From NCBI GenBank assembly GCA_025594325.1, contig JANHCV010000014.1, forward strand, positions 682,001 to 746,000: a stretch of DNA of 64,000 bases, read 5' to 3'. The position numbers and the translations under genes are program-made. Each line of letters starts with the position of its first letter. Position 1 is the stretch's first letter. Positions 1 through 64,000 of the stretch are shown one piece after another. The notes beneath the pieces are model-generated. The model was not told the origin of the DNA and did no database searches. It was given only the letters and a program-made list of their open reading frames with translations. Origin of the DNA: Blastocladiella emersonii ATCC 22665 (taxonomy: Eukaryota > Fungi > Blastocladiomycota).

Positions 1-77
1 CTATCATTCGTGAGCTCCGCCGCGTCGCACCGGCGGCTTCGAGCTCGACCGCTTCCTGCGATGCGTCCCTCGAATGA
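1..77 (+). CDS. 3' end of another large F-box-like family gene (partial)
   Basis: Frame from nt 3 reads IIRELRRVAPAASSSTASCDASLE-stop, matching paralog C-termini (IVREFRRVAPAA at ~41060, ELRHVAPV at ~62200). Confidence 0.55.
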   Translation, partial: IIRELRRVAPAASSSTASCDASLE

Positions 78-373
78 CCTTGCACGCGCTCGAAGCTCCA
101 TGGCGCGCGGCTGCCTTGATACGGCGGGCCGACCAAAATATTTTTAACCCGATTGCATTTCCAATCAACTGCCTACCACGTACCCGAAGCTAGTTTGAGG
201 GGTTTGTACAAGCAATGCGGCCGGAAAACGCGTCCAAACGCGTTGCGACAGGAGTGACAGGTGGATCAGCTGATGCTCGCCGAGGGCCGAGTTGAGGCGG
301 CGCAGCGGGCGGCCGTCCCGCCGCGGCCGTTCTCCTCCTCCAGTTGTTTCCCAAAGATGCCCTGTGCTACATC

Positions 374-2305
374 ATGCAACCGAAAAAGTCCATGCAAACG
401 CAAATGAAAGTCAAACTTGCTATTCCCGAGATCATAGACCGGATCCTCGTCGCGGCCATCAACTCGCACGTCCCCAGCAATGTCGCCCTTACCGGTGGCA
501 TTGTCGACCTGCGCAAGCTTTCCGCATACTCTCGCGTCTTGCCTCGCGACCAGATCCCGGGTGTTTTTCGAGCTCTGTCGGCACTTGTGGTGAAGCTTCC
601 GATCAGCACAGCAAGCAACTTTGGACTGCTTAACTTCCTTCGCTTCCGCTCCGGATACGGTCTTCCCCTGCTTTGCGACTTTTCTTTCCTCACCCAGGCT
701 GCGTCCAGAAAAATGTATGACGTCCTCGACTTTTGGCGCGACTCGGGGGTCCAACTTCACAACCTCGGCAGAATCCTCGAGCTGCCCGAGACTGCTCGCG
801 TCCTCCTGTTTGGAACTGTCTCCCCGCCTTTCCACTCAGACGCTCCAAGCCGATTTGCTCGCGGTGACGCTCTCTGCCGAGACCTTCTCGCAGCCGTCCC
901 TCGGGGCGAGACGATGATTTCTATCGACCGCGCGCTTCTTTCAGAGGAGGGCACGACTTTGCTTAACCGCGCCCTATCGGTCCCTGGTCACCCCGTCACT
1001 TCGCTCACCCTTGTCATGGTCGACCTCAACTGGGACCGCCTTCGTGCGATTCAGCTTCCGTCCTCGCTAGAGTCGCTCCACCTTGAATCGAACCGACTCG
1101 CGCATCGGTGCCCCGCGGACCCGGCGCCTTGGCTTCCAAACACGCTTTCGTCGCTGACTCTTCGCAAGGAATGCCTTGGTTATGCGGGTCTCGCCGACCA
1201 CCTCAAGCACTTGCCATCGGGCCTCACCTCTCTGTCGTTGGACGAGTGCGAAATGGACTTGGCCGCTTTCAACCATCTCGCTGCCGGTCTGCCTGCTTCG
1301 CTTCGATCCCTGTCCATCACTCGATGCTCGATGGGCAACCGGGCTTTGGCGGCGCTGGCCCAGAAACTTCCCTCAACTTTGCTGTCGCTAGACTTGACCA
1401 AAAATGCCCTCTCGAACAAGGGCATGATTGCGCTCGCCCAGCACTTGCCCTCCAGCCTCGAATCGTTGATCCTTGATGACAACCCAAAGGTCGGCATGCC
1501 CGGCCTCCACGCCCTCCTCAACGCTCTCCCGGCTGGTCTTCAACGTCTTCAGCTGCGAGATGGTTGTACTGACGCTTGCGCCCTTGTGGCCCTCGCTGGT
1601 CGCGAACGCCCATCACTTAAGCACCTCGACCTCTCAGGCAGCGTTTGTTATTCGGTCGACTGGAACTCGCACCCAAACTTTAGTTTTCTTGCCGGGTCCG
1701 CTTGGAACACGACTCCAGCCTTCCCTGCAATCGAGGAGCTACGCATGGCAGGCTTCCAATTTTACAAATCAGAGAACGCAACGGCCGTGCTCCCGCGGAT
1801 CCTTGGCCCCAAGCTTCAGCGACTCGATCTCAACGGTTGCGGGGTCGGCGACGCTGGCGTCGACGCGATTCTTGAATGCGCAACGCCAGCCCTTACCCAC
1901 CTCGACCTGACAATGTGTGGCGTCCAAAACGCCGGTGCAGCATCTCTTGCTACGCGGCTGCCCGCGTCCGTGACTTGGCTGAATCTTGACGGCAATGGGA
2001 TCGGCGATGAGGGCTATCTCTTCTTGCTCGAGCTTATCAACTCCCGCCGAGCCACGCTGACAATCGAGCTTGACATGGGAAGCATGCCTTGTGCTACCAA
2101 AAAGATCTACGAGGTGTACTTTGGCGCGCCCGCTGGGCCCGTCCCGTGCGACAGCTCGTCTGACTCGAGCTCGTCTGACTCGGACTCGGATTCTGACTCA
2201 AGCTCTTCGGATTCCGACTCGAGCTCGTCCGATTCCTCCGACTCGGACGATTCGCAAGCGCACGACGCGCAACTTATTCACAATTTGATCTTGCCTTGGC
2301 TTTAG
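374..2305 (+). CDS. F-box-like / leucine-rich repeat (RNI-like) protein with a Ser/Asp-rich tail
   Basis: Uninterrupted ORF with first ATG at 374. N-terminal LAIPEIIDRIL is F-box-like. Repeated LP(S/A)xLxSLxLxxNxL units (LPSSLESLHLESNRL, LPSTLLSLDLTKNALS, LQRLDLNGCGVGDAG). Confidence 0.8.
   Translation: MQPKKSMQTQMKVKLAIPEIIDRILVAAINSHVPSNVALTGGIVDLRKLSAYSRVLPRDQIPGVFRALSALVVKLPISTASNFGLLNFLRFRSGYGLPLLCDFSFLTQAASRKMYDVLDFWRDSGVQLHNLGRILELPETARVLLFGTVSPPFHSDAPSRFARGDALCRDLLAAVPRGETMISIDRALLSEEGTTLLNRALSVPGHPVTSLTLVMVDLNWDRLRAIQLPSSLESLHLESNRLAHRCPADPAPWLPNTLSSLTLRKECLGYAGLADHLKHLPSGLTSLSLDECEMDLAAFNHLAAGLPASLRSLSITRCSMGNRALAALAQKLPSTLLSLDLTKNALSNKGMIALAQHLPSSLESLILDDNPKVGMPGLHALLNALPAGLQRLQLRDGCTDACALVALAGRERPSLKHLDLSGSVCYSVDWNSHPNFSFLAGSAWNTTPAFPAIEELRMAGFQFYKSENATAVLPRILGPKLQRLDLNGCGVGDAGVDAILECATPALTHLDLTMCGVQNAGAASLATRLPASVTWLNLDGNGIGDEGYLFLLELINSRRATLTIELDMGSMPCATKKIYEVYFGAPAGPVPCDSSSDSSSSDSDSDSDSSSSDSDSSSSDSSDSDDSQAHDAQLIHNLILPWL
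2150..2253 (+). repeat. Low-complexity coding repeat (Ser/Asp tract)
   Basis: Degenerate gactcg/gagctc units encoding DSSSDSSSSDSDSDSDSSSSDSDSSSSDSSDSDDS. Confidence 0.85.
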
Positions 2306-2481
2306 TTGCCCGAGCGAGTCAATGTGACGGACGGGTGCAAACGGTTGGTGAATGTATTTTGAACTGTATTGAAGGTGCTATACATGAGCCCATCTGTCAA
2401 GGTTATTCGGGCGATGTAGCATCGAGTTTGAGGGTCAGGCGACGAGGACAAAAATCCCAGAAACCCAACCAGGAAAATGTA

Positions 2482-3019
2482 TCAAAAGCGGATCTTGTAC
2501 CCGTGCGCACGCCAAACTGCGAGCGGGTTGTCGTGGCCAAACGCGTTTGCGGCCTCAAAGGTCGCTGAGCCCCTGAGGACTGCCAAATTGGCGCAGCCGG
2601 ACCGAGATGGCCATCCTGTCGCCGCGGTCCTCGCCAACAATGTGCGCCGGCACCGCGCCAGGAATGAAAGCGAATGCAAAGTCCCGAAGTCGAGGCGAGC
2701 ACCAAATCAATGACATGTAGCCACGTAGATGAGTTGCGGCAACTGTTTGGGCATCGCTAGGAGGGCATCGATGGCTGGGGAAAGTGGTGCGCCGGACGAC
2801 GCAGGAGCATGAATACGCTGGAATTCCTTTGCACGAGAGTTTCGCGGCCTTGAATAGAATAGGCTCGATGAGTTCGATAGGGAGCCATGGATTAGGTTGC
2901 GCGGGCTGAGCAGGCTCAGTTACACCCTTCGACGCCTTCCGTGATTTGCGTGAGGAATGTTTGCGTTGTGCGGCGGCCGCCTGCGCTGCACTTTTCCGAG
3001 TTTCGCTACGAGTTTGCAT
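2482..3019 (-). pseudogene. F-box/ankyrin-type gene, internally deleted
   Basis: LPIELIEPILFKAA N-terminus and HIVGEDRGDRM match the paralogs at 32971 and 34505. At ~2560 it jumps out of frame to the paralog C-terminus AANAFGHD..AVWRAHGYKIRF, so the middle is missing. Confidence 0.75.
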
Positions 3020-3271
3020 CGCGTGTTAGGATGATTAGCTTGCAAAACTAAAGATAGCGAAGTTGGTTCAAGTGGTGGGGAACGTTTGCATGCGTGAGCA
3101 AAACGGTGCATGTATGCATCTCGCTCGCATCGCATCAAGTGATGACCACGGGCGAAGCCTCAGCGCACTCACCAATGCCCACGCAACTCAAATTTTCCGA
3201 CCTCAAGATTTTCTTTAAATTCATGCCGATATGTGCCGGGGCGGCTTCGTCGCAACCGTTTCGGGTTGGAG

Positions 3272-3315
3272 ACGCGTCGCGATATCATGTGACCACATGC
3301 AGTGTGGCGCAACGC
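3272..3315. promoter_or_regulatory. Composite motif ACGCGT-N7-TCATGTGA plus GTGGCGCAACGC
   Basis: Directly visible, upstream of the minus-strand F-box/ankyrin gene. Near-identical copies at 13533, 32770 and 34347. Confidence 0.6.
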
Positions 3316-3387
3316 ATCTCCTCAAGAGCGTAACAGTCAAAAAAGGTGAGGTGGGAGGTAGCGTAACGTTTATGAAAACCTTTTATT

Positions 3388-4900
3388 TCACTCGACGCCC
3401 GCTGCAACCGCCCGAGGCGAGCGCAGCTCTGGCGTGATTGTAAGTTGGGCCGCGAGCAGCTGTAGCTGTGTCGGGCACACACCGTACAGCAGCTCCCAGA
3501 GCAGTTTCGTCTCAAGTACAGCATCAGGGATAGAGCGTGCGCCAAACAGCTCGCGGCCCACGTTCCCGCGCATGACCTGGCCTGTGTAAAACTTGATGAA
3601 CGCAGGCGAAAGGCAAATCCGCTCCATTCCGAGCATGTTCCACTGCGGAACTGAGTACAGCGCCGTGTTCTTGGTCAAGAAGAATGTCCATGGCGGGTTA
3701 CTCCCACCCTCGTTTGCCTTGATTGAAACCACGCGGATTGTTCGCGCCACGTTGATGCCAGTGTGAACGTTTTTGGGAAGCAAGGGAGCCAAGCTCGACA
3801 GGGCATCGATCTTGTTGCTGATCGGCGACAAGCGCGTATCTCAATCGGCGAGCAGTTGAACGAGCTGACCCGAAAAGGCGATCTAGTTGCCAAACTTGGT
3901 CTTTTCCAGGTCGATTGTGATGGCCCCCACCCAGCAAGCGATTAAAGCCTGTCGTCCTTTAACACAGCGTCGGCCCGCGCGGCTTTCGCTTCGCGTATGC
4001 CCTGGGACCTTCAGCCTGTCGACTTTACGGTGCTTGGGTCCAATTCTCCGCGGCTTACCCTCGAAATCCCTCGCGGCCGCGAGAAGCACCGCGTGAAGCC
4101 GGTTCCGCTGGAGGACCTTGCTCAGAACCACGGGGCGGCCGCGCTCATGATCGATGGAAAGTTGCAGCGCTTCCTGCTTCCGTGCCCGGGCCGCGCAACG
4201 AGCGCAGAATTCGACCGCGTGAGCAACCGTGTTTCGGTTCAAAGCGACCTGGTTCCACAGACGGTGTGTCTACAGCTTGGTCTTGGGCCGCTTGTTCCTA
4301 GATTCGCTCTATCCCCTGTCCAATTCGGCAAAATTCTCGTTCCCGTCCTTTTATTCGAGCTTGGGCTTTACGCACTGTACCCGAACAACCGTTACGTGTC
4401 AAGTGAAGCAGGCACGGTGCCCGTGCAAAAGCCTGCAGCGGCGGACGGTAGCAGCATGGGCGCCCGTGACGTTACTGGGCTCAAGGTCCTTTTTCACCGT
4501 GTTGTACGCGTGGCAGCAAAAATCTACGATCGCCCGTTCGCCGTCTAGTTTGTGGACGAAGCTCACAACGACCTTGCGATCCTCTTTGTGAACCGACCCG
4601 TTGTCATTGCGCCCCAGGGCAAAGCGCTTGAGGCCACGCCGGCGCTTGACGTCAGCTACTTTTGCGTCCCCGCGCACCCGTCGAAATCGGCCCCTTCGTC
4701 CGCCACTCGGAACCGAGCCAAGGCGCTCCGGCGACTCGCGGAATCTGCGCAGGCAGCGTATCGAGGCCGCGCCCTCCAAGAGCTTGACTTGGTCGTGTAT
4801 TCCGGACCCCGCGCGGCTGCAGTCAAGGAGTACCTCGAGTACTGCCAAGCGACCGTTGTCGATCACTTGATCCCCGACGTGAACGTCAACCCGAAAACGA
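3388..4900 (-). pseudogene. Degenerate APE-RT-derived gene, copy 1
   Basis: ORFs 3388-3831, 3883-4242 and 4399-4866 share one register. WTFFLTKNTALYSVP..MERICLSPAFIKFY..LLWELLYGVC matches copies 2-4. The 5' boundary is approximate and upstream similarity is weak. Confidence 0.6.
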
Positions 4901-5079
4901 CAACGTTGGGCTTGTCCGCGGCGTTTACGCAGCTGCGACCTGAGCTCAAGCGAGCCCTCCTGCTCCCACTTTTCCCTACCTTGTGACCGAGCAGTCGATT
5001 TATGTAATATAGATTGATTTTGACTTACCTGTGCGAGGCGAGGCGGAAGCAGGTTCGGGCGCAGGGTAAGACGTGTGAG

Positions 5080-5100
5080 ACGCGTTGCGATATCATGTGA
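5080..5100. promoter_or_regulatory. Composite motif ACGCGT-N7-TCATGTGA
   Basis: ACGCGT at 5080-5085, TCATGTGA at 5093-5100. Confidence 0.5.
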
Positions 5101-5681
5101 GAGTGGTCATGCGGTCAATCTCTGTTCGTATTCGTCTGCATCTCGCGGGTTGGCGAACAATCCCACATCGCGCGATTCTTGAGGGCGTACGTCGCGCGTC
5201 GGCGGGCTCATGAGCCCAGCACGGATAGTAGCTGGAACGCAACGTGGCCGGGACGAACACGCAGGTCTAGCGCCTTGTGGTCGTGGAACCACACGCGTGA
5301 GTCGAGGGCTAAAGCCCTCTTTCTAGACCGGGTCGCTGCCGGATAGGGTGCCGACGCTCACGTGAGCGCCATGCACGTGAGCGACCCGAAAACGCGTGAC
5401 AGACGCGTCGTTTCTCATGTGACTGCTGTGGCGCAACGCGTCCAGGCCTTGCACGTGATCGGCCTCGGCCCAACCCGCGGAAGCGCCGCGCGGCGCCAAC
5501 CACTCAAGGGCGAGCGGAGCGCGTTGCACCGACTCGCGTGCTTCGCGAGCTTCTGAGTTCAAGAGGATCGGAGCGAAGTGAACGTAGGAGAGCGAAAAGG
5601 ATATCTTTGTGCGGGAGGAAACAAGAGTCTGCGCGAGTCTGCGCGAGGGGAATGAACAGAGTCGGGGCGGGAGGGAGTGCA

Positions 5682-6725
5682 TCAGGTCGACGAGGACAGG
5701 CGGCCGCTGCGGCGCCGCTTGGGCTGCGCCTCATGCTCGTCGTTGACGACGCACTCCTCGTGCTCCTCCTCGGCGGCCGCGGCGGCGGTCGCCGCCGTGC
5801 GCTTCGTCGCGTTGGCGGTAGACGTCGGGACACCGGCTTGGTCGTCACCGATGGCGAGGGGCGTGCACGCCGCAAGCGCCGCGGTTGTCGGAGCCGCAGC
5901 TGCGGCCGCGTCCTCCATGTCGCACCCGACCGACACGGAGTTCGAGTCCGGCACCCCCACGACGATCTTGTCGATGCTGCCGATCGCGATGAACGAGTGA
6001 GTCCAAATGGGGTCCGCGCAGCTCGGGAAGCCGCCGTACTTCTTGGTGCCGGTGTTCTTGCCGCCGGCGTTCTTGGTGTTGGCGGGCGAGTTGATGGCGG
6101 GCGACACGACAGCGAGTGGCTGGATCGCGTGCTCCTGCGTCACGGGCGCCGCGGCGGGCGAGACGACGGCGGCCGAGATGTCGACGGGCTGCTGGATCGT
6201 GAGCTGCTGCGCCGCGGGTTCCGCGGCAATCGAGGCGGCGACCTGCTGCACACCGTGACCAGCGGCGCCCGATGCGACGCCGTTTGCCGTGGCGCGGGCG
6301 GCCTGGTGCGCGGCGAGGTTGTTGACAAAGTTCTCGCGGCCGTCGCGCATGCACTCGTGGTACACCTCCGTGGCCTCGTTGAGCTCGGCCCGCATGCCCT
6401 TCATCGTGCGCGGCACGCCTGCCGAGGTGAAGGCCTCGTCGCCGGGGAAGCCCGGGTCGTCGTCGGATTCTGACGAGTCCGACGCGTTCACGTCGCAGAG
6501 GAACCGCGGCCGCGGCGGTGCCGTCAGCGTCGCGCGAGCCGGACCCGTGCTTGGCGTCGTCGGGGTCGGCGGCCCCGTGTACTTGGGCTCCTGCGGCTGC
6601 GTGTACTGCACGGCGGACCGGGCGATGCGCGTGGCCGGCGGCCTCCACGACGGCGTCGTCGAGGTCGCGACCCGGCCCGGCGACGAGGCGCGCCTTGAAG
6701 ATGTCCTTGGCGGCCTTGTACGCGT
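5682..6725 (-). pseudogene. 5'-truncated accessory or captured ORF inside the Helitron (unknown, Ala/Pro-rich)
   Basis: High-GC3 reading frame (YKAAKDIFKARLVAG..., then a shift to QYTQPQEPKY...KRRRSGRLSSST). No start is visible; it abuts the truncated Rep gene head-to-head. Confidence 0.5.
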
Positions 6726-6742
6726 AGACCCACTGCGAGCCG

Positions 6743-9700
6743 ATGATGATTCACTCGAACATGGACGCATGGTTCCTCACGTCTTTCGACACGCCCATCG
6801 TCGCGTTCTACGCGACCAAGTACTCGACCAAGGCGCGCGACATCATCGAGAACCACGCCGCCATCATCGCCGCGTACAAGGCGCAGCACCAGCGCTTTGA
6901 CGCCGAGCCCGACGCCTTCTCGCGCGGGCACAAGAAGCTCCTCTCGCTCGCGTACCACATGTCGGCGAACTGCATGGAGGTCCCCGAGACCATGGCCGCC
7001 CTGTTCCTGCACACGTCGGCCGCGGGCATCTTCTCGCACAAGTTTGCGCCGCTGCTGCTCTACCAGGGCATCAAGTGGGTCGAGCTCGCGGGCGTCGCTG
7101 CCGGCGAGGCGACCAACGAGGACGTCGAGTGCATCGCGTCGCTCATCAACGTCGACGGCAAGCCCATGCTAAACGTCGCGCTTCACGACTACATCTTACG
7201 GCCCGCCGAACTCGAGCGGCTGTCGTGGTACGACTTTGTCCGCACGTGGTCGCGCGTCGCCATGCCCAAGGAAATGCGCCAGGTCCTGGCCGATGGCGGC
7301 CGTGTGGAACCCGCTCAACCAGACCTCGAACCCGGCACCGAGATCCAGCCCGGCACAAAGTTCTGCTTCATGGCCGACCATCCGCTCGCCAAGCCGTTCG
7401 AGCTGCGCAAAAAGGACGTCGAGGCCGTGCCCAAAATTGCTGGTCCGCACCTCCCCGACCCGCGCAAGTTTGCCGACGTCGCTGGGTCCGAGGAAAAGTA
7501 CTGCCGCATGGCGCTACTGCTTCTCCAGCACTTCCGCGTCTCGAGCGACATCCTCGACGCGCAGGGCTCCGCGATCGGCAAGTTCAAGGCGTTCAAGGAG
7601 ACGCTCGAACCTGGCCACCCAGCGCTCGACCATCTCGAGTACGCGCAGGAGTACTACTTCAGCCTTGACGGCGCTCGCGAGTTCCGCGAGCTTCGCGATC
7701 GCGAGAACGCCGAGCTCGCGGCGCAGCTGTCGCAGGAGGAGAAGGGGGAGCTCTACGTTCCTGACCGCGACGGCGAAACCAGCTCGCGCAACCAGTCGAC
7801 CACCGATGACGGCTCTGTAGCCGCTTCGTGGACCATGTTTGGTCAGTCGGAGAACGACATTGTTCTCGACCCGACTATCGTCAACTCGGACGTGGAGGGC
7901 ATCCTGGCCGACGACGGCGAAACCGAGGCGAACCTCGAGCGCATAGAGAGCGTGACCTTTACGCTGATCCCTGGAATGGGCCACGGCATGATGGGCACCC
8001 TGCTCTTCCCCGACGTGCAGCCGTTCGATGTCAACGCCGCGCCGCCGCCGCCGTACCTCAAGACACCCATCTCGCCGACTGACGTCGAGAAGATCATGGC
8101 TCAGCTATGCGCTGCCGCGGCTCAAGGTTATACGACTGCGGATGTCGGCGCCGTACCTGTCGTTCCCGGGCCCGGGCAGCCGCCCATGATCGGGATTGTT
8201 CCCGCAGTGCCATCCGGAGCCTCGACAAACACATCTCAGCATGGTATCGACCCGGAAATGGCCGTCGACGTGCCCGAACCAGAACTCGGACCAGCCGTTG
8301 ACGTTTGGCGCAGCGCCTTCACGACCACGCCAACGGATCCTGACGCGCGCGCGCGGTTCCTCGTCACCAAAGCCGCGGACTCAATCAGCAACATTGCCTA
8401 CAACACACGCGGCGACGAGTGGAGCGACGAGAAGCAGCGCACTGTGCACACGCCCGCGTACGCGAGCCTCGCGCAGGTCTCGCTCAAGTTCAACCTCAAC
8501 GAAGAGCAGCACCGCGCGTTCGTGCTCTTCCTCATGCCGCTCATCGACACCTTCATCGGCGGCAACGCGGGTATCGCGGACGCTGCGGCCTCAACCGAGC
8601 AGAACGTGATCCTGTTGGGCCGCGACGACGTCCAACATGTCGTCGGCACCGCGGCCCTCCCGCCCATGAGCAAGGACCGGACGCCGATCATCCTCACCAG
8701 CTCGGGCTGCACGCGCGTCGTCGATGCAATCCGATACTTTCTCGCGTCCTGGAACCGGGAAAAGTGCCTCATGGTCATGGCCATGACCGGGATCGCGGCC
8801 GCCAACATTGGCGGTACGACCATCCACGCCGCGTTCTCCTTCTCGCTAAGGCCGAAAGAAAACAGCCCGGACGTGGCCCGTTTGCGTACCGATCCTGCGG
8901 TTGCCATCGCGTGGAAAGGGCGTCTCGGCGTCGTCATCGACGAGTTCTCCATGTGCGACGCAACTTTACTCGGGCGTATCGACGTGAACCTGCGCCTCCT
9001 GCGGCGGTGCGACGAACCATTCGGCGCGTGCATCGTCATGCTCGCTGGCGATCATTTACAGCTGCCTCCCGTCAACGGAACTGCCCTGTACAAGGTGCCC
9101 GCCGTGCTCAACGACGCGCCGGACTCGTTCTACCTGACTGCGCATGACGTCAAAATCAATTGACGGTCCCCGAGCACCTGGATCGAGGCCAGGTCGCGTA
9201 CTGGCGCACTACACGCGCTGTTCGTCTCGTGAAGAGCAACCGATTTGTCGACGATCCTCCATGGGGCAACGAAATGGACGCGCTCCGCCTCGTCGAGGCG
9301 TTGGACACGCTGTGCGACCTGATCAACTCGCGTACGACCGCCCAGCTTCAGCAGCAGGTCGACGAAAACGGCAACAACGTCCTCAAGGAGATCCTCAAGA
9401 AGCCCGGACTCACGGTTATCGCGCCTGACAACCACACGCGCCACGCCTTCAACCTGCTCTACACGCGGCTCGCAGCAGCAAACCCGAACCGCATCGTGTT
9501 CCAGATCAAGGGCAACATCACGCGCCCGCGTGATAGGCGCCGCACGCGTGAACGCGTCGCCATCTGCGACAAGGACGTGTTCCGCCTCGGAGGAGAGCCA
9601 GAAACCACGACTGAACTGCCGGCCATCCTCGAGCTCTTCGTCGGAATGGAGATGCGCGTCAAGACCAACCAGTGCGTAGCAAAGGGGTGCGCGAACGGTG

Positions 9701-10519
9701 CGGTTGGCGTCGTGCACCACATCGACTAGAAGCCCGACACCACGTTCACGCGAACCGCGTCCAACATGTACCGGCCATCCTGCGCTCCACTCAACGTGTG
9801 GAATCGACCTGCCCGACGCTCCTCGTGGCCCTCGCTTCCCGGGCATGCCGGCCGCGTGGCCTGACACGGTCATCCCGCTTGCCGTGGAGAAGAAGGACTT
9901 CCTGTACATGGCGGGCGGTTCCACGTCGCGAGAGCGGGTCGTCAGCACAACGAAGGATTCGCTCCCGCTCTGTGTCAACAACACCAAAACCAACATGAGC
10001 AAGTATCCTAATCATGTCGTCGCGCACATCGAGCAGTACCCAATGGTGCCAGCCTTCGCCATGACGGTCCACGGGGTTCAAGGCGTGACCAAGAACGCCA
10101 TCGCCCTGGCAGATCCGCGTCCCGCGGGCATGGAGCGTCTTATCAGCGGCGCTTCCCTGTACGTGGCGTTATCGCGGCTTCGTCACTCAAAGTACCTGCG
10201 GGTGCTTCAGCCGATCCCAAGAGCCGTGCTCAAGTCCATGAAGCCGGATCCACTCGCAGTGGCCGAGGACAAGCGGCTCCAGATGCTCGACGAGCTGACC
10301 AAGACCGCTTTCGATCAAGGTACAGCCATCGCACCAGGCGACCCGCGCATCGCCAAGCTCCTCGACGACGCGATTCTCTTCTCGCGCTAGCACGCGGCTG
10401 AGAAACTAGTCGCCAAGCGCGCGTCCGATGCTCTCAACGCAAGGTTTCGGCGATTGGCCAACAAACGTGCTGGAGGCGAGGACGGCTCACAGAACGCCAA
10501 GAAACAGAAAACACAGTAG
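6743..10519 (+). pseudogene. Helitron Rep/PIF1-like helicase, truncated and disrupted
   Basis: Rep motif FYATKYSTK, then DYILRPAELE. Helicase motifs AMTGIAAANIGGTTIHAAF, VVIDEFSMC, GDHLQLPPV, AFAMTVHGVQG and YVALSRLR. Frameshifts near 9160 and 9730. In-frame TAG at 10388-10390, with the frame continuing to TAG at 10517-10519. Confidence 0.9.
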
Positions 10520-10818
10520 AGTACTAACGTAGTGTATTCCATCATCTAATCCATCAATAGCACGATTTCCATAGCTCGATCACCTAAATCTCCTGTGCGG
10601 GACGCACACGCGACAGCACCTCCACCACTCGTGCACCATACGTGGCGAGGGGTTTAGCCCTCGATTGAAAGCCAAACGCGAAGCGTTTAGGTGCCTCAAG
10701 TATAATTGGCAATGGCGGCGGACGGTTCGTCAACCGCGGCAGGGCTTGAGTGCCACCTGTCGTGTGCGGTTAATTACGCGCCGCTCGCATGCAGCCGAAA
10801 GGGAGCGCCTCATCGGAG

Positions 10819-10839
10819 ACGCGTCGGAAGATCATGTGA
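10819..10839. promoter_or_regulatory. Composite motif ACGCGT-N7-TCATGTGA
   Basis: 90 bp upstream of ATG 10929. Confidence 0.6.
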
Positions 10840-10928
10840 CAGCCCCGTGACCGTGTCCATACCCTGGCGGTGTCGTTGGGAGCGAAGTCGCCGTCGGCCG
10901 CCGCTCTCCTTCGTCCTCGCGGTCGCCC

Positions 10929-13353
10929 ATGAATCGAATGGAAAAAGCGCGAGACTCCCTGCAACTCGTCATGGATGTTACTGCGGATGCTGGGGCGCCA
11001 GCGGCGGGGCTCCTTGCCCAGCTCTCAATCAGCGGGGTCAGCGCCTCGCTTGCTGCGCTTCCCGACTTGGTGATCACTTCCGTTCTTCAACTCGCACGCC
11101 CACGTTCGGTGAGCTGTACCGCATCGCGCTGCTTTGCCGAGGCCGCGCGTGACTCCCGCCTTGCTCTCGCTTGGGTGCCCGTTGCACTTGGCCGCCTTGC
11201 GAATCCGCAGCTCGCCCTCAAGTATGTTGTTGCCCGTCCAGGCCGAGTCTATTCCGAGCTTGCGTTTGTTCTCGACCAATCCGATTTTAACTCGAAACTT
11301 TCCAATCCAGTCGAGGGGATTGCGCGCCCAGTCCCGCAACTTCTTCTCGCGCTGATGCAAGGCTCCATGCTTGCACAGCGCCAACGCGTCAACCGAAATC
11401 TTTCGAGCTTCTTGAATATGTCCAAGCAGGCTTTGCACGAATACCTCACTGTTGCCCCTGCCACGGCAGCTCAAAGTGGTCCCAAACTAAGCGGTTATTC
11501 ACACGCGCACCTCGTCGCCCCATTCCATCTTCTGACCGCTGCCGTACGGCTTAACGATCCCGTGCTACTTCAAAATCTGCTTGATATCGTGGCGCGCGAT
11601 ATTCCTCTCATTTTCGAGGTGCAGCTGCCTGCAGCTCTCTGGTGGAAGCTGACTCTTCGTGGCGACCTCCTGTTCACTAACTACGACACAACTGGGTCAC
11701 TTGGGAATACGTCGCGGTCGATTTCGTTCATCTCGCAGCTTGTCATCCTCTCTGCCGTCCTGTGGAGATGCCAGAGCTTCCCTCTTCTGACCGACTCGCG
11801 GTTTGGAGTTGACCTCGACATCCTTCCACACGCCCTTGGCGACAATTCGGTTGCTCCCTTCGCAATCCAGTACCTTGCTGAACGGGCGCAGTCCCCCGCG
11901 ATTTGCATGCCCATCTTTGACTGGCTCATGCGCACGCGCAAGCCAGGCGTCTTGCGGACTCCTAGTGGGACGCACATCGCATCAATTTTAGTTTGCCCTG
12001 CTCTCAAAGAATTTCTCCGCTGCACTGCGACGCAACATCCAACTTGTATCAGCGAGGGTTTGGGCGAGCGCGACTTTGAGCTGCTCTCTCACAAGTATCT
12101 TACCTGGACCCTTGACGACATTGACTTCGATCTGCTCTTAACATTGCATTCACTGAATCTCGTCACGGACGAAGCTTGGACCCATATTATCTTCCTGGGG
12201 TTGCTCCAGGACAAGGGGCCTGGCACTGATTTGATCTTGTCGTTCCTGGCCGAGCTTCCTTTTGCTGGACTAAAAGGCAGTGTTGCTGGAGGTATGCTCA
12301 AATTCTGCTCTATATTCACCAACCAAGCGGGCGCTGACAAGAACTCGCGCGCCGTCCTTAGCATTCGCCCAAAGTCTCGCGCGCTCCTACACGGACAGTC
12401 GTGGCGCGAGTTTTGTGCTCCGTTTTGCCCACCGCAAATTCGGACACGATTACCTTGAAGGCGTATCGCCCGTCTACGCCATGGGGATCAACCATGTGTT
12501 CGCTTCCGCTTGCAATCATCTTGGTAAATCCCGCGCAACGGCATTTGTTAAGTCCACTCTTGGCCGGGTATTTGCCTGCACCAAGGAGCAGGTTGAGCCT
12601 TGGTATCTCTTCCTTCTCGCAAACCACATGATCGATCAGATCTCATGTCTCCAGCTGCCGGGTCTGGACGAAGTTGCGTGGCTTCCCGTTGTTGTTTTAA
12701 GCGACCCAATGACACGAGGTCCAGCGCTTGCCCTTATCCGTCAAAGCAAGACTGCACGCTCATTCCTTGTGGCCATGCTTCTGAGCCAGCTCTCAAACTC
12801 CTCGACTTGGCTTCCGCATGGGGATTACCAGCGCTGCCTACTCCAAGCACACGACTTGTGGTTTGCCGCCATGTCCGACCTTCAGCGGATCTTGGCCGAG
12901 TTTGACCCAGACACGAAGTCAGCGTGGTTCCCACCTCTTCTCCTGTGTCACATCTACGAGGGCATGCTGATTGAGCCTGAAAATGGGCTCAACAAGTTGC
13001 TTTCCTCGGAACTCGCGGGAAATGCCAGTCCAACCCTTTGCGCGGGGTGCGGGGCTAGATCGGTGCTTCGCATTCGCCAGACGTACGAGTTCCTTGCACG
13101 CAACCAGCTTTTTGCAACCTTAGCGGCGTGCGGACGCGCGTCCGTCGTACCTCTTGCATTTTGGAAGCTTGTGCCCGAAGGAGAAATTGACCATGTGAAA
13201 GATTCCTTTTGGGTTGCCCAGATGGTCCACAAGGCCAAGGCCAAGTTAACTTCCCGCGCAGCGAACGATATTCGCAACGAGATTCACCGTATCGCTCCCG
13301 AGGCCGTGCCGATGCTCAAGTATGGTAACGTTACGTTTGGGTTGCTTTGGTGA
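10929..13353 (+). CDS. Large F-box-like family protein A (apparently intact, 2 exons)
   Basis: LAALPDLVITSVLQLARPR motif. The predicted intron 12292-12361 (gtatgc...gctgac...ttag) joins ORF 10929 to ORF 12280 in frame, at the same position as in paralogs. Family motifs MPIFDWL, CAGCG and PLAFWKLVPEG. Confidence 0.75.
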
Positions 13354-13532
13354 ACCTCCCCCGTGCCGTTATTTGATTTCAATATAATTTTTTGTTCGTT
13401 CTTGTCAAGCGTTGATCGAAGTTTGGACTCAAAGCCGTGGAAAGAGGTGCAGTCTTCCATCATTAACACATCGCGCAAATTGACCCTCAATGTTCCTGCT
13501 TCCTTACTGGATCAATTTTTGTCGGCTCAGTC

Positions 13533-13578
13533 GCGCGTCGCGATATCATATGATGGCCTCATGTGTGGCGCAACGCGT
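13533..13578. promoter_or_regulatory. Orphan copy of the composite motif (GCGCGT-N7-TCATATGA...GTGGCGCAACGCGT)
   Basis: Same position relative to the APE-RT stop as the 3272 and 32770 copies, but no ankyrin gene follows. Confidence 0.5.
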
Positions 13579-13643
13579 CCTCTCGCCGCTATTTGGCGCA
13601 AGCGTACCGTCAGTGAACGGGAGCAATAATCTATATTTAGAGG

Positions 13644-15575
13644 TTAAAAGACGAAAATTTTCGCGCACCTAGTGTAGGCGTTGTTCGTTTTTGATGACCA
13701 CAGCGACGGCGAGCCCTTGACCTTGACCGCGAGCAGCTGCAGCTCGCTGAGGCACACGTCATACACGATCTCCCAGATCAGATCCGTCTCCACAACGGCC
13801 TGTGGGATCCCGCGCCCGTGGAACAGCTTGCGGCCCAGCTCCTCGCGCCTCATGTGGCACGTGTAAAACTTGATGAAGATGGATGGAAGGCAAAACCGCT
13901 CCATTGCGAGCGTGATGAGCTCCGGCGGGACCGAGTACAGCGCCGTGTTCTTGGACAAAAAGTACGGCCAAAGCGAGTCCCTTGCAGCGCTGAGAGTGAT
14001 AAACCCGGTTTGTAGCGCCACGGTTCGGATCGCGTGCAGAACCGCCCCGCTTTCGGGACCGTCGGAATCGAGCGAGACTTTGAGTTCCGGCGCACCGCAC
14101 AGCACACCGTACGTGGCGAGGGTCTCGCGGATCCGCGTAACAAAAAGCTTCATGAGCAGCGAGGCGGCGGCGGCGGACAGCAGGGGGTTGGAGCGGAAGC
14201 GGATGACGGGAATGAGCCCAGGTATCACTACGTATGAGGGCCCTGAGTCAGCAGGCGAAGGCGTGACACGCGTGCGTAGGCACAGTGCGAAGAAGTCGCA
14301 GAGGGTCGACGCGGCCACGTGGCCAGCGTTGGCAATGAGCCGCGTCGCGAGATCGGTGATTTCTGGTCCAATGTTCATGGCCGCGTTCAACTCTTCGACC
14401 GTTGGCGGGTCCATCAGATTGGTCCAGATGTCGGCCGAAACGTGGTCAAGCGGGGCGAACGCGCGGGTCCATGGGCCGAAAAGCAAAACCTGGCTATCAG
14501 CACCAGGCACGGACGCACCATTTTTGTTCTTGATGAGCCATTCTTGCGCATGACGCGCAGGAAGTCCCCACGGTGTAAGGAAATTCGAAGCCAAGCTGTT
14601 GAGGCCAAGCTTAAGGTAATCAATCCTTCGGCGGGCCGATCTGACGCGACGTGTGGCCAAATCCGTGGTGCGGAAACAGGAGCTCACTTTGCTTGGTCTT
14701 GAGAAGCAATTTCACACGATCGACTGCGTCCTTCCACGGCTGATTGAGCTTCACCGGGACCCGTCGTCTAACGTAGCGCGCGAGAAGCGCGACATGTTTC
14801 TTGGACGCGCCCGCCTTGCGCAATCGCTTGGCCTGCAAAGCTCAGAGCTTTGGCATCCAGGTCGTCGAAATGATGAAGCCAGGTGAGCGTCTGCGTATAC
14901 GGATCGTTACCCAGACGTGCATTAAACTCGTCCGCTCGAAACGGCATCACTCAGAAGCAAGTCCGCGCAGAAGCCTCGACGAGGAGCGAGATCGAGTCCC
15001 ACGCCTTGCTGACGTCGCTGCCAACCAGGGACGCCCGTTTGATGCTTCGAGAGAACTTGGCCGCGGCGCGCTCGGTAAAGTATCTTCATGGGCTGGATGA
15101 AAAGGTGCCCCTGATTGGAGGTTTCCGGGCGAAGGAACGGCGCAAGCGGTGCTTTAAACAGCACGATGAGGCCGCCGGGGACTTGCGCCGCGGGGACGCC
15201 AGGTTGCTCGAAGTAATGCGTGTACGCATGGCGACTGACCCAGCCGGGTAACAATTCGCAAGCACCGCCGTCGTCGTCGGCTTCGGTGAGGCAAGTGTCG
15301 ACGAGAACAGCGATCGCCGGATTCGGGCGCGCATCCAGCAGGGCTGAGAGCGCGGCAAGCTTGGCCGGTCTCGTCTCAGGATCGGCAAGCGTGCCAGGGT
15401 GCTGAATCAAGATATCCATGTGCTCGGGCGGCGGGGCGCCCCGAGCGACTGGCCGCGGGCCGGACCGCTCGGCGGGCTTCGAATAAGTGTCCGCGCAAGG
15501 CCGCCAGCTCGCGGCAGCAGATCCGCTTGGGCGCTAGGTGCCAGTTGCATGAGGTCTAATGCATTCGTTTTCCAT
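13644..15575 (-). pseudogene. Degenerate APE-RT-derived gene, copy 2
   Basis: ATG at 15575 (MENEC) with a TAG at codon 14, in frame with MDILIQH (15419). APE-like AIAVLVDTCLT and GGLIVLFK. RT-like WTRAFAPL..PPTVEEL, LWPYFLSKNTALYSV and GIPQAVVETDLIWEIVYDVCL. Several frameshifts. Confidence 0.8.
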
Positions 15576-15772
15576 GGCGACGGGTGCTCAGGGCACGATG
15601 GGGGAGCGTTGAGCGAGCGGCCGTGCGATCCGCTCGTTATTGGCGGGCGCCACATCACATGATACTTAAACGCGACCGGTGCGAGACAGCTCCGCGCGAG
15701 ACACGCGCGTTTGGTCCCGACCTGACGCACAACGACGGGTACGCAAGTACAGCTAAATCTCTGCTTTCCACA

Positions 15773-17904
15773 TCACTCCGCCTCCTTGCCCCCGCGCTTG
15801 ACCTCCTCCGCGAACCCCGCCAACGCGCCGAGGACCACATCATACACGATCTCCCACACAATCCGCGACTCGACACGTCCCCGCGGAATCCCTTGTTTCC
15901 CACCCATCACGCCCTGCACAGACAGCTCCACAAACTCTTCAGGCATCCGCACCCGCCGCATCGCCCCCTCGACCACCTCGCGCGGGACCGCGTACGCCGC
16001 CGTCGTATGCGACGCGAACACCCGCCACGGCGATGTAGGGGAAACACACGCGAGCGCGGCGGCGGCCTTGACGTGCGCGTTTGCGGCGCCGTGGCGCGGG
16101 CCGGTGGTCGTCACGGTCTTGAGCTGTTCGGCGCCGCGCAGGATGTCCGGGTGCGCGTCGAGTACGGTGCGGACGCGCTCCGTCAAGATTTTGGCGAGGA
16201 CCGCAGCCAGCGCGCCGCCCAGCGTCGTTGAGCGGACGCGGTCGACAGGCACGCGCGACGACGGGAACACGACGTACGGCCGCGCTCCGCCCTCCACCGG
16301 TTTGGGCAGAGTTCGCGTGCGCAAGCACTCGGCGAGCGTCGCGAGCAGGACCCCCGCGGCCGTCTCGCCCGCGTTCGCGAGGAGCTGCGCCGCGAGATCG
16401 CTCGACTCGGGCCCCGCGTTGAGCGCGGCGTCGAGCTCGTCGCGTCGGCGGGCGCATCAGGCCGGCCCACAGTTCGGGGTTGACGTGTGCGGCGGGGGGC
16501 GAACGCGCGGGTCCACGCTTCCGCGTCGTGGATCCACGCGCGGGCGCGCGGGGTCGCGGCGACGGTGGACGGCGTGGCGGCGGCAGCGAGGGTGTGCAAC
16601 CCGTCGTGCGCAGGCAATGGGCGCGCGGCGTAGTCGTGCTCAGCGAGCAAAGCGGCCCGTTTCGCGGTGACGAGGTCCGCGATGCGTTTCGCCGCGTCGC
16701 GGCGCAGCTGCGCGTCCGCGTCCTTGGCGGGTTTCGCGGCGAGCAGGTCGAGGTCCGCCTTGCCCGCGCCGCACTCGATCGCGACGAGCCGCGCGCTGCG
16801 GTCGAGCCCCCGCGCCCCGCTCTTGCCCTTTTTACTGAGAGTGCGCAGCGCGCCGAGCGCCATCGAGTACACGTCCTGGCCGCGCGACGAGACGAATTTG
16901 GCGGGGTCGAACGGCTCGAGCGGCAAGTGCTCGTCGGCCGCTGTGTCAACCACTTCCACAAGCCGCGCCCACCCCGCCGCGGTTTTGGGGGAATCCATCT
17001 CCTCGACGCGGTTCGAGAACGCAAACCAGTCGTCGAACCCGGCCGCGCTGGCCTTGAGCATCAAGGCGCCGCGGCCGGCGAGCTCGAGCGGGATGCGGAG
17101 TTTGGCACTGCTGACGAGGTAGTGGCCGAGCGTGTTCGCGAACACGACGGCGCCGCTGGCGTCGTGCACGGAGAAGCCGTCGGCGACGTCGAGCGCGTGG
17201 TGCGACGCCATCACCCGGCCCGATGCGCGCGGGGTGGTGACGCCGAACACGGCGGCGACGTCCACGAGCCCGTGCTTGAGCAACGTCCGCGCGAGCGCGT
17301 CGGTGAACGTGCCCGCGACAAGGACACCATTCCCCTCCTCGCCGGCCCCACCGCCGCACGCGGTCGCCGCGATACGCACGACGACCCGTTCCGTGCCCTC
17401 ATCCCGCTCCCCACCCAAATACACCCCAACAACCACGAGCTCACGCTTCCCTCCCACTGCAAACCGCTGCACGAGCACACTGTCCGCGTACCCCTCATCC
17501 GTCGCGATAAACGCCGCGAACCGCTGATTCACCAGGACCGCAACCCCTCCAACCCCGCCCTCACTCCTCACCTTCGTGCTCCGAGAAGCGAACCGCGCGT
17601 CGGGCGGGAGAAGGCGGCGGCTCGCCGCTCTGTCGAGAACATACCGCGTGTTGGTCAAGACGACGAGGGCGGCGGACGGGTACGCGGTGACGAGGGCGGC
17701 GGGGGCGGACGGGTCGGCGGCGAGCCCGTTTGGGGAGGTGTGGAGGACGAGGTCCATGCGGCGCGCGAGGAGGGCGGCGGGGGTCGTGGACCACGCGCCG
17801 TAGGTCGGCGCGGGTTTGCGCGGGCGCGGGCCGCCGTTGTTGGGAGCGGGGTCAGCGCGGTCGGTGGGATGGGTTGCAGCAAGTCCAGTGCATTCGTTTT
17901 CCAT
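15773..17904 (-). CDS. APE-RT-derived pseudo-enzyme, copy 3 (GC-rich, probably intact)
   Basis: About 710 codons. APE-like LVVLTNTRY, GGVGGVAVLVN, LVVVGVYLGG and VLVAGTFT. RT-like WRVFASHTTAAYAV and GIPRGRVESRIVWEIVYDVVL. I see only two frameshifts (~16440-16500), one at a C run, which may be assembly errors. Confidence 0.7.
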
Positions 17905-18155
17905 GGTTGGTGTTGCCGTTGAGGGAGAGAGCGGCCGGCGGCGGCGGTGGCCATCAACAAGGGCCGCTCAGGGCGCGGTGTGTGGAACGTGAAACAGATG
18001 ATACATAAACGAGAACAGACACGAGCGAGCGGAGCGGGGGCGAGTCGTCGCCGGGATGAGGATGATGGGATGAGACGACGATGAGGGGGAGGAGGGGTAT
18101 GCCATAGAGAAGAAGGGCGGTAGTCACAGCGACGCCGGGCCCCCACACCCAGCGC

Positions 18156-18848
18156 TCAGCACGCGCACGACGACGCCCCCGCGGCCGCCGCGTCCTTGCC
18201 GCCGCCCGACGAGACATCGACGCTCTCGACGCGGTCCGTCTCGCCCTTGGGCCTGCTCGCGACCTGCTCGGCGAACTCGTCAAAGAGGGACTTGACGCCG
18301 TCCATGGTGCGCGCCGACACCTCGCGGTACTCTGCCCCCACCTCGGTCGCGTACGCCTCGGCCTCGTCGCGCGAGACCACGCGCTCGTCGGCCGCGACAT
18401 CGAGCTTGTTGGCGACGACGCACATGGCGACGTTGCGCTCGGCGGCGCAGAACCGGCGCGCCTCGGCGATCCACGTGGCGAGGTTGGTGAAGGACTCGCG
18501 GTTGGTCACGTCAAACACGACGAAGACGACGGCGGCGCCGCGGTAAAAGGACGAGGTCAGGGTGCGGAACCGCTCCTGGCCGGCCGTGTCCCAGATGTAC
18601 ACCTTGTACTGCACGCCGGCGTACTCGCGCTTGAGCAGGCGGAAGTCGACGCCGACGGTCGCTACGGCTTCGCCCGGAGGGAGGAAGCGTTGCTCCGTGT
18701 AGCTCAGCAGCAGGGACGATTTCCCCGTGCCCGAGTCGCCTGGAGGTTACGGGTGGGGGGTGAGTACGGCGAGGTCGGCGGGGGCAGCGCGAGAAGCGCA
18801 CGAACCGATGAGGATCATCTTGATCCCGTTGGCCGACTTGTCGCTCAT
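18156..18848 (-). CDS. RAB18: Rab-family small GTPase, Rab18-like
   Basis: Exons 18848-18806 and 18739-18156, intron 18805-18740 (GT..gtaac..AG). GDSGTGKS, VGVDF, WDTAGQERFRTLTSSFYRGA, NKLD, and C-terminal CAC prenylation motif. The subfamily call is less certain than the Rab call. Confidence 0.9.
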
Positions 18849-19191
18849 GGCTGCGTGTGGTTCGATGCGTTGCAGCGAGTGTGCGTGCGGTGTTGTTGAT
18901 GCGTTTGCCTCGTGGAGCAGAGCGAAGGTTGCTGCGCACGGCTCCCTGAACGGGGCGCGGCGCAGGCGCGGCGGCTGACGCAGGCGGCGGAGGGGCGCGG
19001 ATTTTCGCGCAGTTTGTGCGGACGCCGTTCGCCCCGCTCGCCGCCGCCACCTCGTGCGGGCGTGTCTGCTTGCTCGCGACCATCAAGCTCGCGACCATCG
19101 AGCTCGCGACCATCGAGCTCGCGGCCGTCGTCCCTCAGACATGTCTCACGCGCGTGCTGAGCAATAATTCCTAGTCTGTATCAACCCGTCC

Positions 19192-21102
19192 TTACACCTT
19201 GGCCATACTCCGCACCATCTCAATCAGCATCCGCGTCGGGCGTCCCGACATGCCCGCGGTGTTATACCCGTCGGCGGCGCGCGCGTAGTGCATGACGCCG
19301 GCCATATCGATATGGACGTACGGCACCGCCCCCAGGATCTCCCCCTCGGCCGACACCTCGGCCGCGAGCGCCTTGGCGGCGGGCACCGCGGGGCGGAGGA
19401 ACTGGTGCAGGAAGATAGCCGCGGTACACGCCCCTGCACTCCGGTCGCCGGCGTTCTTGAGGTCGGCCACGCTCGACTGCATCTGCGCGAGGTACGCCGG
19501 GTCGAGCGGCATGCGCCACGCCTTATCGCCCGACTTCTCGGCCGCCCGCGCGACGTGCGCCCACAGGTGGTGGTGCGACGCGAACACGCCCGTGTACACG
19601 CGGCCGAGGGCCACGTCCATGGCGCCCGTGAGCGTGGCCACGTCGATGACGGCGGCGGGCTGGAACGACGTGGCGTGGTACAGCGCGTCGGCGAGGAGGA
19701 GGCGGCCTTCGGCGTCCGTGTTGTCGATCTCGATGGTGAGCCCGTTGCTGGCGCGGACCACGTCTCCGGGCTTGACGGACGAGGACGAGGGCATGTTCTC
19801 GCACAGCGGGATCAGGGCCACGATGTTGATGGGCAGGCGGAGCCGCGCGATGCCGTGCAGCGACGCGAGCACGGTCGCGGCGCCGCCCATGTCGCCGCGC
19901 ATCAGGCCCTACAGTTCGGGGGGAGTGTGAGACACCCGCTCGGTTCCGAGCGAAGAGAAGAGAAAGCGTACCATGCCGGCCGACGGCTTGATACTGATGC
20001 CGCCGCTGTCGAACGTGACGCCCTTGCCGACGAGCGCCACGTCGCACACGCTCTCCTTGTTGCTGACGGCCGTCTCGCTCGACTCCTCCACCACCTTCCC
20101 CTGCGCGCCCGCGAGCTCGCGCCCGCGGTAGTGGATCTCGAGGTACTGCAGCGGCTCGGCCGACCCCTTGGCGACCGCGTGGAACGCGTGCATGCCGCGG
20201 GCCAGCACCCACGCCTCGTCGTGCACCTTGACCGTCACCCCACCGAGGTCCTTGAACTCGTTGAGCGCCGTCTCGGCGAAAAGCCGCGGCGTCATGAGGT
20301 TGGCGGGGGTCTCCATGAGGTACCGCGCCAGGTTCTGCGACTGCGCGAGGACGCGGCCCGTGCTCAGGTCCGTCGGGGAGGGGACCGCGCCGGCGGCGGG
20401 GATGGCGTTGAGCGCGTCGCACACGTCGCCCGTGCGGGACAGGACCGAGATGTCGACCGGGGTTGAAGTGGGAGGGGTGGTGGTGGTAGCGGGGTCCGCG
20501 GACTTCTTGGGCTTGGGCTTGGTCTTGAGGTGGTCAAACTTGTACAGGGCGAGCGCGGCGCCCTCGGCCACGGACCGCGGGCAGTTGGCGAACGCCTCGA
20601 CGCCGATGCGCCGCGCGCCGACGTCCTGCAGCGCCTTGACGCCGATCGCGGACTACATATCGACGAGTTAATCCCATCCAGCCGAGAACCGAGTAAGAAT
20701 GACACGCACCACTTTACGCGCACGCTCCCACGCGACCCCCTCATTGACCTCGCCCTCCGGCCGCTTCCCGAGCCCGACAACCGCAACACGCGGCGGGACC
20801 ACGGGCGCGCTGGGTCCATCGTCCTCGGGCGCCGGCGGGTAGAAGACGCGCGCCTCGCCGAGCTTGCCGCGGAAGCCCGACCGCTCGAGCTGCCCGAACA
20901 GCGCGTTGTTGGTGCGGTCGTTGATCGCAAACGCCGTCGCCGAGAAGAGCTCGAGCGACGGCGTCTCGCCCTCGTAGCAGCCGACCACGACGCCGTCGGG
21001 GGTCGGCGAGGTGTCGGGCGTGGCGGAGGTGTAGCGGCGCGCGGCGAGGGTCGCGGCGCGGCGCGGCAGCACGGCCGAGCGCAAGGCGAGGTGGCGCCAC
21101 AT
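19192..21102 (-). CDS. Leucine aminopeptidase, peptidase family M17, with a likely mitochondrial presequence
   Basis: GKGVTFDSGGISIKPSAGM|GLMRGDMGGAA and NTDAEGRL signatures. Two introns (~20655-20709, ~19912-19971). Arg/Ala-rich N-terminus MWRHLALRSAVLPRRAATLAARRY. Confidence 0.93.
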
Positions 21103-21432
21103 GGTAGTGCAAGAAGTTAAGGTCGAGTGAGTGTTGATTCGTGGGCGGCGGCGATCGGCCTCGACGGGGGAGCGAGAACTGAAGGACGAAGGGCCAACAA
21201 AGCAACGCCGAGCGCGTTTCCGAGCGCACGTGCGGTCGCCGGCTTGCCGCACGTGTGGCGCCACACGAATTCCGGTCGCCTTCCTCTCGGTCGCCCTCCC
21301 TCTCCCTCTCTCTCTCTGCAACCCCATCACTTGAATCTATCTGCTGCGCCCGCAACGGGTCGACCTCGCCTAGACGACGACGACGACACTACCGCGACAC
21401 CGACCCTGCGCCCGCCCGCCGTCCGCTTCACG

Positions 21433-23237
21433 ATGCCGCCGCCGCCGTCGTCGGAGAAGCCTGGGGCGCCGCCATCGTGGCCACCGCACCCGCAGCAGCC
21501 GACCTCGCAGTCGCAGTCGACCGACTCGCTGTCGTCCTCGGCCTCGACGCTCGCCACCACCGCCTCGCCCGCGTCCAGCTCATCGACCGCGCACCACGCG
21601 CAGCAGCAGGTCACCACCGCCGCGACGCCGCCGCCAGGCATCCCGGGCCTCGCCCCGCCGCTCCTCGTCTTCCCGCCCGGCTACATGGCTGCCGCCGAAC
21701 CCACCGCCACCGCCACCCCGCGCGCCCCGGAACCACCGCCGTCGCGCGTCCGCGGCTGCTGCGAGTCGGTCGTGACGTGGGGCCTGCGGCTGACGCCCGT
21801 CGCCTTTGTCACGGGGATCATGGGCTGGTCGCTGTACGCGTTCCAGGCCGTCGTCGTCCCGTTCATGGACGGGGACGCGAACCATGTCGCGGTGCGCGTC
21901 GTTCACGCCGTGTTCTGGGGGCTCGCGATCGTCTCGTACCTCCGCGTGTGCACGACGCCGCCCGGCGCGCCGCCACCGCCGGTCAGGGAGACGGAGTCGG
22001 TTGCGACGGCGGTTGCGGTTGAAGACGGTGGGAAAATGGAGGCGGTTTCGGCGTCACCCGTCCACCACGCCGTCGAGGTCGACCACGAAGATGAACACGT
22101 CCCTCTGGTAGCCATGCTGTCGTCCACCCCGCCGGAATCGGCCTTGTCGTCGATACCGGTCTGCGCTTCGCGTCTCGCTTCATGCGGTTTCTGGGTAGTT
22201 GACTGATACGCCGACTGATGTGTAGCCCATCACCGTCAAGGGGAACGGCGCACCGCGGTTCTGCCGCAAGTGCAACGTGCCGAAACCTGACCGCGCGCAT
22301 CACTGTACGTTTCTCAACGGATGCTTTGCGGGTGTGGATGAGCTGATCGGCAATGGTTTAGGCCGGATATGCCAGCAGTGTGTGCTCAAGATGGACCAGT
22401 ACGTTTTCGCGAGTTACTCGCGTCAACGATCGCTCGACTGATCCGACTGATTGCGTGTAGCCACTGCCCGTGGGTCGCCAACTGCGTCGGGTTCTACAAC
22501 TACAAGGTGCGTCTCTCGCTTGACTGGCACACCCGCGCGCGCGAAACTAACCCGTCGCCGTAGTTCTTCCTGCTCTTCCTCTTCTGGCTCTCGGCCTACT
22601 GCATCTTCACCTTCTTCCTCACCGTGCCCTACTGTATCGAAGCGCTCGCGCGCGCGCCCATCGACGTACGCGCTCGCTTTCTCCCACTCCCCCACACCCG
22701 CTCACCGTTTCCCCGCGCCATAGGAATTCTCGAGCGCGTCACAAGTCCTCGGCCTGACCCTCGCCTCGTGCCTGTTCGGCCTGACCCTCGTCGCCTTCCT
22801 CGGCTACCACGTCTCGCTCGTCGCGCGCAACTCGACGACTATCGAGGCCATGGAGGAGCAGCGGTTCCAGCAGCAGCGCCACCGCCCCACCGCCGCCGCG
22901 GAAACCGCGCGCGCGAGCCCGTGGGATCTCGGATGGCGCAGGAACTGGACCCAGGTCATGGGCGCTAGTCCCGCGTGGTGGCTCGTGCCCGTCTCGACGT
23001 CGATTGGGTACGCTGCGACGCGGATTCGGGGTTCGAGGCGAGATGCTAACGTGTGCGTGTGCGTTTAGCGACGGAATCCGGTTCCCCGTCAACACCGCCG
23101 CCGACGTCCTGGACGGCGGCGGCCACGACGACGCGTGTGCGGAACCACCCGGCGGCGGCGGAGGCGGCGCGGGCAGTGGGTCCGCGCTCCCGCCCGCCGC
23201 GTCGGCGGCGGACGCGGACGCGGGACGGTTTGTATAG
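21433..23237 (+). CDS. DHHC palmitoyltransferase (Pfa3/ZDHHC2-15-20-like), multi-exon
   Basis: Spliced reading gives RFCRKCNVPKPDRAHHC|RICQQCVLKMDH|HCPWVANCVGFYNYK|FFLLFL, then NSTTIE and PWDLGWRRNWTQVMG. About 6 short introns. Confidence 0.9.
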
Positions 23238-23499
23238 AGCAGGGCGTGGACGGGAGGGTTGAGGCGGATGTGTGTAGCAGGTAATCTATGTGCCCCCACT
23301 GTTATGACTCGTTACCTGTTCGACGTCTTGGGCTTCCGCCCCGCCGGGCTGCCCCTGGGTTGTATCGCTCATACCGCACTCGGCCTTGGACTGGTATGCT
23401 CTGTGTACTGGTAAGCGGCACGATGGTCATGGAACCGCAGTCGCAGCTCGCGAGCAAGCAGCCCGCGATCGTCTACGAGATCAATGAAATCTCGAACTT

Positions 23500-24215
23500 T
23501 GCGCATGCGGTTCCTCGCAATGAAGGCCCACACGATGCGCGGCGACTTGTGGAATGAGGCGGAGCAGCGCACCAAGCACTCGCCCGCGTACGCGCAGGTT
23601 CCGCTGGGATTCAACCTCAACGAGGACCAGCACCGCGAGTTGGTGCTCTTCCTCAAGCCGCTCATCGCCACGTTCATCGGCGGCGACAGCGGTGTCGCTG
23701 AGGCCGCCGCGTCCTTGGATCCAGACGCGCTCGCGTTGGGCCGCGACCAGCCAAACGCACCGGCTATCGCGTCGTTCCCGCCCATGAGCAAGGGTGGTTC
23801 GCCGATCACTCTCACCGACTCGGGCGGCACGGGCATCTCGCGCGTCATTGACGCGATCCATCATCACTTACTCGTGTCCCGGAACCGCGAATAGTGCATG
23901 ATGGTCATGGCCATGACGGGTATCGCGGCCGCCAACGTTGGCGGTATCACCATCTACGCCGTGTTCCAGCTCTCGCTCAAGAGCAACAGGCTCAGGCCCC
24001 GACATCAAACGCATCCGCACCGACTCTGCTGTCGCCAGTGCGTGGCGAGGACGTCACGCCGTACTCGTCGACGAGTTTCCCATGTGATGACGATCAAGAC
24101 GCGTCCGCGCGACTTTCGTTGGGTCGAAGTCTCCCGTGCGGGCCGCTGCTTCAACGTGCCGGAGGGCTTTAGCCCTCGATTGAAGACCAGACGCGGAGCG
24201 TCTAGGTGGCTCGAG
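23500..24215 (+). mobile_element. Second Helitron remnant (helicase fragment plus 3' terminus)
   Basis: 23500-24090 aligns by eye with 8340-8950 (FNLNEDQHR, MAMTGIAAANVGG). 24162-24215 repeats the 3' terminal structure seen at 10647-10700. Confidence 0.8.
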
Positions 24216-24278
24216 GAAAATCGTCCGGCGCTCGCGTGAACGTTCCGCGCGACAGCGAGGCTCAAAGACAAGTCCCTC

Positions 24279-24304
24279 ACGCGTTTCGATATCATGTGAC
24301 GCGT
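24279..24304. promoter_or_regulatory. Composite motif ACGCGT-N7-TCATGTGA, displaced from the gene at 30263 by a transposon
   Basis: Removing 24320-30181 places it about 100 bp upstream of ATG 30263. Confidence 0.55.
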
Positions 24305-24645
24305 CCCGCGAGATCGTGTCATCGCAAAACCTGCAGCAGCGGTTCGGGGCCCGATCGCGGCCGGATCGCGGCCAGAAAGCAGCATCTGGGCCGGATCTGT
24401 GATATTACCCTGACGCGGACCGGATCTGGCTCAGACGCCGCGCGGGCGGCGCGAGCGGGGTCGGGGCAGCGTCTGGGCAGCGTTGGAGCGGTATCCGGCC
24501 CAGATCCGGCCCTGATCGTGCCGTGATCCTGCCCTGATCTCGCCCAGGTCCGGGACAGAGGCTGCCGTGATGCCGCCGCGAAGTGCGCACCGATCGTGTC
24601 ACGATCCCGCTCGCATCGTGGCCGGATCCGGGCACACGTCGCAGT

Positions 24646-24742
24646 CAGATCCTGGCCGTATCGTCGCCGGATCCGGGCCATGTCGCGCTCAGATCCTGGC
24701 CGTATCGTCGCCGGATCCGGGCCATGTCGCGCTCAGATCCTG
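24646..24742 (+). repeat. 44-bp tandem duplication in the subterminal array
   Basis: cagatcctggccgtatcgtcgccggatccgggccatgtcgcgct x2, plus a partial third unit. Confidence 0.9.
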
Positions 24743-24894
24743 ACCCAGTCGGGGAGTCATCCGTAGCATTCGGGTATATATATATACAATATCATCATAT
24801 CGGAACACGCTTGGGCGGCGGGCCGGCCGGCCTGCCCGCTCGCCCGCCCCCACCCCACGGTGCGACAGCGCGTGCGCGCGCGCGCGCCCTTGGC

Positions 24895-26679
24895 CTACTT
24901 CTTGGCCTTGGTCTTCGTTCTGCGCGGCACCGAGATGGCGAGCGCCGCGAGCGTCGCCGCGCGCTTGGCGCTGGGCTTGCGCACGCGCGTCGACTTGGCC
25001 CGCGTCGCGGGTGGCGCGTTCTTGACGTTGTTGGTCGGGTCCGTCTCCTGCGTGACTTGAGCATCGGACCACGCTGACTCGTCGTCCTCGGCGCGCTCGT
25101 CGTCCTCGATGACGCCACCCTTGGACGCCGCCGACTGGCGCAGCTTGGCCTCGGTCTCGCCGTCGACCACGCCCGCTGGATCTTGAGCAGCAGCCGCAGC
25201 ATCGACGGCCGCGGCCGGCGAGGTGAGCCCGTGTGCCGCGCCGACTTGGGGCTCGACCATGGACCTGCTGGTCAGTGTTGCACCAGCACCGACACCTGCA
25301 GCAGCGGAGCGATGGGCTGGGAGGTGGGAGCGATGGCATGAGCGTCAGCGTCGGTCACTCGGACGCGGAGACAGCAGCGAAGGGAAGGGAGCATACGACG
25401 AGGCCGCTGCTGCAGTGGCGGAGGTGGTGGTGGCCGAGGTGGTGGCGGGGTCGGCGAACGTGGACGACGAAGGGGACTGGCGTCGCTCTCGCCGCCCCCG
25501 TCATCGTCGTCGGCGTCAGCGTCGGCACGAGGGAGCGGGGACGAGGGGAAGGGCGCGGTCGTAGTCTCGACGGGCACGAGCGAGGGCGCGCCGGTGGCGA
25601 GCGGGACCGCGGCCGAGGTCGAGGCCGACATGGTGAGCGAGGCCGGGCCGCTACCGTTGCCGCTGCGCGCGAGCAGCTCGAAGATACCGGGGTCGAGGCC
25701 GTTGTGGGCAGCGAGGTGAAGAGGCGACGCCGGGTTGCCGGGGTTGATGAGCATCGACGACGTGTTGCCCGACGGCATCTCGACCGCGTAGCCCGAGTCG
25801 GAGAAGGGCACGGCGCCGGCGGGTACCGATGACGAGGCCGAGGCCGCTGCTGGTGCCCCGGCGATGGCGAGGCCGGACGCGGGCGTGGCGGTGCTCGGCG
25901 GCGGGGCGGTGAACCACGCGAAGCCCGTACCGTACCCACGTCGGGCACACGTCTGCGGAACAGCACCGAGAAGCCGGTCACCTTCTCGGTAAAGTCGGGT
26001 TCCGCCACGACCTTGCGGAGCTTGGTGAGGTTGGATTGCCGGTCCGACTGGTTGCGGAAGTCACCCCACCCCTTCGCGGGCGACAGGGCCGAGCCCAGCT
26101 AGGCAGCGCGCGCGCGCAGGGGTGAGCAGGCTGCAGAAAGAAAGCGGCGGTGATGGCGGAGGCGCAACGTACCACGGCGAGAAGTAGAGCGAGGAAGCAC
26201 TGGGCGCGGTTGACCTTGAGCACGGCCCTGTCCAGTTCCTGCAGCACCAGCACAGCGATGGATCCAAAGGATACATTCGCTATGAGGGCAAGGTCGGAGG
26301 GGGAGGGGAGGGGCGAATGAGGGGTACGAGTCGTGTCGAGGGATGGGCAGACGCACGCAACGTACAGTTCACGGACGACAGGAGGACGCCGTCGAGCAGC
26401 ACCTCGAGGATCGTGTTCGGGTTGCCGGCCGCGTCGAAGAGCACGTTGTTGGTCCACGCAGGCTCGAGGACGCCCATGTTGCCGGCCTTGGCGGCCTTGA
26501 AGGCGGCGTGCGCCGTGTCCCAGGTCCCCGAGGCGATCGAGGCGTTGTTGACCAGCTTCTGCTTGATGAACTTGAGGACCAGCGTGAAGAGGTTGGAGCT
26601 CGTCCGCCGTCGTGTCGAGCGGCAACACGGCGGGCGCCGAGCCGGACGACGGGCCGGGCGCGGGTTGGTGCGACGCCAT
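24895..26679 (-). CDS. Transposon accessory ORF, multi-exon, unknown function
   Basis: High-GC3 exons (NLFTLVLKFIKQKLVNN..., ANVSFGSIAVLVLQELD..., ...RRTKTKAKK-stop) separated by GT-AG introns. One apparent frameshift near 26600. The gene model is tentative. Confidence 0.5.
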
Positions 26680-27074
26680 GACGGGCGACGCTCGGGACGC
26701 GAGATGGCGGTGACGGTGGCGGTGGAGGGCGGGTGGGTCGGATGCCAGCAGGTCGAGGGCGGCGGGTGTCTCGCGGGAGCGGAAGCGACCGAGGCCGAGC
26801 AGGCGCAAAGTCAAGAGAGGGGAGGGAGAGCGGGAGCGGGCGGGGCGGGGCGAGGGGCGCCCCCTCTTCGCCGCCGCTGTGCAGCACGCCGCCGAACGCG
26901 CAAACGCGCCAACGCGCCAACGCGCCAATCACGTGCTCAACGCGTCGCTGCCTTGACGCCTCGCCGCCGCGCCGCAATCTCTCCCGCGCGCGCACGCCAA
27001 CGCTGGGCCGCCCACGCCCAAACTAGTTCCCATGTAACTGCCCGCAACTCGACCCGTCCACCCGTCCATCCATC

Positions 27075-29036
27075 ATGCCGCCGGCCAAACCCGGCCGCCC
27101 TGTCTCCCGCCGCCACGCGGCCGCTGTCGCCACCGCTGCCTCTGCAGCCGCCGCGCCGGCCTCGTCTTCGTCTTCGTCATCGTCGTCGGTCGCAACGAAC
27201 CCGACCGCTTCCACTGCGCCTGCCGCATCCGCCGCGCCCGCACCGTACGCGGCGCCGCCTCGCCGGAGCGCCCGCCCGCGCAAGCCCAACCCGCGCGCCA
27301 ACCTCAGCTGTATCCCGCCCTGCACCTTCAAATCCGATTCGTACGCGGGCCTGCACATCCACGAGGCCAGCTGCCACGTCGTTGACGCCCTCCTGAACCA
27401 AAATGCACGGGCCCCAGCCGTCGCGTCTGGGCACCAGCCGGGTGAGATCCGCCGCGCTGCGCCGTCTGGTCCCGGCGGGGTGTTTGCAGCTCCGCCACCA
27501 CCTCCGCTGCCACCTCCGCTACCACCGCCGCAGCAGCAGCCTCAGCAGCACTCACAGCTCGAGCAGCAGTTGCAGCAGGATGTCGTCATGCAGGACTCGC
27601 CCGAAAACGACTCGCAGGATGGCGTCGGCTCCGCCGAGGACGCCGGGACCGTGACCAACCTCAACGGCGACGTTGTCATGGAGGACGCCAACGCCGAGAC
27701 TGTGACCAACGGCGCGCCCGCTCCTGTCGCTGAAACCACGTCCGCCGCGCCCGCCACGACCGTGCTCGCCTACGGCGCCAAGCTCCCAATTGGCAAGCAC
27801 CGTGTTCCGGGAACGACGCCGCCCGTGCCCATTGGCCACGAGCCGATCCCGCGCGCCGTCCAGCAGTCGCCCACCCTCACCGACGCGCCGTGGGACCCGT
27901 TCCCGGACTTTGTGTCGTGGCGCTTTACCTTCTTCTGCATGGTCGAGGCCGCGCTCTCGGACCGCGAGATCGACGCGCTCATCAACCTGATCAACCTGAT
28001 CGCCGCCATCGTCATTGTCAACAAGTTCGGCAACCTCAACATGTTCCCCGACCGCCTGCTCGTCAAGCTGCCCAAGGGCATCGTGCAGCGCGAGCTCGTC
28101 AAGAAGAGCGCCTTCTACCGCGAGTTCAAGTGCTCCGTGCTCACGGACTCGGATGGCAACAAGTACAACTTCATCACGCTCAGCGTCGTTCCCTCGCTGC
28201 TGCGCGGGTCCCGCCGCGGCGTCACGCTCGACTGGCTCGGGAACAAGTTCCCGAACCTCCTGCGCGGCCTCACCAAGGCCATGGCCAAACACGTCCTGCT
28301 CGACATCGAGTACGTACTCCCGCATCACTGCCCTCTCTCGAAGTCATGCACTGACGCCACTCTCCTGTTCGCTCCCTGTCCTTTTCTGCCACCCAGCAAC
28401 CGCGACGCCAACGCTGCGCTTCGTCCCAAGGACCTTACCGATGCCGCCGGCCGCGTGTCGCAGGTCCGCGGGTTCCAGTGCATGGAGATCCATCGCACGA
28501 GCGACCTCGACCGCCAGCCGATCGTCGAGATCCTCAAGGCCCGCGTCACCGAGTCCCATGGTCGCCTCGTCAACGACTTTTTTGTGGTACGTTTAACCTC
28601 GCCTTGTTATCTTCCTGCCGCTTTACACCACTCGTTACTGATCGCCTCCCCCTGGCGACAAACCCAGGCTCGGCGCGGCAACCAGGGCGGGCTCAACATC
28701 ATGGAGCCCATCCTCTTCCTCGACTTTGCCGTCAAGGGCTTTGACGACCGCTTCCAGGTCGCCGTCGGTCGCTGGTTCTCGCGGTTCAAGCCCAACAGCA
28801 ACACCATGCTCGCCCGCGACGCCATCACTCACCTGATCCGGGTGCGCCGCGAGGACGCCCTTGCCGTCGTACCCGTTCCCGCCATCGTCGGCCCTGTCCA
28901 TCTCGTGCCGACGTTCCTCAAGCACCTCGTCAACGGGAAGCCCAAGAAGAAGCCGTACTACCACCTTAATTGGTTCATCGGCCGCGAGCAGTTCTTCCAG
29001 GAGTCTGACACGGCCTTCGACTCGATCCTGCGCTGA
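27075..29036 (+). pseudogene. Plavaka-like transposase lacking the catalytic core
   Basis: N-terminal CIPPC..GLHIHEASC finger, then WDPF..W....LSDREIDALI, and C-terminal VPVPAIVGPVHLVP..YYHLNWF resemble Plavaka transposases as I recall them. No room for or sign of a DDE core after ~28200. Probable in-frame introns near 28310 and 28590. Confidence 0.6.
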
Positions 29037-29236
29037 GCAACGCTCGCCCACCATCCCCACCCCGCCGCGCTCGCCCCTCCTCTCCACCACGTTTGCAACC
29101 GCCATGGGCTAGTCCGGCTCGGCTTCATTGCATTCTTTGCCTCATCCGAGTCTGTCGGTCGCGCACGGCTGGTCGCACACGGCTGCAACTTCACGCGCGG
29201 TCCCGACGGTCGCCGGCCCACCACCATCTCCGCCGA

Positions 29237-29326
29237 CGCCGGTTCTCGCTCGCCCGCGGCTCCGCCAACGCCGGTTCTCGCTCGCCCGCGGCTCCGCCGA
29301 CGCTGGTTCTCGCTCGCCCGCGGCTC
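29237..29326 (+). repeat. 32-bp tandem repeat (~2.8 copies)
   Basis: cgccggttctcgctcgcccgcggctccgcc(a/g)a units. Confidence 0.9.
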
Positions 29327-30262
29327 TGTGGCGGCGGTCGCATCGGCTGCGCGCGCCGCGACCTATGGCCCGCACTCCGCCTACTCGTTTTCGCGGGTCG
29401 ACGGGCATCATCGACAGCGCTGAGCCGCCCGACAAGCGTGCCGCCGCGCGCGACCGTGCGTCGGCGGCTCGCCGCGCCTTGGCGCTCGTCGAGATCTCTC
29501 GCGCGCGCGTCTTGGGCCCGCCGCGCAGAAGACGGTGGCGGTGAAGCCGTCGCCGCCGGATCGTTCCGACACGCGCCACCTCGCTCAAGACCCGGCGCGG
29601 GTCAAGTCGCCGCCGTCCTCGCGCGCCGGACCTCGCGCTGCCGCCGCCGCGGACCGTGCCACCGCAGCGGCCGTGTGGCCGGCCGGGCCGACTCGCGGCC
29701 ATCGCATCAGCTCAGCAGCCACCGCTACGCACGGTGGCCGCCGCCGCCGCGGTGGTCGCTGCTGCCGCGTCCCCACGCTGTCCACCAGTCCCTGGTGGGC
29801 GGGTATGGCGTCGCCCGCGGCGGGCATCGCGACCACGTTGCGCAGCGACTACTCTCGCTCGCCCTCGCCCCGCGGATCGACCCATAGCAATCAATACATG
29901 CATTTGATACTTGACACCGCGTCCCACCGTCCCGCCGCCGCGGCTCGCGGCCATGGCAGCTGCAGCTCGCGGCCAAGTCCCCCGTCTGGGCCGGATCTGG
30001 GCCTGGCAACCAGATCTGGCCCGGATCTGAGCCAGACGGCTCATCTGGGCCGGATCCCGCCCCGACACCCGAGCCCCTCCGCGCGCGCCCACCCCGCCGC
30101 CCGCGTCTGAGCCGGATCCGGCCCAGAAGCGCAGTCTGGCTCAGATCCGGGCCAGAGCGGTGCTGCAGGCTTTGCGATGGTGGCGCGCCCTGCGGCACGA
30201 GAAGCGAGGCGCCGCCGAGATCGCGTCCCCGCTCCCCGCCCGCATGCGCTACACTCGAGACC

Positions 30263-32690
30263 ATGGAAAACGAATGCACTGAACTTGCTGCAATGCGCTT
30301 GGACTCCTCGCAGCCCGACTCGGAACCTGGCGAGAGCGACTCCGACTCGCCGACGACTGCGCCGACCGCGGAGCTTCTCCCCGCCGCCAGCAAGCGCGCC
30401 AACTTCCCCGTCCGCATGGACATCTTGGTGCAGCACGTCGGCGACCTTACCGACCCCGAGACCCGGCCCGCCAAGAATGCCGCGCTTCTGGCGCTCCTTG
30501 ACGCGCACCCGGAGACGCCCTTCGCCGTGCTCAACGACACTCGACTCACGTCTCCCGAAGACTCGCGCTACTTCTTTGGACTCGACAACACGGACTGGTT
30601 CCGGCGCGATATCCTTGTCCCTTGCGACGTCGAGGACGGCAGAGGTGGGAATCCGCCTAGCTCGCGCGAGGGCGGACTCACCCTCCTGTTCCGATCGAGT
30701 ATCTCGCAGCGCCTGCGCCCCGCGAAAGAGTTTCCTGGCTTCGCTCTCGTCCAGCCCGTCAAATTGCCGAGTAACCGAGAGCTTGTGTTGATCCTCGTTC
30801 ACTTCACCGACGGCCTTGGCGGCGACGACTTTGACGAGGCCGTGGCGTTTGTCGTAGACACGTTGCAGCAGGCGTGGTTCAAGAGCTATCCGGTCGTCGT
30901 CGTGGGAAGCGATTATGGCGGTGCTTACCGCGGCCCGGTCGTTACGAATCGGATTGCCAGGTTCGGGCTCGTCTAGCTCTCCACCATCTTTGGTGCCGCG
31001 AGTCCCGCGGAGCTTGGATCAACCTCGAGTACTGCGATCGACCAGCCGGCGGGCCGGGTCGACTTCGTCATGGCCTCGCCAAATGCACTCGAATTCATCG
31101 AGCCACCGAGCACGGACGCCACGTTTATCGCGCAGATTCGCGGAACGCTCGACAAGCCTGACTTGCTTAATCCCGCGCTCCATGTTCCCACCTCACTCGG
31201 CCGCTTCCTTGACCCATCAAGATTGTTCAGCATCGCGCCGATCCCAATGCTGTCACCATTAACACGAACCGATTCAACTTTGACCACTGGTTCTCGTTCA
31301 CCGCTCACCTCGAGAGTGAGCTCGGTGACACCCCGCTTGTTCTGGGCGACGACGTAAACGACGCGTGGTCCGCGATCTCGCTGCTCCTGGACTCGGCGGC
31401 GCGCGCGTGTTTTGACGTGAAGCCGTTTGATGTGGCCGAGTTCAATGACCTGCTCGGGCACGACGAGTACGCCAAGGCGCTCAAGCTGCTCCAAAAAATG
31501 AGCACGGGTGCCAGGATGAAGCTCAACCGCGTCGGGCACAACTTGGCGTTCCATGCAGGCGCGCCCGCCGAGGATCTTGCCCTGCTTGAACGCTACCGGA
31601 GAGACAGGCTTCCTAAGGACATGTACCTGGAATGGAAGCGCGCGGCGCGCAAGGTCAAAACAGTGCTCCGCAAGAAACGTACCAAGTTGAAGCTTATTTA
31701 CTTCGAGCCGCATCTCAAATCGAGTGGGGCGACGCCGTCCAAGAGCTTCTACGTTCTCGGTCTGCTCAATTTCACGGACAAGAAGGCTCCGGCGTTGCCT
31801 CGAGTGGCCGAATTCGCGCGTGCTTGGCTCGATTCTTACGCCGGCGAATCGACTTTGGGTGCGGACGGAAACCTTTCGCTCTCAGGTCAGTGGGCTCGCG
31901 CGTTTGCTCCGCTTGATCACGTCTCCGACGACATTTGGACCAGTTTGATGGCCCCGCCCACGGTCGAGGAGCTTACTGCCGCCATGAACAGCGGTCCCGA
32001 GGCGACCGATCTCGCGACGCAGCTCCTCGCAAACGCTGGAGAGACGGTGACATCGACCCTTTGCGATTTCCTTACACTCTGCTTGCGCACCTGCACCTTG
32101 CCCTCTCCCGCCGAGACAGACCTACCGTACGTCGTGCTCCCGGGAATCGTGCCCGTCGACCGCTACCGCTCCAGCACTCTGCTCTCTGCATCCGCGTCGC
32201 TGCTCATGAAAATTCTCGTTGACCGGATTCGCGCGAGCCTGGCCACCCACCGCGTGCTCCGTGGCGCATTGAATCTCAAGTCATTGCTTGGTGCCAGTAG
32301 CGACGCGACGCCGGCAGCGTGGTGCGCGCTGCGCACCGTGTCCAATGCGACCAGGGAGCTTGCACTGCGCGGGCGCACCGACTCGCTCTGGCCGCACTTC
32401 TTGTCCAAGCACACGGCGATACACTCGGTCCCGCCTCGGCTGATCGCGCTCGCGATGCAGCGGATCCGGCTGCCGCCTGCTTTTGTCGAGTTTTACACGG
32501 ACCAGGTGATGCGCGAGGACATGGGCCGCAAGTTGTTCCACGGGCGCGGGACCCCGCAGGGCGCGTCGAGACGGATCTGATCTGGGGCCTGTTGTACGAC
32601 GTGTGCCTCAGCGAGCTGCATCAGCTTGCCGTTGAAGTCGGGAGGATGCCTGAGTTGTGGTCTGCCCCGCGCGAAGATGATCACGAATAG
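30263..32690 (+). pseudogene. Degenerate APE-RT-derived gene, copy 4
   Basis: MENEC start. MDILVQHVGDL, AVLNDTRLT, GGLTLLFR, PVVVVGSDY and GRVDFVMAS (APE-like). LWPHFLSKHTAIHSV and GTPQG..LIWGLLYDVCL (RT-like). TAG at 30974 and frameshifts near 31200-31330 and 32560. Confidence 0.8.
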
Positions 32691-32769
32691 ATCTTGAAGT
32701 ATTGCCCGTATACATTTTGCTCGCGTTTTGTCTAACACCAACGTTTATCGCGAGCCAGGAAGGAGACGT

Positions 32770-32811
32770 GTTGCGCCACACAGCACGTGGTCACATGATA
32801 TCCCGACGCGT
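32770..32811. promoter_or_regulatory. Composite motif GTTGCGCCAC...TCACATGA-N7-ACGCGT
   Basis: Upstream of ATG 32971. Confidence 0.6.
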
Positions 32812-32970
32812 CTCACGGCTGTGTCGCCCCGAAAGCTTTCGCCCTCGAATAAATGATACCGCACGAGTGAGGCTGTGGGAAACTTCTGAGAGAATGCGGA
32901 AGACTGCAATGTGGCGGTCACCAGCGCCTTCACGAATGCACAATCCTGGCCCTCAAAGACTTGCACTACC

Positions 32971-34182
32971 ATGTATGCAATGAACAAGAAAAGTAACAAG
33001 CTCTCGTTCAAGCTTCACGGGAAACGCCATAAGGCAAGTCAAACGGCGCCGTCGGCGGTCGCTGCTATCGGGCAGGCTCAACCAAAGCGGCTTCCTCTCG
33101 AGGTCATCGAGTGCATTCTGCAGTTTGCAGCGAACCTCTCGTACAATGGGCTCATTCCGCACCGCTCGACCTGTACTTTTCAGCGGCGACAGAACGGGAC
33201 TTTCGACTTGACCCCGCGTCCGCGCTGTCAGGCTACTGAACAAGAGACGGCCGCGGCGAACGAGCTCCGCAAATACATGTCGGTCGTCCGGTGCAGTCGG
33301 TCGCTGCGCGACTTTGCTTTCGACTACCTTCCGGGCACGTCACAGGTGCACATTCTAGCCGACGACCGAGCTGACCGTTTCGCGATGGCGATTCGGCTTC
33401 ACCAGTTCGCACCTGCTCCCGAGTTTCGCCGTATTCTCAAGGAGGTGTTCCAGTATTCCTGCAACACACTCCGTCCGAACATCCTCGAGTATCTGCTGGG
33501 AAACGCATACCTCGGCTTCAAAACGGCTAGCCTGCTCGAAACTGCAATTGCTGCTGGTCAGGTCGACCTAGTCCGCCATATCAGACGTACGGGGTACGGG
33601 CCGGGCGGCTCGGACGAGAAAATGATCGCCATGGCCTCCGCGGAGAGCCAAATTGGCATCCTCAACGCCTTCTAGGCGGATGGTGTCTTTCCGGCCGCCG
33701 CGCCCAAGCAAGTCAACCTAATGCGTCCTTGCCTCAGGAATCGGCTGGATGTCCTACAGTGGTGGCGTCAGCGGCGGGACAAAGTCCCAGAAACCGAGCT
33801 TACGTCTCTCACTTTTGGTTTGATCAGCGCGAGCGAAAAGGGGTACCTGCCATTGGTTCAGTACATCTTCCAGTCTGGCCTCGTGAAGGAAATTAATCCC
33901 TACATCCGGAGCGATCCTGACGGGACGACTCTGGACAAGGTCAGCAAGCATGGACATGTTGCAATTCTCGAGGAGTGGCGCAAGTCGGGGTTCAAACTCG
34001 CCTATACGGCAGCCGCACTCGACCAGGCGAGCTCCGCAGGCCACGCGGACGTGGTCGAGTGGTGGCTCAGCTCGGGACTCGAGGTCAAGTGCACCGAGAA
34101 CGCGCTACTCGCGGCTAATGCGTTCGGACACGACAAGGTGCTCGCGGTATGGCGCGCGCATGGGTACAACGTTCGGGTTTGA
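32971..34182 (+). pseudogene. F-box/ankyrin-type gene with one nonsense codon
   Basis: RLPLEVIECILQFA. Ankyrin-like ALDQASSAGHADVVEWWLSSGLEVK. The in-frame TAG at 33673-33675 aligns with Glu in the paralog. Confidence 0.75.
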
Positions 34183-34346
34183 TTGTATTTGCTTTCGTGT
34201 TTGCTGAGCTGAGCCGGCGCCGTTTGAATGATGAACGAAGCCTACTTGTTCGTTCTGTCGTAACAACTTGTTAGTCGTCACAACTTGCTTTGGACGGGTA
34301 GTCGAACTGGAACTGTGTTTGGCGGTCCGACTCGAGGTGTCTCTCG

Positions 34347-34389
34347 CGTTGCGCCACAGATCACGCGATCACATGATATCGCGACGCGT
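34347..34389. promoter_or_regulatory. Composite motif GTTGCGCCAC...TCACATGA-N7-ACGCGT
   Basis: Upstream of the second tandem F-box/ankyrin gene. Confidence 0.6.
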
Positions 34390-34504
34390 CTCGAGGCCAC
34401 CAGTTTTGTGCGCATGTCTCACCGCTTGAGTGCGCCGTCAGCTCCGGTGGAACTTAAATGCGCTCCTTGACACAAGCTCTCACGCTCTTACAAATGACAC
34501 TCTG

Positions 34505-35748
34505 ATGAATCATGCACACCCACGACAACAAGCAGCGGAGCAATCCTCGCAGTAGCGCTCGAGGCGAAACTCGCAGGAGCGTCCCGCTGCGCCTCCGAAG
34601 GTTTCTCAGGGACAGCCGGCTCAACTTCTACCAACGCTTCCCGTCGAAATCATTGAGGCATCATGCTCTTTGATGCGAAGCGCTCGTGCTGTGGGGTCTC
34701 ATCGCATCGCGCAAATTGTGTGTTGCGGCGGGAGTCTGGTCCTGGCCTCACCACCAGCTTTGTTACCCAAAGAGCTGCGGATCAGTGTAAGATTACCCGG
34801 CGGCAACTTGTAGCGGCAAAGGAGGTCCGGCGCTACATGGCAGTGCTACAGTGCACCCCGGCCCTGCGCGAGTTTGCCTTCAACTACATCCCGCGCACGT
34901 CGGCGTTCCACATTGTTGCCGACGACCGCGCGGACCGACTGGAAATGGCCATTCGGTATCGCAAATTTACGGCGCTTTGTGACCTCAAAGATGTTCTCAA
35001 CGAGCAGCTCCAGTATGCGTGCGACGCTTCCCTCTGCAGCATTCTCAAGTTTCTGTTGCTGACTCCATACCTCGGCCTCGACCCTTCTCGTTTCCTCCTG
35101 GATGCGGTCGAATCCGGAAACATCACCGTAGTGCGGCTCATTTGACTGGTTGGCTACGCTCCGGGCGACTCAGATGAACAGGTACTCGATGAAGCGACGG
35201 ATGCTAACCAAATTGGGCTCCTTGACGCGCTTGAGGCGGATGGGATCTTTGACACCGCCTCAATCACGAGCATCAACGGATGCGGCGTTTATTTCCATAA
35301 GAATCTGGACGCTATGCAGTGGTGATGGCGGCGGCGCGACAAGTTCCCCGGCCTCACATTTCCCGGGCTTGAGGTTGCACTCAGGCTCGCCAGCGAGTCG
35401 GGTCAGTTGTCCATTGTTCAATGGATCCTCCAAACGGGCCTCGTCAAGTCGATTCCCGACTTTGATCTCCACGGTTTGAGCGACGGTTTGGCCACGCTCG
35501 ACAATGTGAGCAAGAACAAGCACATTGCGATCTTCAAGGAGTGGCGCATGTTGGGCATCAAGCTCGACTACACTTCATTTGCCCTTGACTACGCCAGCGC
35601 TCAAGGCCACACTGACGTCGTCGAGTGGTGGCTCAGCTCGGGACTCGAAGTCAAGTACACCGACAACGCCTTCCGCGCGGCCAACGCGTATGGACATGAT
35701 GTCGTGCTCGCGGACTGGCGAGCACATGGCTACAAGATTCGCGTTTGA
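34505..35748 (+). pseudogene. F-box/ankyrin-type tandem paralog, multiply disrupted
   Basis: TLPVEIIEA, a frameshift at ~34660, stops at 35143 and ~35325, and the C-terminus ALDYASAQGHTDVVEWWLSSGLEVKY...WRAHGYKIRV. Confidence 0.75.
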
Positions 35749-35851
35749 GCCCGCGACTGCGGTTTGTCCTCGTCCCTCATTTTCCCAGTTTGTTCAGAAT
35801 ACACAATTTGGAGCACAGGTGTCGTGTATAGCGGGCAGCTATCGTGAACAA

Positions 35852-38448
35852 TCATGCACCATCAGCTGGCAGCAATTGTGCTGCATCTAGCCCGCGCCAA
35901 ACACACGCGTCGCGAACAGACTCGCGGAACTCGGTCGTAGCCGTCGTAGCTACAGCAGCGGTAAAGATTTCAGCCAGACTTTCGCGTGCCTCGACAGCAA
36001 TCAACTCATCGCGCTGAACCCGATCGAGAACCATGCAAACCGCAGCCAGTAACCAAGCGGGCGTCCGAACACCATCAAGCGCGCCGCGCGGAAGCATTCG
36101 CCAGACGTATCGCGGGCTCGAGACGATGACACGCATGAAGTCATCGGCAAGCAGAACGGGATCTGCGCGGTGCAGCTGTTCAATGATCCACACCAGTTCC
36201 AGTCCGGGTCCGCGTGTCCCGCCCGCAAGTTCGGCGCGGCGTTGTTCGTCGGCTGCGCGAAGCACATCGTGCGAGAAGAGCAGGTCGCGCGCACTGTTGG
36301 GAATAGATCGGCGAACGAGTTTGAAGTCGGGAATTTTGGTCAAGAAGATGTGAACCGCATACTGCCACGGCGCCCAAGTCGGGTCAGGAAGGTCGACGGG
36401 CGGAGTATTCTGGATGACAGGGCGGGGGCGCGGTCGAAGCTCAACGTGAGTCGCGGCCAGAACAGGAATCGTGGGAGCAACGGTCAAGGAGTCGGTCGAG
36501 TAAACCTTGAGCGAAAGCGATTTGAGGTACGCGTTCATGTTCCAGTACAACTCTCCGAACCTTCCAGTTCGAGTCGCGGGCAGCAATAGGAGGAACAAAT
36601 ACCAGTGCGCGATTTGAAGCGGCTGGTTCCTCGACTGCAGTTGCGCAAGACGGTCGATTGTCGCTGGCGCGGTCCGCGGGTCGCACAATAACGCGATGAG
36701 AAGCGGGACCGAGTCGTCCGGTAAGCCCTCCTCGAGCCAGTGTGTGCGGAAGCCAGGATTTAGACCGCGTGAGTGCAAGACCATGTGTGCTAGACCGTAA
36801 GTGTCAAGGAACGCGACGATATCGCTTAGCACACCAGCTTGCTTGAGCGCTGAAAGAACTGAGCTGTTAAGGAGGGTGCTGGGATCGAGACCCACCATCA
36901 AAGCCTGTGTCAGGAGCGCGGTGGTATTGAAGACGATTGCTGAAGCGTCACTAATAGTTTGGGTAGAATTAGTGTAACTGCGTTTGGTGAAGACCGTTGC
37001 GTAATTTATCGCTAACAGTGGAGAACGAGTGTTACTCTTTGAGCGTGGTTTTGGGAAGCGGGAAAAAGGACGCACCACTTGTGAAAACTTCTTGTAGCTC
37101 GCTTGGAACCACGAGAGTAAGCAACCTCGTCACGTCAGCCTCACTGACCTTGATCGCGATGAGCAGCATCCGTGCAACCTGGTTTGTTCCAAGCATACCA
37201 CACTCAAACAGCTCGAACAAAATGCCGCGGTGATCACCAAACGTGTCCGCCGCGAGAAGCCGATTGAGTGCAGACTCGTCACCACCAAGCATCGCCGTCG
37301 CAAGCTTCGATTTGTAGTACGAGTGGTAAGGCGGGCGGTCAGAATAAGTATCGAAGCGACGGACCACCTGAGCGGTGCATTCTGGGCTGGCTTGATTTAC
37401 GACATGGACGGCAAGCGAAGGCATCACTTGGCGGTCAAGCAATTCGCCGTTTGCACCAGCAAACCATGAGAGAGTATTAATCACAAGCTCGGCCGAGAGG
37501 GAGGAATCACACGCGCGCTCAACGAGGCCATGGAAGGGAAATCCGGCAAACATCTCGCGCCGAACTCCGTACTTGGGCTGCTCGAGAAGTTTGAGGACCT
37601 TGGGGCGCCACCATTTGAGCGCGGCGAGCACGAGAAAGCTGAAAAAGAAGGGCGGAAGCCGGCCGGAATGCGCCTCGATATCCTCGGCGTAAGGTGTGTC
37701 CCAAAAGAGCGCGTTGACTTGCTTCTGGAGGCGCCAGTCGACGTCCAAGAACGACCACGTGCAAATCGAGAGCGAGTGTGACGCGGCGGGCTGCTGCGCA
37801 ATGGCATCGAGTACAAGAGTAAGCTCGGGAATTCGGCCTTGTGCAAGGAAGTAAATGGAAAGCTGGCGCATAACAAAGAACTGTGGAACAATTGCATAGT
37901 CTGGGTCGTGGAGATCGTCGCCCTCCTCGAACGCCAAGTCAACCTTAATGGCCCACTGAGCAAAGTCGTTGTCCGGAACGGTGTCGAGGGCCTTGTTGGA
38001 GAAGCGAGCAATTAGTTGGGCGACGGTCGGCTCGTCAAACACGTCGACGGATGGCAGCCAGAGGGCCCGCTCGGTCTCACGGTACCATGCGGCCGTCCGC
38101 TCACGGCAAGCAAGGTGGCATAAATATTGATAAAACGGTGTGGCGTGGCGCAAGCTGATGGGTGCTCCGTATTCGCCCCCAGTACACGGACACTCGTCCT
38201 CGTCGCACGGGTGTAAGCGACCGACCTCACGCACACAAGTCGGGGCGCAGCATGTAGGTCAGCCGCCAGAACCACTGAATGTCGGATTCGGACGCAATCT
38301 CAGCAAAGCCGCTTGTGGCAAGCGGGACGGCGACCCGAGGCACGGCCAGCCGCAGAACATGCCCGACCAGTTCGGCGGGCAGATCCGCAAACTGGAGTGC
38401 TTCACATGGTCCAATAACGTTGCATGAAGTCATTTCATTAGATTCCAT
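35852..38448 (-). CDS. Large F-box-like protein B (divergent; one apparent frameshift near 38240)
   Basis: FADLPAELVGHVLRLAVPR. ORFs 38227-38448, 37032-38234 and 35852-37078, the last two joined by a probable intron at ~37070-37015. Confidence 0.6.
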
Positions 38449-38600
38449 GGTGTGCGAGTCCTGTAAAGAGGGAGGGCGCTGACTGGGCGCTGACGCGTCG
38501 AACGTCGCGGTTTCACATCGGCCGCCACCCCAACGAACGCGCGTCGCTCGTTCTGTCTCCCTGAGACCGTCGATGACGAAGCATCACGAAACCACACTCC

Positions 38601-40738
38601 ATGAAACACTCCATGCAATCCGTCCACATGCCGCCGGCGCTGCGTCCCGGCCATCTCCCGACGGAGCTCGCTCTCGCCGTGGTCCAGCTTGCACAGCCTC
38701 GTGCCGCGGTCGCGTTGGCGTCGCGCTCCCTCAATCGCTTGGTTTGCGACACGGTCGTCCTTCACGCTTAAATCTTGTCGGTTGTTGCCTCGTCGTCCAG
38801 CGGGACTGCATGGGAGGCGCTCTGCTTGACACTGTTTTCTTCGCGGGCAACAAGGCTCAGCGTGCGTTGGTCGTTGCGGCTTGGCGGGCGCGCATCGAAC
38901 CACTGATGCGTGTGCTTTTGGCGTGCGCCAAACGGCGAGCCGCGACGCAGCGCCGCATCTCGTTGCTTGACGATACCGAGCGGCAGCACTTCGATTTTCA
39001 CGCGTTTATCGAGTGCGCGCAGTTTGCACCGCCGAACCAGCTCCTCCGCTATCCGCGTGTCGTGCATCTTCTTGTTGCAACGCGCGCGGCTGTGACCGGT
39101 TCCCCGCCCTCCTGGAGGAAACCCTTGCGAATATCCGGTCCTACATACTGGCTAGACCTCCTGACGATCGCCGTCCCGTGGCCGGAATGGGCATTTGCCT
39201 ATTTCGACCCGTCTTTTCCATCCGACGAGGATGTCCCAGATGCCTTTGCTTTGCCTCCCCGCCTCGCTTCATCGATGTGCTCGGCTTTCTCGCGCTGGGA
39301 AACTGGCAACACGACACGCTCGAGCTACTCTAGGATCCGCAGTACGGAATCGACCGGAACGCACTTGCCGCCGCTTTCAAGTCGGAATATCCTGCCACTT
39401 GGGCGTTTGACCACTTGGAACGCTGCGTCCTTCCGTACAGGATTGCGGCTGCAATCGTTGTGTGGCTCTACGCGCATGGCTGGTCCAACACTTTCCTGGA
39501 CAAATCGACGGTCCTTCAAGTGTTTACTAGCGCTTGCCCGCCTGCTTTCGTGCTCGCCTTGGCCCGCGTCCCCGACGGACGGATCAGTGCAGACCTGGAC
39601 GAGTACAGCAGAGACACGCTCATTCGGATCAATCGCCAGGCTGAGTTTGTTTACGAAAACGGGGAACCTGTGAAGAATATCGACATTCTGACGGTTTCGT
39701 ATCCCTTTGGCCAGCTCGGCAACAATTACTTTGCCAAATTGCTTCGCCACGCGCTGCGCGGCGAGCAATTGGACGTGGTCGGGGCGCTTTGCTCACTTTC
39801 GCCTGTGTTTGGAGTTCGGTGGGACGCTATTCTAGTCGATGGTACGTTCAGATGACAGTCGAATCGTCGACCTCGCTCACTCGTAGGAGCGTATGTTCAG
39901 CAATTATGGGTGAATGCCGTGCATTAGAAGTTAGCGGCAGAGTTCTTGACGGGTTGACCCGCCTCGCTCGCACTACGGGTCGTGCCAACCCTCTTGAGCG
40001 TCTCGCTCCCGATCCATTCAACGATGCCCAAGTCAGCCAAGTCGTTCTCGCTCTGGTTCACTACGAGACGCCGACAACTGACCGACTTGATGTCTTGACC
40101 ATTTTTGCGCGTCTACTTGCCTCCGACAAGCCGCCGATGGCCGATGTCTCGCATGAGATTTCATGGCTGGTCACTTCAACGCTTACGCTTGAGAGTACTA
40201 GAAGGCGTGCGGCCACGATTATCCGGAGCTCACGCGTATCCGCGTCGCTGTTATGCCATATGCTCGCCGCCCACTTCACGCCCAACGACAATCATGACAT
40301 TCCTCCCTTGACCGGGCTCGCCGCTTGTCCTTCCTGTCCGCTTTCGTCCCAAGCCGTATGGCGCAACGCATTCCCCTCAATTCTCGCGCTCGTGTGTCCA
40401 AGCGAGGACCTCGACCAACTGCTCTTCGTTTGCCTCTCGCCACTCAAGCCCGTTTACTGTAAGGCACATCTCCGCGAAGCCACCAATAGCTGCTGCCATG
40501 ACAGTGGCATTTGTACGACACAGTTTATCGTCAACGAAATGCTTTCCACGCATCCGCAAGTTCTCTTGTCGGCCTCCTCAAAGTTTTCTCGCCTGCGTCG
40601 CCAAGTCTGACGCAGTGGATTCCTGACGGCGCGCTCCGCGGTAAGCTGAGTCGTGCGGAAATTGACCGCATTACGGCCGTGACCGTACTGAGATCCAAGG
40701 AACATCATCGGCGTGAGCTTGAGCGGATCGCTACGTAG
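38601..40738 (+). pseudogene. Large F-box-like gene C, paralog of D, multiply disrupted
   Basis: HLPTELALAVVQLAQPR followed by an early TAA. Segments YAHGWSNTF, YPF...YFAKLL and WRNAF match gene D in shifting frames. Confidence 0.7.
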
Positions 40739-40971
40739 GTTCACGCGACGTCGTCCATCCACGCACACACAAAATAATTGGGATTCTACTATGCTGGTCG
40801 TTTTCGCTGCCGCGGTTCGCGCCGTTGCGCAGGCATGTTTCCGAGAGGGTCTCAAGCGACGCAAACCTACGCGTTGAGGGAAATGAAATTGGGGACGATT
40901 GTATTTTGTGCGGGTCCAGCTCTGCTCTCGCGACGCCCGGAAACACTTGTCGGCTCGCAGTGAGCAAGCGC

Positions 40972-43454
40972 TCACTCGACCTCCGCGTTGCTCAAAGCGA
41001 CCGACTCAAGCACCACACTGTTGAACTCAAACGAGTCGGCCGCCGCGGGCGCGACGCGGCGGAACTCGCGAACAATCGCCGCGACCGTGTCCGCGTCGAG
41101 CACTGCCTTGGATTTGCGCACCATGTCCGCGACCCACCACGCCGCGCGAACTTGGTCGAGCCCGCCATCAGGGACAAGCTCCCAGAACGCAAGGGGAACC
41201 ACTGAACTGTACCAGCATGCGGCAAGCGTTGCGTTAAGTTCGCTCGAGGCGAGAAATTCGCATGTGCGGCGGAGCGGCGGGACCAGCGCGGCGCCGCACT
41301 GGGGACAGTTACCATGGACGCCGCTGCTCACGAGCTCTGAATCAAGAAGTGTTTGGAGCCCAGACTGCGGGTCGTGGAGAAGTTTCTCGCGGATCAAGCT
41401 GAGGATGATTCCAGGAAACCAATTATCCGTGCTGCTATCCAGAGTTGCGCGCACAATCTGCTGCACCTTGAGCATCGCATCGAGCCACGACTCGTGGGTC
41501 TGGAGCGTACAGTGTTCAGTTGGTTTGAGCGGGTCCAAACAGTACGAGTTGTTGGACTGCGACAGCTGGCCGTAAATCATGGCCGCAAGGAATGGCGGTG
41601 CGTTGCGGCCGTTTTTGACGCGAGCCAAAGCCGCGTCGCATGATGACGGGTCGGCAATAACAGCCGCCACGACCCACCCGACTGTTTGATAGAATCCCGG
41701 CAGTCCTGTATCAATGAAGGCACGGAGAACCTCCTCGGCAAGACAGAACAGAAGCCAGGGGCTCAGCCGCTGCGGATCGTCCGTTCGGGCAAAGAGCCGG
41801 AACAGAACCGACTCAACAAATCCGATGTCAGTCACGCCGTAACGTCCATGTGAAACGGAGGCGCGCACGAGCTGGAAGACGAAGACGCGCAATGAGCTTT
41901 TGAACTCTTTTTCGTCAAGATGGCGAACAACGAGGCGCAACAAGCAGGTTACATCGCGGCCGTCGCAGTAGTTGTGGACCAGGCTGAGCCCGATTGCTAC
42001 GTTGCGATCGAAACGAATGAGTGAAGCTGTTGAAGCGAGTCAATTTGTCCGCGTACCATTGAAAAGTACGCTTTTAAATCGGGATCCCAGCTGTTTAACG
42101 ACAAACACAGTAAACTTGCTGTCGCCCGCTCCCTTGTCTTGCAGCATTCCCGCACCCAGAAGGTGAACCCAAGCTGTGTCGCTGAGGAGATCAAGCTTGT
42201 CGAGGTATGCAACACAGCCCGTGTCCAAATCATCCTGAGACCAGTGCTGAATGAGCTGTGCAATTGAGTCCAGATCGCCCTGCTCTACGTCCGCCTTGAG
42301 AACTCCGGGGTACTTCTCGGCGGCGTGCCTGAAAAAGAGCGGGGACACGCCCTCGCGCAACAGGTAGAAAGTGACGTGGCTGCTGCTGCGAATGCGCATG
42401 GGAATTGGCTTGCTGGAGCGCAAGCGCCAGTCAAAGATGGGCATGAGTTTCAAGGGCGAACGCGAACCGTTCTGATCAAGGGTTTTGACTGCAAGCACCG
42501 CGAGCACGTTGGCGCCGAGTGAATGGGCAACCTCGTCGTGGTCAAGTTCAAAGCGCGGGTTGCCGAGGACGTGATAACTCTTCTCGCTCCAAGAAACGGT
42601 GGCAAGCAAGAGGAGGTGCTCGAGGAACGAAACGCTGTTGGGCTCGGAGAGTGACGCGTGAGGTAGCCCGGCTGCAGCAAAGTAACGTTTACCCTGCAGT
42701 GTAAGATTCCACCAAAGCGATGCCGGGAGCTGAGTAGCGAGGACAGCGGGAAGGTTCCGCTCAACGATTCGAAGTAGCTTGTCGAGTAGCCCCGCATCGT
42801 TCATTTGCACGGCTGTGGCGAGCACAAGGTAGGGTGCAAGTAGCAGCGGGTGTAAGACGTAGCGGGGTCGGTCAAGGTCGTGCGAAGCTTTGTCGGGGTC
42901 GGCGGCGAGATGCTCGAGTAGCCCCAGCGTCATAGTCCGCCTAAAATGCAGCGGATCGCGGTGCGCGAGTCGACTAAGGTCAAACAAACAGCCGTCCATG
43001 AAGGCGATAAGCAGCTGCGGCTCGAGGCTCGCGATTCCCTCAAGTGGCTCTGCTCTGGCCGCGTCGAATTCAAGTAGGCTTGGTCAAACACGGACGCATA
43101 TTCGAACAAGTGTCGGCCATGGCGCACAAGGTTACATTGCTCAGCAAGATCCTGGTGAACTGAGCGTCGAAGCGCAATCGGCGCCCAGGTACGCGCGACT
43201 CGGGGGTCGCGCGCCGTCTCGGCTAAGCTACGGGTGGCCACGCAGGGCGCAGAACGCGGTAGAGCAAGCTGAAGTATGAGCGTGACGATTGTGTCGGGGA
43301 GCGCGCCGAACTGGGCATCGAGTAGTGCCTTCGGCGCGACGCCACCGTGGCCCTGCTCTGGCAACGACAACAAGGGGGGCGCAGAAGGTGGGGCGACACT
43401 CTCGGGGGTTTCATTAGCCCGTTGCGTAGAGTCTTGTTCCTTCATTCGATTCAT
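40972..43454 (-). CDS. Large F-box-like protein E (one apparent frameshift near 43060)
   Basis: MNRM start and FGALPDTIVTLILQLALPR. Intron at ~42066-41995. CPQCG and PLAFWELVPDGGLD. Confidence 0.65.
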
Positions 43455-43725
43455 GGTTCGTGGACGGGAGAGATGAAGGCGTGCGATCGCCGCGCGAGCC
43501 AAATCGGGAATTCATTTTTGGGCGTCATGTGACCGATGCGAGACGCGTTTCGAGACGCGTTTTGAGACGCGTCTCACACTCGCGCGTGGAAAGAACGCAA
43601 GCCGTCGCTTTGTCCCCTCCGCAATCACCGCATAGCATTCCGAACAGTGACATGTTGTGCTGCATTCCGATGCTCGCGCGTGGGGTCAGACTCGTGGGCG
43701 AATTTGTTCTCTGTGCAGTCGGAGG

Positions 43726-44090
43726 GTAGTGAGCCGGATCGGCCGTGCCTCTCTGGTTCCGGGCTGGCGAGCAGGGTTCGAGTCCCTGTCGCTACTCGTT
43801 CAGTCCACATCAGCAATGCAGGAACCAGGGATGCTAGGAACGAGACGGCTTGCTACCCAGTGGAGCAGACGAGGCTTGGGCCGCGTACGGTGAATGTCCC
43901 GCGACAGACCCACACGTATCATGATTGGGAGCCTAGCGTAAGATCCCGTGGCCAGGTGGTCCTCTCAGACCCAACCCGCAATCGTGGCGAATCCACGGGA
44001 TAGAGGTGTAACAGATCCGTTGCTCTGTGGCAGAGGGCGCGGAGAACACAGCAGCTCCCAGCCCCAAGCACCTGCTTCCTCCTTTTTTTT
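43726..44090 (+). ncRNA. Candidate RNA polymerase III structured RNA with a tRNA-like head
   Basis: Acceptor-like stem GTAGTGA/TCGCTAC, T-arm CAGGG-TTCGAGT-CCCTG (B-box), nested long-range helices, and a T8 run at 44083-44090. No valid anticodon arm. Confidence 0.45.
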
Positions 44091-44412
44091 GAAGTTCTCG
44101 CGTATATGATTTTCCTCTAGTCTATTCATCCGAGGACCGAGTTCACGACTAAATCATGAAAACGACCTCGAAACGCAACGTTGCAGAATTGCCCCCTGCT
44201 GGCGTTGTCACCTGTAAATCAGTTTTCGCCTAGCCACGCGCGCTGAAGCCGATAACAGGAGCAACGTGTTCAATGCAGCGAGTGTAAATCAAAGAATCAT
44301 GTATTCACAAGCGAGTGGCCGTTTGTGCCTCACGGTGCACGTCCGACATTCATTAGAGGTTGAGCGACGCGAGGAAGTGCTCGGCAGAGTTCCGCGACGC
44401 CACGGGCGCGAC

Positions 44413-44625
44413 TGTCACGACGCAGCGTGACAGGTGTGGCGCAACACGCACGCGGACCGCGGCGCAAGCGGCGTCACCGGTTTCCCGTCTCGGACGTGTC
44501 TGTTTGTGATTGATTCATAAGCCGGAGGAGCGGTCCGCCCGGTCCTCGCTCCTCACGGAACAAGACCATTTATTACCCACGTAATACTCGCCCGTCGAAC
44601 CACCCTTGGGACCCTCACCCTTACA
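44413..44625 (+). repeat. 5' LTR
   Basis: TGTCACGAC...CCCTTACA. Confidence 0.95.
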
Positions 44626-46792
44626 CTTTGTTCCGTCACCCCCTCCCCACCGGTGGCAAGACGGGCGACCCGTCGGGCTCAACTCGCAGCCGCCCACGGC
44701 GTCGACAGCAGCTTCCCGGATCCCCAAGCAGTCGTCGTCGCCGCCGAGGGCCCGCCTGCGGTCGCGCCGCGCGGCCGGCGGGCGGCGAGTCGTCGTGGCG
44801 GTGCTCACGCTCGTGGTCCCCCGCCGACTCCACGCGACCCACGCCGAGACACACGCACCATGGTCGACGGTCGGCATGGAGCTAAGACGTGCACCTGTTG
44901 TTGTCGGGCTGTACGGCGCCGAGCCGTGTACGGGGACGTTGGCCGGCCTCGTCGCGCCGAGATGCGCACGTGTACCTGGTCGTCGGGCATGGATTTGCAC
45001 CGAGACGCGCACCTGCGCTTGTCGGGCGACGACGCACCGAGACGTACACGCTGGCGGCGGGCCGTACCGCGCCGAGACGTACGCCTGCAGTCGTCGGGCT
45101 ACGTCGCGCCAACACCATGGGCATCGAGACCGAAGGCATCGGTATCAAGGGATGATCAAGACCACGGGCGTCGTTCGAGACCGCCGAGATCGCGGCGGTC
45201 GGCCGGCACCACCAGTCCACGGGCGCCGAGTTCAAGGGCGCCGAGTCCACGGGCATCGTCGCGGACGCCAAGAACACGCAGGCGTCGCGCGCGGGCGTCG
45301 CGCCTGGACGCCGAGACCAAGCTGGCGTCGCACATGGACGCCGAGACCGAGGGCGTCGCGGACGCCGAGACCACGAGGGCGTCGCGGACGCCGAGACCAC
45401 GAGGGCGTCGCGGACGCCGACGACACGCGGGCGCTGCGCAGCTTCGCTGAGACTAAGCTTGCGCATGCCGTGCACTTCATCGAGACCAAGGGCGCCGACT
45501 GAGCGCCACGATCAAGTGCTTCGAGGCCGCCGACATCGAGTCGTGGCCCTCGTTTTTTCCGATCACCGAGTTCCTGTTCCTCGTCGCGAACCCCTGCGGG
45601 AACGAGTCGCGCAAGATCCGCGGCCATCTCTCGCAGGCCTTCAACAACTACCAGATCCGCTCGACGGCGCCCACTCCTTGCTCCAGACCACCCACCATCG
45701 CCGACGCTGGGCCATGGGGCCGAGGCCGACGAGGGCGTCGGCCGTTAGGAGGGGGATGGGGCGCCGTGCGAAGTACGGCGAGAACACGTCCAAGTACATC
45801 AACGGTCGCGGGGCCGACCGGCAGGCGTGGCGACGGTCCACGGCCTGCACCTCGACAAGTACGAGATGCGCAGCAGCAGAAGATGACCAAGTACCAGCAC
45901 GGGCTGCGACACGGGTCGCAGCAGACGTGGTTCGAGATGTCGCCCGACCCGTATCAGTCGCCCGACACGCTCGTCTCGGACCACGGGCCACGGCACGCGC
46001 CGCGCACCGGCATGGGCTGCAACACGGGTTGCAGCTTTCGCGGTTCGAGAAGTCGCCCGACTCGTAGCAGTCGCCCGACACGTTCGTCTCGATCCGCGGG
46101 CCACGCACGCGCCGCTGTGCTCGGTACTCGCGTTCAAGTTCACGGACAACATGTCGGCCGAGTTCATGGCCACGTCATCGTCATCGTCATCTCCGCCCTC
46201 AAGATCACGTACGGCGCGCCGATCAAGTTCAATGGCGCGTCATCGCCTACACCAAGTTCACGCACGACGTGTCGCTCAAGTTCATGGGCACGTCGTCGTC
46301 ATCGTCAAGTTCACGCGCGACTAGCCGATCGAGTTCACGGGCAAGTCCTCGCCTTCATCGTCACCAAGTTCACGCTCAACGTGTCGCTCACGTTCAAGGA
46401 CACGTCGTCGTCGCCATCGCCATCACCGTGCTCAAGCCGCAGCCGACGCTCGACCGCATCCTCGACCCGCAGCTCGCCTACCACCTCGACGCGTGGTACC
46501 CGATCTTCGTGCTCGTCGAGATGGCCTTCGACATCCGGTGCTGGCTCATGCTCAAGAAGACGATCGACACGACGTCAAGTGCGTCAACGAGACCAAGAAC
46601 ACGTTCCAGTACCCGACCAGTACCCGACCCGACCATCACGTCGCACCTCATGGCGCACCCGATCCCGCGCGAGGTGGCGACCCGACCCGATCATCGCGCA
46701 ACCACGGCGCACGGTCCATCACGTCGTCGTGACGCACCCCGATCCTCGATCCCGACCTCCGTGACGGACCTCGGGGGGGGAGAGGGGGATAG

Positions 46793-47005
46793 TGTCACGA
46801 CGCAGCGTGACAGGTGTGGCGCAACGCGCACGCGGACCGCGGCGCAAGTGGCGTCACCGGTTTCCCGTCTCGGACGTGTCTGTTTGTGATTGATTCATAA
46901 GCCGGAGGAGCGGTCCGCCCGGTCCTCGCTCCTCACGGAACAAGACCATTTATTACCCACGTAATACTCGCCCGTCGAACCACCCTTGGGACCCTCACCC
47001 TTACA
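46793..47005 (+). repeat. 3' LTR
   Basis: TGTCACGAC...CCCTTACA, preceded by the PPT. Confidence 0.95.
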
Positions 47006-49348
47006 GCGACGCGCTGGAGCTCGCGGACGACGACACGCGCCGTCTCTGCATCGAACTCGTGCTTGGCGCTGTTAGCCATGTCCTCGACCCATTTGGCGTC
47101 CTTTATACTGTCGAGGGCACCGTCGGGAACGAGTTCGCAGAAATCGAGCGGAAGCGCTTGCTCGGAACCGAGCTTCGTGAGAGCAAGGGCAGGCTCGGCA
47201 CGGAAAAGAAACCGGAGCGCCTGTTCGAGGCGCGGGAACATCTGCTCGCCACATCTCGGACACGTCCCGTTCGGGAAATCGGCCAGCTCCTGGTTGAATC
47301 TGAAGCCAAGCCCACCCTGCGCAAATTCTCGGTCAATGATGCGGCGGATCAAGTCGGAGCAGTCGCTAGAGAGCCACGGGCCAGCCGAGTCCGTGCTCAA
47401 TTGAATAATCTGGTGCAAGTCCGACACGGCAGCAGCCCATGATGGATGAAATTCGAGAGCACAGCAATTCGTCTCTTCGCGCGGGGTCGGCGAGTAGAGG
47501 GTTATCGCTTAACGGCCGAGAAGGCGGTTGAGCGTGATGAAAAGGAACCGGCGTGCCGTGACTGCACCCTTGGCGCGGGTTTGCGCGAGCGCGGCGTCGC
47601 GTGTGGCCGGATCGGCAAGTACGACAACAGGCAGCCATGCCATGGCGTGGGATTCCTGGAGACGCGGTGCAGGAGCAACGCCAAGGTACTCGTTTGCAAG
47701 TCGGAACAGGAGCCAGGGGCTGAGTAGCTTCTCCTCGCCACACGTAAACAGGTGACCTAGTGTCGCCGAAACCAACTGCGAGTATGCTGAAGGGACGGTT
47801 AGTTCCACCTGAACGACAATCAGGGCCTCGGCAAGCGCAGCTGCAAACTTTGCAAGCGCAGATTCAAACTGCTCGCACCCGAGCTCGCGAGAGCTGAGCA
47901 GCAAAATGTGCATCGCATCGCAGCTATCCGTGTCAGCTGAGAGCAGGGTATCACGGAACACTGCAATCCCGGAGGTTTTTCAAGATCGTGCGTGGGAGCG
48001 GACGGTTACGTACCCTTGGCCAGCACCGCCGAAATCCGTGAACCCGACGTGAGCTGTTTGAACGCAAACTGAGAAAGCTCCCCAGAACCGGTCTCATTGT
48101 CCTGGTCCAGCCCGGCGAAGACAATGTTCGTCCACGAAAGAGAGCTGAGCAGACCCAAGTCATCCACAAGCCCGATCAAGTTGGTATTCATGTCTGCTAA
48201 CGTCCATGTGCGGACTTGGAACGCGATCAGATGCAGATCGGTCGGATCCAGGCCGTCAGTAAGGCAGGCCGGGTACCGATGCACGGCATGATATAGAAAG
48301 AAAGTTGCGCAAGGCCGAATAAATCAAGATGATCGCGATGTGCACTACGCTGACGATTTGAGCCGGAACAGGCTTGCGCGTGCTGAGAAGCCAATCGAAG
48401 ATAGGCATGAGCTCTTCGGATGGGCGAGTCTGGTTATTCAGAGCTCTGATCGCAAAAAACCCGAGCACGTTATCGCCAAAGGCATGCTGGAGCGCCTTGA
48501 GGTCAGCTCCGAAACGCGACGCGCTGAGGATGCGAAAGGAGTCGCTTCGCCACGCGACGGCGGAGAGAAGGAGCAAGTGATCGAGGAAGGGCATCGGCGG
48601 CAACTTGTTCTCGGGCTCCTCGCCCACAACCGTGTGGAGTTTCGACTTGCACAGGAACATGAGCCCGTGCCAGGTCAGATGCCACCATTCCATGGGCTGC
48701 ATTTTCATGGCGAGAACAGCCGGGACATGCTGCTGCACGGCATTCAACAGCTGCTCGAGCAAGCTCGCGTCATCCATGAGCACAGCGGCGGCAAGGATGA
48801 GGTAGGGCGCGGCGAGGTGGGCATGCGACGCGTAAACGTGTCGCAGTTTGGCGAGGTCGCCAATCGGGGTGGGACACGTGCAATGGTAGTAATGCAACCA
48901 CCATTTCGACTCTTGCGTAAACGTTGTCGAGTCCCGGCGTTCATATTGGCGCTGGTCAAACAAGAAGCCCTTCATGAGCGCGACAAGGTAGCTGGCATCA
49001 GGAGCGCGAGGCCCGGCCAAGGCAAACTCGATTGTTTTGGCAAAGGAGACCTGATTGAGAGCTCGCGTGCAGGCCCAACGAGGCAGCGCGAAGCGACGCA
49101 GGAAATTGAGCGAGGCTGTGCAAGGTGTAGAACCAACAAGATGAGCGTGTCGGGAAGCGCTGCGAAGCGAGCGTCGCGCTCGTCGGGTTCCGCCGAGGGT
49201 GCAACGGACGGCACATCCACGTCGCCGGCGCCGCTGGGAGCAGATTGCACCGAGTCGCGAAGGTTATTCATTCGATTCATGGTCGTGCAGCCGGTTCCCG
49301 AGGAGCGCAAGCTGAGCGCGACGCGTGAGAAACTGACGAGCGTGTCGC

Positions 49349-49369
49349 TCACGTGATTGTTTGACGCGT
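49349..49369. promoter_or_regulatory. Composite motif TCACGTGA-N7-ACGCGT
   Basis: About 70 bp upstream of ATG 49280 (minus strand). Confidence 0.6.
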
Positions 49370-49507
49370 TTCTCCGAGCTTTCCCGCCCTTCAAGTCCAC
49401 GGCAACGTCGCGAAGTGTGAACCCGATAAATCAAATCGGAGGAGGTCGTTCGTATTATCATCAACACGTTAGAAATGGCGATGCATGTACTCTCATCGGA
49501 AACCAGA

Positions 49508-51373
49508 TCACTCGCGCGACACCGAGGAATTGTACCAGTTCTTGACCTTGATCCACGGCTCATCCGAGATGCGACCGTCAGCCCTTGCCAGCTGAATGAA
49601 TTTGAAAATCGAGTCCTTGCGCTTCGGGGCCCACTCCGCCGCGAGCAGCAGATCAACAAACTGCAGCGAGAGGCGCCATGGCTGCCCGCGCAAGGTGTTC
49701 ACGCCCTTGGCAAACGCTTCCACTCGTCCCGGTTCACTGAGATACACCTCGGCGACCGTGACCATTTGCAGCCCGAGTCCGTTGACGCCAAGCGGCGCAG
49801 CATCAAGTGGCTCGTTGGTCCCCGGCAACGGCGCACCAGGGTAATCAAGATCAATCAACGATTAAAGAATCCCGCACTTGCACGGCCGCATAAGCAGCTT
49901 CCACCGGCCTACCAAGTCCTCAAGCGAAGCCAAGTACGCGCGCCAAATTTCGTGCGCTGCTGCGACGGTTGCGGCGTAAAGATCGCGCCACTCAGCGTCC
50001 GTGTACGGCTCGGTTCGCAGCGTCCAAGTAAAAGGGTCCTCGGTGCAATCGTATGCTGCTGGAAGTACGAGGTGGCGATGGCACAGAATAAGCGGAACGC
50101 ATTGCGCCAGCTCGACCACGAACGACGCATCAAAGCGGGGTGAATGGCCCCACTGGAAGATTGATTCAAGGATGGATTCCAGCGCAGCCTGGTGCGGCCA
50201 CCACCATCGAAGCTGTTCAATGAGCTCCTCGACAAAGCCGTGGTGTACACTTGGAAGCCTTGAGATCGTAAGCCACGCACTGCGGTGGAGATTCCAGCCA
50301 ATGACATGTTTGCCAATGAGCCGGAGAAGGTTGTTGAGCTTGGCAGGCGACGCTGCGTGGACCTTGGACGAAGCAGGAAGCAGCGCGTGCACGCGATTGA
50401 GGACACGCTCAACGCCGTCAACGTAGTCGATGCGGAGGAAGTTCGTTTCGCTGCCGCGGTAGCCAGCGTGGTCGGCAAGAATGGTGAGATCAGCAAGCAG
50501 CCGTGCATTGGCCAGAGCTCCGCCACCACGGTGCGATTCGCGGATGAAGGCGAGAAAAAAGGACCAGGGGCACCACTTGGGATCGTCGGCGTGCAGCTGC
50601 TCTTGGCGCGGCGCATCAGGCAAGAGCTCAAGAACAAACTGCGGCGACATTTTCATCAAAGCGCGCGCGGCAGCGTGTGAGCACGTCGAGAATTTGGGAT
50701 AAAAAGTTTAAGTTTTTTGGTACCGCCAGGCGGTAAAGATGGTCGCGCGCACAAGCGGGGCGGCGACGTCGGGCGCAACGTCAACGTCAACGTTGTCGAG
50801 AATGGCCAAGCAATGCGGAATGGGGTCCTTTGCTGCGTCGCAGTACACAAAGTACGTATTGTGACGGTTCTTGCCGTTGCGGTTCTTGAGCGTCACGAGC
50901 GCCGCCAAGGCGTTGAGTGCGCGCCGTTCGATCGCAATCTGGTGGAGCTTGACGTAGAGAGCTAGGTCGAGGGGAAGCTTTCCGTGGCAATAAATACGCA
51001 AGATTTTCTACGCGGGTCCCGGACCAACGTCGCGGCGGACCATGGTTTCCAGAAAGCGGGCAACAAGCTCGCGGGGTTGCTGGTGCTTGTTTGAGTGCGA
51101 TCCGGACTTCGGCTTGGTTCGGCGGACCCGAGGGCCATAGTACGGAGGTGCGAGGTTCATAAAAGTAGCTTGGTCGCCTGCTGCGAGCGCAAACAGCATG
51201 CGGCACTCGGCGCGGCCTTGCCACGGTTGAGAAGATGCGAGGGCGCGGCTGCAAGCGCGGACGGCAGGCGCGTCACCGAGTGACAATTATCGCGCGACCG
51301 CTCGCTCAACGTCGATCGGCAGTGTCTCGAGGGTCATAGGCGCAAGTTGCATAGAGCCTTTCGTTGCTTCCAT
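49508..51373 (-). pseudogene. Divergent F-box-like gene G with four in-frame stops
   Basis: LETLPIDVERAV. ORFs 51287, 51008, 50708, 49862 and 49508 all share one register, with no frameshift. Confidence 0.6.
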
Positions 51374-51517
51374 GGTCGCAGAGTGTTCTTGGAGGGAGCG
51401 AGATAAGCGGACGGTCGCACATGTGAGGTGAGGTGGCGCTCGCCCACGCTTGCCCCAACGTTGCTTTGAGCCGCTGGCGGCCGCCCTTGCTCCCGCGCTC
51501 CTCGCACACCAGTCGCT

Positions 51518-53935
51518 ATGAACACACCACCCATGGAAAATGAAGGAGACTTGCTGCAAACTGCGATTTATGACTCGTTCGACTTTTCGTCGCTGCCGGC
51601 CGAGCTCACGGCAATGGTCCTCCAGCTCGTCACGCCGCGGCCCTGTGTCCGCCTTGCTTCGCGCGCACTCGCGCTCCTGTCCGGTGAACTGCAGGTGAAG
51701 CGAATGTGGATTGAACGCCGCTGGAATGACTTGTTTATCGAACATCACCCTGGGACTTGTCCGGACGACGGCGCTTCCACTCCTGCGACTCTGATGAGCG
51801 CTGTGCTCGACGTTTGCGACGATGAAGATGACGACCGGCCACTCAAGTTCAATGACATCGAGCCCCTGTTCCTTGCCACCGTATACTGTCTGCTTGACAT
51901 CATACAGGCTTTGCTACGAGGATTGGAAAACACCGCCGACCGCATGGCCAACCTGCTTCGCCAGCCACTTAACCAAGTCCAGCGTCGTTACCTTCCTACC
52001 ACCAAGTACCCTATCCACTCGCTTTTCCAGGGCTTCATTGAAGTAGTTTATAATGCCCCGTCATCAACGCTTGGCCTCCTGCTTGAAGCCACGCTCACAA
52101 AAGCTCCTGATATTCTTTTGGCGCGTATGCCGTGGGCCAAGTGGATCAAGCTTCACTCGAACCTCGCGTACATGCATGCTGAGCTGCCTATCCTCCTTGA
52201 CGAGCTCAGCATTGAGTCACCCGACCCGCAAATTGCCAATGTGCTTGCATTCCTTGCGCTCACTTTGGTGGAGCGGGAGACCTTAGGGGTGATCCTGGAC
52301 CCTCGCTTTGGCTGCGACACGGATATGTTGTTCATAAGCACGCGCAAGCCATTTGCCGCGAACTTGGTGTGTGTCGGAATCGCTGACCCTGACAATGCTT
52401 CGATCGAGGATGCCATCTACTTTCTCGACTTTATGCTGGTCAATACCTGGAGCAATCCACCGCTCATCAGAGTCGGTGATACGTTCCTTGCCCTCGAACT
52501 GTGCAGGTTTCCCTCTCCTGTGCTCCTTGCGCACCTTGCGGCCCAGCACCGTGGCTTCCTGCCTGATCCCGCAAACGATCCGGATGACTTGCTGACTCTC
52601 ATCAACCATTGTGCGCATGGGTCGTGGACGCTGGATCCCGACTTTGCGCCATTTCTTGCTGTTCTGATGGAGCACGGCATTCTTAACGACTGGTTCTGGG
52701 ACTGCAAACTGCGCCAACTTATTTTTTCGCAAGACAGCTCATTGGCGCTTTCCGCTCTTGTTGACAAGCGCTTTGGAGATCGACTTGGCGCTGTGCTTGC
52801 TCGAGGTACACCAACTGTTACGCTTTGCTGGAAACGCTGGCTATCCCATGCCGTTCAACCGCTAATGCTAATGGCTTCGATGCCCTGTCTAGTCATTAAT
52901 GAATGTCTCTTGGGCTCGGTTGTAAAGCCGACTGAGGTTGTCAATTTTGCCGTTTGCCATTTCCCCGACCGCATCCAGGAGCTCATGGCCAGCGCCGCTT
53001 CGGAGTTGCAACCAACATTTGATCGCGCTCTTCCCATGGTCGTCCCCGGCGTTGCAGAAAAATTGTTTGCCCATCACTACCTACGCCAGTTGGAGAACAT
53101 AACGTATTGGCCCTACTTTCTGCTTGCAAACGCGCTTCTCACTACGTCGCTGGTTCAGCGCGATGGAGCAGACCTCTTTTATATGGCTTGGCTCACGGTC
53201 GCAGCACTTCGTGACCCAGCAACTCACGATTCGGCTGTTACGGTGATCCGCGAAATGGGCACGGCCGCAGCTCATATTTCGCTTCTCTTGTTTTCCACAC
53301 AGCGTCAACCGCATACGTACGTTGCGCTGCCCCTCGACAATGGGCGCACCACGTGTCAAACTTGCCCGCTCTCGAGCCAGCAGTCGTTCTTTGACACGCT
53401 TGCCGAGCTGCTTGTGATTCACGACGGGGCGCTCTCCATCTCGGACCTGCCTTGCCATGGCGGGACCGAAATGACAAACATGCTCATGGATCCCGCCTTT
53501 GCTGACACTATCCTTGCGATGTGGCAGCGGCGCGAGAATTCGTGCACCTGCGGTGACATTCTTGTTCCTTATCCTTGGCATCGCGTGGTCGAATTTCTCG
53601 TACGCATGGACTCGAAGTGCGTCCTCGAGTTGCTCCAGACGTCCGACTCAGCTCAAGACCTCCCAATCGAGTTTTGGAGGTGCGTTCCGGACGGTGCGCT
53701 CGACGGGATCTGGGGCACGACCCTGCTTGCTGCAGCTGCTGTCCGTCTCACAGAGTATGATCCGGCAGACGCCGTGATGCGTGAACTTGTGCGCGTGGGG
53801 CCGCAGACCGTGCGAATGGCCGAGTTCCGCAAAGCTCTTTGCGCCATGTCGGCGTCTCGCAGCAGCTCAGAGGCTCTCAACGTGCTGGACGCGATGCTGC
53901 TCGAGGACACGTTCGACGGTTCGCCAGACTTGTGA
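51518..53935 (+). CDS. Large F-box-like protein H (single 805-codon ORF)
   Basis: FSSLPAELTAMVLQLVTPR. Family motifs WPYFLLAN, CQTCPLSSQ and LPIEFWRCVPDGALD. ATG at 51518 or 51533. Confidence 0.75.
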   Translation: MNTPPMENEGDLLQTAIYDSFDFSSLPAELTAMVLQLVTPRPCVRLASRALALLSGELQVKRMWIERRWNDLFIEHHPGTCPDDGASTPATLMSAVLDVCDDEDDDRPLKFNDIEPLFLATVYCLLDIIQALLRGLENTADRMANLLRQPLNQVQRRYLPTTKYPIHSLFQGFIEVVYNAPSSTLGLLLEATLTKAPDILLARMPWAKWIKLHSNLAYMHAELPILLDELSIESPDPQIANVLAFLALTLVERETLGVILDPRFGCDTDMLFISTRKPFAANLVCVGIADPDNASIEDAIYFLDFMLVNTWSNPPLIRVGDTFLALELCRFPSPVLLAHLAAQHRGFLPDPANDPDDLLTLINHCAHGSWTLDPDFAPFLAVLMEHGILNDWFWDCKLRQLIFSQDSSLALSALVDKRFGDRLGAVLARGTPTVTLCWKRWLSHAVQPLMLMASMPCLVINECLLGSVVKPTEVVNFAVCHFPDRIQELMASAASELQPTFDRALPMVVPGVAEKLFAHHYLRQLENITYWPYFLLANALLTTSLVQRDGADLFYMAWLTVAALRDPATHDSAVTVIREMGTAAAHISLLLFSTQRQPHTYVALPLDNGRTTCQTCPLSSQQSFFDTLAELLVIHDGALSISDLPCHGGTEMTNMLMDPAFADTILAMWQRRENSCTCGDILVPYPWHRVVEFLVRMDSKCVLELLQTSDSAQDLPIEFWRCVPDGALDGIWGTTLLAAAAVRLTEYDPADAVMRELVRVGPQTVRMAEFRKALCAMSASRSSSEALNVLDAMLLEDTFDGSPDL

Positions 53936-54505
53936 GTAGCCGGCTCATGGAGAGAATGCACCGCCAGCACTCCACGATAGACTACCGATTTGTTGTTTTT
54001 GATGCCAGTGAGCGAATTGATCAGCGACCTCGCCAATTATCGTACAATTTATTGTCTGCGCCTGCGAAGGTTCCGTATGATAGCCGGGGCGCTTGGCTGT
54101 GTACAAGACGCGCGAGTCAGCTGCTCGAGACATCCGTTGAACTGGCGGAACAAACGGAGGGCGATCACGGCAGGGAAATGTTCGCACTCGTTGTCCCATC
54201 AACCATTCGTTCAATGCGTTTGCCGCCGAAACGGAGACTGACGACTTGCTCAGCGCCAAGCAGGCACGCTCTTCACGTCATGCGGCATTCCAGCTGACTA
54301 CCAGAAGTGAAGCGACTAGGTGGCTCGGGAGAAAAAAATTCCGACGCGATGGAACAGCCTCGCATAACTGGGAGGGGAAACGGGCACTTCGCGACGCGTT
54401 GCTCATGGGCGGGTGGCGGTCATGTGATGGGAGGAAGACGCCACGACGCGCTTCGCTCTCCCGTTGCAGACGCTGTCATGAAGCAAATGGAGGTGACACC
54501 AATGA

Positions 54506-57500
54506 ATGACTATGCAATCTACTCGGCCACCTTCACCGGGAACGATGCGGGCGCTCCGCTTTGGAAATCTTCCAACCGATCTCGTGCTTGCTGTGGTCCA
54601 GCTCGCACGACCGCGCGTGACGGTCGTCCTCGCCTCGAAAGCTATGCATCGCTTTGCGTCCGATCCGCTCGCACTCCCTGCATGGATCATCTCCCGTCTC
54701 GCTTCCCAGTCATCCGAGGGTGCTCTGGAATGTGTCTCAACTTTACTTCAAATCCCAGATACTCGCCACTACCCTAATCCGCGAGATGAGGCTCGGACTG
54801 CCTCGACACTCGCCGCCAGCTACTCTCGCACCGTTCCGCTGATGCATGCCCTCATTCCGTGTGCCAGGCGCCGAGCCGAGGCGCAGCGTCGCACATTGCT
54901 GCCCGATGCCGCCGAGGAGTCCGGCTTTCATGTCATTGAGCTTGTCGAAGTCGCTCAGCTTGCCTTGCCGGGACAACTCTTCCAGAACCCGCTTGCCGTT
55001 CACCTGATCGTCGCGACACATGCAACCATGACCGGCTCCCCCCTTCTCCTTCAGCAGGTACTCGACGATATCCAAGCTTACTGGCCAGAGCTGCTTGAAC
55101 TCGCTCTCCTGTGGTCCGAGTGGGCCAAGATGTTAAGCGACTCGGTGCTTCCCTTTGACTACGAGCATCCCGACCCCTTCGAAAACTCCCAGTTTGAACT
55201 CCGCCTGATGGATGTCTTGGCTTTCCTTGCTGTGAACTACTGGCAGGACGAGACGTTCGAGCTGTTGTTGAACCCGCAGTATGGCGTCAACACGAAGGAG
55301 CTTATTGGCGCACTGGAGGACGAGGTTACCGCCGTCCCGGTGTATTATGGAATGTGCGATCGGGCTCCATCGTACAAGCGCGTGGCCGGCATCATGGCGC
55401 TACTCTACAAGCACGGCTGGTCCAATACGTTTGTGGGGGAGAAGACGGCCCTTGATCTGCTCATTGAGCACGTACCGTTTGCACTTCCTCTCATTATGGC
55501 CCGCGCGCCCACCCAGGTTGGCGCGGACTTGGACGCCTGGGGCAGAACCGAAGTTGATTGGATGGTCAAGAAAAGCCTGTTGGTCGATGACAATGGGCGC
55601 CGTATAACATACCGCGATATCGAGTCGACTACCATCGGGAAATGGGGGATCACCCCGCTGCGGTGGATCACGAAGATCTTCCTAGATCACTGTGATCTAC
55701 GAAGATCTTAGCCCTGCGGAAATCTAGCCCCGCTCGACCAGTCCGGAGTGGTTCCGCTCGCGAAGATCTTGGCTCCCGACATAGATCTACGAGTAATCTA
55801 TGGTGTTCGACCACAAATCTAGGAAGGAGTCGAGCGCTTGCACTCGCGCAGCGAACGACTTTGAGACAAAACTCGCGCGGCGCGTCCTTGACTCTCAAAT
55901 CACAATACCGATCATCGCTGCCTTTGTCCTCCATAGTCGCGTTTGGAATAAATCAAGCAGTTCACTGGACTATCTCTCAGTCGTGCATCAGCGCGTCGCA
56001 CAGGCGGGTCGGGAGAATCGTGGTTCAAGTGAGCAAACAGGGAGCACCACACATGCAGCGTGACCAACGAAGTGGGAAGGAGAAAGGGCCAGGGGCATCG
56101 ATTCCCTCGAGGCGGTGTGCAGGATCGGCGTCAAGGAACGTGAAAATGGAGCTGTTGAAGAGCTGCACGGGCACGACAGGAATCAAGGTTGCGGGTGCCT
56201 GCCAGTGTGCCTTCAAGCGGGAGCGAGGTCGTAAGCGGGCGTAATCACGATGTTGTAGAGCCGCCAACAATTTTGCAGGACGGATCAGCGAGTTCCGGCT
56301 CGCGCATCTCACCACGTAGCAGGTCGGGCAGAGCAGCGACGGCCAGGATCCGCAGCTGTTTCGAGATCGTTCGACCACGGAACCACGCGGCGAGGGAGTT
56401 GCAGCGTGTCAGGAATGAGATCTTCAGACCTGCGTTGTGTATGCTTGACAAGAGGGGAGGAGACATGGACCGACGCGACGCGGCGAAGCTGTCAAGCAAG
56501 GCGGCGGTCAAGCGCACGTGAGGATCGGCGGCGTTTGTTTTGGGCCAAGTCCTATGCTCGGTCGCCACTGCCCACCGCCCACCCTCGCCGGCGCCGACTT
56601 CCTCTCTCCTCCCCCGCCACTCGTCCTTCCCCCCAACTCCCCTACGACGCATCCAACTCCATGCACTTGCTCCAGGACTGCATCGGGCACATCGCCATGG
56701 CCTGCGCCGGGTACGAGCCAGACCCTCCCTGCGCCGTCATGTGCACGCCACCTCGTCACCTCGCACGGCCGCCACCAACTGCTGCCTCACGCCGCGCCGC
56801 TGACCGTCGCACCGGTTTGCCCTCACTGACGCCTCTCTCGTGCTCCCGCTGTCCAGGTCCCGCCGCGGCTGATACTGCCCGCCCAAGCCGGCCGACGCCA
56901 CCCTTCGCCCCCCGGACGCTCTGAACCTCGCTGGCGTCGGCGACGTGGACGCTCTCGTCGATCCTGCCGTCCTATCCTTCCTGGGGCTCGAGACGGCCTG
57001 CGGTCGCATGCTCATGGCGCCGCGTATCGTCGCCGCCATCGGTATCCCGCACGACGTGGCGCGCGCGCGGCGACGGCGCCCAGCAACCGCAAGTCCGAGG
57101 TGCTGCTCAACCTCACGTTCGACTGGAACCGCAGGGCAACGACGTATGTTTGCGATCGTCCGCTTTGGGCTGCTTCCCAACCAGCGATCTGACCCGGACC
57201 GCCCCGCCTATAGAACCTACGCCCGCGGCATCGTCAAGCTGACTGCCCATGGCACCCGCTCGCGCACCCTAGGCGACCTGTCCCCCTCCCCGAGTCGTGC
57301 GTGTGTTTTCGCGTGTCTGGTCGCCCACGCTAACGCCACCGCTGGCCGACGTAGCAAAGCTGCCCGGGCCGCACCTGTTCGCCATCGTGGATCGACTCGC
57401 ACCTGATCGCACGCTCGTCGACATGGTGTACTTCATCGAGCTGGTACGCGTCGCGCACGATCCTGACTCGCTTCGTAGCTCACGCCCCAACGTGTCTGTG

Positions 57501-59266
57501 TAGTTTGCTCCCGTGGTCCAGTCGTACGTGCAGGGGTCGGCGGCGCCCATCGTGGATGTCGACATGTTCCGCCGCAGCTACTTCCACTCGCTGGTTGCGA
57601 GCATCGAGCGTCGCCGGGCCGCTCACCCGTTTGTCCGCATGATTACGGAGGAGGTCGTGCGCCGGTCGTTCACCAAGTCCACCGCCGCTGCCGCTGCCGC
57701 TGCGACCGCAGCCTCGGCGGCGGGTGCCCGAGGCGCGAGTCCGTACGGAGTCGCGCTGGATAGCGACGACGACGACGACGACGCGTAGATTTGATGCACA
57801 ATACAGATCTGTTTCTCACTCATCGAACTCTCCCGTTGTGTGCTGAGATCTCTCGCTTGGCGAAGATCGCTTGAAAATCTCACAGGTCTCCTCAGCGGCG
57901 GGGAAACTACGTTCGTTGCGAAGATCTATCGGCCCTGACGGAGTCGAGCTCGGCTGGACGGGAGGGATAGATCTATGGTGAGATCTATAGAAAACATAGG
58001 TTTGCAGTGGATTTCTACCTAGATCTTCCCCGGCTATTTTGGCCCCCGAAACCCTAAGATCTATGAAAGATCTAGCTAGATCTCTTCGAGATCTTAACCC
58101 CCAATTTCCCGATGACGTATCCGTTTGCATTTTTTGGACACGACTACTTTGCCAAGCTGCTTTGCCGTGCCTTGCTTGAACAGCAAGATGACGTGGTTGG
58201 TTCACTTTGCACCGCCATGACCCCTCGGGAAGCTACTTGGGAGGCGGTACTTGAGAAAGGTACGTTCCTTTTGCTTGTCTCCCTGTGGATAAACCTAGCC
58301 AACCACTCACCTATTGCACATTTTACAGCATTCTCAGCCGCCTACAACGAACCCTCAATCAGCGGCCGCATCCTTGATTGTTTGCTTGCGTTAGCGCTTG
58401 CGGCGGGCCATGCAAAGTTTACCGAGCGTTTTGCGGCTGAGGCGCTCAAATTCAAAGCTCCCAATCCGGGCCGGCGCTTTGGGGCCATCGTTGCACTGCT
58501 TGACGTGGACAAGCCGACGGCCGCCCGACTCGATGTCCTAGCAATCGTCACGCGACTGCTTCCCACCAAGATGGACAGTTTTCCAACGATCATAGCTTCT
58601 CACGCGCTTTCGTGGCTGACAACCTCGGTTCTGGCAGTTGAGGGGACCAAAGGTCGCGCCCTCGAGGTCATTCGTGGCTTGGGCACTGCTGGCCAACTGC
58701 TGTGCGCGATGCTCGCTGCGCATCTTTCGTCCGACAGGGACCCTATCTTCCCAACCCTTCCCCCCGGCTTCATGACCTGTCCTGACTGCCCGCTCTCGTA
58801 TCAAACCCCGTGGCGCAACGCTTTCGTCTCGCTCCTCGCGCTTGTGAGCCCCGAGACTGACCTGTCCCAATCGCTCGCCGTCTACCTTGCCGCGCCGAAA
58901 CCGAACCACGAGTATGCGCACGATTACGAGCTCGCCAACACATGCTGCGCTCCCACTGGCACCGGCACGACTCGTTTGATTGTGGCCAAGTTGCAAAGTA
59001 AAATGCAGCGGCTGTTGGCCGATCTGATTGACGCACTTTCGCCAGTCGCCCCAGCCCTCACGGAATGGATTCCCGACGACGCCCTTGTCAATGTGCTCCA
59101 GGATGCGGACGTGCGTCGCATCGCTGGCGCGCCTGGGATGGAGGTTTGTCATCTCGACGAGCTGAAACGGATCTCGCGGGCGCGCAAGAGTCTTCCCGTG
59201 TTTGAGCGCGCAGTGTCGGAAATTAGCGTTCATGAGAAGCGCGAGCGACGGAGCCCGTCAACGTAG
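54506..59266 (+). pseudogene. Large F-box-like gene D interrupted by a TIR transposon
   Basis: Removing 55633-58116 restores the in-frame reading DIESTTYPFAFFGHDYFAKLL, matching DILTVSYPFGQLGNNYFAKLL in gene C. Intron at ~58261-58328. Confidence 0.85.
55633..58114. mobile_element. 2482-bp non-autonomous TIR element with CATCG ends and a 2-bp TSD (AC)
   Basis: Left end CATCGGGAAATGGGGG, reverse complement of right end CATCGGGAAATTGGGGG. AC at 55631-55632 and 58115-58116. AGATCT-type subterminal arrays. Spliced-looking coding remnant at ~56660-57790. Confidence 0.88.
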
Positions 59267-59443
59267 CGAGCGGGAATAAATATGCAATTTGTTGTTAGGT
59301 GCGGACGTCCTTGAATCTTGGAAATGTGCACACGCTGCCCCGTTGTCAAGCAACAGCTTGCGGATTGCGCAACTACCTGATTGGCGCAACAACTACGATA
59401 ACAACCGCACAATCAACTGCAGCCAGAAGCCAAGAGCCGTTCA

Positions 59444-61874
59444 TTAATCGAGCTCGAGCGTAATCATTAGAAACTCAGCCAGTCGGCTTGTCTTCAAGGG
59501 TGCGACATGGTGGAGTTCTCGAAAGACTGCACGCGCCAACTCTGTGTCAAAATCACGCAGCACCCGCGACATTTGCGTGACCCACTTGGTGTCCGCGACG
59601 TCTTCAAGTGCACCGTCTGGCACGAGCTCCCAGAAATCGAGAGGGAGCGCCGTCTTGTAACCAAATTCCGCGAACATAGCAACAGGCCCGGTCCAGAGCA
59701 AGGGTTGGAACGCCTGGTCGTGCGGGATGAAGATTTCGGAGCACCGCAGGCAGGCCTCAATCAGGCACTGGGCCAACCTCGACTCGAAAGGACTGGAACA
59801 ATCTTTGCCTTGCGTGGCGACGATTGCGCGACAAGTGGAGTCGGAAGGAAAGCACGCAACGGGCAAGCCCGTGTTTTCAAACAGCAACTGCTGCAGTTCC
59901 AGCATGGCCACCGTCCAAGAACCGTCGGGCACTGGTGAGCAACGGGCGGTCCTCGCGTTTGGGGCCGGTGCAAGGATTGCTTTGCCGCGGATGACAAGGT
60001 GGCGGTTGAATATGATGGCAAGAAACAGGCGAGCAGTTGCTGTACCCTTTGCTCGGATCTGTTCGAGAGCGGCATCGTGCGTACAAGGGTCGTTCAAGAC
60101 AATGGCAGGGAGCCATGCCAAGCTAGACAGGTCAAAGATGTGAGGGTTGTGAAGGATGGCAAGGAATTCGTTGGCGAATAAGAACAAGGGCCACGGGGGG
60201 AGCCGGTGTTGCTCCCCACATCCAAATATGTGCCCCAGCATTCGATTCGCCAGGTACGAATTAGCTCGCTTGCTCTTCACACGCTCTTTGAAGTAATCGA
60301 GAGCGTCTCGCAACGCAGCCGCCAAGTCGGGGATTACGGCTTCAAAGTGGTGTTGTTCAAGCCGACGATAGCCGCGAAGAAGCATGCATTTGACGCTGCG
60401 GCCGTCAACTTCAGCGTAAAGAACGCCCTCACGGAAAGCTACAGTTATTCGTGGGGTAAGCAACCGCGGAGACTAATTGCTGGCACGGCGCTCAGCTCGC
60501 GCGTACCTTCAACGAGTGCGAATCTTAGGCGAGGCCCAAGCTGTGCAACAATAAACGAAGAGAACTCACTCGTCTCATCCTTTGTCATCTCCAAGAAAAG
60601 GATCCGTGCCCAAGTCGAAGTCGCCGTGTCGAGCAGTCCTAGATCGTCGAGCGAGGCGACAAGATCAATGCCGGGCTTGGTGAACGTCAAACGAATCGCA
60701 TGCTTTCTGAGCTTTTCCACAATGCGAGGCGACAATCCATCGGCGAGGACGCTCGGGTAGAGCCTCGACGCGTAGCGCAAGAATGCGCTTGGCACCCGCG
60801 AATGATCAAACAAGTAGCAAATGATGGGAAGGCCACGGGTGGTAAGCAACGGACCTGGCTTTCTAGTGCTCAATAGCCAGTCGAAGATCGGCATAAGCTC
60901 GGCGGGCGGGCGATTTTGTAATACGAGAGCCGCAATCACGGAACTCAAGATGGAGTTGTCGCCGAACGTGTGCGGAAGCAACTGCATGTCGAATCCACAA
61001 CGCGCGTCCTTGAGAAAGCGGAAGGAGTTGGGTTGCCAAGTGACGACTGCAAGCAGGAGGAGATGTTCGAGAAACGATGCTTGATTCTGAATACTCGCAG
61101 GGTCCAAGCGCACTTGTGTGTTCGCGCCGTGCTTGGCCAGGTAGTGCTCGCCGTGCAAGGTTATCCCCACCAGGCTGTCGGACAAGCGCCCACAGTGAGG
61201 ACCAGGAGCAGGTCGCGCTCAACGACAGCAAACAAAGTCTCGAGGAGTTTGGCGTCGTCCATGACCACGGCTGCGCCAAGAATGAGGTATGGTGCAGCCA
61301 TGTACGTGGCATCGATTGGCTGAGGCATGTTTAACTTGACGGCTGGGTCGTTTGGCTTCAAAAGACGCACTGGCAGGGCCCAGGTCCAAGCCTTCTCGAA
61401 GGCCACAGGGTGTGTTTGCGAGTAACTTCGCTGGTCGTACATGAAACCCTCCATGAGCGCGATGAGAAGCAAAGGGTCAGGATACGCAATCCCATCGATG
61501 GGAGACGAGCGCAAGCTATTGAAGAATGGCTGTTCAAGCACGAACTCAGCTTCATAAAAGAAGATTGAATCGCGCGAGGCCAGGTACTCGGCGAAAAGCA
61601 CAGGATTTATGTAACGGCAGAGCACGACCGGCGCCCAAACCCTGTTCATTGCAAGTGTGCGTGCTGCTTCGAATAGACACTGCGAAGCGCTGCAATATCT
61701 CGAGCGAGGCCGCGAGAGCTGGAGAATGTATGTGACAAGAGTGTCGGGAAGCGCCGCGAATAGTGCGGCGCAGTCGTTGGGTTCCGCCGAGGGTGCTGCG
61801 GACGGTAGGTCAGCGCTTTCAGCATGCCCGAGAGAAGCTTGCATCAACTCGGTGTGGTCTTTCATTCGTTTCAT
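59444..61874 (-). CDS. Large F-box-like protein I (one apparent frameshift at a G run near 61170)
   Basis: MKRM start and FAALPDTLVTYILQLSRPR. APYLILGAAV, MPIFDWLLSTRKP, CLRCS and LPLDFWELVPDGALE. Intron at ~60500-60440. Confidence 0.65.
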
Positions 61875-61942
61875 GGTCGTTGTGAGCCGATCATCGAGAG
61901 CGCAAGCTGAACGCGTCGCGTGAGAAGCAAGGTGGCTTGACA

Positions 61943-61974
61943 ACGCGTCGTGGTCACATGATTGATGGACGCGT
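61943..61974. promoter_or_regulatory. ACGCGT..TCACATGA-N7-ACGCGT composite motif
   Basis: 80 bp upstream of ATG 61874 (minus strand). Confidence 0.6.
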
Positions 61975-62140
61975 CTCCCCCTCTCTCGATGCGGTTCGTG
62001 GGCACACGAGGCATCACAAACATAGCGTATCTAGAAACCAAAGTCGTTGAAGTTGAGGAAACGAAATCGATATAAACTCGGCGGTCGCTCCCGCGCCACA
62101 CTGAAGAAATCACACTCGATGCCCGCTCACTGCTCACTGC

Positions 62141-64000
62141 TCACTGCAGCTCGAGCGAGACGAACAGCGACTCAACCGCACCGGCCGTGGTCACCGGAGC
62201 AACATGACGGAGTTCACAGAAGACCGCGCGCGCTGTGTCCGCGTCGAGCTGATGCTTGGTGCTCCGCGCCATCTTCATGAGCCACTTGGCGTCCTTGACG
62301 CCGTCCAGCGCGCCATCGGGCACAAGTTCCCAGAAGTCGAGCGGGAGCACCGTGTCGGGTCCAAGCTCGGCAAGCGATGCCGCGGGCTCGGCACGAAACA
62401 GAAACCGGAACGCCTGCTTCAGGCGCGGAACGACCGGGACGCGGCACCGCGGACAGACGCCGTTTGGGTACTCGGCGAGCTCGTCGTCAGTGCGGCCCTG
62501 CAGCCCGCTGCGGCCCTTGGCCTGCGCAATAATTCGAACAGATCCCGCACGGTCCGGAGGGAACCACCCGGTCGGCGTGTAGGCCGAGCCCATGACCTCG
62601 CGGATCAGCCGGTGAAGTTCAGTCATGGCAGCTGTCCAGGAAGCGTGGACCTCGAGCGTGCAGCGCTGCGATTCCTCACGCGGAGTTGGCGAGTACAGCG
62701 TCTTGGTATGGCTGCCAACGATATGGTTGAGCAGGATAGAGAGAAACATGCGCGCCGTGGTCGAACCCTTGGCGCGGACCTGCTGAAGCGCCGCGTCACG
62801 CATATTCGGGTCGTTGAGAACAATGGCAGGGAGCCAAGCCAGAACGTGCAAATCATGCATGTTTGGCGAACGAGCGACAGCGAGAAATTCGTTGGCCAAG
62901 CAGAACAGGAGCCACGGGCTGAGTCGACGTTGCTCGCTGCACCCAAATATGCAGTTTAGAGTCAGCACAATAAACCGCGAGACCGAGAGCTGATTTTCTG
63001 CCGCCTCCTCCATGACGGCAAAGTCGCCCTGCAGTGCTGCCGCAAAGTCGGGAAGCGCGGCTTCAAACTGCTCGCGCCCAAGCTGACGGTAAGCGTGGAC
63101 CAGGATGTTGGTCGCGCTGCGGCCACCCTCGTAAATGCCGAGAACACTTACTCGGAATGCTACAAGAGGAGCGAGAATATGTCACCACAGGTCGACTGGA
63201 GCACTCGAGCTACGCGCATACCTTCGACGAGTACAAGAGCAAGCCGTGACTCAAGATGCTCGGCCACAAATACTGAGAGATCGCTGGTACCCGTGCTGTC
63301 GTCCTCCGCCAGGCCCTTCAAGAGAATTTCCGCCCACGTACCTTCGTTAAACACACCGTGCTTGTCGAGGAGAGCGAGCAGCTCCGCATCGAGGTGCTCG
63401 TACTTCCACTCTCTGACCTGAAGTCGGACGTTTCGCAAACCATTTTCCTCGATGCCTTCGGCGAGACAGGCCGGGTGGTGCTCCGCGACAAAACGTACAA
63501 AGTCACGCGGGATCGGCGCAAGCAGATAGTTGATGAGATGGAGTCAGGCGGGCGACCACATGCGGCCGGGTCTGCGCTTGCGCAGCAGCCAGTCCAAGAT
63601 TGGTATGTAATTGGCAGCTGGGCGCGAAAAGTCTTGTTTGGGAAGGGTCGCGAGCGCAAAAGGCGCGACCGTGTTTTCGCCAAATGCATGCGCTAGCCCC
63701 ATCATGTCGATGCGGAAGCGCGGGTCGATGAGCACGCGGAACGAGTTGGGACACCACATGACAGCCGAGAGCAAGCACATGTGCTCGAGCAGCGAAGTGG
63801 GTTGAAGTTTGTTATCATGGGCGTCGCCTAAAACCGCAAGAATGCAGGAATTGCTGAGCTCGAGCTCACCCTCCAGTGTTAAGGCGAACCATTTCGACGG
63901 CGGCAGGGCTCGCTTCAAAACGCTAGGAAGGTCTCGCTCAACAGCGGCGAGCAAGTCAGTGAGCAGGTCGGCATCGTCCATGTGCACAGCGGCACAGAGT
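62141..64000 (-). CDS. Large F-box-like protein J (5' end outside the window; apparent frameshift near 63550)
   Basis: LLEHMCLLSAVMW, PILDWLLRKRRP, LSPWLLFCLANEF, CPRCR and LPLDFWELVPDGALD. Confidence 0.65.

Follow-up and report, generated by a model that had tools for sequence, protein, structure and literature searches.

Decayed copies of a Blastocladiella gene family that probably arose once, from a LINE ORF2 cut down to its front half

It is well established that transposon capsids and transposases can give rise to host genes, and LINEs have left catalytically dead descendants of their own, such as the DIREs of trypanosomatids and the mammalian HAL1 half-LINEs, which are dispersed, retrotransposed relics with varied truncation. 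We know of no host gene family built from a truncated, catalytically dead LINE endonuclease and reverse transcriptase, and our literature searches found none; the same searches found no description of the family reported here, or of transposons in the Blastocladiella emersonii genome paper. The copies described below resemble DIREs and HAL1 in being LINE-derived with catalysis lost, and they carry stops and frameshifts. Unlike DIREs and HAL1, however, the family to which they belong has one fixed 3' truncation, a fixed start, local duplication at the DNA level and a sister branch that appears to be selected for an open frame. The RT-like domain of Prp8 provides a second comparison, as it also comprises catalytically dead reverse transcriptase fingers and palm and is found among the structural matches (6zym_A, Z 8.0; 3zef_E, Z 6.7). 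Prp8 nevertheless keeps the whole of the fingers, palm and thumb within a huge, universally conserved protein, whereas the family represents the front half only and is young, confined to one species and fast-evolving; direct kinship between the two is not implied.

The same genome hosts intact LINEs with endonuclease, reverse transcriptase and RNase H (L002/L005, and also L004), with which the family is colinear through the endonuclease, the linker, the pre-RT segment AFAPL.HV, the reverse transcriptase motifs up to motif B and the YDV.LCE helix. In the tree, the family is the sister group of the L002/L005 lineage. Compared with these intact elements it is without motif C, the thumb, RNase H, the Cys motif, the motif A Asp, IPK and the catalytic residues of the endonuclease, and it has a 9-residue deletion. 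All its members sit on one contig; the intact elements, in contrast, are scattered and frequently close to contig ends.

The window (the whole stretch of 64,000 nucleotides analysed here) is part of contig C6 of B. emersonii ATCC 22665. The unit common to its copies joins a decayed AP-endonuclease (APE), through a linker, to the front half of a LINE reverse transcriptase (RT), and its parts are distributed as follows.

3388..3750, minus strand: copy 1, a 3' remnant only, from RT motif A (LTKNTALYSV) to the tail, with the stop at 3388
13644..14687, minus strand: copy 2, RT-derived part, an open frame of 347 codons with the pre-RT motif WTRAFAPLDHV, the dead motif A LSKNTALYSV, motif B GIPQAVVETD and the tail
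14680..15575, minus strand: copy 2, APE-derived part and linker, with the MENEC start at 15575; APE profile score 11 bits
15773..16441, minus strand: copy 3, RT-derived part, with ASHTTAAYAV, GIPRGRVESR, YDV and the stop at 15773
16439..16500, minus strand: copy 3, frameshift pair, seen in a three-frame reading
16450..17904, minus strand: copy 3, APE-derived part and linker, with the MENEC start at 17904, ET changed to TNT and GDxN to GTFT
30263..31198, plus strand: copy 4, APE-derived part, with the MENEC start, NDT and GSDY; 29 bits over APE profile positions 9-221
31216..32690, plus strand: copy 4, linker and RT-derived part, with a third-frame tail that ends at 32690

As an earlier note on this DNA had proposed, the layout is shared, with copies 2 (13644-15575, minus), 3 (15773-17904, minus) and 4 (30263-32690, plus) each running from a MENEC start through an APE-like part and a linker to the RT front half. 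Copy 1, which had been placed at 3388-4900, is shorter than proposed: family similarity is confined to 3412-3750 (46% identity over 118 amino acids in tblastn with copy 2), and no family-like sequence was recognised in 3750-4900. A fifth APE-bearing copy lies outside the window, 118 kb upstream, and an APE-less sister subfamily of nine genes occurs in two arrays on C6, so that the four copies first counted become five APE-bearing copies (subfamily A, four of them in the window) and nine APE-less genes (subfamily B).

In tblastn (E 1e-16 to 1e-27) the RT-derived part matches ORFs of intact LINEs in which Pfam recognises RVT_1, RNase_H and Exo_endo_phos, and the match covers only residues ~505-757 of L004, from the pre-RT segment to motif B; the L004 motif C (FVDD) is found beyond it, at ~812. 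Motif A reads FEDKSKAFD in the intact elements, and its Asp is missing from every family copy, where the strings reported previously (LSKHTAIHSV, LSKNTALYSV, LTKNTALYSV and ASHTTAAYAV) are indeed present. All copies end 20-36 codons after YDV, ~40-55 residues short of the motif C position; the truncation before motif C described in the earlier note is correct. A downstream spliced exon with YADD had been named as evidence that would overturn the reading, and a relaxed tblastn of the window and five loci for motif C, thumb or RNase H in a downstream exon returned noise only. None of the copies has the motif A Asp or a motif C of the form [YF]xDD, and of the complete RT core that cellular genes with a working RT (rvt type, telomerase) keep, only the fingers and part of the palm are left, with no catalytic Asp. 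The AF2 model of a B protein (pLDDT 81) adopts an RT fold whose top VIA-align matches are R2 (Z 9.7) and LINE-1 ORF2p (Z 8.7-9.2), with the alignment to L1 covering residues 424-693 and ending just before FADD. A profile of the truncated family found no RT among PDB sequences, Foldseek of the B model against the PDB gave nothing below E 0.3, and Pfam assigned no family to B proteins; kinship to RT is visible only through VIA-align and the LINEs of the same genome.

For the APE-derived part, a clade-specific profile scores 29 bits in copy 4 and 26 bits in copy 3, over ~210 colinear positions. The AF2 model of this part of copy 3 reaches a pLDDT of 73-92 at residues 50-220 but falls below 50 in the poorly modelled C-terminal half of the domain, and the best Foldseek match is the LINE-1 ORF2p endonuclease 1vyb_B (E 7.7e-7). 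Fold and homology are present, but the AP-endonuclease (EEP) catalytic set of Asn, Glu, Asp/Asn and His is not: N or D stands where the catalytic E should be, and GDxN has become GTFT or GSDY. All of the eroded strings listed earlier (TNT/NDT/VDT and GTFT/GSDY) were found in the copies. Pfam Exo_endo_phos and RVT_1 detected no family in ten ORF pieces of the four copies, even at E<=1; the expectation that HMM and structure searches would recover both folds therefore failed for Pfam and was borne out by the clade-specific APE profile, the in-genome LINEs and the two structure models.

Subfamily B places these copies in a wider context. One of its arrays, at C6:338-348 kb (NCBI H9P43_009270-76), contains genes that lack the APE, have a basic N-terminus beginning within the linker and are mostly open, with a conserved EVVAARGQV end, whereas the window copies keep the APE and are all broken. 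The array and the window copies share the same RT segment, lost residues and end point and fall in one clade. Subfamilies A and B together form a clade with SH-aLRT 99, on a long stem adjoining the still-young LINE lineage, and have in common an end point, a deletion of ~9 residues between motifs A and B, and the absence of both IPK and the motif A Asp. As support of 99 for one clade argues for a single truncation event, the sequences support one truncation and inactivation event as the likely source of both subfamilies, in agreement with the earlier proposal that one retroelement ORF was truncated and inactivated. In a profile search of 1.84e9 proteins, from a database holding few blastoclad genomes, the C-terminal tail turned up in B. 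emersonii proteins only and no truncated relative was found elsewhere, and a word-based protein search returned only the gene models of the B. emersonii genome itself.

Each of the five A copies has at least two stops or frameshifts, or is a fragment. The reading frame of copy 2 is interrupted by a TAG at 15534-15536 and shifts at least twice between 14680 and 14950. In copy 3, two frameshifts within 60 nt, one in a run of six C at ~16494-16499 and the other at ~16439-16446, break the reading between AFAP and DELDAAL. Copy 4 is interrupted by an in-frame stop at 30974-30976 and changes frame at ~31198-31216 and again at ~32553-32565, inside motif B. The assembly is based on PacBio HiFi data at ~190x with Pilon polishing (the strain's HiFi reads are named in PMC9730499), so the lesions are unlikely to be errors; given at least two per A copy, the window copies are, judged at the level of the assembly, pseudogenes that would no longer yield a full-length protein. 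Copy 3 had been described as nearly intact, which its two frameshifts do not support, and the two frameshifts mentioned earlier are an undercount, since copy 3 accounts for two by itself and no copy has fewer than two lesions. The intact open reading frame expected of a domesticated gene is absent from all five A copies and present in most of subfamily B; domestication, proposed for the window copies, finds support for the sister subfamily only.

The members are clustered, with all 14 (five A and nine B) on contig C6, and the other matches in the genome are ordinary LINE copies that continue past motif B. Copies 3 and 2 lie head to tail, separated by a spacer of 198 bp that runs from the end of the former to the start codon of the latter. 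Copies 1 and 4 are each followed by a paralogous gene that was duplicated together with the copy. At least one duplication is therefore supported as a DNA-level segmental event carrying a neighbouring gene, which agrees with the earlier view of amplification as a host gene. No poly(A) was seen in the 3' flanks, as previously stated, and the truncation is 3' rather than 5', so that, with all members on C6, the 3' tail, 5' truncation and dispersal of retrotransposed copies are missing.

Pairwise comparisons of A copies give dN/dS of 0.29-0.75 (0.29-0.48 for the A2/A4/A5 pairs), not the value near 1 that, combined with a lack of transcription or orthologs, had been named as refuting the earlier proposal, and their differences by codon position follow the order p3 > p1 > p2; past coding constraint on the A copies thus seems visible in their sequences. 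Among B pairs dN/dS is 0.54-1.19, and selection on B is for this reason argued from open frames and conserved motifs instead: about six of the nine B ORFs are open, while a neutral simulation leaves only ~2% open at d=0.2, and the EVVAARGQV C-terminus is conserved while synonymous sites vary. The GC3 of copy 3, previously read as host-like and a sign of domestication, is high (0.85-0.87, compared with 0.71-0.78 in copies 1, 2, 4 and 5), but the intact parent LINE has a GC3 of 0.91, and the value is no pointer to domestication.

Collectively, these data make it probable that the copies in the window are pseudogenes belonging to a Blastocladiella-specific family of single LINE-ORF2 origin, which spread on C6 as DNA and of which B was kept and A decayed. 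The family would have arisen once, out of the ORF2 (APE, RT and RNase H) of a non-LTR retrotransposon belonging to the L002/L005 lineage; its ancestor would have shed everything beyond RT motif B (motif C, thumb and RNase H) along with the catalytic residues of its two enzyme domains, endonuclease and RT. Tandem and segmental duplication at the DNA level may then have spread it on C6, where it would have split into A, which keeps a dead APE, and B, without one. B would have been held open by selection while evolving fast, and A would have decayed, with most of the divergence among its copies accumulated under coding constraint. Homology, single origin, truncation point, catalytic-residue loss, lesions and clustering follow from the comparisons above; the intact relatives, for their part, may act as non-catalytic binders of nucleic acid or protein, possibly against the still-young parent LINE, whose copies are up to 97.7% identical in this genome. 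A stronger version, which we put forward tentatively and with a low probability, is that A and B constitute a fast-evolving host system made from the LINE ORF2 front half that interferes with its parent by binding LINE RNA or protein without copying it; in that case the broken A copies would be versions retired in the course of an arms race, and would document the ancestor, still with its APE, from which today's B genes descend.

Several other readings have to be weighed against pseudogenisation of a single-origin family. The window copies could, as the earlier note proposed, be working domesticated genes, with breaks that stem from assembly errors, that introns bridge or that an internal start in the RT part bypasses, as in B. 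This agrees with the low dN/dS of the A2/A4/A5 pairs, the GC3 of copy 3, the promoter-like motif and invariant start context described below, and the RT frame of copy 2, which might be expressed on its own. NCBI model H9P43_009380 is placed at this frame and, together with 009381, covers copies 2 and 3; these models are ab initio, however, and skip conserved sequence to bridge the breaks. RNA-seq played no part in the published annotation, and the four sequencing runs listed, all of one sample, include none recorded as RNA. Moreover, the depth and polishing of the assembly argue against errors, there is no room for introns (the copy 3 shifts lie within 60 nt of continuous homology), all five A copies were struck independently by different lesions, and the lower GC3 of copies 1, 2, 4 and 5 is what decay predicts. 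We consider this reading unlikely. Movement as part of another mobile element, either as a Helitron-captured fragment or as a non-autonomous LINE derivative mobilised in trans, is suggested by the transposon-rich region, by a PIF1-like helicase ORF at 6743-9163 with a related fragment at 23502-24084, by a shared 67-bp end (10640-10706 and 24154-24221) located ~100 bp ahead of the copy 4 upstream motif, and by helicase-tail fragments, 97-98% identical, between adjacent B genes in both arrays. The genes flanking these fragments have only ~41% amino-acid identity, though, and the fragments, being far younger, are later insertions. The copy flanks are unshared beyond a short motif, no terminal repeats were found around the copies, and neither the missing poly(A) nor the 3' truncation matches retrotransposed LINE copies, which are truncated 5'. 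With all 14 members on a single contig as well, Helitron cargo is not supported, and mobile cargo in general is quite improbable.

Finally, independent LINE insertions that decayed at random and are alike by chance, comparable to the LINE relics of trypanosomatids, would account for the stops and frameshifts in every copy, the missing Pfam matches and the transposon-rich setting. Ordinary decayed copies of the parent LINEs, however, extend through motif C to RNase H, at 76-98% identity to intact elements, and the common start, 3' end point, internal deletion and lost residues, in one long-stemmed clade, are shared derived characters by which this highly improbable reading is already contradicted.

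If the family arose once and then decayed in part, the dead window copies preserve its ancestral layout of APE, linker and RT front half. This layout ties the intact B array to a specific, still-young LINE lineage and points to one truncation event followed by local gene duplication. It also offers an evolutionary series to test, from the intact LINE through the dead APE-RT front half to the RT front half alone, in which the A copies provide natural inactive controls for assays of the intact genes.

Three short elements accompany the copies.

3269..3322, no strand given: conserved 3'-flank element, ~70-120 bp after the copy 1 stop, which holds the 13-mer (3281-3293)
24288..24300, plus strand: promoter-like 13-mer, which removal of the 24318-30181 insertion would bring to within ~100 bp of the copy 4 ATG, on its upstream side
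30261..30280, plus strand: invariant start context of ~18-20 nt around the copy 4 start codon

The 3'-flank element has counterparts after copy 2 (~13534-13579) and copy 4 (32761-32814) and is 82-91% identical, compared with 65-73% in the coding part. Motifs related to the 13-mer are found ~80-100 bp upstream of copies 2, 3 and 5, and it is absent from B genes. The pair of motifs flanking the copies, forward upstream and reverse downstream, was considered as the terminal inverted repeats of a DNA transposon and rejected, as the 13-mer occurs 65 times across all contigs and so looks like a general promoter-type motif. A 16-mer at the start codon recurs at 15560-15575 (minus), at 17889-17904 (minus) and in the fifth copy, its four exact matches in the genome all being starts of A copies. 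Around these start codons ~18 nt are invariant, synonymous sites included, which is odd for dead genes.

Searching the Blastocladiella emersonii genome (G000; 32.65 Mb, 21 contigs, with the window at G000:C6:682001-746000) in six frames with the RT-like ORF of copy 2 returned 37 places, several of them inside long ORFs that carry Pfam RVT_1 and RNase_H domains and, in the intact LINE locus L004, Exo_endo_phos as well. Used as tblastn queries, the intact LINE ORFs matched copies 2, 3 and 4 (copy 1 weakly), only over L004 residues ~505-757, and the alignment is colinear over a stretch that opens with the pre-RT motif (WxRAFAPLDHV), takes in motif A, the AMRRVxLP helix and motif B, and closes with the YDVxLCE helix. 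Motif A reads FEDKSKAFD in the intact elements vs FLSKNTALY and similar strings in the window copies, which also lack IPK; motif C of the intact elements is FVDD or YMDD. Every motif string quoted in the earlier note was found in the sequence, and the copies do end before motif C as it had claimed, with a stop 20-36 codons after YDV, ~40-55 residues short of the motif C position; relaxed searches downstream of the copies found no trace of the missing RT half. The Pfam searches that the note had proposed for recognizing the domains recovered no family when the ORF pieces of all four copies were searched, even with a cutoff of E<=1.

For the endonuclease part, copy 3 has a weak but colinear pairwise BLASTP match to the N-terminal part of L004 (E 4e-4). 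Against a profile made from some 45 endonuclease domains of related LINE ORFs, copy 4 scored 29 bits, copy 3 scored 26, copy 2 scored 11 and copy 5 scored 7 over ~210 colinear positions, and the reported erosion of the APE motifs is borne out, with Asn or Asp at the catalytic Glu and GTFT or GSDY at GDxN. For residues 1-330 of copy 3, AlphaFold2 gave a model that is confident at 50-220 (pLDDT 73-92) and poor beyond. Foldseek ranks the LINE-1 ORF2p endonuclease first among its matches (1vyb_B, E 7.7e-7) and other EEP nucleases next. Both this model and that of a subfamily B protein described below lean toward APE/RT folds because true LINE sequences were in their input alignments.

The copies of the window and copy 5, upstream on the same contig (subfamily A), share with subfamily B, a sister group that has the truncated RT front half and no APE part, the loss of ~9 residues between motifs A and B when compared with the intact elements. 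A maximum-likelihood tree unites A (support 96) and B (99) in a single clade (99) with a long stem (0.9), next to the L002/L005 LINE lineage of this genome and a handful of metagenomic LINE ORFs. The other genomic matches examined (L015-L022) are all ordinary LINE copies, 76-98% identical to L004 or L005, that run through motif C into RNase H. The common deletion, the single clade and the ordinary character of these other matches together indicate that the truncated form arose once and is present only on contig C6. Searched against 1.84 billion representative proteins, a truncated-family profile returned 263 hits at E<=1e-3. Among these, the C-terminal tail is reached by B. emersonii models alone; the remainder are 1300-2600-aa LINE ORFs or fragments from metagenomes and Rhizophagus. 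No truncated orthologue is on record among these proteins, which is weak evidence because few blastoclad genomes exist.

The earlier note had given copy 1, at 3388-4900, the same layout as the other copies and had described copy 3 as nearly intact. Neither description was borne out: family similarity in copy 1 covers 3412-3750, with none found in 3750-4900, and no A copy is intact.

State of the subfamily A copies (window coordinates unless stated)
3412-3750: copy 1, a 3' fragment only
13644-15575 (-): copy 2, in-frame TAG at codon 14 (15534-15536) and at least two frame changes within 14680-14950
15773-17904 (-): copy 3, two frameshifts 50 nt apart, at ~16494-16499 (a C6 run) and ~16439-16446
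30263-32690 (+): copy 4, stop at 30974-30976 and frame changes at ~31200 and ~32553, the latter within motif B
C6:563.8-565.1 kb: copy 5 (locus L007), MENEC start, large internal deletion, TGA

In the NCBI models of copies 2 and 3 the breaks are spanned by invented introns that drop conserved residues, and an intron cannot account for the frameshifts of copy 3, because they sit inside continuous homology. The published assembly derives from PacBio HiFi reads (6.4 Gb, ~190x) and was Pilon-polished, and its annotation was made ab initio with funannotate, RNA-seq being unmentioned in the paper (PMC9730499). Given the HiFi depth and polishing, the lesions are most likely real. Earlier coding constraint appears still visible in the RT part of the A copies, where dN/dS is 0.29-0.75 and differences rank third > first > second codon position. 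The host-like GC3 noted for copy 3 was recovered (0.85-0.87, vs 0.71-0.78 in the other A copies and 0.95 in the neighbouring M17 peptidase exon), but it is uninformative on domestication because the intact L002/L005 LINE is also high (0.91). On the best reading, the copies in the window are retired members of the A/B family.

Seven of the nine B genes lie in tandem at C6:337.8-348.3 kb, and two lie at C6:1051.5-1056.4 kb. They span 318-385 codons, begin inside the linker with an N-terminus that is basic (MN[ST][SP]G[LP]G...), carry the RT segment found in A along with its losses and terminate in EVVAARGQV and a stop; about six of the nine have open frames with common start and stop. Over their last nine codons the protein is conserved while third positions and the stop codon vary, and their 3' flanks cannot be aligned. 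When neutral substitutions were simulated, no more than ~2% of trials left a B frame open at 0.2 changes per site. Between pairs of B genes, dN/dS is high (0.54-1.19), with dS probably underestimated because GC3 is 0.82-0.88. For one B protein the AlphaFold2 model (pLDDT 81; entirely helical over residues 57-340), subject to the bias already described, aligned best with R2 (9dou_A, Z 9.7) and LINE-1 ORF2p (Z 8.7-9.2), then with Prp8 and group II intron RTs; it covers L1 residues 424-693, ending just short of FADD.

Of the RT, these intact relatives retain just the fingers and a portion of the palm, with no catalytic residue; they cannot polymerise, and the most plausible activity would be to bind RNA, DNA or some LINE protein. 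A putative role of the A/B family as antagonist or decoy would fit, given fast protein evolution, tandem amplification and parent LINE copies up to 97.7% identical.

The A copies appear to have spread by DNA-level duplication of a gene-like unit. Copies 3 and 2 follow each other head to tail, 198 bp apart; copies 1 and 4 stand in inverted orientation, with paralogous genes downstream of each (2555-3019 (-) and 32911-33675 (+); no Pfam hit). There is no 5' truncation and, as reported, the 3' flanks hold no poly(A). The 16-mer ATGGAAAACGAATGCA at the A-copy start (15560-15575 (-), 17889-17904 (-), 30263-30278 (+) and L007 3556-3571 (-)) is identical in four copies otherwise 30-45% diverged, synonymous sites and non-preferred GAA codons included, and has no other exact match genome-wide, which suggests constraint at the DNA or RNA level. 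Each A copy also has a promoter-like motif ~80-100 bp upstream, separated from the ATG in copy 4 by an insertion (24318-30181), and a reverse copy ~100 bp 3' of the stop, probably acting for the next gene. GATATCATGTGAC, the 13-mer at the core of the motif, occurs at 65 places across all contigs vs 0 for the reversed control, often preceded by ACGCGTC and ~100 bp upstream of ATGs (e.g. ORF 10929-12458), and probably serves this fungus as a general motif for promoters or for a transcription factor.

Sites of GATATCATGTGAC in the window (62 others elsewhere in the genome)
3281-3293
24288-24300
32790-32802

A further tandem pair follows copy 4 (33253-34182 vs 34813-35748), and together with the paralogous genes downstream of copies 1 and 4 it forms another local paralogue cluster.

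Two young repeats (97-98% identical) occur between adjacent B genes in both arrays (L009 2922-3150 and 5335-5812; L008 7789-8017 and 6128-6605), and resemble the termini of a single element that was inserted at matching sites between genes. A 74-residue helicase tail of PIF1/Helitron type is encoded by one of the repeats, and in NCBI model H9P43_009465 the tail is joined to a B gene. Beside the second array, an ORF at L009 5-958 (+) (C6:1049504-1050457) has DUF5906 / VapE-like / D5-type helicase domains (E 1.4e-18), which are typical of viruses and virus-like mobile elements. Within the window, an 806-aa PIF1-like helicase ORF (6743-9163 (+)), a 53%-identical fragment (23502-24084 (+)) and a ~67-bp segment common to 10640-10706 and 24154-24221 (82% identity), 3' of the ORF and the fragment respectively, are consistent with two putative Helitron-like elements. 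Many LINE RT matches fall 3-45 kb from contig ends (C6:5176, C21:4172, C2:2931, C4:43224, C17:33290, C19:36150), which suggests that these LINEs gather near telomeres. The 1730-aa ORF of the L002 LINE (2325-7517 (-)) has YMGD at motif C where its close relative L005 has YMDD, and may already be catalytically impaired though its frame is long and open. Finally, 213-bp direct repeats at 44413-44625 and 46793-47005 (99% identity) are consistent with a young LTR pair.
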